Shown: piece after piece, positions 1 through 64,000 of the stretch
Layout: each line of letters begins with the position of its first letter
Numbering within the stretch: position 1 is the stretch's first letter
NCBI GenBank assembly: GCA_963708305.1
Contig: CAVPSH010000003.1
Coordinates: 561,812-625,811 of the forward strand
From: an uncultured bacterium
GTDB lineage: Bacteria > Verrucomicrobiota > Verrucomicrobiia > Limisphaerales > UBA11358
Direction of reading: 5' to 3'
Length of the DNA: 64,000 bases
The notes under the pieces: model-generated
The model's input: the letters and a program-made list of their open reading frames with translations, nothing else
Database searches by the model: none
What the model was told of the DNA's origin: nothing
Translations under genes and position numbers: made by a program

Positions 1-1280
1 CCACGATGCGCTTGCCGCGCTCGAGTTGCGCCTGCGTCTTGGCGTCGAGGTCCGAACCGAACTGCGCGAAGGCCGCCAGTTCGCGGAACTGCGCCAGATC
101 GCCCTTGATGCGGCCGGCCACTTGTTTCATCGCCTTGATCTGCGCCGCCGAACCGACGCGGGTCACGGACAAACCGACCGAAATCGCCGGACGCACGCCC
201 TGGTAGAACAAATCCGTTTCCAGATAAATCTGCCCGTCGGTGATGGAAATCACGTTGGTCGGAATGTAAGCCGAAACGTCGCCGGCCTGCGTTTCGATGA
301 TGGGCAGCGCGGTGAGCGAGCCGTTGCCGTAATTTTCGGAAACGCGCGCGCTGCGTTCCAGCAAACGGCTGTGCAGATAAAACACGTCGCCCGGATACGC
401 TTCGCGGCCCGACGGACGCTTGAGCACGAGCGAAACCTGGCGGTACGCGACGGCGTGCTTGGACAGATCGTCGTAAATGATCAGCGCGTCCATGCCGTTG
501 TCCATGAACCATTCGCCCATCGCCGCGCCGGCGAACGGCGCGAGGTATTGGTTGGTGGCGGAATCGGACGCCGCGGCGGCTACGACAATCGTGTAGGGCA
601 TCGCGCCCGCTTCCTCGAGCACAGCGATGACGCGCGCGACGTTCGACTGTTTCTGGCCGATGGCGACGTAAATGGAATACAGCGGACGGTAATTTTTGTC
701 GCCGGCCTGCTCCGCGGCCTGATTGAGCCGCGCCTGGTTGATGATGGTGTCCACGCCGATCGTCGTCTTGCCGGTCGAACGGTCGCCGATGATCAATTCG
801 CGCTGGCCGCGGCCAATGGGAATCATCGCGTCAATGGCCATGATGCCGGTCTGGACCGGCTGGCTGACGGATTTGCGTCTGATGATGCCGGGCGCGATTT
901 TTTCCACCGGATAAAATCCGCTTTCCTTGATGGCGCCTTTGCCGTCGAGCGGCTGGCCGAGCGCGTTGACGACGCGGCCCAGCAAACCCTTGCCGACGGG
1001 CACCTGCAACAGCTTGCCGGTGGTGCGGACTTCGTCGCCTTCCTTGATGTCGGTGTAATCGCCGAGAATGATGGCGCCGACCTCGGTCTCTTCCAGGTTC
1101 AGCGCAATGCCGGTGATGCCGTTGCCGAAATCCAGCATCTCGTTCAGCATCGCGTCGGTGAGGCCTTCAATCTTGGCCACGCCGTCGCCGATTTCGCGGA
1201 CGATCGCCGACGTTTTGTTTCACCGTTGCGAGTTTTACGCCCGCGATTTGGGCTTCAATTTCCTGCAATAGATTGCTCAT
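1..1280 (-). CDS. atpA: F1F0 ATP synthase subunit alpha (3' end outside window; one apparent indel near 1205)
   Basis: Manual translation of the minus strand from the ATG at 1280 gives [14 protein letters not shown]. After a one-base shift it reads [70 protein letters not shown]. Lies downstream of atpH. Confidence 0.95.
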
Positions 1281-1313
1281 AAATTCTTCGGGTCCTTTGC
1301 CCTCGCGGGCTGG

Positions 1314-1706
1314 TCAAAAACTTTGCTCCAGTCTGTCCAACCGTGTCCGGACACTGCCGTCATAAAGGTCGCTGCCGACCTGGATGCGCAGTCCGCCAAT
1401 CAATGCCGGGTTCCGGCCGAACGTGATGTCTGCCCCAGTGCCGTAAATTTTCCTGATTTGGTTCGTCACGTCCGCTTGCAGGTCCGTCGGCAGCGGCAGG
1501 GCGCTTTCAACGCGGGCGGCGCGTTGCTCCAAATCCAGTTTTACCAGCCGATGCAGCCGCGACAAAATCCCGACGTAGCCGCGCGGCTTCTTTGACAGCA
1601 GCAGAGCCACGCATTGCCGGACGCGGTTTTCGTCCAGCAAACCGTTCACCTGGCAACTGCGGAACAGTTGCCGGGCTTCGCGTTGCGCCAGTTTGGAGAT
1701 TTTCAT
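1314..1706 (-). CDS. atpH: ATP synthase subunit delta (short verrucomicrobial type)
   Basis: MKISKLAQREARQLF...NPALIGGLRIQVGSDLYDGSV matches the OSCP/delta C-terminal motif. Start placed at the ATG at 1706 because the longer ORF begins inside a repeat. Confidence 0.9.
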   Translation of the reverse strand: MKISKLAQREARQLFRSCQVNGLLDENRVRQCVALLLSKKPRGYVGILSRLHRLVKLDLEQRAARVESALPLPTDLQADVTNQIRKIYGTGADITFGRNPALIGGLRIQVGSDLYDGSVRTRLDRLEQSF

Positions 1707-1716
1707 TGCTGCTTCT

Positions 1717-1772
1717 GGTAGGGCGGGCAGTCCTCTGCCCGCCGCGGCGCGCACGGAGTGACGCGCCCTACC
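1717..1772. repeat. REP-like palindromic doublet, family A (GGTAGGGCG...CGCCCTACC)
   Basis: ggtagggcgggcagtcctctgcccgccg followed by cggcgcgcacggagtgacgcgccctacc, between atpF and atpH. The same arm recurs at 10252, 28386, 39706 and 55398. Confidence 0.9.
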
Positions 1773-1774
1773 GT

Positions 1775-2263
1775 TTACGCCTTCAGTTGTTTTTCCGTTT
1801 CCTCCGCCAGCCGTCGTTGGTCTTCCGGCGTTAAAATTTTGCCGGTGACCGTCGTGGTGGTCTGCACGACCAGACGCCCGACCTCCCGTTTCAATTCCTC
1901 CAGCATGCGCGCGTGGTCCTGGGCGGTGGCTTCGCGCGCCTTGGCGATGATTTGTTCGGCGGCGGCGATGGCTTTTTGCGTCTCGACTTCGCGCACGCGC
2001 GCGGCGGCGGCCCGCGCCTCCTCAATCATTTTGTCGGCGAGATCGCCGGCCTGGGACAATACCGCCTGCCGGTCCGTTTCGGTCTTGGCGAGCTGCGCCT
2101 TGATCTTTTCCGCGTTGGCGAGGCTTTCGGCGATTTTTTCGCGGCGCGCTTCGAGCATGGCGAAGATGGGCCGGTAGGCAAACCGCCACAGGAAGAACAG
2201 CACGATCGAAAAACTGATCGTCTGCGCGAGCAGTTGCTGCCACTGAATTCCTAATTTGCCCAT
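1775..2263 (-). CDS. atpF: ATP synthase F0 subunit b
   Basis: N-terminal TM segment (QTISFSIVLFFLWRFAYRPI..MLEARREKI) followed by a long coiled coil; operon position. Confidence 0.93.
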   Translation of the reverse strand: MGKLGIQWQQLLAQTISFSIVLFFLWRFAYRPIFAMLEARREKIAESLANAEKIKAQLAKTETDRQAVLSQAGDLADKMIEEARAAAARVREVETQKAIAAAEQIIAKAREATAQDHARMLEELKREVGRLVVQTTTTVTGKILTPEDQRRLAEETEKQLKA

Positions 2264-2270
2264 AACCGGA

Positions 2271-2486
2271 TTATTTGACGACGAGCCACGCGATGACCGC
2301 CCAGCCTTCCGCCAGGGCGATGCCGACGAACATGAACGTCAGGATTTTGCCGAACATTCCGGGGTTGCGGCTCATGGCGATGACACCGCCGGCCGTGGCG
2401 ATGCCGATGCCGATGGCCGCGCCGCCGAAGGCCAGGCCGATGTGAATGTTGCCGGCAATGTTGCCGGCTGCTTGTGCGAGCATCAT
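2271..2486 (-). CDS. atpE: ATP synthase F0 subunit c
   Basis: 71-aa hydrophobic hairpin with Gly-rich helix 1, RNP loop and ion-carrying Glu in IALAEG. Confidence 0.93.
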   Translation of the reverse strand: MMLAQAAGNIAGNIHIGLAFGGAAIGIGIATAGGVIAMSRNPGMFGKILTFMFVGIALAEGWAVIAWLVVK

Positions 2487-2553
2487 AATTTTCTCTTTCT
2501 TTTGGTTTGGGTTGACGCCCTGGCATTCTTCGCCGGAGCAAATTCAGGATTTT

Positions 2554-3508
2554 TCAGTGGCCGTTCTCCCCGGTGTGCGTGCACATCGTGCCGACAAAGG
2601 CCACGACCAGCATGGCAAACACGAACGCCTGCACGATACAGACGAACGTCTCGTAAAAATACATGAACGACGAAAGGGCCAGGCTTAACAGCAATGAATG
2701 GTTATGGAATATCATGTCCAGAATGCTTTCACCGGCGAAAATATTTCCGTAAAGGCGCATGGCCAGCGCCACCGGCCGGGCGAAGCCGATGGAAAGCAAT
2801 TCCATCGCCCCGATGAAAATAAACAACAGGAAAAAAAGCGGATAAGTCCATTTGTTTGTCTGCATCTTCACGCCGAAAATGTGTTTGATCAGCCCCCAAA
2901 ACCCGTCATAGCGCACCGCCCAGTAAACGCTGAGCACCAGAAAAATCCCGGCCATGGCCACGGTCAGGTTCGCGTCGGTCGTCGGCGGACGAAAGAACGG
3001 TGTGAACTGTCCGTGTTGGTAAGACCCGATGCTGCCGACACCCGGAACCAGATCCACCAGGTTCGAAACCACAATGAAAATGAAAAACGTTGTGGCAAAG
3101 GGAAAAACCCAGCCCGCGACCCGTTTGTCAAGGATGTCCCCAATCAATCTTTCCCAGCTTTCGACGAGCGTCTCCATTACGTTTTGCCCCCCGGACGGAA
3201 TCTCCTTGATGTTGTTCCACGTCGTCACCCGAACGATGACGATGATGAGTGCCGCGACGATCCACGTGCAAATCATCGAATTGGTCACCGGCAACCCCCA
3301 AACCGTGAACAGCACCGGCGGCGCGGACGGCACCAGTTCCGAACCGGATCCCGCTTCCGCTACGGGTGTCCCGTTGGCCGCCGAAGCGCCGGCGACCGGC
3401 GCGGACGGCCCGGTCACTGGCGGAGACGCCGGCTGCGCATTCAGGTTTGCCGCAAAAACCACGGCGAAGAACGCACAGGCCAATATCGATTGTGCCGAAT
3501 CGCTTCAC
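2554..3508 (-). CDS. atpB: ATP synthase F0 subunit a with signal-peptide-like N-terminal extension (start 3508 assumes an indel near 3488; otherwise 3483)
   Basis: Motifs PVTNSM, RPPTTDAN.T, RPVALAMRLYGNIFAGE and ETFVCIVQAFVFAML. Confidence 0.93.
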
Positions 3509-3642
3509 TTTACTAAGTCCCTTCAGTCCACACGGATTGCCCTTTGGGCAATCGGATTGCGGGCCTGAAAGACTGAAAAGATTGCCTTGTCGTGAAATAA
3601 TTCACAAGCAATTTTTGACAAAATTCAGGCCGGGCGCGGGGA

Positions 3643-4491
3643 TTAAAAGCACTCCGAACGCAATGTTTTTGGCGTTTTCCCGCCGGCGCGGAGTGCCCGC
3701 AGGCTTAAGGCGTCGTGCCGCTTGGCCAGTCGCTGGCCGTTTTCGTCCTGCATCAGCGGGCAGTGAAAAAACCCCGGCGGTTTCAATCCCAGCGCGCGGT
3801 AAATTAAAATCTGCCTCGCCGTGCTCACCAGCAGGTCCGCGCCGCGCACCACCTCGGTGATTTCCATGGTCGCGTCGTCCACGACACAGGCCAGTTGATA
3901 CGCCGGAACGTCATCATGCCGCCAGACGACAAAGTCGCCAAAATCCTTCCCGGCCACGAACTGCTGTGGTCCCAAATTCCCGTCGGTGAACGAAATGGCT
4001 TCGCTGTCGGGAACGCGGAAACGCCAATTGAAACGAGTTGCAGGTTGAGGGTTCGGGATTGAAAGGTTTTTGATGCGGCAGGTGCCGGGATAAATGGGTT
4101 CTTCATTCTCGGCGTTCGGTGCGCTGGCAGCGTCGCGGATGTCCTTGCGCGAACAAGTGCAGGGATAAATGAACCCGTCGGCGCGTAATTTTTCCAATGC
4201 GGCGCGGTAAAGCTGAAATCGTTCACTTTGATGGTATGGCCCGAATGGGCCGCCGCAATCCGGTCCTTCCTGCCAGTCAAAACCGAACCAGCGTAAATCC
4301 TCGATCATCGCACCGACGAATGCCAGTTTGAAACGCGTGGCATCAATGTCTTCGTTCCGCAAAACCAGCGTACCGCCGTTCGCCCGCGCGCGTTCCTGAG
4401 CCATCCAAAACGTCCGCGCGTGTCCCAGATGCAGATAACCCGTCGGCGAGGGAGCGAGCCGACCGCGATACGTTTTTTCAAAACGGTTCAT
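3643..4491 (-). CDS. gluQ: Glutamyl-Q tRNA(Asp) synthetase
   Basis: YRGRLAPSPTGYLHLGH, CTCSR, YPGTC, YQLACVVDD, VVRGADL, RLAKR; no anticodon-binding domain. Confidence 0.92.
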   Translation of the reverse strand: MNRFEKTYRGRLAPSPTGYLHLGHARTFWMAQERARANGGTLVLRNEDIDATRFKLAFVGAMIEDLRWFGFDWQEGPDCGGPFGPYHQSERFQLYRAALEKLRADGFIYPCTCSRKDIRDAASAPNAENEEPIYPGTCRIKNLSIPNPQPATRFNWRFRVPDSEAISFTDGNLGPQQFVAGKDFGDFVVWRHDDVPAYQLACVVDDATMEITEVVRGADLLVSTARQILIYRALGLKPPGFFHCPLMQDENGQRLAKRHDALSLRALRAGGKTPKTLRSECF

Positions 4492-5368
4492 GGGGATTGG
4501 CCGCCAGCCATTCGCTTAGACCGGGCAGGCGCGCGGATAAAATTTCCTGGATCCTGGAAATGTTGAGCGATGTGTCCGGCGCGCGCGGCGGACCGGGAAA
4601 ATCCCTGGCCGAGCCGGGTTCAATGTTGGCCCGAAGTTCCGGCCGGCGCCGGGCCAGTAACTGTCCGATTTGCCAGCGTGACAATCGTTCCGCGCCGGCC
4701 GCGTGAAACACGCCGGTCCGATTCTGAGCCGCCAACTCCCATGCCACCCGCGCCGTTTCGCCGGCAAAAATCGGGCAGCGGAATTCGTCCGTGAACAATT
4801 TCATTTTCTGCCCTGATTTCCAGGCCAACCACAATTGTTCGTTAAAGCCGCGATTGCCGGCGCGCGAAATGCCGCCGTTGATGGAGGTGCGCACGACCAG
4901 ATGGCGCGGATTCTTCAAGACGATTTGTTCGGCCGCAGCCTTGGTTTCACCGTAAACATGGATCGGATTCACCGGGTCGGCCTCGGCATAATTCCCCTTG
5001 CGGCCGTCGAAGACCAGGTCCGTTGAAAAGAAAACGAACTGAATGTCCGCCGCCAATTCCGCGAGCCACCGGGTGATTTCGACGTTCACCTGCCGGGCCA
5101 GCGCGGGATTGGCCTGCGTTTCCGCAATGCCGGCCATGGCCGCGCAGTGAATGACCCGTTGCGGTTGGTCCTTCTGGAATTCGCGGCGGACGGCGGCAAA
5201 ATCGAGCAGATCAAGCTGTGCGCGCGTTAGTGCCCGCACCCGCCGGTGGGGAGCGAGTCGCGGCGCCGTTTTGACGAGATAACTTCCGATGAGTCCGCCG
5301 GCGCCGGTGATCCAAACCAGGGATTTTGAGTCCGGCTCAATCAACGAACCGTTTGGTGAGGTCGCCAT
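4478..5368 (-). CDS. SDR oxidoreductase, dTDP-4-dehydrorhamnose reductase (RfbD/RmlD)-like
   Basis: ITGAGGLIG, HCAA, STDLVFDG, YGETK, FTDEFRCP. Confidence 0.82.
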   Translation of the reverse strand: MATSPNGSLIEPDSKSLVWITGAGGLIGSYLVKTAPRLAPHRRVRALTRAQLDLLDFAAVRREFQKDQPQRVIHCAAMAGIAETQANPALARQVNVEITRWLAELAADIQFVFFSTDLVFDGRKGNYAEADPVNPIHVYGETKAAAEQIVLKNPRHLVVRTSINGGISRAGNRGFNEQLWLAWKSGQKMKLFTDEFRCPIFAGETARVAWELAAQNRTGVFHAAGAERLSRWQIGQLLARRRPELRANIEPGSARDFPGPPRAPDTSLNISRIQEILSARLPGLSEWLAANPHEPF

Positions 5369-6227
5369 AAGCGTCAATCCGGCGGTCGCGCAGGAAGGGC
5401 CAGTGGGTGCGGGTCACATCCACCTGGGCCAAGTCCACCGGTACAATCAAAATCTCCTCCCGGTGCGCGCCGGCCCGGGCCAGGATTTCGCCGGACGTGC
5501 CCGCCACGAAACTTTGTCCCCAAAATTCGATGCCCCGGCCCGCGAGCTTCTCGTGGCCGATACGGTTGGACACGGCGACATAACAACCATTGGCAACGGC
5601 GTGGCTGCGCTGGATGGTTTCCCAGGCGTCGTGCTGGCGTTCACCGTATTTTTTCTTCTCGCCCGGATGCCAGCCGATGGCGGTGGGATAGAACAGGATT
5701 TGGGCCCCCTGCAAGGCCGTCAACCGCGCGGCTTCGGGATACCATTGGTCCCAGCAGATGAGCACGCCGATTTTCGCGTATCGGGTCTGCCACGCCTTGA
5801 AGCCAAGATCACCGGGCGTGAAATAAAACTTTTCATAGTATAACGGGTCGTCCGGGATGTGCATCTTGCGGTAGAGGCCCAGCACGGAACCATCAGCGTC
5901 GATGATGGCGGCGGTATTGTGATAGACGCCGGCGGCGCGTTTCTCAAACACCGACGCGATGAGCACCACCTTGTGCTTTTTCGCGAGTTTGCCCAAGGCG
6001 TCGGTGCTCGGGCCGGGGATGGCTTCGGCCAGCTTGAAATTTTTGTGGTCTTCGTTCTGGCAGAAATACTGCGAGCGAAACAATTCCTGCGTGCAGATGA
6101 TTTGCGCGCCGCGCCGCGCTGCCTGTTCAGCCAGGGCCAGGGTTTGCCGGAGATTCGTATCGGGATTCGCCAAACCGGCGGTCTGCAGCAGCCCGATTTT
6201 TACGGCACTGGCGGAGGGCCGTTTCAT
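5337..6227 (-). CDS. aguB: Carbon-nitrogen hydrolase, N-carbamoylputrescine amidase-like
   Basis: QELF..YFCQ, YRKMHIPDDP.YYEKFYFTPGD, ICWDQWYPE, YPTAIGW (E-K-C triad). Confidence 0.8.
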   Translation of the reverse strand: MKRPSASAVKIGLLQTAGLANPDTNLRQTLALAEQAARRGAQIICTQELFRSQYFCQNEDHKNFKLAEAIPGPSTDALGKLAKKHKVVLIASVFEKRAAGVYHNTAAIIDADGSVLGLYRKMHIPDDPLYYEKFYFTPGDLGFKAWQTRYAKIGVLICWDQWYPEAARLTALQGAQILFYPTAIGWHPGEKKKYGERQHDAWETIQRSHAVANGCYVAVSNRIGHEKLAGRGIEFWGQSFVAGTSGEILARAGAHREEILIVPVDLAQVDVTRTHWPFLRDRRIDAYGDLTKRFVD

Positions 6228-7241
6228 TCATTTGGCGCGTTGCTTGAGCCGGGCGGATTCTTCGAGCATGGCGGTCTTGCTGTGCTTGTCCCCGGCGACG
6301 CTGCGTGAATCGGTTTGGTCGAAAAGTTCGCGGATGAATTTCCCGAGCGTCTCGTTGGTGGGGCCATATCCGCCGTGGTAGATGTGATACTCGAGGTCGT
6401 ACATCAATTCGTCGGCGGTCGCGTAGCGGCGTTTCAAATCACGCGTGAGACAATGTTGCAGAATGTCGTTAAGCTCATCGTCAATGCGGGAATCCAGCGT
6501 GCGGAAATCGGGGATCGGCTGGTTGATGATGCGCTGGCGGGATTCCTCGGCGGTTGTCCCCTTGAAAATGTTGCGCCCCAGCAACAAATGCGAGAGCACG
6601 ACGCCGGCGGAAAACAGGTCGGACCGTTTGTCCGTGACCTGAAAATTGGCCTGTTCCGGGCTCATGTAATCCGCCTTGCCCGCCACCACTTCGCCTTCCT
6701 GGTCGGTCAGAAAACCGCGCGCCTTGGCGATGCCAAAATCGGTCAGCTTCACGTCGCCTTCATACGCAATCATGATGTTTTTGAAACTCACGTCGCGGTG
6801 GACGATGCCCAGCGGCTTGCCGTCCTTGTCGGTTTTGGCGTGCGCGTAGGCCAGCCCGCGCGCCACCCGGCTGGTGATGAACACGGCAAGTTCCATGGGC
6901 AGGGTGCGTTTTTTTTCGACCAGTTGGCGGGTGAATTGTTCCAGATTCACGCCGCGGATCAATTCCATGCAGATGAAGCAGGCGCCGTTGGCCTCGCCGA
7001 GATGGTAGGTCTGGACGATGTTCGTGTGAATCAAGTCGGCGACCAGCTTGGCCTCGCCGATGAAATTCTCGATGAACATCTTCTGGCTGGCGAAATTGGG
7101 CCGGATAATCTTGATGGCGACGCGCTTGGCAAAGGTGTGTGCGCCATGCTGCTCGGCTTCATAGACCACGCCCATGCCGCCTTCAAAGATTTTGCGGACC
7201 ACGTCGTAGCTGAAATCGCTTTGGATCGTGAACAGCGCCAC
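6228..7241 (-). CDS. Hanks-type Ser/Thr protein kinase, soluble, kinase domain only
   Basis: GGMGVVY, VAIK, HRDVSFKN, DFGIAK, YMSPEQ, SDLFSAG. Confidence 0.9.
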   Translation of the reverse strand: MALFTIQSDFSYDVVRKIFEGGMGVVYEAEQHGAHTFAKRVAIKIIRPNFASQKMFIENFIGEAKLVADLIHTNIVQTYHLGEANGACFICMELIRGVNLEQFTRQLVEKKRTLPMELAVFITSRVARGLAYAHAKTDKDGKPLGIVHRDVSFKNIMIAYEGDVKLTDFGIAKARGFLTDQEGEVVAGKADYMSPEQANFQVTDKRSDLFSAGVVLSHLLLGRNIFKGTTAEESRQRIINQPIPDFRTLDSRIDDELNDILQHCLTRDLKRRYATADELMYDLEYHIYHGGYGPTNETLGKFIRELFDQTDSRSVAGDKHSKTAMLEESARLKQRAK

Positions 7242-7418
7242 GCATCGGATGTTGGGAAAACCTTCGGCGAAGTCAAGCCCGGCACGCGATAAAAAACCGT
7301 GATTTTTTTATGTTTTTTGCTTGCGTGCCGCGATTGAAGGCCTTTAATTCGACGCGAGTCAAATGACTTTTTAACGAAACCAGATAAAATAAAACAACAA
7401 CCGAAGGACACCGACGAT

Positions 7419-7706
7419 ATGTCAAAAGCCCTCTCCAAATCCCAACTCGCCGCCGCAGTTGCCGAAAAGGCTGCTATTTCCAAGAAGCAAGCGGTGGAAA
7501 TCCTCGATTACATTGCCGAACTCGCCTACAAGCACGCGAAGAATACGTTCACGCTGCCGGGCATCGGCAAACTGGTGCTGCGCGATCGCGCCGCCCGTCT
7601 GGGCCGCAACCCCAAGACCGGGGAAACCATCCAGATTCCCGCCAAACGCGTCGTGAAGTTCCGCGTCGCCAAGGCCGCGAAAGACGCCATCCTCGGCGCC
7701 AAGTAG
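7419..7706 (+). CDS. hup: HU family DNA-binding protein
   Basis: LPGIGK...R.ARLGRNPKTGETIQIPAKRVVKFR; AAGGA SD-like sequence upstream. Confidence 0.95.
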   Translation: MSKALSKSQLAAAVAEKAAISKKQAVEILDYIAELAYKHAKNTFTLPGIGKLVLRDRAARLGRNPKTGETIQIPAKRVVKFRVAKAAKDAILGAK

Positions 7707-7722
7707 TTTTCGGATTTACCTC

Positions 7723-7757
7723 GGCGCTCTGAACTGGTCGGAGCGCCTTTTTTATTT
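7723..7757 (+). terminator. Rho-independent terminator after hup
   Basis: GGCGCTC/GAGCGCC stem followed by TTTTTTATTT. Confidence 0.75.
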
Positions 7758-7868
7758 ATGATTGACGATTGACGATTGACGATTGGCCGGCTCGGCACGA
7801 GCCGCTCAACAAATGGTTCGTTGCCGCACAGTGCGTAAATCGTAAATCCAAAATCATAAATCATAAAT
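7754..7868. repeat. Heptamer-tract inverted repeat: (ATTGACG)n ... (AAATCRT)n ending at the panE start codon
   Basis: tttatgattgacgattgacgattgacgatt, spacer, then aaatcgtaaatccaaaatcataaatcataaATG. Confidence 0.8.
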
Positions 7869-8838
7869 GAAGATTGCCGTGGTTGGCTGTGGCGCGCTGG
7901 GCAGTTTCTACGGCGCCAGGCTCTGCCGGATTGGACAGGATGTGCATTTCCTGCTTCGCTCCGATTATGACGTTGTGCGGCAGAAGGGCGTGACCATCCG
8001 CAGCATTGACGGTGATTTCCACGTTCAACCCGGGTGCGCCCGGACGCCGGACAAAATTGGCGTGTGCGACGTGGTCCTGATTGGACTAAAGACCACCGCG
8101 AACGACCAGTTCCCGAAACTGCTCCCGCCGCTCGTTGGTCCGCACACGGCCATCGTCACGCTCCAAAACGGCCTGGGCAACGAGGAAGAACTGGCCCGCC
8201 TGTTTCCAGCGGCACAAATCCTGGGCGGCCTTTGCTTCGTCTGTCTCAATCGTGTCGAACCAGGTGTCATCCACCACACGGCGCATGGAAGGGTCGTGCT
8301 CGGCGAATTTCAGCGGCCTGCGCAACCGCGTACCCATGAACTGGCCGCGCTCTTTCGTCAGGCCGGCATTGCGTGCGACCTTACCGACAACCTGGCCGGC
8401 ACGCACTGGGAGAAACTCGTCTGGAACATTCCCTTTAACGGCCTTGGCGTCGCCGGCACCGCCGGCTATGAAGCGTTCACGAATCCATCTCGTCACCCGC
8501 CACCCGTCACTTGTCACTCCGCTGTCCTCACCACCGACATTCTGCTGGGCGATCCACGCTGGGAAAAACTCGTCCGCGAATTGATGCTCGAAGTCATCGC
8601 CGCTGCCAACGCACTGGATTTCGACGTTCCCCAATCCCGGGTGGACGAACAGGTCAACCGGACACGCATCATGGGCGCTTACAGGGCATCCACGCTCATT
8701 GACTTTGAACGAGGCCAGCCGTTGGAGCTGGAGAACATGTTTCTGGAACCGCTGCGCCAGGCGCAAACCGCCGGCGTGCCGGTGCCGCGCCTGGTCCGGC
8801 TCTGCGAAGTCTTGCATCAATTGGATCCGTCGCGCTGA
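7867..8838 (+). CDS. panE: 2-dehydropantoate 2-reductase (ketopantoate reductase family)
   Basis: KIAVVGCGALG, LQNGLGNE, WEKLVWNIPFNG, STLIDFERGQPLE. Confidence 0.88.
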   Translation: MKIAVVGCGALGSFYGARLCRIGQDVHFLLRSDYDVVRQKGVTIRSIDGDFHVQPGCARTPDKIGVCDVVLIGLKTTANDQFPKLLPPLVGPHTAIVTLQNGLGNEEELARLFPAAQILGGLCFVCLNRVEPGVIHHTAHGRVVLGEFQRPAQPRTHELAALFRQAGIACDLTDNLAGTHWEKLVWNIPFNGLGVAGTAGYEAFTNPSRHPPPVTCHSAVLTTDILLGDPRWEKLVRELMLEVIAAANALDFDVPQSRVDEQVNRTRIMGAYRASTLIDFERGQPLELENMFLEPLRQAQTAGVPVPRLVRLCEVLHQLDPSR

Positions 8839-8861
8839 TGATGAGAAGGCCGTGGCATTTT

Positions 8862-8891
8862 ATCCGTGTTCATCCGTGTTCATCCGTGGTT
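8862..8891. repeat. Decamer tandem repeat (ATCCGTGTTC)x2 + ATCCGTGGTT
   Basis: Read directly. Degenerate relatives at 44233-44265, 46219-46241, ~51816-51836 (inverted) and 51981-52000. Confidence 0.75.
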
Positions 8892-8902
8892 AAATCAAGT
8901 CT

Positions 8903-10246
8903 ATGAAACCGCGCGTTCGTTTTGCGCCGTCGCCGACCGGTTACCTGCACATCGGCGGGGCGCGCACGGCCCTGTTTAACTGGCTTTACGCCCGCCACAC
9001 CGGCGGCACGTTCCTCCTCCGCATTGAGGACACTGACGCCGCGCGCAATTCGCAGGAGGCCGTGGACGTCATCCTGAACGGCCTGCGCTGGCTCGGCCTC
9101 GATTGGGATGAAGGCCCGCTTACCGGTGACGCCACCGGGGCCGGCAAGGGCGACCGCGGCCCGTATTTTCAAAGCCAGCGGAAGGAAAATTACCAGCGCC
9201 GTGTCGAGGCGCTGCTGTCACGCGGCCTGGCCTATGAACACGAAGGCGCGGTGAAATTCAAAATGACCCGCGAGCCCGTCACCATCCGTGACCTCCTCGT
9301 CGGCGACGTGATCCGCAAGCTGACCGATCGCGAGGAGCAGGACCCGGACTTCGTGATTCAGCGCTCGGACGGCCAGCCGGTATTTCACCTCACGAACGTC
9401 GTGGACGACTTGGAAATGGGCATCACACACGTCATCCGCGGCGAGGATCACCTGAGCAACACTGCCCGGCACATTGCGCTCTTCCGAGCCTTTGACGTGC
9501 ATCCGCCGCATTACGCACACATCCCGCTGATTCTGAACGCCGACGGCACCAAGATGAGCAAGCGCGACACCGGCGCGTCGCTGACGAATTATCTTGAGGA
9601 AGGATTCCTGCCGGAAGCCGTCGTGAATTACCTGTGCCTGCTCGGCTGGTCGCCGAAGAACAATCGCGAAAAAATGTCGCTCGGTGAAACCATTGAAGCC
9701 TTCGACCTGCCGCAAATCCTCCGGCACAACGCGCGGTTCGATCATGAAAAACTGCTCTGGTTGCAGGGCGAATATGCGCGCGAGTTGAACGACGACCGCT
9801 TTTACGAACTGGCCGTCCACGCCTTTGCCAAGGCCGGTATTGACACAAACCAGTTTCCGTTGAGTTACGTCAAAGCCACGCTCGACACCTGCAAAGGCAA
9901 ATTCAAATTGTTCAGTGAGCTGCCGGTTTACGCCGGTTTTTATTTCAAGGATACCTTCGCTTACAACCCCGACGGTATGAAAAAGGATTTCATTCCCGAA
10001 AACAAACCGCGCTTGGAAAAACTCCGCGATGCGTTTGCCGCCGCACCGAGGTTTGACGCCGCGACCCTCGAAGCCGCGCTCAAGGAAACCGCCAAGGCAC
10101 TGGGTGTGAAAGCCGGCGTATTGGTGCATCCTTGCCGGCTCGCCTGCACCGGAGACACCGCGGGGCCCAGCCTGTATCACCTGCTTGAAGTGCTGGGTAA
10201 AGAGAAGGCGCTGGCGCGGATAGAGCGGGCGCTTACAAACTTCTGA
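8903..10246 (+). CDS. gltX: Glutamate--tRNA ligase
   Basis: RFAPSPTGYLHIGGARTAL, LRIEDTD, HVIRGEDHL, KMSKR; anticodon-binding domain present. Confidence 0.96.
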   Translation: MKPRVRFAPSPTGYLHIGGARTALFNWLYARHTGGTFLLRIEDTDAARNSQEAVDVILNGLRWLGLDWDEGPLTGDATGAGKGDRGPYFQSQRKENYQRRVEALLSRGLAYEHEGAVKFKMTREPVTIRDLLVGDVIRKLTDREEQDPDFVIQRSDGQPVFHLTNVVDDLEMGITHVIRGEDHLSNTARHIALFRAFDVHPPHYAHIPLILNADGTKMSKRDTGASLTNYLEEGFLPEAVVNYLCLLGWSPKNNREKMSLGETIEAFDLPQILRHNARFDHEKLLWLQGEYARELNDDRFYELAVHAFAKAGIDTNQFPLSYVKATLDTCKGKFKLFSELPVYAGFYFKDTFAYNPDGMKKDFIPENKPRLEKLRDAFAAAPRFDAATLEAALKETAKALGVKAGVLVHPCRLACTGDTAGPSLYHLLEVLGKEKALARIERALTNF

Positions 10247-10251
10247 AGGTC

Positions 10252-10325
10252 GGTAGGGCGCGTTGCTCCGCGCGCGCGGATTTGGATTGGTAGACGACGG
10301 CGCGCACGGAGTGACGCGCCCTACC
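10252..10325. repeat. REP-like doublet, family A
   Basis: ggtagggcgcgttgctccgcgcgcgc...cggcgcgcacggagtgacgcgccctacc immediately after the gltX stop. Confidence 0.9.
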
Positions 10326-10516
10326 AAAAGGACTTTCATAGCACGAGAATCCATTCGCCATGAATGAAGTGTAAAAAGATGAATTGAAATGAAAAGTGCT
10401 TTGATGTGCTAAAAAATCCTTCACCCACTTCGCGGCCTTCGCGCGACATCTTTGTAAGACCCGTTCATTCCTAAGATTGCACACTCGCTAATTTCAGCTA
10501 GAATTGTCGGACATAC

Positions 10517-11347
10517 ATGCCGCTCAGAAAACAACGCAGGGTTTCCACCGAAGCAATCATGGCCCTGTGCCTTCACTGGCTGTTGACCGTTGTGTTCGCG
10601 GCCTCCTTTGTGCTCGTGGTGGTGATGCTGTTCAAGCCGTTGAAACTTCCCGGCAACCCCGGCTGGCCGGAATTGTTGCTGCTGGCGTCGGGCGTGGCCT
10701 GTACCATCACCGCGCTGGCGCAACGGTTGCCGCTGCAAAACGTCCTGTTGTCCGTGTTCCTCATCGCCGTACTCGGCGGCGCGGTACATGCCTTGGGCGC
10801 AATTACCGGCATCCCGTTCGGTCCGTTCGAGTTTAGCGAGAACATCGGGCCGCAGGTTTTTCAAACGCTGCCGTGGGCCGTGCCGTTAATCTGGATTTTG
10901 GCCGTTCTCAACGCGCGCGGTGTGGCTCGGCTCATCCTGCGTCCATGGCGGAAAATCAACGCTTACGGTTTCTGGATCATAGGAGTGACAGCGGCGCTGA
11001 CACTGCTTTTCGATTTTGCCCTGGAACCATTTGCTTCCCGGGTGAAACATGATTGGCTGTGGACGCCAACAAAATTTCCGATCAATTGGCAGGGTGCGCC
11101 CGTGTCGAATTTTCTGGCCTGGGCGGCGGTGTCGGTGCTCATCTCGGTGGTCATTGCCCCCGCCTTGATCAACAAGCAGCCGGGCAAGAAAAACACGCCC
11201 GATTTTCATCCGTTCGCGATCTGGCTGGGCGCGATTTTGCTGTTCGCCACCGGTTGCGCCCAGGACGGACTTTTGTCCGCCGCCGTGGCGGATGGGGTTC
11301 TGGCGGCCATCGTCACGGTGTTCGCCATTCGGGGCGGGACCTGGTGA
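10517..11347 (+). CDS. Membrane protein, CruF-like carotenoid biosynthesis family (start may be 10559)
   Basis: Multi-TM; TGIPFG.FEFS..GP, LPWAVPLIW, D.ALEP, W.W...GAPVSNF.AW resemble CruF/DUF422 motifs. Confidence 0.65.
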   Translation: MPLRKQRRVSTEAIMALCLHWLLTVVFAASFVLVVVMLFKPLKLPGNPGWPELLLLASGVACTITALAQRLPLQNVLLSVFLIAVLGGAVHALGAITGIPFGPFEFSENIGPQVFQTLPWAVPLIWILAVLNARGVARLILRPWRKINAYGFWIIGVTAALTLLFDFALEPFASRVKHDWLWTPTKFPINWQGAPVSNFLAWAAVSVLISVVIAPALINKQPGKKNTPDFHPFAIWLGAILLFATGCAQDGLLSAAVADGVLAAIVTVFAIRGGTW

Positions 11348-11350
11348 TTA

Positions 11351-12691
11351 CTACGACGTTCCCGGCCTTCTCAGAAATTCCGTCTCCGCCGGGTGTTTGG
11401 TGATTTTCAGTCGCGCTACGCGCGGGCCGTCCATTTCCTCCACCCGCAATTCATAGGGACCGACCCTGACAATGTCGCCGGCCCTGGGAAAGCCGCTGAG
11501 TTTTCGCGTCAGCCAGCCGCTGGCGGTCGCGATGCCTTCCTCGTGAGGTGTTTCGCCGATGATTTTTTCCAGCCCATGCAACGGCAAGGCGCCGGCGGCT
11601 TCCCAGACATTTTCACTCAGGCGCACCAGCTCCGGCTTTTCCTGATCGAATTCGTCCTGAATCTGGCCGACGAGTTCCTCCAGCACGTTTTCCAGGGTTA
11701 CAATGCCGACCGTGCCGCCGTATTCATCCACGATGATGGCGAAATGCAATTTCCGTTCGAGAAACAACTGTAACAATTTTTCCAGCCGCCCCGATTCAGG
11801 CACATAAACCAGCTTGCGCGCCACCGGCAACAAATCCACCGCCGTTCCCGATGGATTCCGTGCAGCCGGATAAAGGTCCTTGACGTGCACCACGCCGCGC
11901 GTTTTGTCCAAATCGCCATTTTCGCAAAGCGGAAAGCGCGAGTAGCGCGTTTCCTCCGCCAGGGCCAGGCAGTCGGCCAATGTTGCATTGGTGTCGAAGG
12001 CGGTGATTTCGTGGCGCGGCCGCATGACTTCGCGCACGACGCGATGACGCAGGTCGAGCGCGTTCAGGATGAGATTGCGCCCGCCGGCCGCGCTGCGGGT
12101 GGCGGCGAGCACCAGGCGCAATTCGTCCTCCGACGGCGCGGTGCGCCATTCGTCCTCCGAAAAGCCCAGCCGCCGGATTACGAACTGGGACGAGCGATGC
12201 AGCAGCCAGATAAACGGGTAGGAGAAACGGTAAAACCAGTTCAGTGGCGCGGCGACCCACAACGACGTAGGCAACGTGCGCCGGATGGCAATCGCCTTCG
12301 GCACCAATTCACCGACCACAATCAGCAGGTAACAGTTCACAAAGAAACCGACGCCGATGGCGATGCCGCGCTGGGCTCCCAACGAAGTGATTTTAAGCAG
12401 GTCAAAGAGCGGACCCAGCAGGTCCCGGAACACCGGCTCGACCACCACGCCGACCGCCATGCTCACCAGCGTGATGCCGAATTGCGTCGTGCTGATGTAA
12501 GTGTCGATGTGCGCGACAATATGCCGCGCCATTTTCGCCCGGCGATTGCCCTTGGCTTCCAGCGCCGCCAGTTGCGTGTCCCGGATGCGCACCAGGGCCA
12601 GTTCCGCGGCGACAAAAAACGCGTTCAGCAGCACGAGCAGAATCACCGCCAGCAGTTCCAGGGCGTTGTGGATGAGCGGATTCGGATTCAT
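11351..12691 (-). CDS. HlyC/CorC (CNNM-CBS-CorC) family transporter
   Basis: LNAFFVAAELAL, GELVPK, VMRPR, YSRFP, VDEYGGT.G..T.E.VLEELVG.I.DEFD, CorC C-terminal domain. Confidence 0.92.
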   Translation of the reverse strand: MNPNPLIHNALELLAVILLVLLNAFFVAAELALVRIRDTQLAALEAKGNRRAKMARHIVAHIDTYISTTQFGITLVSMAVGVVVEPVFRDLLGPLFDLLKITSLGAQRGIAIGVGFFVNCYLLIVVGELVPKAIAIRRTLPTSLWVAAPLNWFYRFSYPFIWLLHRSSQFVIRRLGFSEDEWRTAPSEDELRLVLAATRSAAGGRNLILNALDLRHRVVREVMRPRHEITAFDTNATLADCLALAEETRYSRFPLCENGDLDKTRGVVHVKDLYPAARNPSGTAVDLLPVARKLVYVPESGRLEKLLQLFLERKLHFAIIVDEYGGTVGIVTLENVLEELVGQIQDEFDQEKPELVRLSENVWEAAGALPLHGLEKIIGETPHEEGIATASGWLTRKLSGFPRAGDIVRVGPYELRVEEMDGPRVARLKITKHPAETEFLRRPGTS

Positions 12692-12773
12692 GCTTTAATC
12701 GTCCTCGTGCTCGTCCTCGTCCTCGGAAAATCCTGGTTTCGAGAACGAAAACGAGAAAGGGAAGGAGTCATTT

Positions 12774-13763
12774 TCACAATTTCACCTCGCCAAACATGAC
12801 TTTGAGGATGTCTTCCAGCGTGACCACGCCCGATTCGTGCCGGTCCCGGCTCAGGACGATGGCCAGCCGTTCACCCGCGCGTTGCATCCGCCGCAACGCG
12901 ACTTCCAGGCGCGTGTCTTCATCCAAGAACAGCGCGGGCGTCATGTGGGCGGCGGCGGGTTTTTGCAAATCCAGATCGTCGCGGAACAACAGCGGTCCCA
13001 GCAGGAGCATTCCCGCAATGCGCTGTTGGCCGGCGCGCGTTTCCCAGACCGGCAGGCGCGAGAATTTCCGTTCGCGCGCCAGAACCAGCGCGTTGCCGAT
13101 GGGCGTCTGGGTTTCGACCGTCACCACCTGGGCCAGGGGCATGGCGATCTGCCGGACGGTGAAATTTTGCAAATCGAGCACGCGATTGATCATGGCGCGT
13201 TCGCCGGTCGTGAGGGCCTGCGCGGATTCCTGCATCACCGCGCGCATTTCCTCGCGGTTGCCGAAGGGGCGGCCGGTGAACGCGTGTCCGCCGGTCCAGC
13301 GCAACACGCCGGCCGCCGTGGTTTCAACCACCGCCACCAGCGGTCGCAGGACAAAATGGACGGGCCGGAAAATCCTGGCCGCCGAAAGGCACAACTGGTT
13401 GGGATGCGCGCGAAACAGCATTTTCGGCAGCAGATCGAACAACGCGTAGAACAAAAACACAATCGCGATGAAGAGGGCGGTGATCAAAAGGTAATGCCCC
13501 GGAAATCGGTCGTGCAGGGTGGCGACGACCCAGCCAAGGATGATGAAGTTGGCGAGGGTATTGCCGACAAGAATGGTCCAGAGAAAATTTTCCGGATGTT
13601 CGAGAAAATCGTGGAGCAGTTTGGCCGACGGCCGGCCCGCCCGGGCCAGGTGCCGCACCCGTAACCGGTTCAGCGCAAACACGCCCGCTTCCATACCCGA
13701 CAACAGAAATGACAGCGCCAGGCACGCCGCCAGAAACAACCCGGTTAGTATCGAGGTTTCCAT
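12774..13763 (-). CDS. CNNM (DUF21)-CBS protein without CorC domain
   Basis: SFLLSGMEAG, TILVGNTLAN, LLPK, FSRLPV, GVVTLEDIL. Confidence 0.88.
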   Translation of the reverse strand: METSILTGLFLAACLALSFLLSGMEAGVFALNRLRVRHLARAGRPSAKLLHDFLEHPENFLWTILVGNTLANFIILGWVVATLHDRFPGHYLLITALFIAIVFLFYALFDLLPKMLFRAHPNQLCLSAARIFRPVHFVLRPLVAVVETTAAGVLRWTGGHAFTGRPFGNREEMRAVMQESAQALTTGERAMINRVLDLQNFTVRQIAMPLAQVVTVETQTPIGNALVLARERKFSRLPVWETRAGQQRIAGMLLLGPLLFRDDLDLQKPAAAHMTPALFLDEDTRLEVALRRMQRAGERLAIVLSRDRHESGVVTLEDILKVMFGEVKL

Positions 13764-13765
13764 TT

Positions 13766-15001
13766 CTATTTCACGCTTTCCACCAACAATTCCCGGACAC
13801 GCCGGTCGTCAACCACCTGGGCCGTCAGTTTCAAGCCGTTGAACGTCGCGGATTCACCAGTGTTGGGCACGACCCCCAGCAGATGCACGAGCAGTCCACC
13901 CATCGTTTCGGCTTCGGCCACGCTGCCCAGCGCGGGGTATTCGCGGCGGAAATCGTCCAGCCGCATGGTGCCGTTCACGCGCCAGCGGCCCGGCGTCAGT
14001 TTTTCCATCACGAAGCCTTCCGGTTGCCGCGCTTCGGCGCGGATTTTGCCGACGATCTGGCCCAGAATGTCCTCCATGGTCACGATGCCCGCCGTGCTGC
14101 CGAATTCATCCAGCACCACGGCCAGGCCGCGCTGCTGCTTCTGCAGGCTCTGGAACAATTGCAGCAGATTCATCGTCTCGGGCACGAACGACGGCAATTC
14201 AATCGCGTCGGCCAGGTCAATCCTGGGATCCAGCAGCAACGCGCGTGTGTTCAGAATGCCGACGATGGTGTCCGGGGTCTCGTCGTAGATTGGCAGGCGG
14301 CGGTGTTTGAATTTTCTCGCGGCGGCAATCATTTCTTCAACGGTCGCATCGTCCGAAATGCACGCCATGCCGGTGCGCGGCCGCATGACGTCGCGCACCA
14401 TGCGTTGGTCGAGGCTGACAATTTGCAGGATGATTTCCTTTTCCGACTCGGCCAGGGTGCCCTGCTGGTACGCCATTTCGAGCAGCTCGTGATAATCCCC
14501 GTCGGTGAGCGCGGGCGTTGGCTTCACGAATTGCGGCGCGGCCAGTTTTAAAATCACCTCATTCATTTTCTGCGCCACCTGGCGCAAGGGGGTGGTGAAT
14601 CTTTGGAAAAGCAGCAACAGCCAGCCGGTACGCCGCGCCCAGCGTTCCGGCTGGCGCACGGCCAGCGTTTTGGGCAGGACTTCGCAGCCGATGAGAATCA
14701 GCGCCAGCAGCAGCGTCACCGTCAACAGGAACGGCCACCGGCCGTCAAACACCATCTGCAGTGCCACCGCGAGCATGGCGGCGTTGGCGAAGGTGTTGCC
14801 GAGCGCCATGGTGGCCAGCAAATCCTGCGGTTGTTCGAGCAGCCGCGCCACGATGGCGCCCCCGCGCCGATGGTGCTCGGCCAGTTGGCGCGCCTGCCAT
14901 TTGCTGAGGGAAAGCAACGCCGCCTCGGCCAGCGCGAAAAAGAAACTCGCGCCGGCAGAAATCAAAATCACCACCACCGCCGTCACCACCGCGGGCTCCA
15001 T
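13766..15001 (-). CDS. HlyC/CorC (CNNM-CBS-CorC) family transporter
   Basis: FFALAEAALLSL, LGNTFAN, EVLPK, VMRPR, LDEFGSTAGIVTMEDIL. Confidence 0.9.
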   Translation of the reverse strand: MEPAVVTAVVVILISAGASFFFALAEAALLSLSKWQARQLAEHHRRGGAIVARLLEQPQDLLATMALGNTFANAAMLAVALQMVFDGRWPFLLTVTLLLALILIGCEVLPKTLAVRQPERWARRTGWLLLLFQRFTTPLRQVAQKMNEVILKLAAPQFVKPTPALTDGDYHELLEMAYQQGTLAESEKEIILQIVSLDQRMVRDVMRPRTGMACISDDATVEEMIAAARKFKHRRLPIYDETPDTIVGILNTRALLLDPRIDLADAIELPSFVPETMNLLQLFQSLQKQQRGLAVVLDEFGSTAGIVTMEDILGQIVGKIRAEARQPEGFVMEKLTPGRWRVNGTMRLDDFRREYPALGSVAEAETMGGLLVHLLGVVPNTGESATFNGLKLTAQVVDDRRVRELLVESVK

Positions 15002-15066
15002 GCGAGCAGTCTAAATGAAACCATCTGAAGTCCAAAGTCCAAAGTCCCACGGTCGTTTTGGACCCG

Positions 15067-15444
15067 TCAACCTTCCAAAATCGCCGTGGCCGCCGCGTAA
15101 TTCGCGGTATGGCTCAGGCTGACCAGCAGCCGTTTCGCGCCACGCGCGGCGAACAATTGTTCACCCTTGCCGTGCAGCACTACGAACGGTTCACCGGATT
15201 CCTTGCGCCGGATTTCCATGTCCTGCCAGCCGAGCGCCGCGCCGATGCCGGTGCCGAACGCCTTGGAGATGGCTTCCTTGGCCGCGAACCGCGCAGCCAG
15301 AAACGGCCCGGGCGTTTTATGTGAGAGACAGTAGGCAATTTCGCCCGGCAGCAAAATCCGGTTTACGAACCGCTCGCCGAATTTTTCGTAGGACGAAGCG
15401 ATGCGTTTCACTTCGATAATGTCAATGCCGGTGCCCAGGATCAT
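15067..15444 (-). CDS. acpS: Holo-ACP synthase
   Basis: GTGIDIIE, LAARFAAKEAISKAFGTGIG, VSLSH. Confidence 0.95.
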   Translation of the reverse strand: MILGTGIDIIEVKRIASSYEKFGERFVNRILLPGEIAYCLSHKTPGPFLAARFAAKEAISKAFGTGIGAALGWQDMEIRRKESGEPFVVLHGKGEQLFAARGAKRLLVSLSHTANYAAATAILEG

Positions 15445-15480
15445 TTGCGGTTTACGATTTACGATTTACGATTTACGGTT
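15443..15480. repeat. Heptamer tract (ATTTACG)n abutting the acpS start codon
   Basis: Minus strand reads aaccgtaaatcgtaaatcgtaaatcgtaaaccgcaaATG. Confidence 0.8.
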
Positions 15481-15505
15481 GACGCGCAAGGAAACTTGAT
15501 TATCC

Positions 15506-15563
15506 GGGAGGGTCGCCGTGTCGGCGACCCAAATTTAAGGGACAGCGGCACGCCGTCCCTCCC
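15506..15563. repeat. GGAG-capped palindromic doublet
   Basis: gggagggtcgccgtgtcggcgaccc ... gggacagcggcacgccgtccctccc between pdxJ and acpS. Confidence 0.75.
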
Positions 15564-15568
15564 AAAAC

Positions 15569-16372
15569 TTACCCGCGATAATTCTTCATCAGCGCCAGCA
15601 TTTCCTTCACGGCCATTTCCAATCCGATGAGGACCGCCCGGCTGACAATGCTGTGGCCGATGTTCAGTTCCACCAGATGCGGGACAGCAAACAAGGCAGG
15701 CAGATTTTCGTAATTCAATCCATGCCCGGCGTTCACTTTCAAGCCGAGCGCATGCGCCTGTTTTGCGCCGGCAATGAGGCGCTGTAACTCAGTCGAGAGT
15801 CGAGGGTCGAGGGTCGAGGGTGAAACTTCCGTGTCGCCTGGCTCTCGACCCTCGACCTTCGACCTTCGACCAATTTGAAATTCCTCCGCAAACTGACCGG
15901 TGTGCAACTCCACAAACTGGCTGCCGACCCGGGCGCTGGCTTCAATCTGCTTTTCATCCGGCGCAATGAACAGACTCACCTCAATACCCGCGTCGTTCAT
16001 TTTTTTGCGCGTCTCGGTCAGGGATTTTTCGGCGGCGGCAACTTCCAGTCCGCCTTCGGTCGTCACTTCCGTCCGCCGTTCGGGCACGAGGCAGACGATG
16101 TCCGGCTTCAATTTCAACGCGAGGGTGATGATTTCCGGCACGTTGGCCATTTCGAGGTTCAGGCGGGTTTTGACCGTTTCGCGCAGTTTCAAAACATCAC
16201 GGTCCTGAATATGTCGCCGGTCTTCGCGCAGGTGCGCGGTGATGCCGTGCGCGCCGGCGGCTTCGCAAATCCGCGCGGCCGCGACCGGGTCCGGCTCGCC
16301 GAATCCGCGCCCGCGGTAACGTGCTTCGCGAATTGTCGCGACGTGGTCAATGTTGACACCCAGTTTCAGCAT
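15569..16372 (-). CDS. pdxJ: Pyridoxine 5'-phosphate synthase with a ~27-aa repeat-derived insertion
   Basis: [50 protein letters not shown]. Confidence 0.95.
15791..15871. repeat. Heptamer inverted repeat (GTCGAGG)n ... (CCTCGAC)n inside pdxJ
   Basis: agtcgagagtcgagggtcgagggtcgaggg, spacer, then ctctcgaccctcgaccttcgaccttcgacc. Confidence 0.88.
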
Positions 16373-16522
16373 TTCAAAAAGATGGCATTTCGTGCCAAAA
16401 GCGCCTTGGTTTGGCAAATCATTATATTCCAATTACTGCCGTTCGCCGAATCCGATCTGGTGTGCTGGATTAGTCATGTTTCGCTTGTTGGCTGCTGGCG
16501 AAAACGTTGGTAATCTCACTTT

Positions 16523-18952
16523 GTGAAACGCCCGCTGGTCAGCGTCGTTTCGTGCTACGTTGTCGGTTTGCTGCTCGCCGGAATTTTTCATCTGCCGCTC
16601 GGCCTGCTGTTCGCCGTCTCTTTTCTCGTCCTCGTTCTCGCTCTCGTCCTCGGGAAACTCCGTCCCTGGCTGATTTGGCCGCTGATCGTGCTGGCGGGCT
16701 GGACGAATCTCGCCAGCCGCACTGCTATTATTCCGCCGCATGACCTGCGCGCGGTGCTCGGCGATGACACCGCCATCGCCACGGTGCGCGGGACGTTGCT
16801 GGAAACACCCCACATCAAAATCATCGAACGCGACGGGCGGGAGACCGAACACTCGCTGGCCCAGGTCAAAGTAACCGAACTGCGCCGCGGAGAAAGCTGG
16901 CAACCAGTTGCCGGCGAAATCATCGTTACCACGCCCGACACATTGCCCGCCAATTTCTTTGCCGGCCAGCCGGTGGAAGTCACGGGCGTCATCACCCGGC
17001 CGCCATCGCCGCTGGCCGAAGGCCTTTTTGATTACCGCCACTATCTTGAAACGCGTGGGATTTATTACCAGCTCAAGACGGGCTCCACAAATGATTGGCA
17101 ATTACGGGAGCCGCCGTTGACACATCCGCCGTTGACCGACCGGTTTTTGAGCTGGTCAAAGCACACCCTGGCGCTCGGTTTGCCTGTCGAGGACGAACAA
17201 AAGGAGCCGCTGCGGTTGCTGTGGGCGATGACGCTCGGCTGGCGAACGGCGTTCACTGGTGACATCAGCGAACCGTTCCTGCGCGCCGGTACGATGCACT
17301 TGTTTGCCATTGACGGACTGCGTATCGCGCTGATTTCCGGGATGCTCGTGGCGCTGCTCCGCGTGTTGCAGGTTTCGCGCGGCTGGTGTGGGGTCGTGGC
17401 CATTCCGGTCATTTGGTTTTACACCGCGGCGACCGGCTGGGAATCTTCCGCCATCCGCGCGTCGGTGATGATGACCATAATCCTCGGCGGCTGGGCGTTG
17501 AAACGGCCGGGCGACACCGTCAATTCACTCGCCGCCGCGGCGTTCCTCATTTTGCTGTGGGAACCGCGCCAGCTTTTCGAAGCCAGTTTTGAACTTTCGT
17601 TTTTTGTCGTGCTCATCATCGCGCTGATGCTCCCCGCCTTGAACAAAATCATCGACCGAGGGCTGCGCCACGATCCACTCCTGCCGGATGAACTGCTTCC
17701 ACGCTGGCGGCGCGTGCTCACCACGACCTTGCGGATGCTCGGGCGTTATTGCGCGCTTTCGTTCGCAGCATGGGCCGGTTCCATCCCGCTCGCAGCCAAG
17801 TACTTTCACCTGTTCAGCCCGATTTCCACGCCCGCCAACATTGTCGCCGTGCCGCTCGGCACACTGGCTTTGATGAGCAACCTTGGTGCGCTCATCTGCG
17901 GTACCTGGCTGCCTTGGGTGACGGCGTTGTTCAACCACAGCGCGTGGTTTTTTATGGTGGCGATGACCTGGGTCAGCGAGGTCGCCACCAGGATTCCCGG
18001 GGCCTTCTTCTACGTGCCTGAGCCCTCGTGGCTGGAAATCGGAATTTATTACGCCGGGTTGGTGGGCGTGTTAAGCGGCTGGGTTTTGGCGCCCGGACGA
18101 AGAATTGGGAGCGCGGTGGCGTTGGTTCTCATCGTTGCCGGTTATGTCTGGTACTGGCAAACCGCGCGCAACGAGATCAATTTGACAGTCCTGCCGTTGA
18201 ATGGCGGCCATTCGGTGTTTGTGGATGCACCGGGGCAGGAAAACGACTGGCTGGTGGATTGCGGCAATGACGGCGCCGTCGAATTCACGCTCAAGCCATT
18301 TCTCCGGGCGCAAGGCGTGAACACAATCCAACGCCTGGTCTTGACGCATGGCGACGTGAAAGACGTCGGTGGCGCGGCAACTCTCGACCAACTTTTCGGT
18401 ATCGGCGAACTTTGGACCAGTCCCGCGAAGTTTCGCTCGCCGGCTTATCGCGGCATGGTTTCAGATTTTGAAAAGCCACCTGTTCGACATAAAATTTTCA
18501 ATTGTGGCGATTCCGCCGGCGATTGGCGCGCGTTGCATCCGGCTGCCGGAGATAATTTCCCGCGCGCGGATGACAATGCGCTGGTGTTATCCGGAAATTT
18601 TCACGGCACGCGCATTCTGCTGCTGTCCGATCTGGGGCGCGACGGTCAAGGTGCCTTGCTGGCACACACCAACGATTTACGTGCTGACATCGTGATTGCC
18701 GGCCTGCCGAATGACGGTGAACCGCTGGGTGACGAACTGCTGGAGGCAGTTCAACCGAAAGTGATTGTGGTTGCGGACTCGGAGTTTCCGGCGACGGGCC
18801 GGGCCGGTTCTCAACTGAAGGAACGCCTGGCCGGACGCAAGGTACCGGTGATTTACACCCGTTCGGCCGGTGCCGTAACAATTCTTATACGCCCGAAAGG
18901 CTGGGAATTGCGGACGATGGACGGGCGGAAATTCCCATCCACCAATCCATAG
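16523..18952 (+). CDS. comEC: ComEC/Rec2 competence protein (DUF4131-Competence-MBL-like)
   Basis: FDYRHYL, F.RAGTMHLFAIDGL, SAIRASVM, FELSF, LVDCG, THGD; many TM segments. Confidence 0.88.
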   Translation: MKRPLVSVVSCYVVGLLLAGIFHLPLGLLFAVSFLVLVLALVLGKLRPWLIWPLIVLAGWTNLASRTAIIPPHDLRAVLGDDTAIATVRGTLLETPHIKIIERDGRETEHSLAQVKVTELRRGESWQPVAGEIIVTTPDTLPANFFAGQPVEVTGVITRPPSPLAEGLFDYRHYLETRGIYYQLKTGSTNDWQLREPPLTHPPLTDRFLSWSKHTLALGLPVEDEQKEPLRLLWAMTLGWRTAFTGDISEPFLRAGTMHLFAIDGLRIALISGMLVALLRVLQVSRGWCGVVAIPVIWFYTAATGWESSAIRASVMMTIILGGWALKRPGDTVNSLAAAAFLILLWEPRQLFEASFELSFFVVLIIALMLPALNKIIDRGLRHDPLLPDELLPRWRRVLTTTLRMLGRYCALSFAAWAGSIPLAAKYFHLFSPISTPANIVAVPLGTLALMSNLGALICGTWLPWVTALFNHSAWFFMVAMTWVSEVATRIPGAFFYVPEPSWLEIGIYYAGLVGVLSGWVLAPGRRIGSAVALVLIVAGYVWYWQTARNEINLTVLPLNGGHSVFVDAPGQENDWLVDCGNDGAVEFTLKPFLRAQGVNTIQRLVLTHGDVKDVGGAATLDQLFGIGELWTSPAKFRSPAYRGMVSDFEKPPVRHKIFNCGDSAGDWRALHPAAGDNFPRADDNALVLSGNFHGTRILLLSDLGRDGQGALLAHTNDLRADIVIAGLPNDGEPLGDELLEAVQPKVIVVADSEFPATGRAGSQLKERLAGRKVPVIYTRSAGAVTILIRPKGWELRTMDGRKFPSTNP

Positions 18953-18998
18953 TTTCGACGGATTTAAAATCACACATTGGACTAAAAACCACCCCTCT

Positions 18999-19101
18999 GT
19001 AGCGCGGGCGTCTCCGCCTGCGGGTTTGCCCGGCGCCCCGCCGGGTGTTCCTTCCGGCGGCGAGACGCCGCCGCAACCCGCAGTCGGGACGACTGCGCTA
19101 C
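18999..19101. repeat. GTAG-capped nested palindromic element (GTAGCGC...GCGCTAC)
   Basis: gtagcgcgggcgtctccgcctgcggg ... cggcggcgagacgccgccg ... cccgcagtcgggacgactgcgctac. Confidence 0.8.
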
Positions 19102-19199
19102 GAACCCTTTATGGAAAGGAGCCGAGGTAAGGGGGCTCTGAATAAAGCCGAAACCAAAACAGAAGCCGAAAATGAGTCAGAACCGATTTACATCGGCTG

Positions 19200-19550
19200 C
19201 TACATTTTTTTTGTGAATTTGACCGAAACGTATCGCGCTTGCGGGATTGGAAATTTTTTGACCTCGACCGTTACGTTTTGCGGTTTAAATTCGGCCAGAA
19301 TCAGGTCGGCGATGTCAGCGGCCAGTTTTTCGATGAGCTTCCACTCGCGTCCGTCGCCGAACTTCAAGAGCCGCTGGCTGACGGCGAAATAATTAATCGT
19401 GTCGGCGATGCCGTCAGACTTCGCCGCTTTTGTAAAATCATGATCCATCTCGACCGTCAGCAATAGACGCTGTGGTTTGGCGCGCTCCGCTTCCGGCACG
19501 CCGACGCGGTAGAAAACTTCAAGGTCAACAATGGAAATTTGGGAATTCAT
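19200..19550 (-). CDS. folB: Dihydroneopterin aldolase
   Basis: GVPEAER..PQRL, D.IADTINY, KLIEKLA, VEVKK. Confidence 0.92.
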   Translation of the reverse strand: MNSQISIVDLEVFYRVGVPEAERAKPQRLLLTVEMDHDFTKAAKSDGIADTINYFAVSQRLLKFGDGREWKLIEKLAADIADLILAEFKPQNVTVEVKKFPIPQARYVSVKFTKKM

Positions 19551-19560
19551 TTCATTAATC

Positions 19561-19625
19561 GGAGGGACGAGTTCCACGAGTCCCACGAAAATTCAGTATC
19601 AGGGACTCGCATAGCTCGTCCCTCC
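19561..19625. repeat. GGAG-capped doublet, family F (GGAGGGACGAG...CTCGTCCCTCC)
   Basis: Overlaps the 3' end of the HAD-NUDIX gene. Another full copy at 51838-51948 and a half copy at 46280-46303. Confidence 0.85.
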
Positions 19626-20694
19626 GGCATGTTTCTCTGTCACTGCTTCCAGCAAAATCCGCGTCGGCGTATTCAGGGGCATTTTCAACGCTTCGGCAGT
19701 GGTGACCCAGCGGAATTCGCGCGCTTCATCATTGAGTTTCACAACCGGTTGGCCGGCGCAACGGCAGGTGTAATTCAACAACACGAAATGCGCGTCGCGG
19801 TAAAATTCCTTCGAGTGGATGCAATCCTGCACCAGCACGAATTCGATGTCCGCCACGTCCAGCCCGGTTTCCTCCTTGATTTCGCGGCGCAAGCGCATCC
19901 AACGACGGTTCGCCCCATTTGATTTTGCCGCCGGGAATGCCCCAGAGATTCGACCATTTGTGCGTGCGAATCATCAGTACCTCGCCCACGGTGTTGAAGA
20001 TCAGCGCACCGACCGTGGCCAGCGGCGGATGAATTTCTTCGAATTTTTCCGTTTCCGGTTTCAGGCGAAAATCGTCCTGTTCCAAAATGTGGCGCAATTC
20101 GCCGAGATGTTCGACAATCACATCCGGTTTCACCTCGCGCAACTGTTCCAGCGTGTTGTAGCCGGTCAGCACGGCGCAGGAATGAATGCCGCCATGCCGG
20201 GCGGTCTCAATGTCGTGCTGCATGTCGCCGATAAACAACGTTTCGTCCGGCACCAGCCGGTTTTCGGCGAGGATTTCGTGGATTTTTTCCCGTTTGTCCA
20301 GGACATCGGTGTAGGGCCGGTCGAGGAAGGCATCGAAACCGGTCACGCGGCTTTGCACCAGGAAATGGTCGTGGTGGATGGTGCTCAATACGAACGTGCG
20401 CAGCCGGCGGGCGCGGCAGAATTCGAGGAAATCACGCGCGTACGGCAGTTCCGCCACGGAATCCTGAATCTCGCGGTAGTGGCTGTGGAACCAGTCTTCC
20501 AGTTGCGGCAGCGGCACGTGCGGCGTGTGGCGGTGGTAAAAGTTAGTGAACGGCAGGGAAAATTCCGCGCGGAATTCCTCCAGCGACATCTCCGGGCGGT
20601 CGGCCTGGGCCAGAACGAAATTGGTGGCCTTCCAGACGGCGGGCAAATCGTCCACCAGCGTGCCCGACCAGTCGAAGATGATATTGCGAATCAC
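19599..20694 (-). CDS. HAD-family phosphatase fused to a NUDIX hydrolase (apparent indel near 19893)
   Basis: HAD motifs [19 protein letters not shown]. After removing one base the NUDIX box reads [25 protein letters not shown]. Confidence 0.88.
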
Positions 20695-20767
20695 AACGAC
20701 AGTCTAACGCAGGGAAAATTTGGGGCAACAGAATCAGAAATATTTGCAATACCGTTCCGTTGAGAGG

Positions 20768-20841
20768 CGGAGCGCCGGTCTCCGACCCGGCGTGTTCGGA
20801 AAATCAACAGCGTTGCGCCGGGGCGGGAGACCGGCGTTCCG
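20768..20841. repeat. GGAG-capped doublet, family E (GGAGCGCCGGTCTCCGACCCGGC...)
   Basis: Near-identical arms recur at 22514-22585. Confidence 0.85.
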
Positions 20842-20930
20842 GTTTTGCGGAGATTTCAATCGGCGTTTCATGTTGTGCCAGGCGTTGGCCAGTTGCACAA
20901 CCAGTTTGTCGGGTTATAATGGGCATAAGC

Positions 20931-21800
20931 ATGAGCCGAACGCTGTCCAGTTCCCGGCTTTTATCAACCCGCCTGCCGTTCCAAGGCGGATTCACCTTGA
21001 TCGAACTGCTGGTCGTGATTGCCATTATTGCGATTCTGGCGGGCTTGTTGTTGCCGGCCCTGGCTTGGGCGAAACTCAAAGCCCGGGGGATACAATGCAT
21101 GTCCAATCACCGGCAATTATCTCTGGCCTGGCGGATGTATTCGGATGACCACCAGGACCAGTTGTTGTTTGCCAGCGAAGACCCGTACAACCCGCCGACC
21201 ACCAATCAAGCCTGGATCACCGGCACGCTGGACTTTAATCCGGCCAACCAGGTGAACTGGGACCCTTCACTCACCATCGAGCAAAGTCCGATGTGGCCCT
21301 ATTGCGGCAAAAATTTGGCGATTTGGAAGTGTCCCGCCGACACCTCGTTCGTGGTGGTCAATGGGCAGCAAAAACCGCGCGTGCGGAGCATGTCCATGAA
21401 CGTTTATCTCGGCGGTTGGGGCGGCACCTTTGGTGGATGGAATTGGGGTAGTCTCATAATTTACCGGAAGCAATCGGAATTGTTCAACCCCGGTCCGTCC
21501 CGCGTTTTTGTATTTCTCGACATGCGCCAGGACAGTATTGACATGGGAAATTTCGCCGCCGACATGGCGGGCTGGCCCGATCAACCGGCCAGTTACGGGT
21601 TCTTCGATCTGCCGGGTTCGTATCATGGCCGGGCGGGTGGTTTTTCATTTGCCGACGGTCACACCGAAATACACGTCTGGCGCGATGATCGCACCATGCC
21701 GCTGCTGGTGCCCGAAGGCAACGTGAACGACTGGTTTTCATCGCCAAATAATCCTGACGTTGCCTGGTTGCAGCAACACGCCACGCGGCCCAACCAGTGA
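20931..21800 (+). CDS. Prepilin-type N-terminal cleavage/methylation protein with C-terminal H-X9-DG motif
   Basis: [56 protein letters not shown]. Confidence 0.92.
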
Positions 21801-21857
21801 AGAACTGCTTGTCGCCGCGGCTGGATTCCGGTAATTCCAGCAGCGCGTTTTGTCTCC

Positions 21858-22499
21858 ATGCTCATTGCCTTCCACAAGCCATTCGGTGTCGTCTCCCAGT
21901 TTACCAGTGACGGCCCGGCGAATCGCTCGCTGGCGGAATTTGGCTTTCCCAAAAACGTCTATTCCATCGGCCGGCTCGACACGGATTCGGAAGGCCTGCT
22001 GCTCTTGAGCGACGAACCGGAATGGAACGAACGCCTGCTGCATCCGCGTCATGCCCACGAACGCGAGTACTGGGCGCAGGTGGAACGCGTCCCCGAGCCG
22101 GAAGCGTTGAAGAAATTGGAACGCGGCATTTCCGTTCAAGGCCGGAAAACGCTGCCGTGCCGGGCGTGGGTTCTGGAGCCGCAACCGGAAGTCGTAGCAG
22201 CCGACGTGAGTCGGCTCCATAATTCAAGCAGCCAGAGCGGACTGACGTCCGCTGCTACGATGATTACAATCCCTCCACGCCATCCGCCCATCCGTTTCCG
22301 CAAAACCGTGCCGACGTGCTGGATCGGTCTGGAATTAATTGAAGGCAAAAACCGGCAGGTGCGCCGCATGACCGCCGCCATCGGCCATCCGACGTTGCGG
22401 TTGGTCCGGGTACGGATCGGCGGATTGAAACTTGGCACGCTGGCTGCAGGTGAATGGAAGGTTCTCGTGGCCGAAGAACGCCGGTTTTTGGCCGATTGA
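21858..22499 (+). CDS. rluE: rRNA pseudouridine synthase, RsuA family (RluE-like), with a 23-aa repeat-derived insertion
   Basis: FHKPFGVVSQFT, GRLDTDSEGLLLL, YWAQVE, PPIRFRK.VPT.W, EGKNRQVRRMTAAIGHPTLRLVR. Confidence 0.82.
   Translation: MLIAFHKPFGVVSQFTSDGPANRSLAEFGFPKNVYSIGRLDTDSEGLLLLSDEPEWNERLLHPRHAHEREYWAQVERVPEPEALKKLERGISVQGRKTLPCRAWVLEPQPEVVAADVSRLHNSSSQSGLTSAATMITIPPRHPPIRFRKTVPTCWIGLELIEGKNRQVRRMTAAIGHPTLRLVRVRIGGLKLGTLAAGEWKVLVAEERRFLAD
22192..22260. repeat. REP-like doublet, family B (CGTAGCAGC...GCTGCTACG), intragenic
   Basis: tcgtagcagccgacgtgagtcggctc...gagcggactgacgtccgctgctacga. Intergenic sibling at 24124-24197; single arm at ~19180-19203. Confidence 0.9.
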
Positions 22500-22513
22500 A
22501 TTCTCTGTAAAAC

Positions 22514-22585
22514 CGGAGCGCCGGTCTCCGACCCGGCACACAAGTGTTGGATTCCGAACGCGCCGGATCGGAGATCGGCGCTCCG
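22514..22585. repeat. GGAG-capped doublet, family E
   Basis: cggagcgccggtctccgacccggc...cgccggatcggagatcggcgctccg. Confidence 0.85.
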
Positions 22586-22661
22586 TTCCGCGAGAACGCG
22601 GTTATGGAGAGGTTCCAGGTTGATGTTGTACCGATTTAGATGACTGTTTACCGCGCTGGTT

Positions 22662-23705
22662 ATGCTTTTTCTCCTTGCGAATATTGTCGTATTGACACTC
22701 GCCGCCCTGGCGGCGTGGTGGTTAAGCGGCTATGACGCGAAGTTGACGGGTGACAATGAGCAGCGGGATTTTATACGTCGGGCCATCCGCTGTGGCATCA
22801 CTTTGGTCCTGGCGGAACTGGCTTTTTTGAGTTTGTGGCGCTTCTGGCGCTATGGGGATCAAGCGAGTGGCATGGCGTATTTGATTATTGCCCTGCCGCT
22901 CGCTCTCCTCTGGGTTGGTTGCCTCGGCGAATTATGTTCCCACGCGTTTCACCGGCTGATTGATCCCGAAGATCGGCGGCGATTTGATCCCCACAAAAGC
23001 CAGCGTGATTTGGATATGCTCGCCGGCCTGGTTCGAAATGGCCGGAAGGAAGCGGCCATTCAATTGTGCCACATGCTCAAAGAATCCGGCGATGTCAGCG
23101 TTCTTACTTTGGATACCATGTTGGAACAACTCGGCGTCAAACCGGACAAAGTTCTGAAGCCCAGGCCGCTGACCGAGGCTCACCAATTGCGTTCGCAAGG
23201 AAAATTGAGTGAGGCTGAAGCCATGCTCAATTCATTGCTGACCGAAAACCCGGCAAACTTGGATGCGGCCCTGATGTTGATGCGGCTCTATGCCGAAGAC
23301 ATGCATCGCAGCGACAAGGCCCATGAAGTCCTTCGGTCTCTCGAACAACAACCTCATGTCCCATCCACGCATATCGAATTCGCCCGCCGTTCCATTCATG
23401 AATGGAGCCATCCCGCGGCGAAGGAGGTCGTCGAGGCCCCACCGGAATCCCTTGATGAACTGCTTGCCAACGGATATTTCGGCACCGCCATTGAAATCCT
23501 GGAACAAAAAACCAGGGAACAACCCCAGGATTTTGATTTATGGCTGAAGCTGGCCGAGACGCAGACCCAACATTGCGGCAATATCAAACGGGCAGAAAAA
23601 ATCATCCAACAGATCGAAGCCAATTCCGCCTTCAGCCCGGAACAAATCCAACTGGCCAGGACCAAATTCAAGGAATGGCGGGAAGCCAGATTGCAACGCC
23701 GTTGA
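22662..23705 (+). CDS. Membrane protein with three N-terminal TM helices and C-terminal TPR-like repeats
   Basis: Hydrophobic N-terminus; helical repeats G.L.EA...L..LL..NP.NLDA and G.FGTAIE.L.....QP.D. Confidence 0.7.
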   Translation: MLFLLANIVVLTLAALAAWWLSGYDAKLTGDNEQRDFIRRAIRCGITLVLAELAFLSLWRFWRYGDQASGMAYLIIALPLALLWVGCLGELCSHAFHRLIDPEDRRRFDPHKSQRDLDMLAGLVRNGRKEAAIQLCHMLKESGDVSVLTLDTMLEQLGVKPDKVLKPRPLTEAHQLRSQGKLSEAEAMLNSLLTENPANLDAALMLMRLYAEDMHRSDKAHEVLRSLEQQPHVPSTHIEFARRSIHEWSHPAAKEVVEAPPESLDELLANGYFGTAIEILEQKTREQPQDFDLWLKLAETQTQHCGNIKRAEKIIQQIEANSAFSPEQIQLARTKFKEWREARLQRR

Positions 23706-23779
23706 TTGAATGGACCGTCAATTGGTGCTGCCATCGGTCTTCCAACGTTACGGTTGATTCACGTGTATTAGATTTTTTA

Positions 23780-24197
23780 AGCCCGTAGGGCTGGCATCTT
23801 TGTAGTTCGGCAATTCAAAAGACAATCGAGCTCCGTTCAGGAGCGACATAATCGGCAAAAGAATTAACGCCAGGACGCCAAGGCGCAAGGCCGCGAAGCG
23901 GCCACGGAAATTAGCGGGGACAACGTCCCCGGTGTACGTGGAGCATGAATCGCGTCGCGAAGCGACGATGGAAGGGGCGCGCGGGTGTCTCGCCTGCTGG
24001 TGGCCTTCCGCAAGGACTTCGGGCGTCGCGCCCGAACGATTCGTTGAACCATACAGTTTGCGGGAAGATTTTCGCGCGACGCCGAAAATGGCAACCGGGA
24101 CGGTCGCGCTCCCCGAACCGAAATCGTAGCAGCGGACGTGAGTCCGCTCATTCTGGTTCCGAAAGAGATTTGAGCCGGCTCACGCCGGCTGCCACAC
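23780..24197. repeat. Mosaic cluster of several different palindromic repeat elements
   Basis: Stacked hairpins: agcccgtagggct, gctccgttcaggagc, ggccgcgaagcggcc, ggggacaacgtcccc, cgtcgcgaagcgacg, ggggcgcg...cgcgctcccc, then a family B doublet at 24124-24197. Confidence 0.75.
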
Positions 24198-24446
24198 GAA
24201 ACGACGCGGGCGCGGGCGGAGGGCGGGGGCATCAAAGACCGCGCCGGGTCAAGGGCCGCCTGCCTGCCATGCTGCCATCGGTCATCCAACCTTACGACTG
24301 GTTCGCGGGCGCATCGGAAATTTTTAGCAGGACGGTTTGTCGTCAACGTGGTGACGGATGTTGAATTTCAAAGAAAACAACCTTATTTATGTTGTTGACT
24401 TGTAAACAAATAGTGATGATGGTGTGAGGCAACCTTAAGCGGATCA

Positions 24447-27314
24447 ATGAAAATGAGTTTGACCAGCCTTGTCGCCTTTTCCCTGACCTTTTTTGTTTTT
24501 TCATCTCCGGCCGGTGTACTTTACGTGGATTTGAACAGCACCAATCCCGTTTCTCCGTATGCCGGTTGGAGCACTGCCGCGACAAATATCCAGGATGCAA
24601 TTGCAGCATCCGCCGCTGAGGATATCGTGCTGGTGACCAACGGTGTTTACGCGGTTGGCGGCAAATCCATGGATGGCGTGATCACCAATCGCGTGTCGGT
24701 GGACAAGGCCGTCACTGTTCAGAGTGTGAACGGGCCGAATGTGACCATAATTCAAGGGGCGTGGGATCCAGTCTCAACGAACGGTCCAGGCGCCGTGCGC
24801 TGCGCATGGTTGACAAACAACGCGACATTGAGCGGATTCACGCTTCGAGGTGGCGCCACACGCCCTGTTTCGTCTTCGAGCGATCCGTCGACCGAAGGTG
24901 GCGGAGTATGGGGAAACGTTACTCAGAGCAGATCGTTGCCGGCCGTCCATCTCACCACTTCCGCGACGGTGACTAATTGTGTCATCGCCGCCAATTCGGC
25001 GGGTACTTCAGGAGGCGGAGCTTATGGGGTGAATCTGAACTTCTGTCGACTAATTGGAAACGGTGCTCTAGGCTATGGAGAAAACGGTGTTGGCAACGGA
25101 AATGGCGGCGGCGCGGAATCCTGCAACCTTACTGCATGTTTTTTGACAGGGAACTCGGCCATTGCGAATGGCGGGGGCGCGGATAATTGTTCCGCGACGA
25201 ATTGTGCATTTACGCAGAACAGGGCAGTACTCTGGGGAAGCGGAATCAACAAGGGAACTCTAGTAAGTTGCACAATTACCCGAAATCTGTCCGGTGGTTG
25301 GGGTGCCTATGGCGGCGCGGCTGCTAATGCGGTATTGACTAACTGCATTGTTTATCAAAATTTCAATATAGGCGCGGGCTCGACCAATTACTTTTCCTGC
25401 ACCTTTAGTTACTCCGATAGCGACCCATTGCCGCCGGGTGTCAGCAACATTAATGTTGATCCACAGCTTCTCGCTGATGGCGTTCATCTCACCCAGACTT
25501 CGCCGTGCATAAGCGCGGGAACGGCAAGTGTTGTTTCGGGCACCGACATTGACGGCCAACCATGGAACAATCCACCGTCCATCGGTTGCGACGAATGGTA
25601 TCCATCGCCCGTAATTGCTGCCCAACCATCTTATCAAATCAATTCGCCTGCATACGGCCTGACTTTCAATGTTCTGGCGGCTGGCGAAACACCTTTCAGC
25701 TATTTCTGGAATAAGGATGGCATACTAATTCAAGACGATGCCTATCACAGCAATTCCGGCACCACCAGCTTGGTCATGAACCATTTCGGGCCCGAAGATG
25801 CCGGGTCTTATCAGGTTGTCGTGAGCAATGCGTTCGGAATGGCAACCAGTCAGGTGGCGCAGGTAGTAATCCATGCGGTTGACGCAACGGGCACAAATCC
25901 AGTTCCGCCTTACTCTACCTGGGCGACGGCGGCTACCAATATCCAGGATGCTATCAACGTCGCGGTCCTTGGTGACATCGTGCTGGTGACGAATGGAGTT
26001 TACTTAACGGGGGGCAAAGTCGTGACGGGCGGTGTGACCAATCGCGTGGTGGTGGACCGGCCGATAACGGTGACGAGCGTGAATGGTTGCTCCGCAACGG
26101 TGATTCAAGGTGCTTGGGATCCGGTGAGCACTAATGGACCGCTGGCGGTGCGTTGTGCCTGGCTGGCCGATGGCGCGGTGCTGAGTGGATTCACGCTGGC
26201 GAATGGGGCGACGGGTACTGGCAATGTGGTCGGCGCGTTGGCTGACAGTGGCGGTGGAGTTTTTTGTGCTTCGACAAATGGAGTTGTTGCCAATTGTGTC
26301 CTGACGAACAACTTTTCGATTTTTGGCGGGGGCATTTACGGTGGGACGCTGAATAATTCCCTGGTTATTGGCAACGTGGCGACATGGGGCGGCGGTGCTT
26401 ATAATGCAACGTTGAACAATTGCACCGTAATCGAAAACTACTGTACACGGCTCGTAAACAACAGCGGCGCCGGAACGTATGATTGCGCCGTGCAGAACTG
26501 CATCGTGTTGTACAATGCCGACAATTGGCCATCCATCCTGGGGGGCATAGACAATTTCTATTACGAGCCCCAGTATTCCTTGGCAGAATATTCCTATTCG
26601 TGTTCCTATCCGTTGCCATCCGGGACGGGTAATATAAACGGAAACATCGCTGGTCCCCAATTCCTTGATCTATTCCACATCATGTCCACCTCACCCTGCC
26701 GTGGTGCTGGCAGTGCGCTTTTTGCCAGCGGAACCGATTTGGACGGCGAGGCGTGGGCCAATCCACCTTCCATGGGGTGTGATGAAGTGGTGCTTTCCAA
26801 TCTCGTCGGGCCGCTGTCGGTGAACCTGAGCGCTTCTCAAACCAATGTGCTCGTGAGCACGCTCGATCCTTGGCCTCCTCCTCACTATGATTTCTTCCAA
26901 GGCAATATCAACGGACGCACGGCCTACGTTACCTGGTCCTTTGGCGACGGACCGACTTCCACCAATTTCGGTGTGACCAGTTCCCATGACTGGACCAATA
27001 CGGGTGATTACATGGTCACCTTCACCGCTTATAATACGGACAATCCGGCCGGCGTCTCAACCAACACCCTGGTTCACGTGATTCCGCCGGACATCCCGCA
27101 ATTGCAGTCGCCCGCGCTGTTGACCAATGGCTTCCAATTCCAATTCACCGGGCAGTGGAACGCCAATTACACCATCCAGTACACCACCAATCTTGCGCCG
27201 CCGGTGACATGGCAGACTTTACAGACTATTATCTGGAACTACGAAGATGTCGTCCAGATCAACGATTCCGCTCCAACAAATGCGGCGCGGTTTTATCGTG
27301 TGCTGGCGCAGTAA
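24447..27314 (+). CDS. Secreted 955-aa protein: two duplicated beta-helix/choice-of-anchor-like modules, Ig domain, PKD domain and C-terminal FYRV tail
   Basis: Signal peptide; repeated TNPV.PY..W.TAATNIQDAI...IQGAWDPVSTNGP.AVRCAWL; GGG..N repeats; TD.DG..W.NPPS.GCDE twice; DAGSYQVVVSNAFG (Ig); WSFGDG (PKD). Confidence 0.8.
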   Translation: MKMSLTSLVAFSLTFFVFSSPAGVLYVDLNSTNPVSPYAGWSTAATNIQDAIAASAAEDIVLVTNGVYAVGGKSMDGVITNRVSVDKAVTVQSVNGPNVTIIQGAWDPVSTNGPGAVRCAWLTNNATLSGFTLRGGATRPVSSSSDPSTEGGGVWGNVTQSRSLPAVHLTTSATVTNCVIAANSAGTSGGGAYGVNLNFCRLIGNGALGYGENGVGNGNGGGAESCNLTACFLTGNSAIANGGGADNCSATNCAFTQNRAVLWGSGINKGTLVSCTITRNLSGGWGAYGGAAANAVLTNCIVYQNFNIGAGSTNYFSCTFSYSDSDPLPPGVSNINVDPQLLADGVHLTQTSPCISAGTASVVSGTDIDGQPWNNPPSIGCDEWYPSPVIAAQPSYQINSPAYGLTFNVLAAGETPFSYFWNKDGILIQDDAYHSNSGTTSLVMNHFGPEDAGSYQVVVSNAFGMATSQVAQVVIHAVDATGTNPVPPYSTWATAATNIQDAINVAVLGDIVLVTNGVYLTGGKVVTGGVTNRVVVDRPITVTSVNGCSATVIQGAWDPVSTNGPLAVRCAWLADGAVLSGFTLANGATGTGNVVGALADSGGGVFCASTNGVVANCVLTNNFSIFGGGIYGGTLNNSLVIGNVATWGGGAYNATLNNCTVIENYCTRLVNNSGAGTYDCAVQNCIVLYNADNWPSILGGIDNFYYEPQYSLAEYSYSCSYPLPSGTGNINGNIAGPQFLDLFHIMSTSPCRGAGSALFASGTDLDGEAWANPPSMGCDEVVLSNLVGPLSVNLSASQTNVLVSTLDPWPPPHYDFFQGNINGRTAYVTWSFGDGPTSTNFGVTSSHDWTNTGDYMVTFTAYNTDNPAGVSTNTLVHVIPPDIPQLQSPALLTNGFQFQFTGQWNANYTIQYTTNLAPPVTWQTLQTIIWNYEDVVQINDSAPTNAARFYRVLAQ

Positions 27315-27368
27315 TCTCTTTATCCAGCCTTCATTGACGGTCGTGGCGAACGGCGGTAACATTTTATC

Positions 27369-28390
27369 ATGATTGATGTTGCCGACAGTCCGCAGGTCGA
27401 ATTGAACGATTTGCAGGTCCGCAAGGCCATGCCCCAGCACCGGTTCGAACCCCTGGCCAGGGAGATTCTCACTCTCAAAAAGCAATTAAACGCCGTCATT
27501 CTGGCGCACAATTATCAGGTCCCCGAAATCCAGGAGGTGGCGGATTTTGTCGGCGACTCGCTTGGCCTGTCGCAACAGGCGGCCAAAACCGGCGCCGACG
27601 TAATTGTGTTCTGCGGCGTGCATTTCATGGCCGAGACGGCCAAGATTTTGAATCCGAACAAAATCGTCGTGCTGCCGGACAAGGACGCCGGCTGCTCGCT
27701 CGAAGAGAGTTGCCCGGCGGACAAGCTGGCCGAATTGCAGAAGACCAATCCGAATTTCTGGACCATTGCCTACATCAATTGCAGCGCGGCGGTGAAAGCC
27801 TTGACCGACGTGATTTGCACCAGCGGCAACGCGGTGAAAATCGTTCAGGCCGCGCCGAAGGACAAAGACATCCTGTTCGTTCCGGACGAAAATCTCGGTC
27901 AATGGGTAATGGAACAAACCGGCCGGCCGATGACGTTGTGGCAGGGCAATTGTTACGCGCACGTCGAATTCCGGCGCGAACAGGTGCTGAAACTGCGCGA
28001 GAAATTTCCGGACGCCAAAGTGGTGGTCCATCCCGAAAGCCTGCGCGAGGTGCGCGACCTTGCCGATGCCGTGCGTTCGACGGAAGGTATGATTACCTTT
28101 TGCAAAACCAGCCCGGCGAAACAATTCATCGTCGTGACCGAATCCGGCATCATCCATCGGATGCAGAAGGAGTGTCCGGGCAAAGAATTCCTGTGTGCGC
28201 CGTCGTTTGACGTGATGCGGCTGCCGTCGGACCATTGCCGGTGCAGCGAGTGCAAGTACATGAAGATGAACACGCTTGAGAAGGTGCGCGACTGCATGAA
28301 ACGCCTCGCCCGCGCGTCGAATTGCCGCCGGAAATCCTGAAGCGCGCCCGGTTGCCGATTGAGCGGATGCTGGAAATTTCGGCGCGGTAG
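27369..28390 (+). CDS. nadA: Quinolinate synthase (apparent indel near 28310)
   Basis: ILAHNYQ.PEIQ, GDSLGLS, FCGVHFMAETAKILNP, AGCSL, YINCSA, HPE, CKYMKMNTL. The shifted frame ends ARLPIERMLEISAR*. Confidence 0.93.
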
Positions 28391-28519
28391 GGCGCGTCAC
28401 TCTGTGCGCGCCGTTCCCGAGTTGCAAAAGCGGCGCCGGCAAAAACAGGACTGCCTCAGCCCTAAAAAAGTCAGAGACCTGCGCGACGCCTGTTCTAAGC
28501 GTGGTTCGGATCCGGCAAC

Positions 28520-29612
28520 TCACGGAATCCAGCCGGCCATCTGCGCGCCGCGCACCAGCAGATAAGCCACTCCGCCGCTGATGGGCAGCGTCAAAATCCA
28601 TGCCCAGACGATGCGTTCGACCACGTCCAGCTTGAGATGATTCAAACCTTTCGCGCAGCCGACGCCCATGATGGAGGTGCTGACGGCGTGGGTGGTGGAC
28701 ACCGGCATGCCGAAATGCGCGGCGGTAACCAGCACCGTGGCGGCGGTGGTTTCCGCGGCGAAACCGTGGACGGGATGCAAGCGCACCATTTTATGACCCA
28801 GGGTCTTGATGATGCGCCAGCCGCCCACGGCGGTGCCGGCGCACATCGTCAGCGCGCACAGGGCCTTGATCCACGCGGCGATGGGGAGCGGTTGTCCCGG
28901 CAGTTGGGTCGTGTGCAGGAATGAGAGCCAGCCGGGCAGGTGATCAAACAAACCGTTGTTGGAGCCGGTCAGCAGCGCCAGCGCGATGATACCCATGGTT
29001 TTTTGCGCGTCATTCATGCCGTGACTGATGCCCATGAAACTCGAACTGCCGAGCTGCAGGATGCCGAAGGTCCGGTTGACCGTGGTTGGACGCCAGTTGC
29101 GCAACAGGAAATAAAGCAGGCCCATGACCAGGAAGCCGCCCACCAATCCGCAAATCGGCGACGATATCATGGGCACGACGACTTTCCAGAGCAGGCCCTT
29201 GCCCAACCACCAATGTTCACGGCTGGGAATGGACCAGACCATGACGTTCCAATGGTTATGCGCAGCGGCGAGGCACGCGCCGCACAGGCCGCCGACCAGC
29301 GCGTGCGACGAACTGGCCGGCATGCCAAACCACCACGTCAGCAGGTTCCAGGCAGATGCCGGCGAGCAGGGCGCAGATCAAAACCTCGGACGTGGCGACT
29401 TTCGGGTCCACGAGCCCGGAGGCGATGGTGGTCGCCACGGCGGTGCCCAGGAAGGCGCCAATCAAATTGGTGACGGCGGCCAGGAGCACCGCTTGACGCG
29501 GTGACAGCACCTTGGTGGCAACCACGGTCGCGATGGAATTGGCCGTGTCGTGAAAACCGTTGATATAGGTAAACACCAGCGCCGTGATAATGACGAGGAG
29601 GATGAGGAGCAT
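28520..29612 (-). CDS. Inorganic phosphate transporter, Pit family (apparent indel near 29355)
   Basis: NGFHDTANSIAT, GMPASSSHALVGG, HGMNDAQKTMG, GGWRIIKTLG, PVSTTH. Confidence 0.92.
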
Positions 29613-29620
29613 CGCGGGGC

Positions 29621-30250
29621 TCAGGAATTTTTCAGCACGATGTGCATGACCACGTTGCCGGCGTCACGGCAGCGGTCAATGGCTTTTTCCATCAGTTCGT
29701 AAAGATCGCGGATGACCATGGCTTTGGTGGCGTCATAGCGTCCGCTGTAAAGGTCCTCCAGCAAATTCAACATCAACCGGTCCGCCTCGCCTTCGAGATA
29801 TTGCAGTTTGGTGTTCAATTCGTGGATGATCTCCAGATGCTTCACGTCGCGAAGCTGTTTGACCATGGCCAGCACCACGTCGGTGGACTGTTCCAGGATT
29901 TGAATCTGGCGGGTGAAATCCACGCCTTGAATGTGCCGGCGGCCGAGGTTGATGCGCTCGGCGAGTTTTTCGACCGTCTTGGGAATTTTGCGCAGCGCCA
30001 GCGCGAGCGCCTCGATGTCCTCGCGTTCCAGGCCGGTCACGAAGGTTTTCACCAGTTCGGCGGTGATTTGTTCCCCGATTTTTTTCTCCTTGCGCCGGGA
30101 GAGCGCGAGGTCATCGAGATTTTTGGCGGGAACGGATGCCTGGAGCATTTCGATGACCAGGCGGACGCTGGCATGGGCTTCCTGCGCCGCGTCTTCCAAC
30201 AGTTGATAAAACCGGTCGGCCTTGCCGAAAAGCAGTTGCAGCGAAAACAT
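29621..30250 (-). CDS. DUF47 / PhoU-like phosphate transport regulator
   Basis: L.KTFVTGLEREDI..L, LEGEAD, KDLYE-like RDLYELMEKAIDRCRD; directly upstream of pit. Confidence 0.88.
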   Translation of the reverse strand: MFSLQLLFGKADRFYQLLEDAAQEAHASVRLVIEMLQASVPAKNLDDLALSRRKEKKIGEQITAELVKTFVTGLEREDIEALALALRKIPKTVEKLAERINLGRRHIQGVDFTRQIQILEQSTDVVLAMVKQLRDVKHLEIIHELNTKLQYLEGEADRLMLNLLEDLYSGRYDATKAMVIRDLYELMEKAIDRCRDAGNVVMHIVLKNS

Positions 30251-30400
30251 GGTGGGAACAGGGTCGTAAAAATGTGTCAAAAGTCCATTCAATTTTATCA
30301 TTAACACTAATCGCCGACGGCACGCCGGGAGCGATGCTTCAGCGTAGGTGGCAAAATTGATTCGCCCCGGAAACTTCGCTGTTGTAAGGTGCGCGCGATT

Positions 30401-31106
30401 ATGGGTGTGGCGGATATCAGGCGGGAATACTCGCAGGGTGGCTTGCGACGCACGGATTTGGAGGCCAATCCGGTGGCGCAGTTTCAAAAATGGTTCGCGC
30501 AGGCGGCGGGCGAATCGTCCGGCGGCCGCTGGCGCAAAATCGGCATCGCCCTGTTCAAACTTTGGCACGCCATCCTCGGCCATACGCCGATTGACGTGAA
30601 CGCGATGACGCTGGCGACGGTGGACAAGGATGGCCGGCCCTCCACCCGTACGGTTCTGCTCAAAGGCGTGGACGAACGCGGCTTTGTTTTTTACACGAAT
30701 CATGAGAGCCGCAAGAGCCGTGAACTGGCGGACAATCCCCACGCGGCGCTGACCTTTTATTGGGCGGACGCGGAACGGCAGGTCGGTGTGGGAGGCATGG
30801 TGAGCAAAATTTCCCGCGAAGAAACAGAAATGTATTTCAAAAACCGGCCGCGCGGCAGCCAACTCGCCGCCTGGGCGTCAAATCAGTTCGACGTGGTTGC
30901 CGACCGTACCGTCCTGGAAAAAAAATGGAACGAAATGGCGGCGCGCTTTTCCGGCGACGTGCCGTTGCCGCCGAACTGGGGCGGTTTCGTTTTGAAACCG
31001 GACTGGATTGAATTCTGGCAGGGCCGGCCCAGCCGGTTGCACGATCGTTTTCGCTACACGCGCGCAGCCCGATGGCGCGTGGAGATTGGAGCGGGTGGCG
31101 CCTTAG
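30401..31106 (+). CDS. pdxH: Pyridoxamine 5'-phosphate oxidase (apparent indel near 31064)
   Basis: DIRREY, NAMTLAT, R.VLLK, FYTN.ESRK, RP.GSQL.AWAS.Q, WGG, EFWQGR.SRLHDR. The corrected end is W.LERVAP*. Confidence 0.93.
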
Positions 31107-31119
31107 CCGTAACCATGCA

Positions 31120-31250
31120 GTAGGACGGGCGTCGCGCCGGTCTCTAACTTTTGAATTTGCTCCTTGAGGCGTTGTTTCCCGGGCTTATTGGCCGTCACCA
31201 ACTGGTGAGGGGAAATTTTTAGATGGAGACAGGCGCGACGCCTGTCCTAC
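31120..31250. repeat. REP-like doublet, family C (GTAGGACAGGCGTCGCGCCTGTC...GACAGGCGCGACGCCTGTCCTAC)
   Basis: Siblings at 40794-40919 and 42143-42220. Confidence 0.88.
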
Positions 31251-31298
31251 ATGTGTTGGTTGTCGGCTGGCATCCATTCTCAACTGAATCGTTCCGGC

Positions 31299-32138
31299 TT
31301 AAAATTTGACGGCCAGGGCACTGACCAGTTTCACATCGTTATTCTTGAATCCCGGCGCGGGCCGGTTGGCGTAATTGTCCTGCACATAGGTTTGCAGGCT
31401 GAGGTGCTTGCTGAGCGGGGTATCCATACCCACTTCGGCATTGACGAGAAAAGCCCGCGGGTCGGTGAACGGCGGCAGAAACTCCACATTTTGCCAGAGG
31501 CGGGCGTGCCCGTCGAATTTGTGTTCAAAGCGCTCGGCCAGGCGCAACGTCGGATAGGTGTGGTATTCGTCGTCCAGCTTTTCGTACAGAATGGCCGGGC
31601 CGACCTCACCCGCCAGCGACGTTTCCTTGTCTTTAATGAAGTAATAACCGGCGCCGGGGCTGAACGTAAACCGGTAGGCCACGTCGGCAATGGCATCGTG
31701 CAAGGCGTCTCCGCGCATATAGCCGTACCAGCGTTCGCTGAACAGGTGATTATATTGCCCAAAACCGTGCAGTGTTTCGTTGTTTTTGGCGGAACTGACC
31801 TCACCGTAGGCTGCATCCACGCCCAGATTCCATTCGTCCAATGGCGTTTTTTTATGGGTCTGGAAATTGCCAGTGGCCAGCGCGCTGTTGACGTTGCCCG
31901 CAGTCGCGGTGAGTCCGAGGGAAACGCTGCTCTCCCAAACTGCCCTGTTGGTGGAAAGAGTGGTGGCCACAACCGCACTGGGAGCGGCCTGGCCGTTGCC
32001 GCTTTCGGCTGCTAAAAACTCCAAGGCGTTGTGGTTGTCTTCCGCCAGGTTATAGGCGGGTGCCGCAGCGGTTTGGCTGGCGCGGCTGCCCACGATCAAA
32101 CCAACCAGAACCGGTACAATCAGAATATGTCTTTTCAT
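31299..32138 (-). CDS. DUF481 outer-membrane beta-barrel protein
   Basis: Signal peptide; W..S..LG.T...GN, GAGYYFIK, amphipathic strands, P.PG.K.ND, terminal Phe. Confidence 0.82.
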   Translation of the reverse strand: MKRHILIVPVLVGLIVGSRASQTAAAPAYNLAEDNHNALEFLAAESGNGQAAPSAVVATTLSTNRAVWESSVSLGLTATAGNVNSALATGNFQTHKKTPLDEWNLGVDAAYGEVSSAKNNETLHGFGQYNHLFSERWYGYMRGDALHDAIADVAYRFTFSPGAGYYFIKDKETSLAGEVGPAILYEKLDDEYHTYPTLRLAERFEHKFDGHARLWQNVEFLPPFTDPRAFLVNAEVGMDTPLSKHLSLQTYVQDNYANRPAPGFKNNDVKLVSALAVKF

Positions 32139-32273
32139 CGTTCTTCTTGCCGACAATTTGAGTCGAACGAGGAACCGATCGGCAGAAGAAATGACTTCCT
32201 GCAACCTCCGAAACCATTCGGACGCAATTGATTGTATCTTAAAACCGGGGACTGGCAAGCAACGTTTTAAAAA

Positions 32274-34907
32274 TTATTTTTCCGGTCCGGTTTCGACCGC
32301 GACGTCTTCCTTGTCTTCACCAATGACCGGGGCAATGGCCTGGAGTTTGTCGCCAGCATCGAGACCGACCAGTTTCACGCCCTGCGTGTTGCGCCCGGCT
32401 TCGCGAATGTCCTTCACGAACGTCCGTACCATCTGGCCCTTGACGGTGATGATCATGATTTCATCCGCGTCGCGCACGGTCAGCGCACCCACCACACTGC
32501 CGGTCTTCTCGGTGGTTTTCATGGTGATGATGCCTTTGCCGCCGCGGGATTGGGCGCGGTATTCCTCGAAGTCCGTCCGCTTGCCGATGCCGTTTTCGCC
32601 GGCGACCAGAAGTTTGGCATCCGCCACAACAATGGCCAGCGCGACAACTTCGTCACCTTTGGACAGGTTGATGCCACGCACGCCGGTGGCGGGCCGGCCC
32701 ATGGGCCGGGCGTCTTCTTCGTTGAACCGGATGCTCATGCCGTCGCGCGTGATGAGCACCACCTCGTTCTGGCCGGTTGTCAGCTTCACGTCAATCAACA
32801 CATCGCCCGGATCAATGCCAATGGCGATGATGCCGCCTTTGCGGACATTGGCGAAATCGGCCAGCGCGGTTTTCTTGACCGTACCCTGTTTGGTGGCAAA
32901 GAACACGAAACCCGATTGTTCCCACGTCACGTCTTCCTTGTTGGCATTGGTTTTAGAGAGGACGCGAATGAGCGCGGCGATGTTTTCGCCGGCCTTCAGT
33001 TCGAGCAGATTGGCAATGCTCCGGCCCTTGGCGGCCCGGCCCATGTCGGGAATTTCATGCACGCGCTCGACATAGACGCGCCCGGTGTTCGTGAAAAACA
33101 TCAGGTAATCGTGCGTGCTGGCGGTGAACAGGTGCTCGATGAAATCCTTGTCCTCGTCGGTCGCGCCTTCCCGGGTCGTCATGCCAATGACGCCCTTGCC
33201 GCCGCGGCGCTGGGCGCGGTAGCTCGAAATGTTCGTGCGCTTGATAAGACCGTTGTGCGTGAGGGTGATGATGACACCTTCGTTGGCGATCAGGTCTTCG
33301 ATGTTGATTTCGCCCTCGTCGGGCACAAGGTCGGTCAGGCGCGGTGTGGCGTACTTTTCCTTGATGACCTTCAACTCGGCTTTGATGATGGCCATGACGC
33401 GGGCTTCCTTGGCCAGGATGTCCAGCAAATCCTTGATGCGGGCGAGCAGCTCCTTGTATTCCGTTTCGACCTTGTCGATTTCCAGGCCGGTCAACTGGTA
33501 AAGGCGCAGTTCCAGAATCGCATCCACCTGCCGTTCGGTCAGCGCGTAGCGGCCCCGGGTCAGGCGCTCCTCGTTGCGAATCAGAATCCCCCAGCGCTCG
33601 ACCTGCTTTTGCGTCCACTCGAACGCCAGCAGCTTGATGCGGGCTTCGTCGCGGTTCTTGCTGCCGCGAATGATGCGGATGAATTCATCCAGATTCGACA
33701 GCGCACAGAGGTAGCCTTCGAGGATTTCTGCGCGTTCCTCGGCCTTCTGCAACTGAAACCGTGTGCGGCGCAAAACGACTTCGCGCCGGTGTTCGATGTA
33801 GCAATTGATGAGCTCCTTCAGCCCGAGGTTCTTGGGCCGGCCGTGATCAATGGCCAGCATGTTCACCGCGAAACTCGATTCCAGCGCCGTCTGCTTGTAC
33901 AGGTTGTTGATAACGACCTTGGCAATGGCGTCGCGCTTGAGCTCGACAACCACGCGTGTGTTCTCGTCCGATTCATCACGGATGGCGGTGATGTCGGCGA
34001 AGCCGGTGACCTTTTCATTGACGAGTTCAGCGACGCGTTCAACGAGCACCGCGCGATTCACATTGTACGGAATTTCCGTGATGATGATTTGTTCGCGGCC
34101 GCCCTTGAGTTGCTCGACGCCGACCTTGCCGCGGACCTTGACGCTGCCATGGCCGGTGGTGAAATATTCCTTGATGACTTCCAGCCCGCACACCATGCAA
34201 CCGGTCGGGAAATCCGGGCCTTTGACGAATTTCATCAGGCCCTTGACCGAGATTTCCGGGTCGTCAATCTGGGCGCAGACGCCGTCAACGATTTCCCCAA
34301 GATTATGCGGCGGAATATTGGTCGCCATGCCGACGGCGATGCCGGTGCCGCCATTGACCAGCAGGTTGGGAAACGCGGCGGGAAAAACGGTCGGCTCGGT
34401 GCGGGTTTCGTCGTAGTTGGGCACGAAATCGACCGTGTCTTGGTCCATGTCCTCCATCAACGCGGCGCCGAGATGGGTCATGCGGGCCTCGGTGTAACGC
34501 ATGGCGGCGGGCGGATCGCCTTCCACGGAACCGAAATTGCCCTGGCCGTCCACGAGCCGTTCGCGCATTGCCCACGGTTGTGCCATGTGGACGAGGGTTG
34601 GATAAATCACCGCCTCGCCATGCGGATGGTAGTTGCCGCTGGTATCGCCGCAAATCTTGGCGCACTTGCGATGCTGGCGGTTCGGAAACAACGAGAGGTC
34701 GTGCATGGCCAGCAGAATGCGGCGTTGCGAAGGTTTGAGGCCGTCGCGCGCATCGGGCAGGGCGCGCGAAATGATCACCGACATCGAGTAATCCAGAAAC
34801 GAGTTCTTGATTTCATCGGCCACGTTAATCTTGGCAATTTTTTCACCCGAGGCGAACAACGGTGTGTTGGTCACCGGCAAATCACTGGATGGTTTGGAGT
34901 CAGCCAT
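32274..34907 (-). CDS. gyrA: DNA gyrase subunit A
   Basis: ALPDARDGLKPSQRR, YHPHG, AAMRYTEAR, GIAVGMATNIPPHN, GyrA-box QRRGGKG. Confidence 0.97.
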   Translation of the reverse strand: MADSKPSSDLPVTNTPLFASGEKIAKINVADEIKNSFLDYSMSVIISRALPDARDGLKPSQRRILLAMHDLSLFPNRQHRKCAKICGDTSGNYHPHGEAVIYPTLVHMAQPWAMRERLVDGQGNFGSVEGDPPAAMRYTEARMTHLGAALMEDMDQDTVDFVPNYDETRTEPTVFPAAFPNLLVNGGTGIAVGMATNIPPHNLGEIVDGVCAQIDDPEISVKGLMKFVKGPDFPTGCMVCGLEVIKEYFTTGHGSVKVRGKVGVEQLKGGREQIIITEIPYNVNRAVLVERVAELVNEKVTGFADITAIRDESDENTRVVVELKRDAIAKVVINNLYKQTALESSFAVNMLAIDHGRPKNLGLKELINCYIEHRREVVLRRTRFQLQKAEERAEILEGYLCALSNLDEFIRIIRGSKNRDEARIKLLAFEWTQKQVERWGILIRNEERLTRGRYALTERQVDAILELRLYQLTGLEIDKVETEYKELLARIKDLLDILAKEARVMAIIKAELKVIKEKYATPRLTDLVPDEGEINIEDLIANEGVIITLTHNGLIKRTNISSYRAQRRGGKGVIGMTTREGATDEDKDFIEHLFTASTHDYLMFFTNTGRVYVERVHEIPDMGRAAKGRSIANLLELKAGENIAALIRVLSKTNANKEDVTWEQSGFVFFATKQGTVKKTALADFANVRKGGIIAIGIDPGDVLIDVKLTTGQNEVVLITRDGMSIRFNEEDARPMGRPATGVRGINLSKGDEVVALAIVVADAKLLVAGENGIGKRTDFEEYRAQSRGGKGIITMKTTEKTGSVVGALTVRDADEIMIITVKGQMVRTFVKDIREAGRNTQGVKLVGLDAGDKLQAIAPVIGEDKEDVAVETGPEK

Positions 34908-34928
34908 AAAAATTTCCCACAAACGAAA

Positions 34929-37646
<2,718 letters not shown>

Positions 37647-37707
37647 TTACGCAAATCGAACATAAGGAATTTGACGGTGGGGGCCGCTTTAGAGATGCTC
37701 CTGGGAC

Positions 37708-38391
37708 ATGCTTGCGCTTCCAAAATGGCTCACCGTTATTGTTTCAATTTGTGGTGGCTGGTGGAGCCTTCTGAGTGGGGTAGGCTCAGCCGCTCTCACG
37801 GTTGCCGCAGTTCTTGCGCAGGGGTCAGATAGAAAAATCTATGCCCTCCTCGCCTTTGCCGCCTTGTGGGTATTTGCGCTCCGGGTTGTTTGGAAAAATT
37901 ATCAAATGCTCCAACAGCAAAAACCCAAATTCAAAATATCCTGCGGCAACGGCATTCCCGGATGCACGGTTGACAGTCCCGGGAATAATACCCGCTATTT
38001 TCGATTATTGGTGAAAACCGATGGTGTCACCACGGTGCACAAATGCCGGGGATACCTTGCTAAAATTGAAAAAGGACGTCTCGTGCTGTTTGATGATGAC
38101 CGGCGGGATTTGCCCTTTGTACCATCGGAGGCGGAAGATTCTTTGGAAAAAACAATTTTCCCCAACACCTCATACCATTTGGACGTTCTCGCTGTCGCCG
38201 GCGGCAAGGTGTACATTTGCGTAAAAGGCGGGATGCCGGCATTGAGCACCGGTGGCAAACCTATTTTTCAGGAATGCGGAGAATACCTGCTGACGGTGGG
38301 TGTTTGTGGAGAGAACGTTTCAACTCAAATTGTGAAATTACAATTTTCGGTTAAGGACAATTGGACGGAAAACACGCTGGAAATGGTCTGA
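37708..38391 (+). CDS. Hypothetical protein with two N-terminal TM segments and a beta-rich soluble domain
   Basis: 227-aa open frame, visibly more AT-rich than its neighbours; no recognised motif. Confidence 0.6.
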   Translation: MLALPKWLTVIVSICGGWWSLLSGVGSAALTVAAVLAQGSDRKIYALLAFAALWVFALRVVWKNYQMLQQQKPKFKISCGNGIPGCTVDSPGNNTRYFRLLVKTDGVTTVHKCRGYLAKIEKGRLVLFDDDRRDLPFVPSEAEDSLEKTIFPNTSYHLDVLAVAGGKVYICVKGGMPALSTGGKPIFQECGEYLLTVGVCGENVSTQIVKLQFSVKDNWTENTLEMV

Positions 38392-38517
38392 TCAGCCGCC
38401 GGGCCAACGGAAGGCGGATTCCTCACCATAGCGGTGGAACAGTCGCGCGTTTTTCGCGTGTTGGAGTGTTGAAACTTACACTTTCCAGTCGCCACCAATC
38501 GTCCTATTTTCCCGCCT

Positions 38518-40797
38518 GTGACTCTTCGCCGCGATCAACTCTTCACGCCGCTGAAACAGTTCTTCGGCTTCAGTTCCTTTCGCCCGTTGCAGGAGGAAAT
38601 CATCCGCGACTCGCTCGCCGGTCGGGACGTTTTCGCCGTGTTGCCGACCGGCGGCGGCAAATCGCTCTGTTTCCAACTGCCCGCGCTCGCTGCGGCCCGG
38701 ACTCACCGTCGTCGTCTCGCCGCTGATCGCGTTGATGAAGGACCAGGTGGACGCGCTCCAGGCGGCGGGCGTGGCCGCGACCTTTCTGAATTCATCGCTG
38801 GCTGCGGGCGAATCGCGTCCGCGCTTGCGCGGATTGCACAACGGGGAGTTTCGATTGCTCTATGTTGCGCCGGAGCGGTTGATGTTGTCCGGCTTTCTCG
38901 AAGATTTGAAAAAGTGGAACGTCAGCCTCTTCGCCATTGATGAAGCGCATTGCATCAGCGAATGGGGCCACGATTTCCGCCCGGAATACCGGCAATTATC
39001 GTCGCTGCGGGAAATTTTCCCGGGCGTGCCGATGATGGCGCTCACGGCCACGGCCACCGAGCGCGTGCGCGGCGACATCGTCCGGCAATTGCACCTGAAA
39101 GATTCCGCGTGTTACATCGCCAGTTTCAACCGCCCGAACCTGACCTATCGCGTCGCCGCCAAATCGGGGGCTTACGAGCAAATCCTTTCCTTCGTTCGCG
39201 CGCGGCCAAAAGAAAGTGGAATCATTTACTGTCCAGGCGCGGAAAACCGCCGACAGCATGGCGGGCAAACTTTCCGCCGATGGCGTCCAGGCGTTGCCGT
39301 ATCACGCGGGCATGACGGCGGGCGAGCCGGACAAAAAATCAGGAGGCGTTTCTCCGGGACGAGGCGCGCGTGATTTGCGCCACCATCGCCTTCGGCATGG
39401 GTATCAACAAACCGAACGTGCGTTTCGTGATTCACTACGACCTGCCCAAGAACATCGAGGGTTATTATCAGGAAACCGGCCGCGCCGGACGCGACGGCCT
39501 GCCGGGCGAATGTCTTTTGTTGTTCAGCCCCGGCGACCGCGTGAAACAGATGCGGTTCATTGACGAAAAACCGAATCCGCAGGAACGCGAAATCGCCCGC
39601 GCCCAACTGGAACAGATGATTCATTATGCCGAAATCGCCACCTGCCGCCGTGAGTTTCTGCTCGGATATTTCGGGGAGAAATTTACAATCGACGATGCCG
39701 GACAAGGTAGGGCGCGCCACTCCGTGCGCGCCGACCTTACGACGTTGGACAACGGCGCGCACGGAGTGGCGCGCCCTACCGAGCTCGTGAACTGCGGCGG
39801 CTGCGACAATTGCCTGGCCCCGCGCGCGACCTGGGATGGCACGCTGGCCGCGCAGAAATTTCTCTCATGCGTTTATCGCATCCGCGAGAAAAGCGGATTT
39901 GGCGTCGGCATCCAGCACGTGGTCGAGGTACTCTGCGGCGCGGAGACGGAGAAAGTCCGCAAGTTCGGTCATCACACGCTTTCGACCTACAACATCGGCG
40001 AAGGGCACGCGCGCGCGGAGTGGGCGGCGATCGGCCGCGAGCTGGTGCGGCTTGGCCTGTTGTTCCAAAACCCGGAGAAGTTTAACATCGTCGAACTGAC
40101 GGATGCCGGTCGCGTGGTGCTCAAAGCACGGCAGAAAATCACGCTGACCAAACCGGTGGCGCCGACCGGGCCGGCGAAACATCGCGCCGGGGAAATCGCC
40201 TGCGACGAGGTGTTGTTTGAAAAATTGCGCACGCTGCGCAAACAACTCGCCGACGAACGCGCCGTGCCGCCTTACATCATTTTCTCCGACGTGTCGCTGC
40301 GGCAGATGGCGCGGTTTTATCCGGCGGGCGAAAAGGATTTCTCTCGCATGAGCGGCGTGGGTGAAAGGAAATTGCGCGAATTCGGCGAAATGTTCCTGCG
40401 CGAAATTGCGGCGCATTTACAAACGAACCCGCGCCAGGTTTTTGCCGACGATTTTCCGCAACCGGGGATGCCCTCCGTTCCAATGCCGCGCCGTTCGCGG
40501 CTGACGGATACCGTGCGCGAGACCTTGCACTTTTTCCGGCAGGGCAAGACCGTTCCCGAGATTGCAGAGATTCGCAGTGTCAAAGCGGACACGATTTACA
40601 GCCATCTGGAAGAAGCCATGCTCGCGGGTGAGGCCATTGACGTGAGTTCCCTGATCCCGGCCGAAGCCCAACGCGACATCGCCGCGGCCTTCGCCAAACG
40701 CGGTTTCGTCAGCCTCGGCGTCGTGGTTGAATCGCTCGGCGGCAAATATGGCTACGGCGAATGCCGCGTTGTCCGCGCCGCGTTGCAAAGAGCGTAG
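38518..40797 (+). CDS. recQ: ATP-dependent DNA helicase RecQ (apparent single-base insertions near 38689, 39232 and 39327)
   Basis: [68 protein letters not shown]...CG.CDNC, RQC, HRDC (VPPYIIFSD), C-terminal HTH. Confidence 0.93.
39706..39780. repeat. REP-like doublet, family A, in frame inside recQ
   Basis: ggtagggcgcgccactccgtgcgcgccg...cggcgcgcacggagtggcgcgccctacc, 75 bp. Confidence 0.93.
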
Positions 40798-40919
40798 GAC
40801 AGGCGTCGTGCCTGTCTCCATCTTTGATCTGTTCCTCATCGCCCTTGGGTCACGCATTCGAGACGAACCATCAAAATGAGATATTTTGGAGTCAGAGACA
40901 GGCGCGACGCCTGTCCTAC
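40794..40919. repeat. REP-like doublet, family C, overlapping the recQ stop
   Basis: gtaggacaggcgtcgtgcctgtctc...gagacaggcgcgacgcctgtcctac. Confidence 0.9.
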
Positions 40920-40960
40920 TTTGACTCGCTTTTTCGGCAAGCCGACTATAACTTCCCCGG

Positions 40961-43913
<2,953 letters not shown>

Positions 43914-43915
43914 TA

Positions 43916-44212
43916 ATGGATACAGCCAAACCATGGGCTGAAAAAATCACCGAGGTAAAATCACTTGGTGGTGGCGGGCAAGGTGACACTTGGTTGGTCC
44001 GCTCAAAGGCAGACGGAGCGAGGCAAGCTGTTCTAAAATTGCTAAAGGCTTATAAGGTGAGAGACCCAAAGGCTAGGCGACGAATGTATCAGGAAGTCGC
44101 TAATCTTAAAATTCTGCGAAGCGCGGGCGGAAAAGTTCCAGAGGTGTTGGATGGTGATACCGAGGTATTAGTCGGCGTTTCAGCGGTATTACTTTTCTTA
44201 TTCGCGGGTTGA
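43916..44212 (+). pseudogene. Truncated Ser/Thr kinase-like gene (N-lobe only)
   Basis: LGGGGQGDTWLV (Gly loop), AVLK (catalytic Lys), RMYQEV..L (helix C Glu), VPEVLD. The frame then ends with no HRD/DFG motifs. Confidence 0.65.
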
Positions 44213-44342
44213 AATGCTTTGCGTCGAATTGAATCCATGTTTATCGGTGTTCATCCGTGGTTGAATTTATGCCGAAGCGCGCCGCCTGTATGAAATAGCC
44301 TTGGACGAGTGTTGCACGCTTCCAATTCCAGACTTTGGTTTC

Positions 44343-45395
44343 TCAGCCAACACGAACACGCCTTGGGTCGGCGTTGCCGGTTTGTGGACATCGCCTTTTC
44401 GCGGTGCCAGTTGCGCGACTTGAAAAACATCGCGAGCGCAGATCGGCGGTTTTGCCTTGAAGAATCGCGTCGTGAGCGGCTTTAAGTTCGGCGTCGGTTG
44501 CAGCGTCAGCGAAAAAGCGAAATGAGGATGCAGCGAGATAGTCAAGGCGTTCGTCAAAGGCAAGCCATTTGCGACCTTCACGCTCGGCCACGAAACCGGT
44601 CGTGTTTGAGCCTGCAAAGATGTCCAGCACAAGGTCGCCCGGTTCAGTGAGAAATCGGATGAAAAATTCCGGCAGCTTCGCCGGGAAGCGGGCGGGATGA
44701 CCTTTCACTCCAACAGTTTTGCAACCGCGCAAATAGCTGCCGTTGGATTCAGAATTTGAGATTTGCAAAAGATTCGGGGGGATTGCTCCGCCATTGTCTT
44801 TGCCGAAAGCTTTGCCGATGTCGTGACCGGATGGACGTTTCTTCGGTGTGTAAAAACCTTCCGGGTCTTCAAGCAGTTTTTTCATCCGGTCGCTGTATTC
44901 AGCGAGCACTTTGGTGACATTGGCTTTGGGCCAGCGGGTTTTTCCAAACCACCAGACGGTATTGACCGCATCCTTCGCCCGGAGTTTGCGTTTGTTCACC
45001 CATTCAATCGGGCTGGGCAACTTGGACGGGTTGAACCAGTAAAAATCCTCGGCGAGATAAAAGCCGAGTTCGTCACAGAAATGAATCGGAACGCGGAAGT
45101 TGTAGAGGCTGCGAGTGGGTGAACCCAATTCGTAAGCACCGCCAAAGTCGAGAACGAAGCTGCCGTCATCCTTGAGCTTGCGATGCACTAGCCGGGCAAA
45201 CTGCGCGAGCCAGGCCACATATTCGGATTGGGCTTTATTTCCGTATTCCTTTTCGCGCTGAAGTGCAAAGGGTGGACTGGTGAGAACGAGGTTGACGCTG
45301 GCATCTGGCAGCGACGCGAGCAGGTCGAGCGAGTCGCCACAATACGCCGCTCCCCAGTTTGTGAGATAGGCAGGCGCATGATTTTCCAGCAACAT
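44343..45395 (-). CDS. Site-specific DNA methyltransferase, beta class (N4-cytosine), M.PvuII-like
   Basis: TSPPFAL.R.KEYGN, WFNPSKLPSPIEWVNKRK.R.KD, HPARFPAKLPEFFIR.LT, LVLDIFAGSNTTG. The C-terminus may extend to 44267 if there is an indel near 44435. Confidence 0.92.
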   Translation of the reverse strand: MLLENHAPAYLTNWGAAYCGDSLDLLASLPDASVNLVLTSPPFALQREKEYGNKAQSEYVAWLAQFARLVHRKLKDDGSFVLDFGGAYELGSPTRSLYNFRVPIHFCDELGFYLAEDFYWFNPSKLPSPIEWVNKRKLRAKDAVNTVWWFGKTRWPKANVTKVLAEYSDRMKKLLEDPEGFYTPKKRPSGHDIGKAFGKDNGGAIPPNLLQISNSESNGSYLRGCKTVGVKGHPARFPAKLPEFFIRFLTEPGDLVLDIFAGSNTTGFVAEREGRKWLAFDERLDYLAASSFRFFADAATDAELKAAHDAILQGKTADLRSRCFSSRATGTAKRRCPQTGNADPRRVRVG

Positions 45396-45401
45396 AAAAG
45401 C

Positions 45402-45427
45402 TACTTTAAGTCTGTAGATATAAAGGC
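45402..45427 (+). promoter_or_regulatory. C-box operator pair
   Basis: TACT-TTA-AGTC-TGTA-GATA-TAA-AGGC fits the C.PvuII-family consensus GACTnnnAGTC-TGTA-GACTnnnAGTC. A -10-like GATAAT lies at 45437-45442, just before the C gene ATG. Confidence 0.8.
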
Positions 45428-45451
45428 GTCAATTTCGATAATCTGCCGCAG

Positions 45452-45679
45452 ATGAAAATCAAGCCATCCGCTCGCAGAATTTTCGCTGAAAATTTGCGCA
45501 AGACAAGACTGGCGAAAGATCTTTCTCAAGAAGATTTGGCGGAGTTGGCAAATCTGCATCGCACTTATGTTGGTTCGGTCGAGCGGGCTGAACGGAATGT
45601 TTCCATAGACAACATGGAGCGGCTGGCTGCTGCTGTGGGCGTTTCGCTCCCAAAATTATTGCTGGAGGACAAGCATTGA
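45452..45679 (+). CDS. R-M controller protein (C.PvuII-like XRE HTH)
   Basis: FAENLR..R...[34 protein letters not shown]; overlaps the endonuclease start by 4 bp. Confidence 0.93.
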
Positions 45680-46167
45680 AATCGCATCCCGACACGGCGG
45701 AACTCGAACGGCTGTTTCCTTACATCCGCGAATATCAGGCACTCGCCTCGAAGCATGGCATCGGCGACATTTTTCAAGACAACGGCGGCAAACTGTTGCA
45801 ACTTCTGCTGATTACGGGACTCAAAGGCGCGGGCAGCCGTGAAGGCAATGATGCCAGTGATGAAGCCGGTAACGAATACGAATTGAAGTCGGTCAACACG
45901 TTGCTGACACAGAGTTTTTCAACCCATCATCACATGAACCCAACCATCCTCGCCAAGTATCGGCAGGTGGATTGGATTTTTGCTATCTACAAAGGTATAG
46001 AACTACAGGCGATTTATCGAATGAAGCCAGCGGGCATTGAACCTTATTTCTCCAAGTGGGAAACGAAATGGCACGAGTCCGGCGGCAAGGACATCAACAA
46101 TCCAAAAATTCCCGTGAAGTTTGTCGTTGAGCACGGGGAGTTGATTTATCGAAAACCTGAGGCGTGA
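45676..46167 (+). CDS. Type II restriction endonuclease, PvuII family (predicted site CAGCTG)
   Basis: Segments [69 protein letters not shown] match R.PvuII as I recall it. Confidence 0.9.
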
Positions 46168-46370
46168 CCATTTCGTTAATGCCAACGGAATGGTTAGTGA
46201 ATATCTGATTAATCGCTTATCAGTGTGAATCAGCGGTTGAAAATGCTTTGCGCCTTTGCGTCTCTGCGGTTCAGGATTTGGGACTCGTGGAACTCGCCCC
46301 TCCGGTTCTTTGGCGGATTTCGGCCCGGATGACGGCCAATTGCGCGCGCGGTTCGTCATTGGTTCGTGGT

Positions 46371-47885
46371 TTATTTGACGGGAATCAACATCTGGGTGAA
46401 TGAATGCGACGGGAAGTTGTATTTGATGTCGTGACCGCTGAATTGGATTTCCCGGGTGGCGATGGCGACAGCTTCGTTGGTCCGGGTATTCGTTGAAGTG
46501 ACTGACTCGGCGTTGATCTCCTTCACCGTGGCGCTTCCGGTATATTCTCCGCTCTGCAATACGAGGTCGGCGGTCATGGCGTTCGTTTCGCTGCGGTTGA
46601 CCACATTGACGACCAGATTTTTGGCGGAATCATTGAACACGGCGGTCACATCGAGATAGGGGATGTCCTTAAAAAATTTGTTGCTGTAATTTTGGCCGGC
46701 GACATTCACGTCCAGGGCGGTGCCGCGCGCGTTGTTGGAATACAGATAAAAGGCCTGATACAGCGCATTCTTGTAATCGCCATCGGGCGAAGTTCCCACG
46801 AGGCTGGAAAGCATGGTGATGTTCGCCATCTTGACGATGTCGGCGTGGCGGATAAAGGAGTTCAGGTGCTGGGCGACCATGAGCGAGCCGGTCAAGTTGG
46901 CGCCCCGGGGTCCAAAACCTGGGGACCATTCGTCAAAGGAGATATAAATCGGGCGTTTGGAGGTGGAATTCGCCATCGCCTTTTCGATCTCGGCCTTGAC
47001 CACGTCAATTTTTTGATCAATCTCCAACCCCATGGAAATCACGTCAGGGTATTGCGTGTCACCGTTCAGCGCGTTTTGGAAGTATCGGTGAACGGACAGG
47101 TAATCAATGCTGCCTGCCATGTGCTGCAAAACGTAATCGTTCCATTCCATCCACTTGTTGTCGGGCTGGTAATTGGACGCGCCGTCGGCGATGAATTTCA
47201 CGTTGGGGTCCACCAGGTGCATGGCTTTGGCGGCTTCCAGCGCAAACTTGCAGTAGTCCTTGGCGTTCTTTTGACCGAGTTGCCAGGGGCCGTCAATTTC
47301 GTTGCCGAGCGACCAGTATTTGACGTTGAAGGGTTGTTCATTGCCGTACTTTCGCCGGAGGTCGGAGTAATAGGTTCCCTTGGGATAATTGCAGTATTCG
47401 ATCCAATACCTCGCCTGGTCCAGCGTCCCCAGGCCGGCATTGATGCAGACGAAATTCTCCGCGCCGATGAGGCTGCAGAGTTTGGCGTATTCATCCGTGC
47501 CCATCTGATTGCGGTCAATTTGATTCCAGGCCAGGTCGAGCCGGACTGGACGCTGGTCCTTCGGGCCAATTCCATCCTCCCAATTGTAACCGGAGACATA
47601 ATTCCCGCCGGGCCACCGCACCACCGGGATGTGCAGTTCTTTGACCAGTTGAATAAAATCTGTCCTGAACCCGTTCGTGTCTGCCAGGGGAGATTTGGGG
47701 TCATAAATCGTGCCATAAACCACCGTGCGGATTGGCTCAAGAAAACCGCCGTAGATGTTGGGGTCCACTTCACTGATTTTTCGGTTCAGATCAACCTTGA
47801 TGACCGCCGTTTGGTCCGCCCGGAGATTCCCGGCGATGAGGCCGGAGAGAAAAATTCCAGTGAAAAGGAGATTTCGCGTGTTCAT
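46371..47885 (-). CDS. GH51 alpha-L-arabinofuranosidase, secreted
   Basis: Signal peptide; IYGGFLE, VRWPGGNYVS.Y.WEDGIGP, W.LGNE.DGPWQ.G, SFDEW, R.AD.VKMAN. Confidence 0.9.
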   Translation of the reverse strand: MNTRNLLFTGIFLSGLIAGNLRADQTAVIKVDLNRKISEVDPNIYGGFLEPIRTVVYGTIYDPKSPLADTNGFRTDFIQLVKELHIPVVRWPGGNYVSGYNWEDGIGPKDQRPVRLDLAWNQIDRNQMGTDEYAKLCSLIGAENFVCINAGLGTLDQARYWIEYCNYPKGTYYSDLRRKYGNEQPFNVKYWSLGNEIDGPWQLGQKNAKDYCKFALEAAKAMHLVDPNVKFIADGASNYQPDNKWMEWNDYVLQHMAGSIDYLSVHRYFQNALNGDTQYPDVISMGLEIDQKIDVVKAEIEKAMANSTSKRPIYISFDEWSPGFGPRGANLTGSLMVAQHLNSFIRHADIVKMANITMLSSLVGTSPDGDYKNALYQAFYLYSNNARGTALDVNVAGQNYSNKFFKDIPYLDVTAVFNDSAKNLVVNVVNRSETNAMTADLVLQSGEYTGSATVKEINAESVTSTNTRTNEAVAIATREIQFSGHDIKYNFPSHSFTQMLIPVK

Positions 47886-47936
47886 AAAACGATGGTGTTG
47901 ATTTGAGTTCGACACTAGCGAGGCGCAAATAAGGAG

Positions 47937-48191
47937 TCAATCCGTGGTTAATGCAGACCGAATGGCGGCCAGTTCGGCGCGCGGTTCATCTTCGACATGT
48001 TCCAGCCGGCCGGCGCGTTGATACCAGTAACGGGCGTTGCCCAAATCGCCCTCGATTTTATGTAGCACCGCGTGAATCCAGGCAGCTGTGGTGTCGTCTT
48101 CGTATTGCTGGACCAGTTGATGGGCGGCGTCCCAGTTGCCGGCCAGGGCCAACTCCACCGCTTTGAGCAGATGGTCGTTTAGCGCGCTCAT
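47937..48191 (-). CDS. Conserved small helical hypothetical protein
   Basis: WDAAHQLVQ...AAWIHAVLHKIEGDLGNARYWYQRAG pattern, typical of a widespread uncharacterised family. Confidence 0.78.
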   Translation of the reverse strand: MSALNDHLLKAVELALAGNWDAAHQLVQQYEDDTTAAWIHAVLHKIEGDLGNARYWYQRAGRLEHVEDEPRAELAAIRSALTTD

Positions 48192-48271
48192 GGTGGGTGT
48201 TTTACTGCCAAACCGGCACAGCGGCAAGCGTGGCGGGTGGATTTGGTGGTAGGGTCGACATGGTTTTGAAA

Positions 48272-48406
48272 GGTAGGGTTGGCGCGCTGCGCCGACCGGC
48301 GCCGCGTCCAGCGGCGCAATGGGATGGCGCGGGAGGTTATGGGCCGTGGAGCGTCAGGTTCCGGCCCTGAACGGGCTGGAGGTCATCGCAGCGCGATGAC
48401 CCTACC
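48272..48406. repeat. REPIN-like element, family D, left of the RAYT gene
   Basis: ggtagggttggcgcgctgcgccgacc...ggtcatcgcagcgcgatgaccctacc, with internal hairpins gcgccgcgtccagcggcgc and ggccctgaacgggct. Confidence 0.92.
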
Positions 48407-48431
48407 TCAAGATGGGCGCTATGGATCAACT

Positions 48432-48905
48432 CTAATCCGGAAATCCGTGTCTTTCGCCGTCTCCGAAATAGATATGGGGCCAACCCTTGGCTTGTGACAC
48501 GAGCTGCTTGCGAACCGGATTTTCCAGAATGTAATCCGCCTTCTGCCGCCGGCTTTCGTCGTGTCGCAATCTGTGCTCAAAGAAACTGCGTTGCCATTGA
48601 ATACCAATTGTTTTGGCCGTCCACTCTTTCCATTTGCGAATGACCATCTGGATTTGTTCGTCGGAAGGTGGAAACGACAGCAACGCGTGTAGATGATCCG
48701 GCATCAGCAAGAATACGTACGGCCACCATAGGAAGTTAGCCTGGCGATATCGAACGGTTTCAAAAAGTCGCTCAGCGACGTCGGGCAGCGCAAGTTGATT
48801 TAAGCCGCGCGGCTGGCAGTTGATGGTGATGAAATAAACCTCTTTTGAAGGATCCACCCACAGCGGAATTTCATGTGGAAGATATTTGCGGTGGGGAAGA
48901 TTCAT
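48432..48905 (-). mobile_element. REP-associated tyrosine transposase (RAYT/TnpA-REP, HUH Y1 family)
   Basis: YFITI, LMPDHLH (HUH), WQRSFFEHRLR, YILENPVR (catalytic Tyr); no tnpB; flanked by GTAG-capped palindromes. Confidence 0.9.
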
Positions 48906-48955
48906 TTGCGGAACCATAGAACATGAAATGTCATTCGGACAAGCGCACTTTGAAA

Positions 48956-49093
48956 GGTAGGGTCGGCGCGCTGCGCCGACCGGCGCCGCGTCCAGCGGCG
49001 CAACGGGGTTGATTCGAAAGGGTGTGGTATGGCCGAAGCCTTTCGTTCCGGCCCTGAACGGGCCGGAGGTCATCGCAGCGCGATGACCCTACC
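48956..49093. repeat. REPIN-like element, family D, right of the RAYT gene
   Basis: Same orientation as 48272-48406 with near-identical arms and a different central spacer; both are preceded by TTTGAAA. Confidence 0.92.
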
Positions 49094-49110
49094 GAATTAC
49101 ACCTCAGCGG

Positions 49111-50379
49111 CTAAACCCGGTCCAGCGCCTGTTTTAGGTCGGCGATCAGGTCGCGCGTGTCTTCGAGACCGAGGGCGAGGCGCACGAGGTTGTCCACAAT
49201 GCCGATGCTTTCGCGGTATTCGACCGGGTAATCGTAAAACGACATCGTGGACATCTGGGTAACGAGGCTTTCGGAGCCGCCGAGGCTCGGCGTGATGAGG
49301 AACAGTTCCAGGCGGTCAATGAATCGGCGCGTTGCCTTGCCGTCGCCTTTCAGGAGAAAGGTGATGACACTGCCGGCGCCGCGCATCTGGCGCTTGGCGA
49401 TGCGATAATCCGGATGTGATTTCAATCCCGGATACCAGACCCGCTCGATTTTGGGATGCGATTCCAGAAAGCGGGCCACTTCCAGGCCGGCAGCATTGTG
49501 GTGGTCCATGCGCAGGCCGAAGGTCTTGAGTCCGCGCTCGAGCAGGAAACAACTGAACGGGCCGGCCATGGAGCCAATCATGCGCTGCAATTTGTTGAGT
49601 TCCTCCAACTGCTTGTGGCCGCCGAGCGTGACGCCCGCCAGCAGGTCGTTGTGTCCGGCAAGATATTTCGTTGCGGAATGGATGACGAGGTCCACGCCCA
49701 TTGCCAGCGGCCGGATGTTGTACGGCGTCGCCAGCGTGGCATCAATCATCGTCAGAATTTTGTGGCGGCGGGCGACTTGGACGACCGCCGGGATGTCCAG
49801 CACGCGCAGGTAAGGGTTGGTGGGTGATTCGGTGAAAATGATGTTCGTGTTGGGCCGGATGGCTTCTTCAATGGCCGCGGCGGTCGGCGCGACAAGACTG
49901 GTCTGGATACCGAACTTCGTGAGCAGGTTGGTGGCAAAATCGCGCGTCTGCCGGTAGCAATCGCTGGTGAAAATAATGTGGCCGTCGGGCTTCATGTAGG
50001 CCATCAGGGTCATGATCACCGCGCTCATGCCGGTGGAGAAAATGATGGCCCGCTCGGCGCCTTCGATGGCGGCCAGCTTCCGCTCGGCTTCCTGCTGGGT
50101 CGGATTGCCGTATCGGCCGTATTCCTGTTCGCGAATGATGCGGCCTTCGCCTTTGGCTTTCATGAACTCGACCACCTCGGTCATGTTGTCAAAACTGTAA
50201 TTCGAGGTCTGGACGATGGGTGTGGAAACGGCGTGGTGGGCCTTGCGCAGGCGCGCCCGGCCATGGATTGCAAGTGTCGAAGTTCCCCAGGAATGAGGCT
50301 TGGAGAGGTAGGGTTGGCGCGCTGCGCCGACCGGACGCCGCAGCGCGGCGTCCCTACCTTTTTTGACTGATTTACGCAT
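49111..50379 (-). CDS. metB: Cystathionine gamma-synthase / Cys-Met metabolism PLP enzyme
   Basis: [48 protein letters not shown]; start overlaps the thrC stop. Confidence 0.82.
50307..50358. repeat. Compact family D doublet inside the 5' coding end of metB
   Basis: ggtagggttggcgcgctgcgccgaccggacgccgcagcgcggcgtccctacc. Confidence 0.88.
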
Positions 50380-51718
50380 GGTTTTCAATTTTCCTGGCAA
50401 GTGCCTGGTTCAGCGCCTCTTTTACCGCGTCCAAACGTGCCGGCAACTCAATCGGCTGGTTCGCATAGCGGGAAGGAAAGTCCAGTTCGCGCTGGTGATA
50501 CTTCACCTTCATCTCGACGAACTTCAATCCGTGCGCGGTCGAAATCACGACGACGCGCTGAGATTTGTCAATCTTGCCCGCCTTGAGCAGTTTGATGAGC
50601 ACGGCCAGCGCAACCCCGGTATGCGGGCAGTTGAACATGCCGGTGCGATCGCCCAATGCCGCGGCGTCGGCCAGTTCCTCCTCGGTGGCCTGTTCGACGA
50701 TGCCGTCAAATTGTTTGAGGGTGCGGACGGCCTTCTGGTAGCTGACGGGGTTGCCGATTTGGATGGCGCTGGCGAGGGTCTTCTGCGCCTGGATGGGCTC
50801 GAAATCTTCGAAGTTGCGCTGGTAAGCGCGGTAAAGCGGATTGGCGCGCTCGGCCTGGGCCACGACGATGCGCGGCAGTTTCGCGATCAGACCGAGGTCC
50901 TTCATCATCATCAATCCCTTGCCGAGGGCGGAGACGTTGCCCAGGTTGCCGCCGGGGATGATGATGACGTCCGGCGATTCCCAGTCGAATTGCTGGAGGA
51001 TTTCGATGCCCACGGTTTTCTGGCCTTCCACCCGCAACGAATTCATCGAGTTGGCCAGATAGAGAGTTTCGTCCTTGGTCATTTCCTGAACCAGCCTCAT
51101 GCAGCCGTCGAAATCGGTGTCGAGGTAAAGGACCAGCGCGCCGTTGGCGATGGGTTGCACGAGCTGGGCGATGGAAATCTTACCGCGCGGCAGCAGCACG
51201 ATGGATTGAATGCCGGCGGCGGCGCAATAAGTCGCCAGCGCCGCCGAGGTATCGCCCGTGGACGCGCACACGACGGCCTTGATGGGCGCGCCTTCGGAAA
51301 TCATCTGTTTGACCTGGGAGACCAGCACGGTCATGCCGAGGTCTTTGAACGAACCGCTGTGGGTGTTGCCGCAAAGTTTGATCCAGAGATCGTCCACGCC
51401 GACGAGTTTGCCGAAACGCTCGGCCCAGAACAGGTTGGTGCCGCCTTCGTAAAGCGAAACGACGTTGTTGTCGTTGATCTCCGGCAAAATCCATTCCTTT
51501 TTGCCCCAGACACCGGAGCCGTACGGCCACAGGTTGCTCTTGTAGCGGTCCTCGAAGAGTTTCATCCACCCCTGGGCGTCGCGGCGGGCGAGCGCCTTGA
51601 GGTCATGCTGCACCTCCAGCAGCGAACCGCACTTGGTGCAGTGATAGACGATGGAGTTCAGCGGATAGGTCGCTCCGCATTGCGGGTTGATGCATTGAAA
51701 CCAGGCTCGGTATGACAT
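50372..51718 (-). CDS. thrC: Threonine synthase (plant-like type with N-terminal Cys motifs)
   Basis: [63 protein letters not shown]. Confidence 0.92.
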
Positions 51719-51837
51719 CGTTCAGTTCTCCATGCTGCAGTTTTATTCAGGAACAAAGGCCGCCAGCATGATTAAAAATGTTCTCCGTCGTGGCAATATA
51801 ATTTAACTTATTCTTAACCATGGATAAACATGGATTC

Positions 51838-51948
51838 GGAGGGACGAGTTATACGAGTCCCAAATCAAACCACACAGATGCAAAGACACCGAGGAATCTC
51901 TTGTGAATCGATAGATGAAAGTTTGGGACTCGTGTAACTCGTCCCTCC
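51838..51948. repeat. GGAG-capped doublet, family F
   Basis: ggagggacgagttatacgagtccc...gggactcgtgtaactcgtccctcc. Confidence 0.85.
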
Positions 51949-52013
51949 GAACCAGCTCGCGAGGACGCTCGCCCCACCGCATCTGCGCCAATCTGTGGTT
52001 AAACCCGATGCGA

Positions 52014-55000
52014 CTATTTCCACGCACACAGGCTCTCGACGTGGGCCGCCGAGCCGTCGCGCAGCCAGCCGTCCAGATGCGCTTGATCCTTGAGTTGCTG
52101 GCCGCGCAGGCGCGGCACGGCGATGTACTGGCAGTTGATTTCCGGCAGCGCGGTCATGTCGGTCCACAACTTTTCGAATTGCGCCACGGGAAAAATATCC
52201 TCCTGCCCGTGGCCCCAGCGTTTTTTCACGTCTTTGAGCGTGACGTAAGTCGGCAGTTTTAACGCCAGCGCGCGCACGGCAGCGGTCACCTTGTTCGCGT
52301 CGGCCAGGTCAGCGCGGCTGAGTTGAAATGCCGCGAGCAGTTTCCCCACGTCAATCCAGCACGTGTTGGAATTGTAATAGGACAGCACAAATTCTTCCTC
52401 CTCGCGCGGCATGGCCAGGCCTTCGACGATGCGCGTTTTGCCGTTCACGCGGGCGAGGCCGCCGCCACGGTCTTCGATCCGCCGCGTAATGACTTCAAAT
52501 GAAAGGCAGCCGCCCAGTTTCAGGTGCAGACCGAGCATGGCCGGATCAACATCCGCACCCACGGTGTCAATGTTGTGCAGCAGGAGTTGCTTCAACTGCG
52601 GGCGTTCTTTCAGCAACCGCGCCAGCGTGCCGTTGCGGAGCAGGTTCGGAATCTCAAACCAGTGGCCGACCGGATGCAGGCATTGCAGCGGCACATTGTC
52701 GGTGTAATCGCTGCCTTCACCGGCTTGTTTGGCCCATGCGATGAGCGCGTGCCGCAGGCTGTCGCGGACTTTTTGCGCCTGTTCATCGAGGATTTGTTGC
52801 GGCATTTCCTCCCACATGAACCGCAGGTCGCGTTCCATCGGGACCAGCCGCAGGCCGACCGAGCGGCCTTCGGACAGAAACAGCGGGCCGTCGTAGCCGT
52901 AAAATTCTTCGTGCGCGAGAAATTTCTCAGTCGGCTGGTGCGAAACGTAGCTGGTGGTGATGATATGCGGCAACGGCTGGCCGGCCAGTTTTCCGATGCG
53001 TCGGCTTTTGGCCAGGTGGACTTCCAGGAACGTGCGATGCCGGCCGCCGAGTTTGCAGAACGGATGCAGCGCCTTGACCGTGCCCGCGCCCTGCGTCCAG
53101 CGGCTGCCCGCGCCCGCGGCGAGCGTGACGACTGCGACTTCGCCCGCCTGCAACGCGGCCAGCCCGGCCTCGCGATATTCCTTGGACAAACCGCGCGTGG
53201 CATCGAACACATCGCCGTCGGTCACGTCTTGAATTTGCGTGCTGACGGGCAGACGATTTTGCGCCAGGCCGATGCGGCCGCCTTTGAGGTCGGCGCGGAT
53301 TTGTTCGTGTTGTGTGCGATCGAAGCCGTAACGTTCCAGCAACGCGGGCAGCGAGGTTTCGCCGGCATCGTCGGTTTTCAAGCGCGGCAACAACCGGTCG
53401 AACAGCGTTTGCACCATGCCGCGCAGTTCGGGTTTGGCACGGCAGGCCGCGCCGAATTTGTCCAGCTCGGCGCGCCGCAACGGCGGCAATTGTAGGCCTC
53501 CTGCCGGAGCAATTGCGGCATGATGAGCGCGTAGTAACCTTGCGGCAACAACGCCGACGCACCCGGCAAGCAAATCCGCCCAGGTGCCTTTTTCGTTGAT
53601 GGCGAAATCGTACACGACCGGTTCCATGGCAAAGGGCAGGGCGTGTTCGAGTTCGCGCTTGGTCTGGGACATGAATTCCTGCAGGCGCTTCTGGCCGGCC
53701 GCTTTGTGCGCGGCGTCGAAGATGAAACCCATGCCGCCGCCGGACATGCCGCCGAGCATCCAGAAGCCCCAGAAAATGTTTGCCGAACTCGCCCTCCATG
53801 CATTGGATCAGGGTTTCGGTGAAAAGATTGCTGGCCCAGGGAATGATGGTCTGAATCGGGCCGGAAAAATTCCGGGTGGTGGCGCCGCCCAATGCCGCCA
53901 CGTCTTCGCGGCGCAAGGCGGAAAGGATTTCATCGAGGATGGCCAGCATGCTCAGGCGCGCCTGCCATTCGGCGTCGGAGCGCAGCAGATATTTTTCCGT
54001 CACCATTTCGAGGATGGGCCCGACGTTCTGGGCCATGCCGCCGTGGACGAGCACGAGGCTGTCCTGCAATTTCCGGCGCGCGGCAGGCGATACTTCGTTG
54101 GAATCCAAAATGCGATGCTGTGGCATCAGCCGCCCGCGGCTGATGCCGAATTCCGGATCGCCTTCGGCAGCGAGCACGCCTTCGATCAGTTTCATGCCGG
54201 GCCAGACGCCGCCGGAATCCTGCCAGCCGCCGCCGGAACCGCCCAGCCATTCGCCGAGGATCGCGCGCGCCAGCACCAGCCGGCGTTCCTCTTCCTGCAA
54301 GGCGCCCTGCAACGAGGCCGCCTGTCCGGTGGCCCGCATGCAGACGTGAAATCAGCGAGGCGAGCAGATTGGTGGAGACCGCGAGGCGCGAGCCTTTCGG
54401 AATGTCGTTGACGCTGCTGACGAGTTCCAGGCCGCGCCCGGCGCCGACCACGTGGGCGAGCAAATCCGCCAGACTTTGGCCCGAACCTTCGATGCCCGGC
54501 GGCACGATGCCGCTGGCAATGACCGCCGCTTTGAGCAGGCCGAGATAATCCTTCGCAAAATCAAAAACGTCGGCGAGGCTGGTGATGTCCGCGGTGGCGC
54601 CGAGGTCAACGCTGGTCAACCGCAGCACCGGCTCGTCAATCACCCGCAGATAAGCTTCCACCGGCGGTCGCGCGCCGGCATCGCGTCCATGCACGCCGAG
54701 GTCAATGGAGACATTCAGAACCTTCGCGCCTTCGGGATAATCCATGCCGAGGAAGAAAATGTCGCTCCAGCCGCAATGCGTCAGGTCCATGCGCACCGGC
54801 GTGCGTTCGCGGAGAATGGGATAGGTGCCGTCTTCGCCCGGACGCAGCAGTTCCCGGCGGAGGCGCAGGGGATGGTCGGCGGGATGGCCCATGCGGAACA
54901 TCCATTGGTTGCCGCGCACCGAGCGCACGCTGCGGCGCACCTGGTCGGCGAGCGTTTGAATCGCCAGCCGGTAATACGTGATCGCCAGGGCGCTGGAAAT

Positions 55001-55336
55001 GGGGTCAGACGGCCCGTCGTGGTTTTGCACTTTCAGAAACGCCGAGATGGCTTCTTCAAACCGGCGCTCCAGCAGGTGCGTGTAACCGTTGAACGGAATC
55101 AAAGTCCGCGTGCCGATGCCGGGCTTGAGCGGCAGATGAAACCGGTGAATGGCGTAGAGAAACAACAACGCCCGGACCCGCTCATAAAGATTTTCACTGC
55201 GGTGGCGGAAGGCTTCGAGTTCGGCGCATTCGGCGAGCAGGTCCGGCAACGCTGCGGTGCGGCAAAACGCATCCAGTGATTGATTGCGCACCGCCGGGTC
55301 GGGCGAGGTGATGATTTGAACGAGTTTGCCGGGCAT
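52014..55336 (-). CDS. ~1100-aa fusion: GHMP sugar kinase (N-terminal) plus UDPGP-family nucleotidyltransferase (C-terminal); several apparent indels
   Basis: PVRMDL...[30 protein letters not shown], then [31 protein letters not shown]. Frame switches near 54345, 53775 and ~53560-53495. Confidence 0.82.
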
Positions 55337-55397
55337 GGCCTAAATGAAGTGTGACAGGAAACAACCAACAGCGAACAGCCAACAGCCAATTTCCAAT

Positions 55398-55472
55398 GGT
55401 AGGGCGGGTCGCTCCGCGCGCGCCGGTTCGGATTGTTCCCATAGCGGCGCGCACGGAGTGACGCGCCCTACC
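55398..55472. repeat. REP-like doublet, family A, between heptamer tracts
   Basis: ggtagggcgggtcgctccgcgcgcgccg...cggcgcgcacggagtgacgcgccctacc, with (CAACAGC)n to the left and (GATGTTY)n to the right. Confidence 0.88.
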
Positions 55473-55540
55473 CAAACCATTGGAGGTTCAGTGTTCGATG
55501 TTTGATGTTGGATGTTCACCAGGCCGTTTGAAGTTGTTCC

Positions 55541-56380
55541 TCATGTTTGCGCCAACAATTCGACGAGCAAAGTGAGAACCTCGTCCCGGTCTTTGCCGTG
55601 CAGGGCCAATGCCAATTGGGCCGTGAGCAAACCGTATTGAACCCCGATGTCGAAACGGCGGCCCTGCAATTCACAGGCAAGGTAGCGTTCGCTTTCCGCG
55701 ACCCGGGCCAGGGCATCGGCGAGATGAACGCTGCCGGTGTTTCCCGCCGCCGTTACCAGATGTTGCAAAAGGTCCATGACGCCGGGCGTCAGCACGTGCA
55801 TGCCGAAAAAACAAAGGTAATGGCCGGCACGCAGGCCGGGCACGATGAGTTTTTGCTCGGCGACCGTGGGCGTGGGTTTTTCCAGGACGCGATCCACCTG
55901 ATACAGGCCGGCGCGGCCCGACAGCCGCCGCGCGCCCACGGTGCCGTAGTAAGGCAGCTTGCTTTCGTGCGTGGCCTGCACCGCCGAGACCGCGCAGGAT
56001 TCGGCGGACGCAATCTCCAGCAATTGCCGGGCGCAGGAATTTTTATTTCGGCTGACGTAAAGATGGTCGCCGACCAGGAGCAGGAAAGACTCGTTGCCGG
56101 TAAATTGACGCGCACAGGCCACGGCGTGGCCGTAACCCAGCGGCGCGGGTTGTTCGATGAAATGGACGCGATTGGCGTGCGGGCCGACGGCGGCGGCGAA
56201 AGCGCCCTGATCGCCGGGGCAGATCACCAGGCCAATTTCCTCGATACCGGCCTGTAATACTTCTTCCAGCAGGACGGTGAGGGCGGCTTTGGATTGGCCG
56301 TCGCGGTCCACCAACGTTTGCAACGGCAGATTCCGCTGATCGCGGCCCGCGGCGGTAATGACAGCTTTGCGAATTTTCAC
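55541..56380 (-). CDS. Sugar-phosphate nucleotidyltransferase, GalU-like
   Basis: [37 protein letters not shown]. Confidence 0.82.
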
Positions 56381-56616
56381 GGCTGGACGCCCGAGTGGGC
56401 AGGTGACATTTTCTTCATGATTGGCAGAAGGCGAGCATAGCGGTGGCGCGGTCATATTTCAAGCGTTGACGGTTTACGGATATTGAGATGTTCTTGAGCT
56501 TGGGCTTCCACCGGCGGTTCGGTTGTTCCGGTTGAAAAAAAGCCAAGAAAGGGTTGGAACGATGGCGGTGGCGGGGTGAGTTTAGGATGCGGACGAAAAA
56601 TGAGCCGATTACAGTC

Positions 56617-57060
56617 ATGAAAATCACGAAAATATTGGTGGCGGAACACGTGGTGTTCCACAATTTGTTCGATCATATCGAACAGACCGCGCCGCACCTC
56701 AAGTCGCTGGCGGAGGTCAAATTGCTGTCCGCCACGCTGGAGGTGCTCATGCGGGCGCATGCCCGGACCGAGGATGATTTGCTGGTGGAACCGCTGGAGC
56801 ATTGCCTGGCGCAGATCGGGCAGAGCGAGACGTTTCACGAGGAGCATGACGAAATTGACGCCCGGCTGGCGGAGGTGCAAAAGGCGCGTGGTGCCAAACA
56901 GGCGCGCGAGCTGCTGCTGCGGGCGGTCCTGCGTTCGCGCGAACATTTTGACAAGGAAGAACGCATCGTTTTCCCGCTGGCCGAACGGGTGATGAAGGCC
57001 AAGACACTGGTCGGTCTGGGGGACGAATGGATGAAGCGGCGCGAGGCCGTCCTCAGTTAA
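56617..57060 (+). CDS. Hemerythrin/HHE cation-binding domain protein
   Basis: L.AEH, HARTED.LL, EEHDEI, HFDKEE.IVFP. Confidence 0.82.
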   Translation: MKITKILVAEHVVFHNLFDHIEQTAPHLKSLAEVKLLSATLEVLMRAHARTEDDLLVEPLEHCLAQIGQSETFHEEHDEIDARLAEVQKARGAKQARELLLRAVLRSREHFDKEERIVFPLAERVMKAKTLVGLGDEWMKRREAVLS

Positions 57061-58595
57061 GGGAGAACCTGCTTTGCCACAGGCGCGCTCTGAGGCGCGA
57101 GCAATAATTTCCATTGCCTTTGCCAGGCGATGAAGAGGACCAAGACGACGCCCAGGTGTGCAAGAGCACATCCAGTCAGGAACTTCAAATCAGTAGTATC
57201 CGATCCGGCGAGCACAACGGCGCCCGGTGCCAGGAGCGAGAGTTTGGCCAGAGCTTCATTGGAAAAAACCCCGGCCAGAATGAATGGCAGGATGCAAAGT
57301 ATAAAAAGCCATAACGCAACGAAACCGAGTGCCCGCCGACGGAACCGCAGCCGGCAAAATTCCAGCAACAGCGAAAAAATCAGGAAGAACGCCAGCAGGT
57401 TGCCAACGGCTATCAGGTAAATCTTCCATGAGTGGTCGAATGACAGCGCGCATTGCAAAAGCAAAACAACGGCGGCAACGGCGGCCAATACGACCGCGAG
57501 CGAAACGGCGCTGCTGGAAAAAATCGCGCCGGGATTTTTGATGCCCAGACGCAGGGCTTTTACACGGACGGTTTCCGGCTGCGGACTGACCGCGGCCAGA
57601 ATGATGATTGCCAATACCATCGTGCCGCAATGAATCATGGAGAGCAAAGGATCGTTTTCATGAAAGCTTGGGCGTCCAACCCACGATTGCACTTCAGGAA
57701 AACGTCCATGCCACAATCCCCAAATCAAACCGTGTTGAATGAGCAAAAGAATTCCGAAAATGGCCACCGCTTCCCAGCGCAGCATCGGCGGTTGAAACGG
57801 ATTCGTCGTTTTGCGAACGGCGGTATTCCACAGAAAGATTCCAATGATGATTTGCAAAGCAAGACTCAAAAGGATCGGATAAACCGGCAGACCGAAAATT
57901 TCGGGCAAGCCATTCCAGTTGCTGATGGGATTGTCATTATGGGACCCGCCTGCATCCCGGAACAAATTGACAATGCCATAAATGGGCAGAAGGAAATTCG
58001 TGACAATGAACTTAGGCGTGCCGAAGGACGGAAACTGGAAAAAAATGAACGCGACCAAAAAAATGATTCCGCCTTGCGGACGTTGCAGGACCAAACCGAG
58101 GATGACCGCGAGCAATCCAAAAAACAACGCCGTGCTGAAAATCAAAATTTGTGTTCCGAGCCAGAGTGTCATCGGCAATCTGCCCAAAAGCACGATGACC
58201 AGCCCGATGCCCGCGAGCACCGCCGCCATGTAAAATTCGCGCAGAGGCGAGCCAAGCCAGTAGCCGATGACCAATTGCGACGGCTTGAGCGGCGTCAACC
58301 GGTTGCTGTCCCAGAGCCCGGCCTTGCGTTCGTCGGCCAGCGCGCGTGAAATCCGACTGAAGCCGCCAACAATCAGCACGAGAATTTCCACGCCAATCGT
58401 CCAGCCGTAAAATATTTTGCCGGCCTCCTGCGATGATTTGAGACCGGGGAAATTTGCCGGATCGGCCAGATAAGCGATCAATCCCGACAACAAACTCAAA
58501 CCGACGAGCGCGGCGATCAGAATCGCGGCAAGCACGCCGCCGCGATGCACGAGGCGTTTTTGCGTGAGAAAAACAGGGTTGTCGTTCAGGTTCAC
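57057..58595 (-). CDS. Multi-pass membrane protein, probable ABC-2-type permease
   Basis: About 12 TM segments; ER..G.WD...LTPL.P..L..G motif; 4-bp overlap with the ABC ATPase gene. Confidence 0.7.
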   Translation of the reverse strand: MNLNDNPVFLTQKRLVHRGGVLAAILIAALVGLSLLSGLIAYLADPANFPGLKSSQEAGKIFYGWTIGVEILVLIVGGFSRISRALADERKAGLWDSNRLTPLKPSQLVIGYWLGSPLREFYMAAVLAGIGLVIVLLGRLPMTLWLGTQILIFSTALFFGLLAVILGLVLQRPQGGIIFLVAFIFFQFPSFGTPKFIVTNFLLPIYGIVNLFRDAGGSHNDNPISNWNGLPEIFGLPVYPILLSLALQIIIGIFLWNTAVRKTTNPFQPPMLRWEAVAIFGILLLIQHGLIWGLWHGRFPEVQSWVGRPSFHENDPLLSMIHCGTMVLAIIILAAVSPQPETVRVKALRLGIKNPGAIFSSSAVSLAVVLAAVAAVVLLLQCALSFDHSWKIYLIAVGNLLAFFLIFSLLLEFCRLRFRRRALGFVALWLFILCILPFILAGVFSNEALAKLSLLAPGAVVLAGSDTTDLKFLTGCALAHLGVVLVLFIAWQRQWKLLLAPQSAPVAKQVLP

Positions 58596-59519
58596 ATCAA
58601 TTCCTTCGCACCGGACTGCAAGAAGATTTGTTCCAAATCATCACCGGCGCCGCGCCATTCGGAAATGCGGACGCCTTGCGTCACCAAAGTTCCAAGCAAT
58701 TCATCGAGCGCTTCGGTCTCTCCGTCGAAATCAAACGTTGCGCCGTTGCCGGCGATTTCGAGGTTTTTCACGTTGGCGCCTCTCAAAATTTCCAGCGCTT
58801 TCTCGCCGTCGGTGCGCCATTTGACGGACATCCTGCGCCGGTTCATTTTCCGGGCCGAGTTCGGCAATGGCGCCGGAGGTGACCAATTTGCCGCGTTCCA
58901 TGATGGCCGCCGAATTGCAGAAGCCCGAAAGCTCGGTGAGGATGTGGGAGGAAATCAAAACGGCTTTTCCAGTGTCGCGCAATTGCAGAAGGATCTTGCG
59001 CAATTCCATCCGGCCCAGCGGATCCAAACCGCTGGCCGGTTCATCCAGCAACAAAACTTGCGGGTCGGGCAAAAGGGTTTTTGCCAGCACGAGGCGTTGC
59101 TTCATGCCACGTGACAATTCTTCGCAGAGTGAGTTGGTTTTTTCCGTGAGCCACGTCAGTTCAAGGCATTCTTTGATCCGTTGGGCGCGGTTCGGAACCT
59201 CATAAGCGCGGGCAAAGTGATCCAAAAATTCCGTGGCCGTGAGCTGGTCGTAAACGGGACAAAAATCCGGCATGAAACCCAGCCGGCGTTTCAATTCCTC
59301 CGGTTCGTGCGTCAGTTCATGTCCATCCACCTTTACCGTGCCACGCGTGCATTCCTGCAACCCCGAAACCGCGCGCATCGTTGTTGTTTTGCCCGCGCCG
59401 TTTGGGCCGATCAGGCCGCAGACGTCGCCGGCTTCAATGGTCAGGGAAAGGTCGTCAACCGCCACGACACCCGGAAAATCAACCCGCAAGTGTTCAATGG
59501 TCAGCACCGGGTTGGACAT
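58592..59519 (-). CDS. ABC transporter ATP-binding protein (apparent indel near 58853)
   Basis: GPNGAGKTT, LSRGMKQR, LLLDEPASGLDP, ISSHIL; shifted tail ends DLEQIFL. Confidence 0.9.
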
Positions 59520-59614
59520 GCCGCGATTATTATCCCTTCTTCAGGAATAGCAAGCGCCAGGACCCGGATCTGATGTGGATGAGGGGACGAATGGACGGGC
59601 CACCCGACGCAACA

Positions 59615-60808
59615 TTATTTGTGTTGGTGATGGTTGGCGAAAAGGAAGAATGGCAGTGCTGCCAGTTGAAGCACGACCGAAAAAGCAATCAAGCCGACGA
59701 TGGATTTGTCGTACAACCATCCCATCCCGGCGCTGCCGGCGAACCACGCGACGCCGAAGACCGTGTCGAACACGCCGAAGGCCGTGCTGCGTTTGTCCAG
59801 CGGAACCACGCCGCTGAGCATGGCCTTGAGCAGGGAATCCTGCGCGCCCATGCCGATGCCCCACAGAATCATTCCGACCAACGCCAGCGCGAATCCGCCG
59901 AGGAAGACGCAGGGTGCGAAGAAAGCGCCAATAAAAAACGCCAGCATCACGGCCGGCAACCCGAGTTTGTCCAACAGTTTTCCGAATACCAGCGCCGCCA
60001 GTCCGCTCGTGACCATGGCCGCTGCATAAAAAACCGGCACGAGACCCGGCTCAACCGAGCCGGTTTTTTGGAAATGAAACGCGACCAGTGGAAAGTCGGC
60101 GAAGCCCGCGGCAATCAACGCCCCGGCCACGACGTAAAGCCAATAGGTTTTTGAAAATCCCCTGGTCTCAAGTTTCACCGGCCGGCGCGTTTCGAGTTCG
60201 TGCGGACGCGGGTACCGCATCCGCGCGACGGCCACCGCGCCGAGACACAGCAGCGCCGGGACCAAAAGCAAGGCGAACGCTTTGTGGTAACCGCCATGAA
60301 AATACAGAATCAAAGCCATGATCAGCGGGCCGATGGTGGCGCCGGTCTGGTCCAGAAATTCGTTCAGCCCGAACGCCCAGCCGTGGCCGATTTGGCTGCC
60401 GGCATGCGACAGCAGGGCGTCCGTGGAAGGTTTGCGGATGGCGCGTCCGGTGCGTTCGGCCACGATCAACACCGCGGCCAGCGGCCAGTTGCCGGCCAGC
60501 GCGAGTGCGGGGACGGCCAGCATGTTGACGAGGTAACCGGCAAAAATGAAGACCCAGTATTTGTGCGTCTTGTCCGCGAAATAACCGGTGACCGAGCGGA
60601 AGGCGTAACCCATCAATTCGCCAAACCCGGCAGTGACACCGACGACTACCGCACTGGCGCCCAATGAACCGAGGAAAGGCCCGGTGATGCCGCGCGCGCC
60701 TTCGTAGGTCATGTCGGCGAACAACTGGACGACGCCGATGATGAGCACGAAGCGCAGCGCGAGCTTCTTGGCGGCGGAATTTCCCGGCTCCATTTTCGGG
60801 CTGGACAT
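59615..60808 (-). CDS. MFS transporter
   Basis: About 12 TM; LFADMTYEG, GYFADKT, ER.G.AIR.P, G.LLDK.G. Confidence 0.88.
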   Translation of the reverse strand: MSSPKMEPGNSAAKKLALRFVLIIGVVQLFADMTYEGARGITGPFLGSLGASAVVVGVTAGFGELMGYAFRSVTGYFADKTHKYWVFIFAGYLVNMLAVPALALAGNWPLAAVLIVAERTGRAIRKPSTDALLSHAGSQIGHGWAFGLNEFLDQTGATIGPLIMALILYFHGGYHKAFALLLVPALLCLGAVAVARMRYPRPHELETRRPVKLETRGFSKTYWLYVVAGALIAAGFADFPLVAFHFQKTGSVEPGLVPVFYAAAMVTSGLAALVFGKLLDKLGLPAVMLAFFIGAFFAPCVFLGGFALALVGMILWGIGMGAQDSLLKAMLSGVVPLDKRSTAFGVFDTVFGVAWFAGSAGMGWLYDKSIVGLIAFSVVLQLAALPFFLFANHHQHK

Positions 60809-61822
60809 TACGCCGGCAATGGCGTTTTGGCGAGAATTTCCGCGACGACCTCTTCCACCCGGATGCCGCGGAATTTTTCCTCCCGCCGGACGATGAGACG
60901 GTGGGCGAGGACTTTCGGCGCGAGCGATTTCACCAGCTCGGCAGAGGCAAAATCTTTTCCGTCAATCGCCGCCATGGCCTGGGCGACGCGAAATAATCCC
61001 AGTGAACCGCGCGGGCTGGCGCCGAGCAGCAAGGCGGGATGTTCGCGTGTGCCGCGGACGATTTTCAAAATATAATCGTTCACTGCCGACGCCACCTTCA
61101 CGTCGCGCACGGCCTCCTGGCTTTTCAAGATGCGGTCGGGCGTCGTCACCGGCTGGAGCGTGTCAATCGGATGGCGCAATTGGAACCGCTCGATCATCTG
61201 CTTTTCGTCGGCGAACGACGGGTAGCCGAGCTGGATCCGCATCAGGAAACGGTCCTTTTGCGCCTCCGGCAGCAGGAACGTGCCTTCCTGCTCAATGGGA
61301 TTTTGCGTGGCGACGACCATGAACGGTTTTTGCAGACGATAGGAGACATTTCCCTCCGTGACCATGGCTTCGCCCATCGCTTCGAGCAACGCCGCCTGCG
61401 TGCGCGGGCTGGCGCGGTTGATTTCGTCCACCAGGACGAACTGCGAAAAAAGCGGGCCGAAATTAAATTCCGAGCGGCCGGTCTTTGGGTCAAGATGCGG
61501 CTCGCCGAGAACGTCCGCCGGCTGCAAGTCCGGCGTGCATTGAATCCGTTTGAAGCTGCAGCCGGCACTTTGCGCCAGCGCGCGCGCGAGCATGGTCTTG
61601 GCGACGCCGGGAACGTCTTCAATCAGCAAATGTCCTTCCGCCAGCCAGACCGCCGTGGCCAGCACCACCTGTTCGTGCTTGCCCACGATGACTTTTTCCA
61701 CGTTATCCATCAGCTGCCGCGCGATGGGTGAAACGTCCGCCGGGGTCAGCTTCTTCGCTGCCTCAATCGGCAGCAAAGTCACCTTTGGCTTTTTTGTCGG
61801 TTGGCGGTGAGGAAAAATCCAT
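60808..61822 (-). CDS. MoxR-family AAA+ ATPase (start 61822 assumes an indel near 61785)
   Basis: GHLLIEDVPGVAKT, RIQCTPDLQPAD, DEINRASPRTQAALLEAM, ATQNPIEQEGT, GASPRG. Confidence 0.9.
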
Positions 61823-61826
61823 GCCT

Positions 61827-62301
61827 TCAGGATTTCAGAAGATGGCCGATGGCGCGACCGATTTCTTCCAGCGCGCGTGTCTCTTCCGCGTGTGTATTCA
61901 TATTGGCGGAGGGTGCCAATGCCGAGGGTGCCGACGATTTTGTCGCCGTCGCGCGCCGGGACACAGAGTGCGCCGCCGACGCCGGACTGGCGCGCGCCGG
62001 GTCTCGCTACACCGCCGGTGTCGGTCTGCAAATCGCAAATGGTGACCGGAGCGCCGCGCGCGACAACTTGTCCGGCAATGCCCTTGCCGACCGGAATGGT
62101 TTTGACGACCTCCAGCATTGGGGGCGGCAAACCCACCTGTGCCACAAGGTGAAGCAATTGCGTTTCCGCATCGAGCCGATGGATCGTGCCCGTCTCGGAA
62201 CTAAAATGTTTAAGCACCTCACGCAACGCCTCCTCCAAAACAACCTCGCGCGGGCCGCCACTTTTCAGGAGCGAGACGATTTGTTCGTTCAGATTGTTCA
62301 C
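61827..62301 (-). CDS. Stand-alone GAF-domain protein (apparent indel near 61890)
   Basis: L.LVAQVGLP, IPVGKGIAGQV, LCVP....G.LGIG; the corrected frame ends EETRALEEIGRAIGHLLKS*. Confidence 0.75.
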
Positions 62302-62376
62302 ACACACATCGCAACCTGGTGCCGGAAGTTTGTTGGATTCAGCCAGCGCGTTCAACTGCTCAATGGCTCGTGCCAG

Positions 62377-63357
62377 TCACAGGGCCGGCGGTGTCCGCGG
62401 TGGTGGCGGCAATTCTGGCGGGAAAACGTCGTAGTCGCGGCCAAACTGGGCCAGGAAATAGAGGGAATAACAGCGTTTGAACATCAAAACCGGCAGCAAC
62501 AGCACCGTGCCCAAATAAGGAAGCGCCATCAGACATCCGGCGCAGCAGCACGTGATGATGACTACGAAGAGGACAATGACCCCGATGGCTATCGCCAAAA
62601 CGATCTGGAACAGGAAATACAGAATGAAAGTTCCCACGTGACCCGAAATCAGATTCCCCAATTCCTTCCACGCTGACAGGCAGCGATTGCGGCGCAGGAA
62701 CATGATGGGCACCACGAAATCCAGGGTGAGCTTTCGGATGATGGCAAACACAATGGCCATGCCGACAAACAAGAGTCCTAAACTGATCGCGGTGATGATG
62801 GCATTCGGAATAAATTGGCCGGCGAAAAACATTCTGGCGACGATGACAATGGTGATAACGAGCAACGGCAGCGTACAAATCATGGCGACCAGCCCCAACA
62901 CCAGCCGGAACAGGAAGAGGCTGTTGGCCTCATTGGCGAATTGATGCCAGGGTTCCGCCACCTCGGCTTTGTCCAAAGCCACACAGTGCAGGAACATGAA
63001 TTTGCCCCGGCTGTTGAGCCATAGAAAAACCAGCCACAACGCCAGGCCAATCACCACCAGCACAGCCGCCAGCGGCACAATCCAGTTGAGATTGTCCAAA
63101 ACGTAATCTTTGGCCCGCAACAATGTATTTCGGAAGTTATCCTCATAATTATGATGCTGGCCGAAGTTGTTAAAATTGAAGTTCCCACGCGCTCCACCTT
63201 CGCCCAATTGGGCCAGCCATGCGCAAAAGCCGATGATGAACCACTTGCCCAGGTCGAAAGGCCGGAAGAGAACGCGCTTGACCCGTTCCAGTGCCGGACT
63301 GACCGGCTCGGCCACGTTGATTTCCCGTGGTGGATGGGTGACGGGGCCAATGGGCAT
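62377..63357 (-). CDS. Conserved hypothetical integral membrane protein
   Basis: LFRPFDLGKWF.IGFCAWLA.LG, about 6 TM segments, TCCC motif, Pro-rich tail. Confidence 0.75.
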   Translation of the reverse strand: MPIGPVTHPPREINVAEPVSPALERVKRVLFRPFDLGKWFIIGFCAWLAQLGEGGARGNFNFNNFGQHHNYEDNFRNTLLRAKDYVLDNLNWIVPLAAVLVVIGLALWLVFLWLNSRGKFMFLHCVALDKAEVAEPWHQFANEANSLFLFRLVLGLVAMICTLPLLVITIVIVARMFFAGQFIPNAIITAISLGLLFVGMAIVFAIIRKLTLDFVVPIMFLRRNRCLSAWKELGNLISGHVGTFILYFLFQIVLAIAIGVIVLFVVIITCCCAGCLMALPYLGTVLLLPVLMFKRCYSLYFLAQFGRDYDVFPPELPPPPRTPPAL

Positions 63358-63459
63358 AGGCTGAATACCCGATTCTTATGAAATCAAACTCCCGTCCGCA
63401 ACCAGAAATTACCATCCGGTAAAATCGAAGTCGGGCGGTTAGCCGGCAGGTAAAATGAA

Positions 63460-63490
63460 TCAGGGCCGTTCTTTGAAGGAACGGCCCTGA
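63460..63490 (-). terminator. Probable terminator after the PEP-CTERM gene
   Basis: TCAGGGCCGTTC/GAACGGCCCTGA 12-bp stem; TTCATTTT follows on the minus strand. Confidence 0.65.
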
Positions 63491-63530
63491 ACTCTAAATT
63501 CAATCTTCAATCCTGGAGAGCGGGACTATT

Positions 63531-64000
63531 TCAGGCTCTCACCAGAAGTCTTGCCTGCCGGCGTTTGGCAATCATCCCTCCGCCAACCAACAGTCCCCCG
63601 CACATCAGGAGGCTGAACACGCCGGGTTCGGGCACCGCTTGAACACTTTCGGTCAGGCTGTATGACATCGAGCCGGTAAACTGAACGACATAACTAAAAT
63701 CCAGCGTGCCATTAACCGCAACCGGGGTCCCGGCCAAATAATCAATGGTTCCGTTAAAGTTCCCGCCACCGTCAGGCCCGGTTGGCGGGGTGATGACGGC
63801 TGTCCAACCCAAAGGAGTAGTGACATTGGCAGAGTTGATCGAAAATGCCTGGTTCATGCTCAAGTTGACAATGTACTCCGTCCAGACGAACGGGGACGTG
63901 TTATTGATGGAACTGCCAATCGTGAGAATCGGATCGCTCGTACTACTCGCCGCAACGTTTATGTCCATCGACCCGGAACTCAGCCATTGACTTCCGCTCA
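63531..64000 (-). CDS. PEP-CTERM sorting-domain surface protein (5' end outside window)
   Basis: Ends VPEPGVFSLLMCGGLLVGGGMIAKRR; the frame stays open to the window edge. Confidence 0.88.
   Translation of the reverse strand, partial: SGSQWLSSGSMDINVAASSTSDPILTIGSSINNTSPFVWTEYIVNLSMNQAFSINSANVTTPLGWTAVITPPTGPDGGGNFNGTIDYLAGTPVAVNGTLDFSYVVQFTGSMSYSLTESVQAVPEPGVFSLLMCGGLLVGGGMIAKRRQARLLVRA

What the first reader, a model, noticed from the sequence alone, without database searches (positions are those of the whole stretch)
15791..50358. Repeat families that insert in frame into housekeeping genes, with a RAYT in the same window
Seen: four different GTAG-capped palindrome families occur both between genes and inside the coding sequence of conserved genes. 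The intragenic copies are family A in recQ (75 bp), C in gcvP (78 bp), B in rluE (69 bp) and D at the metB N-terminus. A heptamer inverted repeat (~81 bp) also lies in pdxJ. The three internal doublets are multiples of 3 and read GTAG as GGT-AGG or GTA-G, so TAG is out of frame. Intergenic siblings have mixed lengths (56, 74, 75, 126, 131 bp). Known: REP/REPINs are spread by RAYT HUH transposases and are described as extragenic; in-frame palindrome insertion is best known from Rickettsia palindromic elements. Inference: this lineage carries a RAYT-linked system that adds peptide loops to core proteins at high density (five genes in 64 kb). I do not know of this being described for Verrucomicrobiota.
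Basis: partly seen in the sequence, partly recalled or inferred. Interest (0 to 1): 0.85.

Follow-up and report, generated by a model that had tools for sequence, protein, structure and literature searches.

The report
Palindromic repeats inserted inside core genes
Short mobile palindromes (REP/REPIN elements with their own transposases) sit in frame inside several housekeeping genes of this soil Verrucomicrobiota genome, a phenomenon already published for a cultured member of that phylum, although different repeat families re-using the very same codon position in related species is a less documented twist.

Summary
GTAG-capped REPIN doublets lie in frame in recQ, gcvP, rluE and at the metB N-terminus, and an inverted heptamer array lies in pdxJ. 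Orthologues with empty sites are 13-32 residues shorter. A genuine RAYT (NCBIfam equivalog, HUH and Tyr aligned to E. coli TnpArep) lies in the window, flanked by family-D repeats. Families A, B and C have their own RAYTs elsewhere in the genome.

The interpretation needs correcting. Intragenic GTAG REPs were described in 2013, with the highest count in the verrucomicrobium O. terrae. The window is the most REP-dense 64 kb of the genome, so five genes per 64 kb is not typical. Genome-wide, 41 of 217 elements are in open coding frames, against 54% of random segments. Net insert length is a multiple of 3, but cap-to-cap length is not, which fits purifying selection rather than a loop-adding system.

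recQ and gcvP carry single-base frameshifts that are absent from independent metagenome contigs. These are probably assembly errors.

The less documented part is site re-use. The same rluE and recQ codon positions hold at least six different palindrome families across related genomes, which suggests targeted insertion or in-place turnover. The genome also has a strong excess of heptamer tandem arrays, a quarter of them in coding frames.

The parts
15569..16432 (-). pdxJ (287-aa ORF)
   Evidence: Pfam PdxJ E=1.7e-93. Profile positions 1-234 are spread over residues 23-282, so about 26 residues are extra.
15792..15870 (.). Inverted heptamer-array element inside pdxJ: (GTCGAGG)x4.3, 22-nt spacer, (CTCGACC)x4. 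It is not a GTAG REP.
   Evidence: (I12). It is shared with G004 and G011. 7 of 11 aligned orthologues are 17-19 aa shorter here, and 2 carry other inserts.
21858..22499 (+). rluE-type pseudouridine synthase (213 aa)
   Evidence: Pfam PseudoU_synth_2 E=4e-19.
22192..22260 (.). Family B (my family 0) REPIN in frame in rluE. The net insertion is 78 nt relative to the empty site.
   Evidence: (I16).
38480..40797 (+). recQ (start approximate). In this assembly it is split over four frames by single-base insertions at 38511, 38689, 39230 and 39325.
   Evidence: Pfam DEAD, Helicase_C, RecQ_Zn_bind, RQC, HRDC. Frames. Contigs of 3-4 metagenome runs lack one base at each of the four places (table 4).
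39706..39780 (.). Family A (my family 3) REPIN in frame in the recQ zinc-binding region. The net insertion is 96 nt relative to empty sites.
   Evidence: (I5).
40794..40919 (.). Intergenic family C (family 1) REPIN between recQ and gcvP. Its GTAG cap supplies the recQ stop codon (TAG 40795-40797).
   Evidence: I11. G016 has a family-2 REPIN in the same intergenic slot and G008 has none.
40961..43913 (+). gcvP, with a +1 frameshift (an extra T in a T run) near 43395 in this assembly
   Evidence: Pfam GDC-P E=4e-197. tblastn with the G016 protein switches frame at 43395/43396. Some contigs in each of the 4 runs lack one base at one of 43390-43397 (table 4).
42143..42220 (.). Family C (family 1) REPIN in frame in gcvP (peptide [24 protein letters not shown])
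   Evidence: (I6). All 11 aligned orthologues are 13-23 aa shorter here.
42434..42465 (+). Heptamer tandem array (AATTCGC)x4.6 inside gcvP (peptide [11 protein letters not shown])
   Evidence: Relatives carry arrays of the same length with other units at the same site.
48271..48407 (.). Family D (family 2) composite REP cluster on one side of the RAYT
   Evidence: D1, D14; I2.
48432..48917 (-). RAYT (REP-associated tyrosine transposase), 161 aa
   Evidence: NCBIfam NF047646 scores 92.3 bits against a cut-off of 80. PDB 4ER8 TnpArep E=4e-10, with HLH aligned to HMH and DYILENP to DYIYINP. Pfam Y1_Tnp scores only 16.8 bits.
48956..49093 (.). Family D composite REP cluster on the other side of the RAYT
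   Evidence: (I1).
49111..50379 (-). metB-type Cys/Met PLP enzyme, from the ATG at 50379
   Evidence: Pfam Cys_Met_Meta_PP E=2e-127. Start codon read.
50306..50359 (.). Family D REPIN (54 nt, 18 codons) after codon 7 of metB. No alternative start codon lies between it and the conserved WG..TLAIHG.
   Evidence: It is shared with G004 with compensatory stem changes and is absent in G001 and G011.
1717..1772 (.). Intergenic REP doublet (families 5 and 3)
   Evidence: (I13).
10252..10325 (.). Intergenic family A REPIN just after the ORF that ends at 10246
   Evidence: I14.
31120..31250 (.). Intergenic family C REPIN. Its GTAG cap supplies the stop (TAG 31121-31123) of ORF 30389-31123.
   Evidence: I9.
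55398..55472 (.). Intergenic family A REPIN nested between inverted heptamer arrays (55360-55389 and 55492-55517)
   Evidence: (I3, I10).

Best explanation
These are ordinary selfish REP/REPIN elements. Each is a GTAG cap followed by an imperfect hairpin, mostly arranged as inverted doublets. Each family is paired with its own RAYT (an HUH/Tyr single-strand DNA transposase) in a 'REPtron'.

In this Verrucomicrobiota lineage the elements also land in coding DNA. Copies survive only where the net insertion keeps the frame, carries no stop, and falls in a tolerant surface segment. That filter is why every surviving intragenic copy looks 'in frame'.

Shown here:
- the families and their RAYT linkage;
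- the in-frame copies;
- empty orthologous sites;
- depletion of REPs in coding DNA;
- a bias towards short-spacer forms inside genes.

Inferred:
- mobilisation by the RAYTs;
- translation of the inserts;
- that the same-site occupancy by different families reflects targeted insertion or in-place replacement at an existing REP slot, rather than chance.
For: Families. There are 7 main GTAG-hairpin families of 88, 87, 45, 36, 33, 28 and 24 units. The 341 units form 217 elements, of which 112 are two-unit elements, mostly convergent doublets.

RAYT linkage. The window RAYT passes the NCBIfam equivalog cut-off and aligns its HUH and Tyr motifs to 4ER8. The genome has 13 NF047646 matches. Six RAYT-like genes are flanked by one family each: families 2, 3, 1 (two genes), 0 and 6.

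Empty sites.
- rluE: 9 of 11 aligned relatives are filled and 2 are empty. The empty ones are 26 aa shorter.
- recQ: 9 filled and 2 empty, the empty ones 32 aa shorter.
- pdxJ: 7 of 11 are 17-19 aa shorter.
- gcvP: 11 of 11 are 13-23 aa shorter.
- metB: 1 of 3 relatives shares the insert and 2 lack it.

Wider panel. At the rluE site 59 orthologues are empty, 6 are filled and 15 could not be evaluated, out of 80.

Selection filter.
- 41 of 217 elements are in open coding frames, against 2722 of 5000 random 75-bp segments (Fisher p=8e-26).
- Family-1 doublets inside genes measure 66-109 nt, against mostly 98-142 nt outside (Mann-Whitney p=0.0015).
- Cap-to-cap lengths are not multiples of 3.

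Reality of the inserts. The recQ, pdxJ and metB inserts recur in the independently assembled G004.

Precedent. Di Nocera et al. 2013 (PMC3733652, passages).
Against: - No transposition, transcription or translation was observed. No RNA holder was listed for this stretch.
- No contig listed bridges a REPIN in recQ or gcvP. Contigs stop at the REP borders.
- The assembly carries about one single-base insertion per kb in the 5.5 kb examined. In-frame calls across the genome are therefore noisy, and my coding caller recognises only 54% of random segments. The 19% is a rough lower bound.
- Five RAYT-like genes have none of the seven families beside them.
- GTAG caps are not mutated more often in coding copies: 8 of 36 units with altered caps are intragenic, against 42 of 217 with intact caps (p=0.66).
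Confidence: 0.8

Rival explanations
1. Chance re-use. Insertions are random, and the same loop is hit repeatedly only because very few positions in each protein tolerate an insert. No targeting or in-place turnover is involved.
For: - Insert borders differ by a few nucleotides between species. Examples are G000 GAA-GTC-GTAG, G004 GAA-CAG-GTAG and G011 GAA-ATGATTTTCACCCCC-GTAG.
- A second site in rluE is filled in G011.
- Di Nocera et al. found most REPs in equivalent genes at different sites.
Against: - At least six different palindrome families occupy one codon position in rluE, and again in recQ.
- The intergenic recQ-gcvP slot also switches family between G000 and G016.
- Rough estimate (inference, not computed). 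About 200 fixed elements per genome, spread over roughly 0.5 Mb of tolerant DNA in about 20 species, predicts well under one hit per 10-bp site.
Confidence: 0.2
2. Domesticated function. The lineage uses RAYT-linked repeats to add peptide loops, or in-gene DNA/RNA hairpins, that benefit the host proteins or their expression.
For: - The rluE and recQ sites stay occupied across many species and across genus boundaries (G022, G020).
- The metB insert keeps its hairpin through compensatory changes between G000 and G004.
- Di Nocera et al. noted an excess of hosts in DNA repair and RNA modification.
Against: - The peptide sequences at a given site are unrelated between species.
- Empty sites occur within the genus (G002 and G003 for rluE; G008 for recQ).
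- REPs are depleted in coding DNA.
- 59 of 65 evaluated orthologues outside the close clade have no insert.
Confidence: 0.1
3. Artefact or pseudogenes. The inserts are mis-assemblies, or the interrupted genes are dead.
For: - recQ shows four frame breaks and gcvP one in this assembly.
- Genome completeness is only 81% for 7 contigs.
- No listed short-read contig bridges the REPINs.
Against: - The frame breaks are single extra bases that contigs from 3-4 independent metagenome runs lack (table 4). One sits in a T run.
- None of the frame breaks lies in a repeat.
- The same inserts at the same sites occur in other assemblies (G004, G011).
- All inserts are open and in frame with both flanks.
Confidence: 0.03

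Closest known systems
Intragenic GTAG REPs of Opitutus terrae and other bacteria (Di Nocera, De Gregorio & Rocco 2013, BMC Genomics 14:522; PMC3733652, passages read)
   Same: - The phylum matches. The closest named relatives of this genome are Verrucomicrobiota/Verrucomicrobiia MAGs by their record titles.
- Several GTAG families coexist in one genome.
- REPtrons are present.
- Dimers encode 20-30 aa inside genes of known function, including repair helicases and pseudouridine synthases.
- GTGG cap variants occur.
- GTAG caps supply TAG stop codons.
   Different: - This is a different, uncultured lineage.
- Whether the families are the same as GTAG-17 to GTAG-20 was not tested, because the figure and Additional file 3 were not available.
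- The paper notes only one case of different REPs at about the same site (Xanthomonas recB). Here at least six families share one site in rluE and in recQ.
Rickettsia palindromic elements (RPE; as cited in PMC3733652; details from recall)
   Same: Palindromic repeats are inserted in frame into conserved genes that stay functional, adding short peptide segments.
   Different: - According to PMC3733652, RPE-4 and RPE-6 belong to the CGTC class, which has no dedicated transposase.
- The elements here are GTAG-capped and have cognate RAYTs.
- The host is free-living, not an obligate intracellular bacterium.
REPIN-RAYT systems of Pseudomonas and Enterobacteria (Bertels & Rainey 2011, PMC3116915, and later work; search listings and abstracts seen)
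   Same: - Inverted REP doublets.
- One RAYT per family, flanked by its own REPs.
- Several systems per genome.
   Different: Those REPINs are described as extragenic. Here roughly a fifth or more lie in coding frames.
Heptameric tandem repeats (STRR of Calothrix; GGGAATC of Xanthomonas and GGGGAYT of Nostoc; Rehm et al. 2015, PMC4692102, passages read)
   Same: - Heptamer-period arrays are in excess over other periods.
- About four units is the preferred size.
- Some arrays occur as inverted pairs.
   Different: - Here there are 111 different units, not one G-rich unit.
- About a quarter are in coding frames, whereas those repeats are reported as under-represented in coding regions.

Membership tests
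REP/REPIN-RAYT (REPtron) system | Short imperfect palindrome (20-40 nt) capped by GTAG, in many dispersed copies | tested here: met
   GTAG plus hairpin at 316 of 9248 GTAG sites, against 1.2% for control caps. There are 7 families of 24-88 units.
REP/REPIN-RAYT (REPtron) system | Units paired in inverted orientation (REPIN doublets) | tested here: met
   112 of 217 elements have two units, and the commonest architectures are X+X-.
REP/REPIN-RAYT (REPtron) system | RAYT gene flanked by its own REP family | tested here: met
   The window RAYT is flanked on both sides by family 2. Five other RAYT-like genes are flanked by families 3, 1, 1, 0 and 6. Five further RAYT-like genes are flanked by none of the seven families.
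REP/REPIN-RAYT (REPtron) system | RAYT protein with an HUH motif and a catalytic Tyr, related to E. coli TnpArep | tested here: met
   NF047646 scores 92.3 bits against a cut-off of 80. 4ER8 E=4e-10, with HLH/HMH and DYILENP/DYIYINP aligned.
REP/REPIN-RAYT (REPtron) system | Extragenic location | tested here: not met
   41 of 217 elements lie in open coding frames, and five cases were verified against orthologues. This is a descriptive feature rather than a mechanistic one, and published exceptions exist (PMC3733652).
REP/REPIN-RAYT (REPtron) system | RAYT-dependent cleavage or mobilisation of the REPs | not testable with these tools
   Needs biochemistry or mobilome sequencing.
Intragenic GTAG REPs as in O. 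terrae (Di Nocera 2013) | GTAG REP dimers entirely inside ORFs of known function, encoding about 20-30 aa | tested here: met
   recQ +32 aa, rluE +26 aa, gcvP +13 to +23 aa and metB +18 aa relative to empty orthologues.
Intragenic GTAG REPs as in O. terrae (Di Nocera 2013) | Same REP families (GTAG-17 to GTAG-20) as O. terrae | not tested
   The consensus sequences are in a figure and in supplements that are not held.
Rickettsia palindromic elements | In-frame insertion into conserved genes | tested here: met
Rickettsia palindromic elements | RPE sequence families (CGTC-type for RPE-4/6), with no dedicated transposase | tested here: not met
   The elements here are GTAG-capped and RAYT-linked. 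The classification of RPE-4/6 is taken from PMC3733652.

The most novel reading that the evidence does not exclude
REPIN 'slots' exist inside coding sequence. Once a palindrome sits in a tolerant loop, the site becomes a preferred substrate. RAYTs of whichever family is active cut at the GTAG caps shared by all families and overwrite or precisely excise the resident element. The result is that one codon position in a core enzyme (rluE, recQ, pdxJ) cycles through unrelated 14-34-residue peptides and back to empty within a genus. The heptamer arrays may follow a parallel in-place turnover, because relatives carry arrays of the same length with different units at the gcvP site. This would be a transposase-driven generator of loop diversity at fixed positions in housekeeping proteins.
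Probability: 0.35. Interest if true: 0.7.

Novelty: new member of a known kind. Interest (0 to 1): 0.4.

Why it matters
In-frame REP insertion shows how far selfish single-strand transposon relics can invade essential genes without killing them. It also marks, at no experimental cost, the loops in RecQ, GcvP, RluE, PdxJ and MetB that tolerate 14-34 extra residues.

The basic phenomenon is published, so its presence in one more Verrucomicrobiota lineage is of modest interest.

What could matter is the recurrent use of one codon position by many REP families. This occurs together with empty sites in the same genus and with the same family switching in an intergenic slot. If it reflects RAYT targeting of existing REPs plus precise excision, it would give a testable model for how REPIN populations persist at fixed loci. 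It would also explain how coding loops diversify.

Practical points:
- This assembly has frequent single-base insertions, so gene calls in it need polishing.
- REP-derived peptides such as ..SRLTSAAT.. or ..GAHGVARPT.. in annotated proteins of this clade should be read as repeat-encoded.

Tried and rejected
- **Structure of G000 RluE.** An AlphaFold2 model from a 20-sequence alignment had mean pLDDT 49.2 and pTM 0.44. Residues 112-151 were low, but so were 1-52 and 165-183. It is too poor to say that the insert is a surface loop, so it was not used.
- **Cap erosion.** I tested whether coding copies lose the GTAG cap more often. They do not (8/36 against 42/217, p=0.66). nhmmer with 19-22-nt cores found no family-1 hits at all, so this census is incomplete.
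- **Length mod 3.** Comparing cap-to-cap length mod 3 between intragenic and intergenic doublets showed no restriction to one class. The element borders are not known, so this does not measure the true insert.
- **First coding-context caller.** The caller with 150-nt flanks recognised only 39% of random segments. It was replaced by the ORF-based caller.
- **First hairpin scan.** It timed out and was rewritten. It missed family A, whose stem has a bulge, and was replaced by a folding-energy scan.
- **Expression.** No RNA holder was listed for window 38400-43900.
- **Read support.** The Logan contigs laid break at REP borders. Among the pieces listed, none bridges the recQ or gcvP REPIN and none skips it. 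Many rows were not shown. Spanning was therefore neither shown nor refuted.
- **Shared target motif.** A motif at the empty rluE and recQ sites was looked for by eye only. None was evident.

Full report
**Where the window lies.** The window is G000:C3:561812-625811. G000 is a 4.14-Mb assembly in 7 contigs with 57% G+C and an estimated completeness of 81%. The closest named relatives, found with an RluE alignment, are MAGs titled Verrucomicrobiota or Verrucomicrobiia bacterium.

**The repeats are real.** The inverted-repeat scan gives the following elements.

| Host gene | Window position | Size | Notes |
|---|---|---|---|
| recQ | 39706-39780 | 75 bp | 28-nt arms, 100% complementary |
| gcvP | 42143-42220 | 78 bp | right cap mutated |
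| rluE | 22192-22260 | 69 bp | |
| metB | 50306-50359 | 54 bp | |
| pdxJ | 15792-15870 | 79 bp | inverted array of the heptamer GTCGAGG |

Pfam confirms the host genes.

The signal is above chance across the genome. GTAG is followed by a hairpin at 316 of 9248 sites (3.4%), against 1.2% for four control caps. By folding energy, 597 of 9247 GTAG sites reach -8 kcal/mol, against 3.4% for controls.

Clustering gives seven main families of 88, 87, 45, 36, 33, 28 and 24 units. The 341 units form 217 elements, and 112 of these have two units, mostly as convergent doublets, which is the REPIN form.

**The RAYT is real.**
- ORF 48432-48917(-) scores 92.3 bits on the NCBIfam equivalog 'REP-associated tyrosine transposase', whose cut-off is 80.
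- It matches E. coli TnpArep (4ER8) at E=4e-10, with the HUH motif and the Tyr motif aligned.
- Pfam Y1_Tnp alone gives only 16.8 bits.
- The gene is flanked on both sides by 137-nt composite family-D clusters.

The genome has 13 matches to the RAYT model. Five other RAYT-like genes are each flanked by one family (3, 1, 1, 0 and 6), and five have none of the seven families beside them. This is a genome with several REPtrons. Only family D is tied to the RAYT in the window.

**The inserts are in frame and derived.**
- *rluE.* Nine of 11 aligned relatives have an insert between ..EPQPE and IPPR.. Two (G002, G003) have the bare junction and are 26 aa shorter. The match table suggests six further empty sites through split matches. 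I did not align those.
- *recQ.* Nine of 11 aligned relatives are filled. Two (G008, G023) are empty and 32 aa shorter. In G008 the empty recQ lies next to gcvP, as in G000.
- *gcvP.* All 11 aligned relatives are 13-23 aa shorter at the REPIN.
- *pdxJ.* G004 and G011 share the heptamer element, two relatives carry other inserts, and seven are 17-19 aa shorter.
- *metB.* Only 3 of 20 relatives have the gene. G004 shares the 54-nt REPIN, with compensatory stem changes. G001 and G011 lack it. In G000 the REPIN follows codon 7, and no other start codon precedes the conserved region.
- *Wider rluE panel.* Among the best 80 of 597 RluE loci from other genomes, 59 are empty, 6 are filled and 15 could not be evaluated. 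None of these loci duplicates the 12 earlier ones.

**The frameshifts are probably assembly errors.** recQ is split over several frames, and gcvP changes frame near 43395 at an extra T in a T run. I laid contigs of four soil, peat or wetland metagenome runs on 38400-43900. They are 95-99% alike. They lack one base at 38511, 38689, 39230 and 39325 in 3-4 runs each. Some contigs of each run also lack one base at one of 43390-43397. None of these sites lies in a repeat. The genes are therefore most likely intact in nature, and the assembly carries about one spurious base per kb here. The same contigs break at the REP borders. No listed piece bridges or skips a REPIN.

**Genome-wide picture.** I trained a three-periodic Markov coding model on long ORFs. 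An element was called intragenic if one open frame runs through it with at least 120 nt on each side and is the best-scoring frame on both flanks.

| Measure | Result |
|---|---|
| REP elements passing | 41 of 217 |
| Random 75-bp segments passing | 2722 of 5000 |
| Odds ratio | 0.19 (p=8e-26) |
| Elements in the window | 14 of 217 (genome mean 3.35 per 64 kb) |
| Intragenic calls in the window | 3 (genome mean 0.63) |

REPs are thus depleted in genes but far from excluded. The caller misses much true coding sequence, so the real share is probably higher. The window is the densest stretch of the genome, so its density is not typical.

Cap-to-cap lengths of the 22 intragenic doublets fall 3/8/11 into the classes 0/1/2 mod 3. 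The frame is therefore kept by the net insertion and not by the element. Family-1 doublets inside genes are the short-spacer forms (66-109 nt, against mostly 98-142 nt outside; p=0.0015). All of this is what purifying selection on random or semi-random insertions would leave behind.

**What is known.** Di Nocera, De Gregorio and Rocco (2013, PMC3733652; I read passages) surveyed GTAG and CGTC REPs. Their relevant statements are:
- GTAG REPs occur in the PVC superphylum.
[quoted passage not shown] - Hosts include repair genes, RNA helicases and pseudouridine synthases.
- GTAG is changed to GTGG in one O. terrae family.
- GTAG ends often supply TAG stop codons.
- REPtrons accompany the families.

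They relate the phenomenon to the Rickettsia palindromic elements.

**What seems less documented.** At the rluE junction the filled genomes carry unrelated palindromes:

| Genome or locus | Palindrome at the rluE site |
|---|---|
| G000 | family 0 |
| G004, L065 | family 5/3 heterodimer |
| G011, G009, L056, L058 | a GTAGCGGCG..CAGAGCGCCGC family |
| G022 | a GTAGGAGACGACG family |
| G010, G012, L054, L063 | family-2-like forms, some with GTGG caps |
| G001, G007 | a GGTGGGGCGAG.. form |
| L055 | a GTAGGGCAGGCGG.. form |

At the recQ junction there are family 3 (G000, G004), family-2-like (G012), family-0-like (G005, G001), family-1-like (G020, G002), an uncapped CGGAGCGCCGGTCTCCGACCC family (G011, G003) and another palindrome in G022. 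The intergenic slot between recQ and gcvP holds family 1 in G000, family 2 in G016 and nothing in G008.

G000 and its closest relative G004 share the inserts in recQ, pdxJ and metB but differ in family at rluE. A rough estimate (inference, not a computation) is that random fixation of a few hundred elements per genome over about half a megabase of tolerant DNA predicts far fewer than one hit per 10-bp site. Repeated chance hits therefore look unlikely.

Two mechanisms would fit. One is insertion targeted to existing hairpins or REPs. The other is overwriting of a resident element by the currently active family, with precise excision giving back empty sites. Precise excision and short-target specificity are established for the related IS200/IS605 transposases (from my own knowledge, not tested here). 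Di Nocera et al. mention one such case, different REPs at about the same site in Xanthomonas recB. My literature searches (and the REPORTH preprint passages) found no systematic description. They covered only the held library.

**A second class: heptamer arrays.**
- The pdxJ element is not a REP.
- Across the genome, period-7 tandem arrays with at least 3 copies number 353. The figures for periods 6, 8, 9 and 5 are 93, 43, 31 and 14.
- There are 370 arrays with 111 distinct units.
- 34 neighbouring pairs are reverse complements with a spacer of about 22-25 nt, as in pdxJ.
- Only 4 arrays lie within 60 nt of a REP.
- 91 of the 370 are in open coding frames by the same caller.
- gcvP holds one at 42434-42465. 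At that site relatives carry arrays of the same length but with other units.

An excess of heptameric repeats is known in many bacteria (STRR, and the Xanthomonas and Nostoc G-rich heptamers), where they are reported as under-represented in coding regions (PMC4692102 passages).

**Verdict.** The mechanism is the known REP/REPIN-RAYT one, filtered by selection. The interpretation as a loop-adding system that is new for the phylum is not supported. The finding is a new member of a known kind. Two side observations deserve follow-up: same-site turnover of families, and coding heptamer arrays.

Noticed in passing
whole genome G000; in the window 7760-7868, 15028-15047, 15443-15477, 15792-15870, 42434-42465, 55360-55517: There is a strong excess of heptanucleotide tandem arrays. 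353 arrays of period 7 have >=3 copies, against 93, 43 and 31 for periods 6, 8 and 9. They use 111 distinct units. 34 occur as inverted pairs with a spacer of about 22-25 nt. 91 of 370 lie in open coding frames.
   Followed up: partly
window 42434-42465 (gcvP) and L002, L003, L004, L008, L012: The heptamer array inside gcvP has the same length in relatives but a different unit: AATTCGC, AATCGGC or a GACTTTG type. It gives 7-residue periodic peptides.
   Followed up: partly
window 38511, 38689, 39230, 39325 and about 43395: The assembly has single extra bases relative to contigs of 3-4 metagenome runs. They break recQ and gcvP. This is about one per kb in the 5.5 kb examined, so gene calls across this genome are likely affected.
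   Followed up: yes
window 40794-40797 and 31120-31123: The GTAG cap of an intergenic REPIN supplies the TAG stop codon of recQ and of ORF 30389-31123. This was also noted in general by PMC3733652.
   Followed up: partly
window 20768-20841, 22514-22585; 19560-19626, 46277-46304, 51835-51951: Two further palindromic repeat families have no GTAG cap (CGGAGCGCCGGTCTCCGACCC.. and CGGAGGGACGAGTT..). The first also fills the recQ site in G011 and G003.
   Followed up: partly
window 44343-45395(-) and 45676-46167(+): An N6_N4 DNA methylase lies next to a PvuII-type restriction endonuclease (Pfam E=1.5e-40 and 6.8e-69). This is a type II restriction-modification pair.
   Followed up: no
L031 (G011 rluE), residues about 17-30: G011 has a second insert near the N-terminus of RluE (..SACADRGASAQQRPE..). 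It is absent from the other 10 aligned sequences.
   Followed up: no
window 55360-55516: A family-A REPIN is nested between two inverted heptamer-like arms of 41 nt with 76% complementarity, forming a larger composite palindrome.
   Followed up: no

What the first reader, a model, noticed from the sequence alone, without database searches (positions are those of the whole stretch)
39706..39780. Family A palindrome adds 25 aa inside the RecQ zinc-binding domain
Seen: the element starts exactly on a codon boundary and encodes [25 protein letters not shown]. It lies between CRR...YFGE and the CGGCDNC zinc ligands. Its two arms carry complementary variants (gcCac/gtGgc, versus gtCac/gtGac in other copies), which keeps arm pairing. 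Known: this linker is a short, variable loop in RecQ. Inference: a tolerated insertion.
Basis: partly seen in the sequence, partly recalled or inferred. Interest (0 to 1): 0.7.

Follow-up and report, generated by a model that had tools for sequence, protein, structure and literature searches.

The report
Palindromic repeat translated inside recQ
A 75-base hairpin-forming mobile repeat (two inverted REP units) sits in frame in a surface loop of the DNA-repair helicase RecQ of a soil-type Verrucomicrobiota bacterium; such inserts are a known kind, but this loop is filled by different repeat families in most related species.

Summary
Window 39706-39780 is a perfect 28+19+28 nt inverted repeat, in frame, adding 25 residues between the first Cys and the CxxCxxC ligands of the RecQ zinc-binding domain.

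It is a head-to-head doublet of GTAG-headed REP units (REPIN-like). The family has about 50 arms in this genome and is present in all 5 relatives scanned.

The same doublet sits at the same place in six other species-level genomes. 9 of 12 family-A RecQ proteins from public data are full length, so the insert does not depend on a dead gene. Arms are 95% conserved; the spacer (57%) drifts like synonymous sites (64%). The C/G arm variant is the end of a T-A, T.G, C-G series.

The three recQ frame breaks are single-base insertions absent from a 97%-identical intact orthologue. With about 10 such events in 25 kb around them, assembly error is likelier than decay, but I could not check reads.

The linker is empty (6-7 aa) in only 19 of 93 related species. 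Elsewhere it holds palindromes of at least 8 families. UvrA and UvrB loops behave alike, and at least 25 further genes here carry in-frame REP-type inserts.

Di Nocera et al. 2013 already described intragenic GTAG REP dimers in repair genes of Verrucomicrobia. Verdict: new member of a known kind; tolerated selfish DNA.

The parts
39706..39780 (+). REP doublet (REPIN-like element), 75 nt, translated as 25 aa inside RecQ
39706..39733 (+). left REP unit: GGTAG head, then its own stem-loop (type 2, C variant)
   Evidence: as DNA the arm alone folds at -10.3 kcal/mol with the 5-nt head unpaired
39734..39752 (+). 19-nt spacer (hairpin loop); poorly conserved between orthologues
   Evidence: 229 of 399 spacer positions identical over 21 pairs
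39753..39780 (-). right REP unit, inverted, identical to the left unit
39679..39792 (+). whole RecQ zinc-finger linker (38 codons) between YFGE and the CGGCDNC ligands; 6-7 codons in RecQ without an insert
38518..40797 (+). recQ, read in four frame pieces because of single-base insertions at about 38689, 39230 and 39325; the C-terminal piece 39370-40797 carries Helicase_C, RecQ_Zn_bind, RQC, HRDC and HTH_40

Best explanation
The element is a non-autonomous palindromic repeat: two inverted GTAG-headed REP units forming a REPIN-like doublet. It inserted into the 6-codon loop that links the first zinc ligand of RecQ to the other three. It survives because that loop tolerates extra residues and because its length (75 nt) and reading frame leave RecQ open. 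It is translated as a disordered 25-residue excursion. The arms stay nearly invariant by constraint on the DNA or RNA sequence of the repeat family (recognition by its transposase, hairpin pairing, or homogenisation against other copies), not by selection on the peptide. Shown: the anatomy, the copy number, orthology in intact genes, arm-versus-spacer conservation, and recurrent occupation of the loop. Inferred: translation, neutrality for helicase function, mobilisation by a Y1/RAYT-type transposase, and that this genome's frame breaks are assembly errors.
For: Anatomy. Each arm has a GGTAG head plus its own stem-loop. One search found 22 heads-out doublets of 53-94 nt in the genome, built from two REP types.
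Copy number. There are 53 arm matches in the genome. Relatives hold 21, 9, 16, 1 and 7 arm matches, against 0 for the reversed control pattern.
Orthology. Seven species-level loci carry a 75-nt element with a 19-nt spacer at the same junction.
Conservation over 21 pairs. Arms 1112/1176 identical (94.6%); spacer 229/399 (57.4%); flanking recQ third codon positions 2402/3780 (63.5%); first and second positions 93.0%.
Paired position 12. T-A in 4 loci, T.G in 2, C-G in this one.
Open frame. Kept in 100 of 100 loci.
Structure. In the model of P0127, whose insert differs at 2 of 25 residues, mean pLDDT is 88.3. Residues 391-420 score 62, 47 and 46, and the flanks score 85-90. The best PDB matches are RecQ catalytic cores 6CRM, 1OYW and 4TMU.
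Not special to recQ. 13 of 22 doublets lie in frames that stay open for at least 60 aa on both sides. Pfam-confirmed hosts include UvrA, UvrB, HrpB and GlnE, and UvrC, a UvrD/AddA-like helicase, XseA, three class-I and one class-II tRNA synthetases, GatB and others.
Literature. Intragenic GTAG REP dimers encoding 20-30 aa are reported, most numerous in the verrucomicrobium Opitutus terrae and frequent in repair genes (PMC3733652, passages read).
Against: In this assembly recQ is broken by three +1 insertions, so for this genome alone a dead gene cannot be excluded.
No transposase is tied to the family. The two proteins above the NCBIfam REP_Tyr_transpos cut-off (85.6 and 91.3 bits against 80) are flanked by other repeats. 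Only an IS200-type Y1 gene has a related, non-identical doublet about 250 nt downstream.
No target motif or target duplication appears in the flanks of the 22 doublets.
Translation and helicase activity were not tested.
Arm conservation as strong as at non-synonymous sites would also fit a selected function.
Occupancy of the loop in 74 of 93 distinct species loci is high for purely neutral hits.
Confidence: 0.78

Rival explanations
1. recQ is a real pseudogene in this genome, and the palindrome is neutral debris in dead DNA.
For: There are three single-base insertions in the N-terminal half. They are not in long homopolymers. That is 3 in 2.3 kb, against roughly 1 per 2.5 kb nearby.
Against: An orthologue 97% identical over 1254 aligned columns (1212 identical) has none of the three and is open for 766 aa. 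No stop codon or larger deletion has accumulated. Nine frame breaks (about ten single-base events, six +1, one +2, two -1) lie in 25 kb in at least six genes, including gcvP. The genome has 7 contigs and 81% marker completeness. The insert is older than any such decay, because it is shared with intact orthologues.
Confidence: 0.1
2. The insert has been co-opted. Either the hairpin (in mRNA or DNA) or the extra loop is selected in recQ, for example to tune expression or to serve as a substrate-like sensor for the helicase. That would explain why the loop is almost always filled.
For: Arms are as conserved as non-synonymous sites. One compensatory series runs through a wobble pair. 74 of 93 distinct species loci, and 118 of 118 parsed close homologues, have a long linker. 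Repair genes are frequent hosts (PMC3733652).
Against: The occupants belong to at least 8 unrelated families with unrelated peptides. 19 species manage with the empty 6-7 aa loop. The same arm consensus is kept in intergenic copies and in other genomes, so conservation is a property of the family and not of recQ. Insert positions within the linker vary from 0 to 27 nt after the GAG codon. No terminator-like site or Rfam family was found at the element. Other arm changes are uncompensated: C.A in L032, G.A in L002, G.G in L033.
Confidence: 0.1
3. The palindrome is an assembly artefact, such as a fold-back chimera.
For: The assembly carries many indel errors. The palindrome is perfect.
Against: Independent assemblies of six other species carry it at the same site, as do 11 further database proteins.
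Confidence: 0.01

Closest known systems
Intragenic GTAG-type REP dimers (Di Nocera, De Gregorio and Rocco 2013, PMC3733652; abstract and passages read)
   Same: GTAG head followed by a short stem-loop. Head-to-head dimers that encode 20-30 residues inside known proteins. Most numerous in a verrucomicrobium (Opitutus terrae). Hosts are often UvrA/B/D-type repair genes and tRNA synthetases. The paper notes different REPs at about the same site of recB in two Xanthomonas species.
   Different: RecQ does not occur in the main text (0 occurrences); its host list is in an old .xls supplement that I could not read. The lineage here is different (Limisphaerales-type names). Occupation of one loop by at least 8 families across about 90 species is not described in the passages I read.
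REPINs mobilised by RAYTs (Bertels and Rainey 2011, PMC3116915, passages read; bioRxiv 10.1101/2021.07.10.451892, passages read)
   Same: Two inverted REPs with a less conserved spacer of fixed length. Long hairpin in ssDNA or RNA. Compensatory changes occur. A doublet of about 71 nt. The REP sequence persists over long periods.
   Different: REPINs are said to lie 'almost exclusively in extragenic space'. Here 13 of 22 doublets lie in open frames. No RAYT flanked by this REP family was found.
Rickettsia palindromic elements (RPE; as summarised in the review PMC10969869, passage read)
   Same: Palindromic mobile repeats inserted in frame in many unrelated housekeeping genes and compatible with the host protein's fold.
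   Different: RPEs are about 150 bp, are specific to Rickettsia, and encode a conserved peptide per family. Here the element is 75 nt and the constraint is on the arms as DNA. Sequence relatedness was not tested.

Membership tests
GTAG-type REP / REPIN | GTAG tetranucleotide at the outer end of a short imperfect palindrome (stem-loop unit) | tested here: met
   The arm is GGTAG plus a 7+2 bp stem with a bulge. As DNA it folds at -10.3 kcal/mol with the head unpaired. The type-1 arm (window 1717-1744) folds at -13.2 kcal/mol, z -5.4.
GTAG-type REP / REPIN | Two units in inverted, heads-out orientation with a short spacer, able to form one long hairpin | tested here: met
   22 such doublets of 53-94 nt in the genome.
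GTAG-type REP / REPIN | Dispersed multi-copy family, over-represented against chance | tested here: met
   6 matches against 0 expected in the window. 53 arm matches in the genome. 1-21 per relative, against 0 for the reversed control pattern.
GTAG-type REP / REPIN | REP arms more conserved than the spacer; compensatory changes | tested here: met
   Arms 94.6%, spacer 57.4%. One T-A / T.G / C-G series, alongside several uncompensated changes.
GTAG-type REP / REPIN | Extragenic location | tested here: not met
   This copy is in frame inside recQ. 13 of 22 doublets lie in open frames.
GTAG-type REP / REPIN | A cognate RAYT gene flanked by the same REP | tested here: inconclusive
   10 PF01797 matches. 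Two proteins pass NF047646 but are flanked by other repeats. An IS200-type Y1 gene (L024 1462-1938) has a related doublet downstream.
Rickettsia palindromic elements | Member of one of the RPE sequence families | not tested
   No RPE sequence was compared. The resemblance is functional only (PMC10969869).
RecQ helicase (host gene) | Domain set Helicase_C, RecQ_Zn_bind, RQC and HRDC, with four Cys zinc ligands | tested here: met
   Pfam: RecQ_Zn_bind covers residues 54-149 for a 66-position profile. C375, C425, C428 and C431 are invariant in 98 sequences. Foldseek top matches are RecQ catalytic cores.
RecQ helicase (host gene) | One uninterrupted reading frame | tested here: not met
   Three +1 insertions in this assembly. 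Orthologues are intact.

The most novel reading that the evidence does not exclude
A few permissive loops in DNA-repair proteins (RecQ, UvrA, UvrB and others) act as long-lived landing pads that are almost never left empty. Unrelated REPIN families replace one another there, or are exchanged as cassettes by recombination between species. The strong hairpins may be kept because they interact with the very repair helicases whose genes they occupy. On this reading, intragenic REPINs in this clade are a distinct lifestyle and not accidents.
Probability: 0.15. Interest if true: 0.7.

Novelty: new member of a known kind. Interest (0 to 1): 0.45.

Why it matters
It gives a well-documented natural case in which a strong 28-bp hairpin and 25 extra residues are carried inside the zinc finger of a conserved repair helicase, across several species. 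It also shows a loop that many repeat families have used. That makes RecQ of this clade a convenient system for three questions: how palindromic mobile DNA enters and leaves coding sequence, whether such inserts are neutral, and why repair genes are frequent hosts. For annotation, it warns that odd low-complexity stretches in Verrucomicrobiota proteins are often translated REP doublets.

Tried and rejected
I could not test the three indels on reads and relied on comparison instead.
First homologue search. The 'longer' search returned only proteins of 833 aa or more. It was useful for the fold alignment but not for the linker survey, so I repeated it with 'near'.
Rfam. Only sub-threshold matches to plant and animal miRNA precursor models (at most 40 bits against gathering scores of 76-268) and to sbcD RNA (17.7 against 40). 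These are generic hairpin hits.
Terminators and promoters. None at the element.
Target site. No conserved flank or target duplication among the 22 doublets.
Single-head counts. The 8-mer GTAGGGCG occurs 122 times, which by my own rough estimate (no call) is about what chance would give, so single heads were disregarded and only doublets counted.
Rapid in-place replacement. Using the RecQ tree to argue for this was weakened. The own linker matches L032 (108 of 114) while its flanks match L037 (96-97%). The genome holding L037 is only 82-91% identical to this one in uvrA and uvrB. Recombination can therefore produce the incongruence.
RAYT link. Not established.

Full report
OBSERVATION

Window 39706-39780 is a perfect inverted repeat: 28-nt arms, 100% complementary, with a 19-nt spacer. 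It starts 112 codons into ORF 39370..40797 and reads [25 protein letters not shown]. The ORF carries Helicase_C, RecQ_Zn_bind, RQC, HRDC and HTH_40. The RecQ_Zn_bind match spans 96 residues for a 66-position profile.

The insert lies between the CRR cysteine (39643) and YFGE (39667-39678) on one side and CGGCDNC (39793-39813) on the other. Those four cysteines are invariant in an alignment of 98 RecQ sequences. Against E. coli RecQ (1OYW), HMMER splits the match at exactly this point. The E. coli linker from E391 to C397 has 5 residues where this protein has 38.

The hairpin is far beyond chance:
- As RNA it folds at -71.9 kcal/mol, z -9.8.
- As DNA it folds at -44.5 kcal/mol, z -12.
- The arm recurs 6 times in the window against 0 expected.

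WHAT THE ELEMENT IS

Each arm is a unit in its own right: a GGTAG head followed by a small stem-loop. The genome holds 53 arm matches with up to 5 mismatches.

With exact GTAGGGCG heads there are 22 heads-out doublets of 53-94 nt. They are built from two unit types, GGGCGGGCAGTCCYCTGCCCGCC and GGGCGCGTCACTCCGTGCGCGCC. This is the anatomy of GTAG-type REPs arranged as head-to-head dimers (PMC3733652), and of REPINs (PMC3116915).

The recQ copy is a type-2/type-2 doublet. It is the only doublet in this genome whose two arms are identical. Five other arms in the genome carry the same C variant.

The family is present in all five relatives scanned, with 21, 9, 16, 1 and 7 arm matches and none for the reversed control pattern. 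The consensus arm is the same in them.

No Rfam family reaches threshold at the element, and no terminator-like site lies there.

THE TRANSPOSASE QUESTION

The genome has 10 PF01797 matches.
- Four are 150-158-aa proteins. NCBIfam files three of them as IS200/IS605 transposases; the fourth matched no NCBIfam family.
- Two, of 231 and 252 aa, pass the REP-associated tyrosine transposase model (85.6 and 91.3 bits, cut-off 80).

The two RAYT-type genes are flanked by other repeats, not by family A. One IS200-type gene has a related but non-identical GGTAGGGCG doublet about 250 nt downstream. The mobilising enzyme is therefore inferred, not shown.

IS RECQ DEAD HERE?

recQ is read in four frame pieces. 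Against an orthologue 97% identical (L037, 1212 of 1254 columns), the only differences in length inside the gene are three single-base insertions in this genome, at about 38689, 39230 and 39325. L037 is open for 766 aa. The same three insertions appear against G004.

In the 25 kb around recQ, comparison with the syntenic G004 region finds 9 frame breaks, corresponding to about ten single-base events. Six are +1, one is +2 and two are -1. They fall in at least six genes, including gcvP. The genome has 7 contigs and 81% marker completeness.

I read this as assembly noise, at about 85%. The read test was not possible.

Whatever holds for this genome, the insert is not a by-product of gene death:
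- 12 of 118 parsed close homologues carry the family-A peptide, and 9 of those 12 are full length at 757-804 aa.
- Six other species-level genomes carry the element in open frames.

CONSTRAINT

In the seven orthologous loci (L001, L032, L033, L034, L002, L035, L036) the element is always 75 nt with a 19-nt spacer, and the downstream junction is conserved. Identity over the 21 pairs is:

| Region | Identity |
|---|---|
| Arms | 94.6% |
| Spacer | 57.4% |
| Third codon positions of 180 flanking recQ codons | 63.5% |
| First and second positions of those codons | 93.0% |

So all three codon positions of the arms are held, while the spacer drifts like silent sites. The constraint is on the nucleic acid, not on the peptide.

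That is a compensatory path through a wobble pair. Other arm changes are uncompensated: C.A in L032, G.A in L002 and G.G in L033. Intergenic copies and other genomes keep the same consensus. The conservation therefore belongs to the repeat family. It may come from transposase recognition, hairpin pairing or homogenisation; none of these was tested.

STRUCTURE

An AlphaFold2 model of P0127 (765 aa; its insert differs at 2 of 25 residues) has mean pLDDT 88.3. Ten-residue blocks 391-400, 401-410 and 411-420 score 62, 47 and 46, while the neighbouring blocks score 90 and 85.

The best PDB matches are RecQ catalytic cores 6CRM, 1OYW and 4TMU, at 45-46% identity with target-normalised TM 0.76-0.78. 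This fits a disordered excursion from an otherwise normal zinc-binding domain. A model cannot show that function is unharmed.

THE LOOP IS A RECURRENT SITE

I parsed the linker in 100 of 100 loci: 20 from relatives and 80 from GTDB species genomes. All were open. After removing 7 duplicates, 93 remain (with four rows reclassified):
- 19 have the empty 6-7-residue linker.
- 7 carry family A.
- The rest hold inserts of 14-88 residues.

Most inserts are strong palindromes and fall into at least 8 families. By peptide signature these are:
- [18 protein letters not shown] (family A)
- DALPRV..DRQVSPT
- SRREEA..SLLTSAAT
- GAPVSD..SETGAP
- VGQASRLS..
- AFQPAG..
- SASAP..AGTR
- ..GEG.. types

15 further inserts remain unclassified. 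Some inserts are nested composites.

Among the 120 closest database homologues, all 118 that could be parsed have linkers of 19-85 residues. Two of the other families were checked and are dispersed repeats in their own genomes:
- The GGAGCGCC.. arm has 38, 36, 58 and 40 matches in four genomes and 0 in a fifth.
- The GGACGCGC.. hairpin has 10-14 matches in three genomes, each site counted on both strands, and 2 matches in this genome.

Insert positions inside the linker differ, from 0 to 27 nt after the GAG codon. That speaks for a permissive zone and not for one sequence-specific target.

On a FastTree of the 93 proteins with the linker removed, insert family needs 52 changes. The minimum possible is 10, the shuffled mean is 62.9, and 0 of 200 shuffles were as low.

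This incongruence is not proof of rapid in-place replacement:
- The linker of this genome matches L032 at 108 of 114 positions, yet L032's flanks differ at about 10% of positions.
- L037, whose flanks are 96-97% identical to this genome's, carries a family-E element instead.
- The genome holding L037 is only 82-91% identical to this one in uvrA and uvrB.

recQ is thus a mosaic here, and recombination can shuffle linker alleles. What stands is at least eight independent insertions into one loop.

NOT SPECIAL TO RECQ

13 of the 22 doublets lie in frames open for at least 60 aa on both sides. Pfam confirms these hosts:
- GlnE
- UvrB
- an agmatine-deiminase-type enzyme
- UvrA
- a CusB-like adaptor
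- GH20
- HrpB
- GH31

A motif scan for five families found 47 frames. Of the 20 sent to Pfam, 18 were recognised proteins. They include:
- a UvrD/AddA-like helicase-nuclease
- UvrC
- XseA
- ValRS, CysRS, ArgRS and a class-II tRNA synthetase
- GatB
- RibD
- acetyl-CoA synthetase

GcvP in the window carries a family-B doublet at about 42143-42220.

The UvrB loop is empty in 9 of 22 parsed relatives and holds different families in the others. The UvrA loop holds family A in this genome and one relative, and a heptamer-array element in two others.

COMPARISON WITH WHAT IS KNOWN

Di Nocera et al. 2013 (PMC3733652; abstract and passages read) report the following:
- Intragenic GTAG REPs, more than half of them dimers or groups encoding 20-30 residues.
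- The largest number is in Opitutus terrae.
- There is a striking share in UvrABCD, RecBCD, polymerases and tRNA-related enzymes.
- Different REPs sit at about the same recB site in two Xanthomonas species.

RecQ is not in that paper's main text, and its host table is an .xls supplement that I could not read. A search for RecQ, 'repetitive extragenic palindromic' and 'intragenic' together found no paper. REPIN papers state that REPINs are almost exclusively extragenic. RPEs of Rickettsia are the classic analogue (PMC10969869).

The finding is therefore a new member of a described kind. The scale of reuse of one loop, and its cassette-like behaviour, are the parts I did not find in print.

EARLIER NOTES OF THIS SCAN

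One note reports a RAYT with REPINs elsewhere in this genome. It may be the RAYT at C3:632239-632934, which shows a flanking duplication. Another reports an in-frame heptamer-array palindrome in hom; I saw the same type of element in uvrA of two relatives. Both agree with the picture given here.

Noticed in passing
window 42143-42220 (approximate end): gcvP (glycine dehydrogenase, ORF 40961..) carries an in-frame doublet of another GTAG-headed family, read as [25 protein letters not shown]. The insert is absent from the orthologue in G042, where the two flanks lie 16 nt apart.
   Followed up: partly
window about 29350, 32481, 36641, 38689, 39230, 39325, 43395, 46542, 53764, 54339: Single-base frame breaks relative to the syntenic region of G004, in at least six genes: six +1, one +2 and two -1 among the nine breaks. 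This looks like assembly-wide indel noise. gcvP's C-terminus is thrown out of frame at about 43395.
   Followed up: partly
window 1717-1772, 10252-10325, 55398-55472; single arm at 28386-28413: Other family-A doublets in the window. All have non-identical arms (type 1/type 2, or diverged type 2).
   Followed up: partly
G000 C1:545676-547847, C1:822515-825601, C7:71843-74539, C1:2056091-2060161, C1:1972826-1973590, C1:1149682-1150509: In-frame REP-type inserts in UvrB, UvrA, HrpB, a UvrD/AddA-like helicase-nuclease, UvrC and XseA. With RecQ, that makes seven repair or helicase genes among about 28 Pfam-confirmed hosts, which echoes the bias reported in PMC3733652.
   Followed up: partly
G000 C3:632239-632934 (about 6.4 kb beyond the window's end; L025 1123-1818): A 231-aa protein passes the NCBIfam REP-associated tyrosine transposase model. 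It is flanked by GAGCG..GAGTTGTC..CTCGC-type palindromes and by a direct duplication of about 65 nt of a neighbouring gene's 3' end.
   Followed up: partly
L177 and L178 (uvrA of G041 and G042): At the UvrA loop where this genome has a family-A doublet, two relatives have an inverted array of AGTCAGC/AGTCAGT heptamers, read as EKSVVSSQSSVAKTTDHGPRTTDS.
   Followed up: no
window 39370-40797 compared with L037 and L032: recQ is a mosaic. Its flanks are 96-97% identical to L037, whose genome is only 82-91% identical to this one in uvrA and uvrB. Its linker is nearly identical to that of L032, whose flanks are about 88-90% identical. This suggests recent recombination at recQ with breakpoints at the linker.
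   Followed up: partly
L024 1240-1460 and 1940-2040 (G000 C7, around an IS200-type Y1 gene): The gene is flanked by short hairpins of yet another repeat type (CAACCCTGAAAGGGTTG, CAACCCCGTTGGGGTTG).
   Followed up: no
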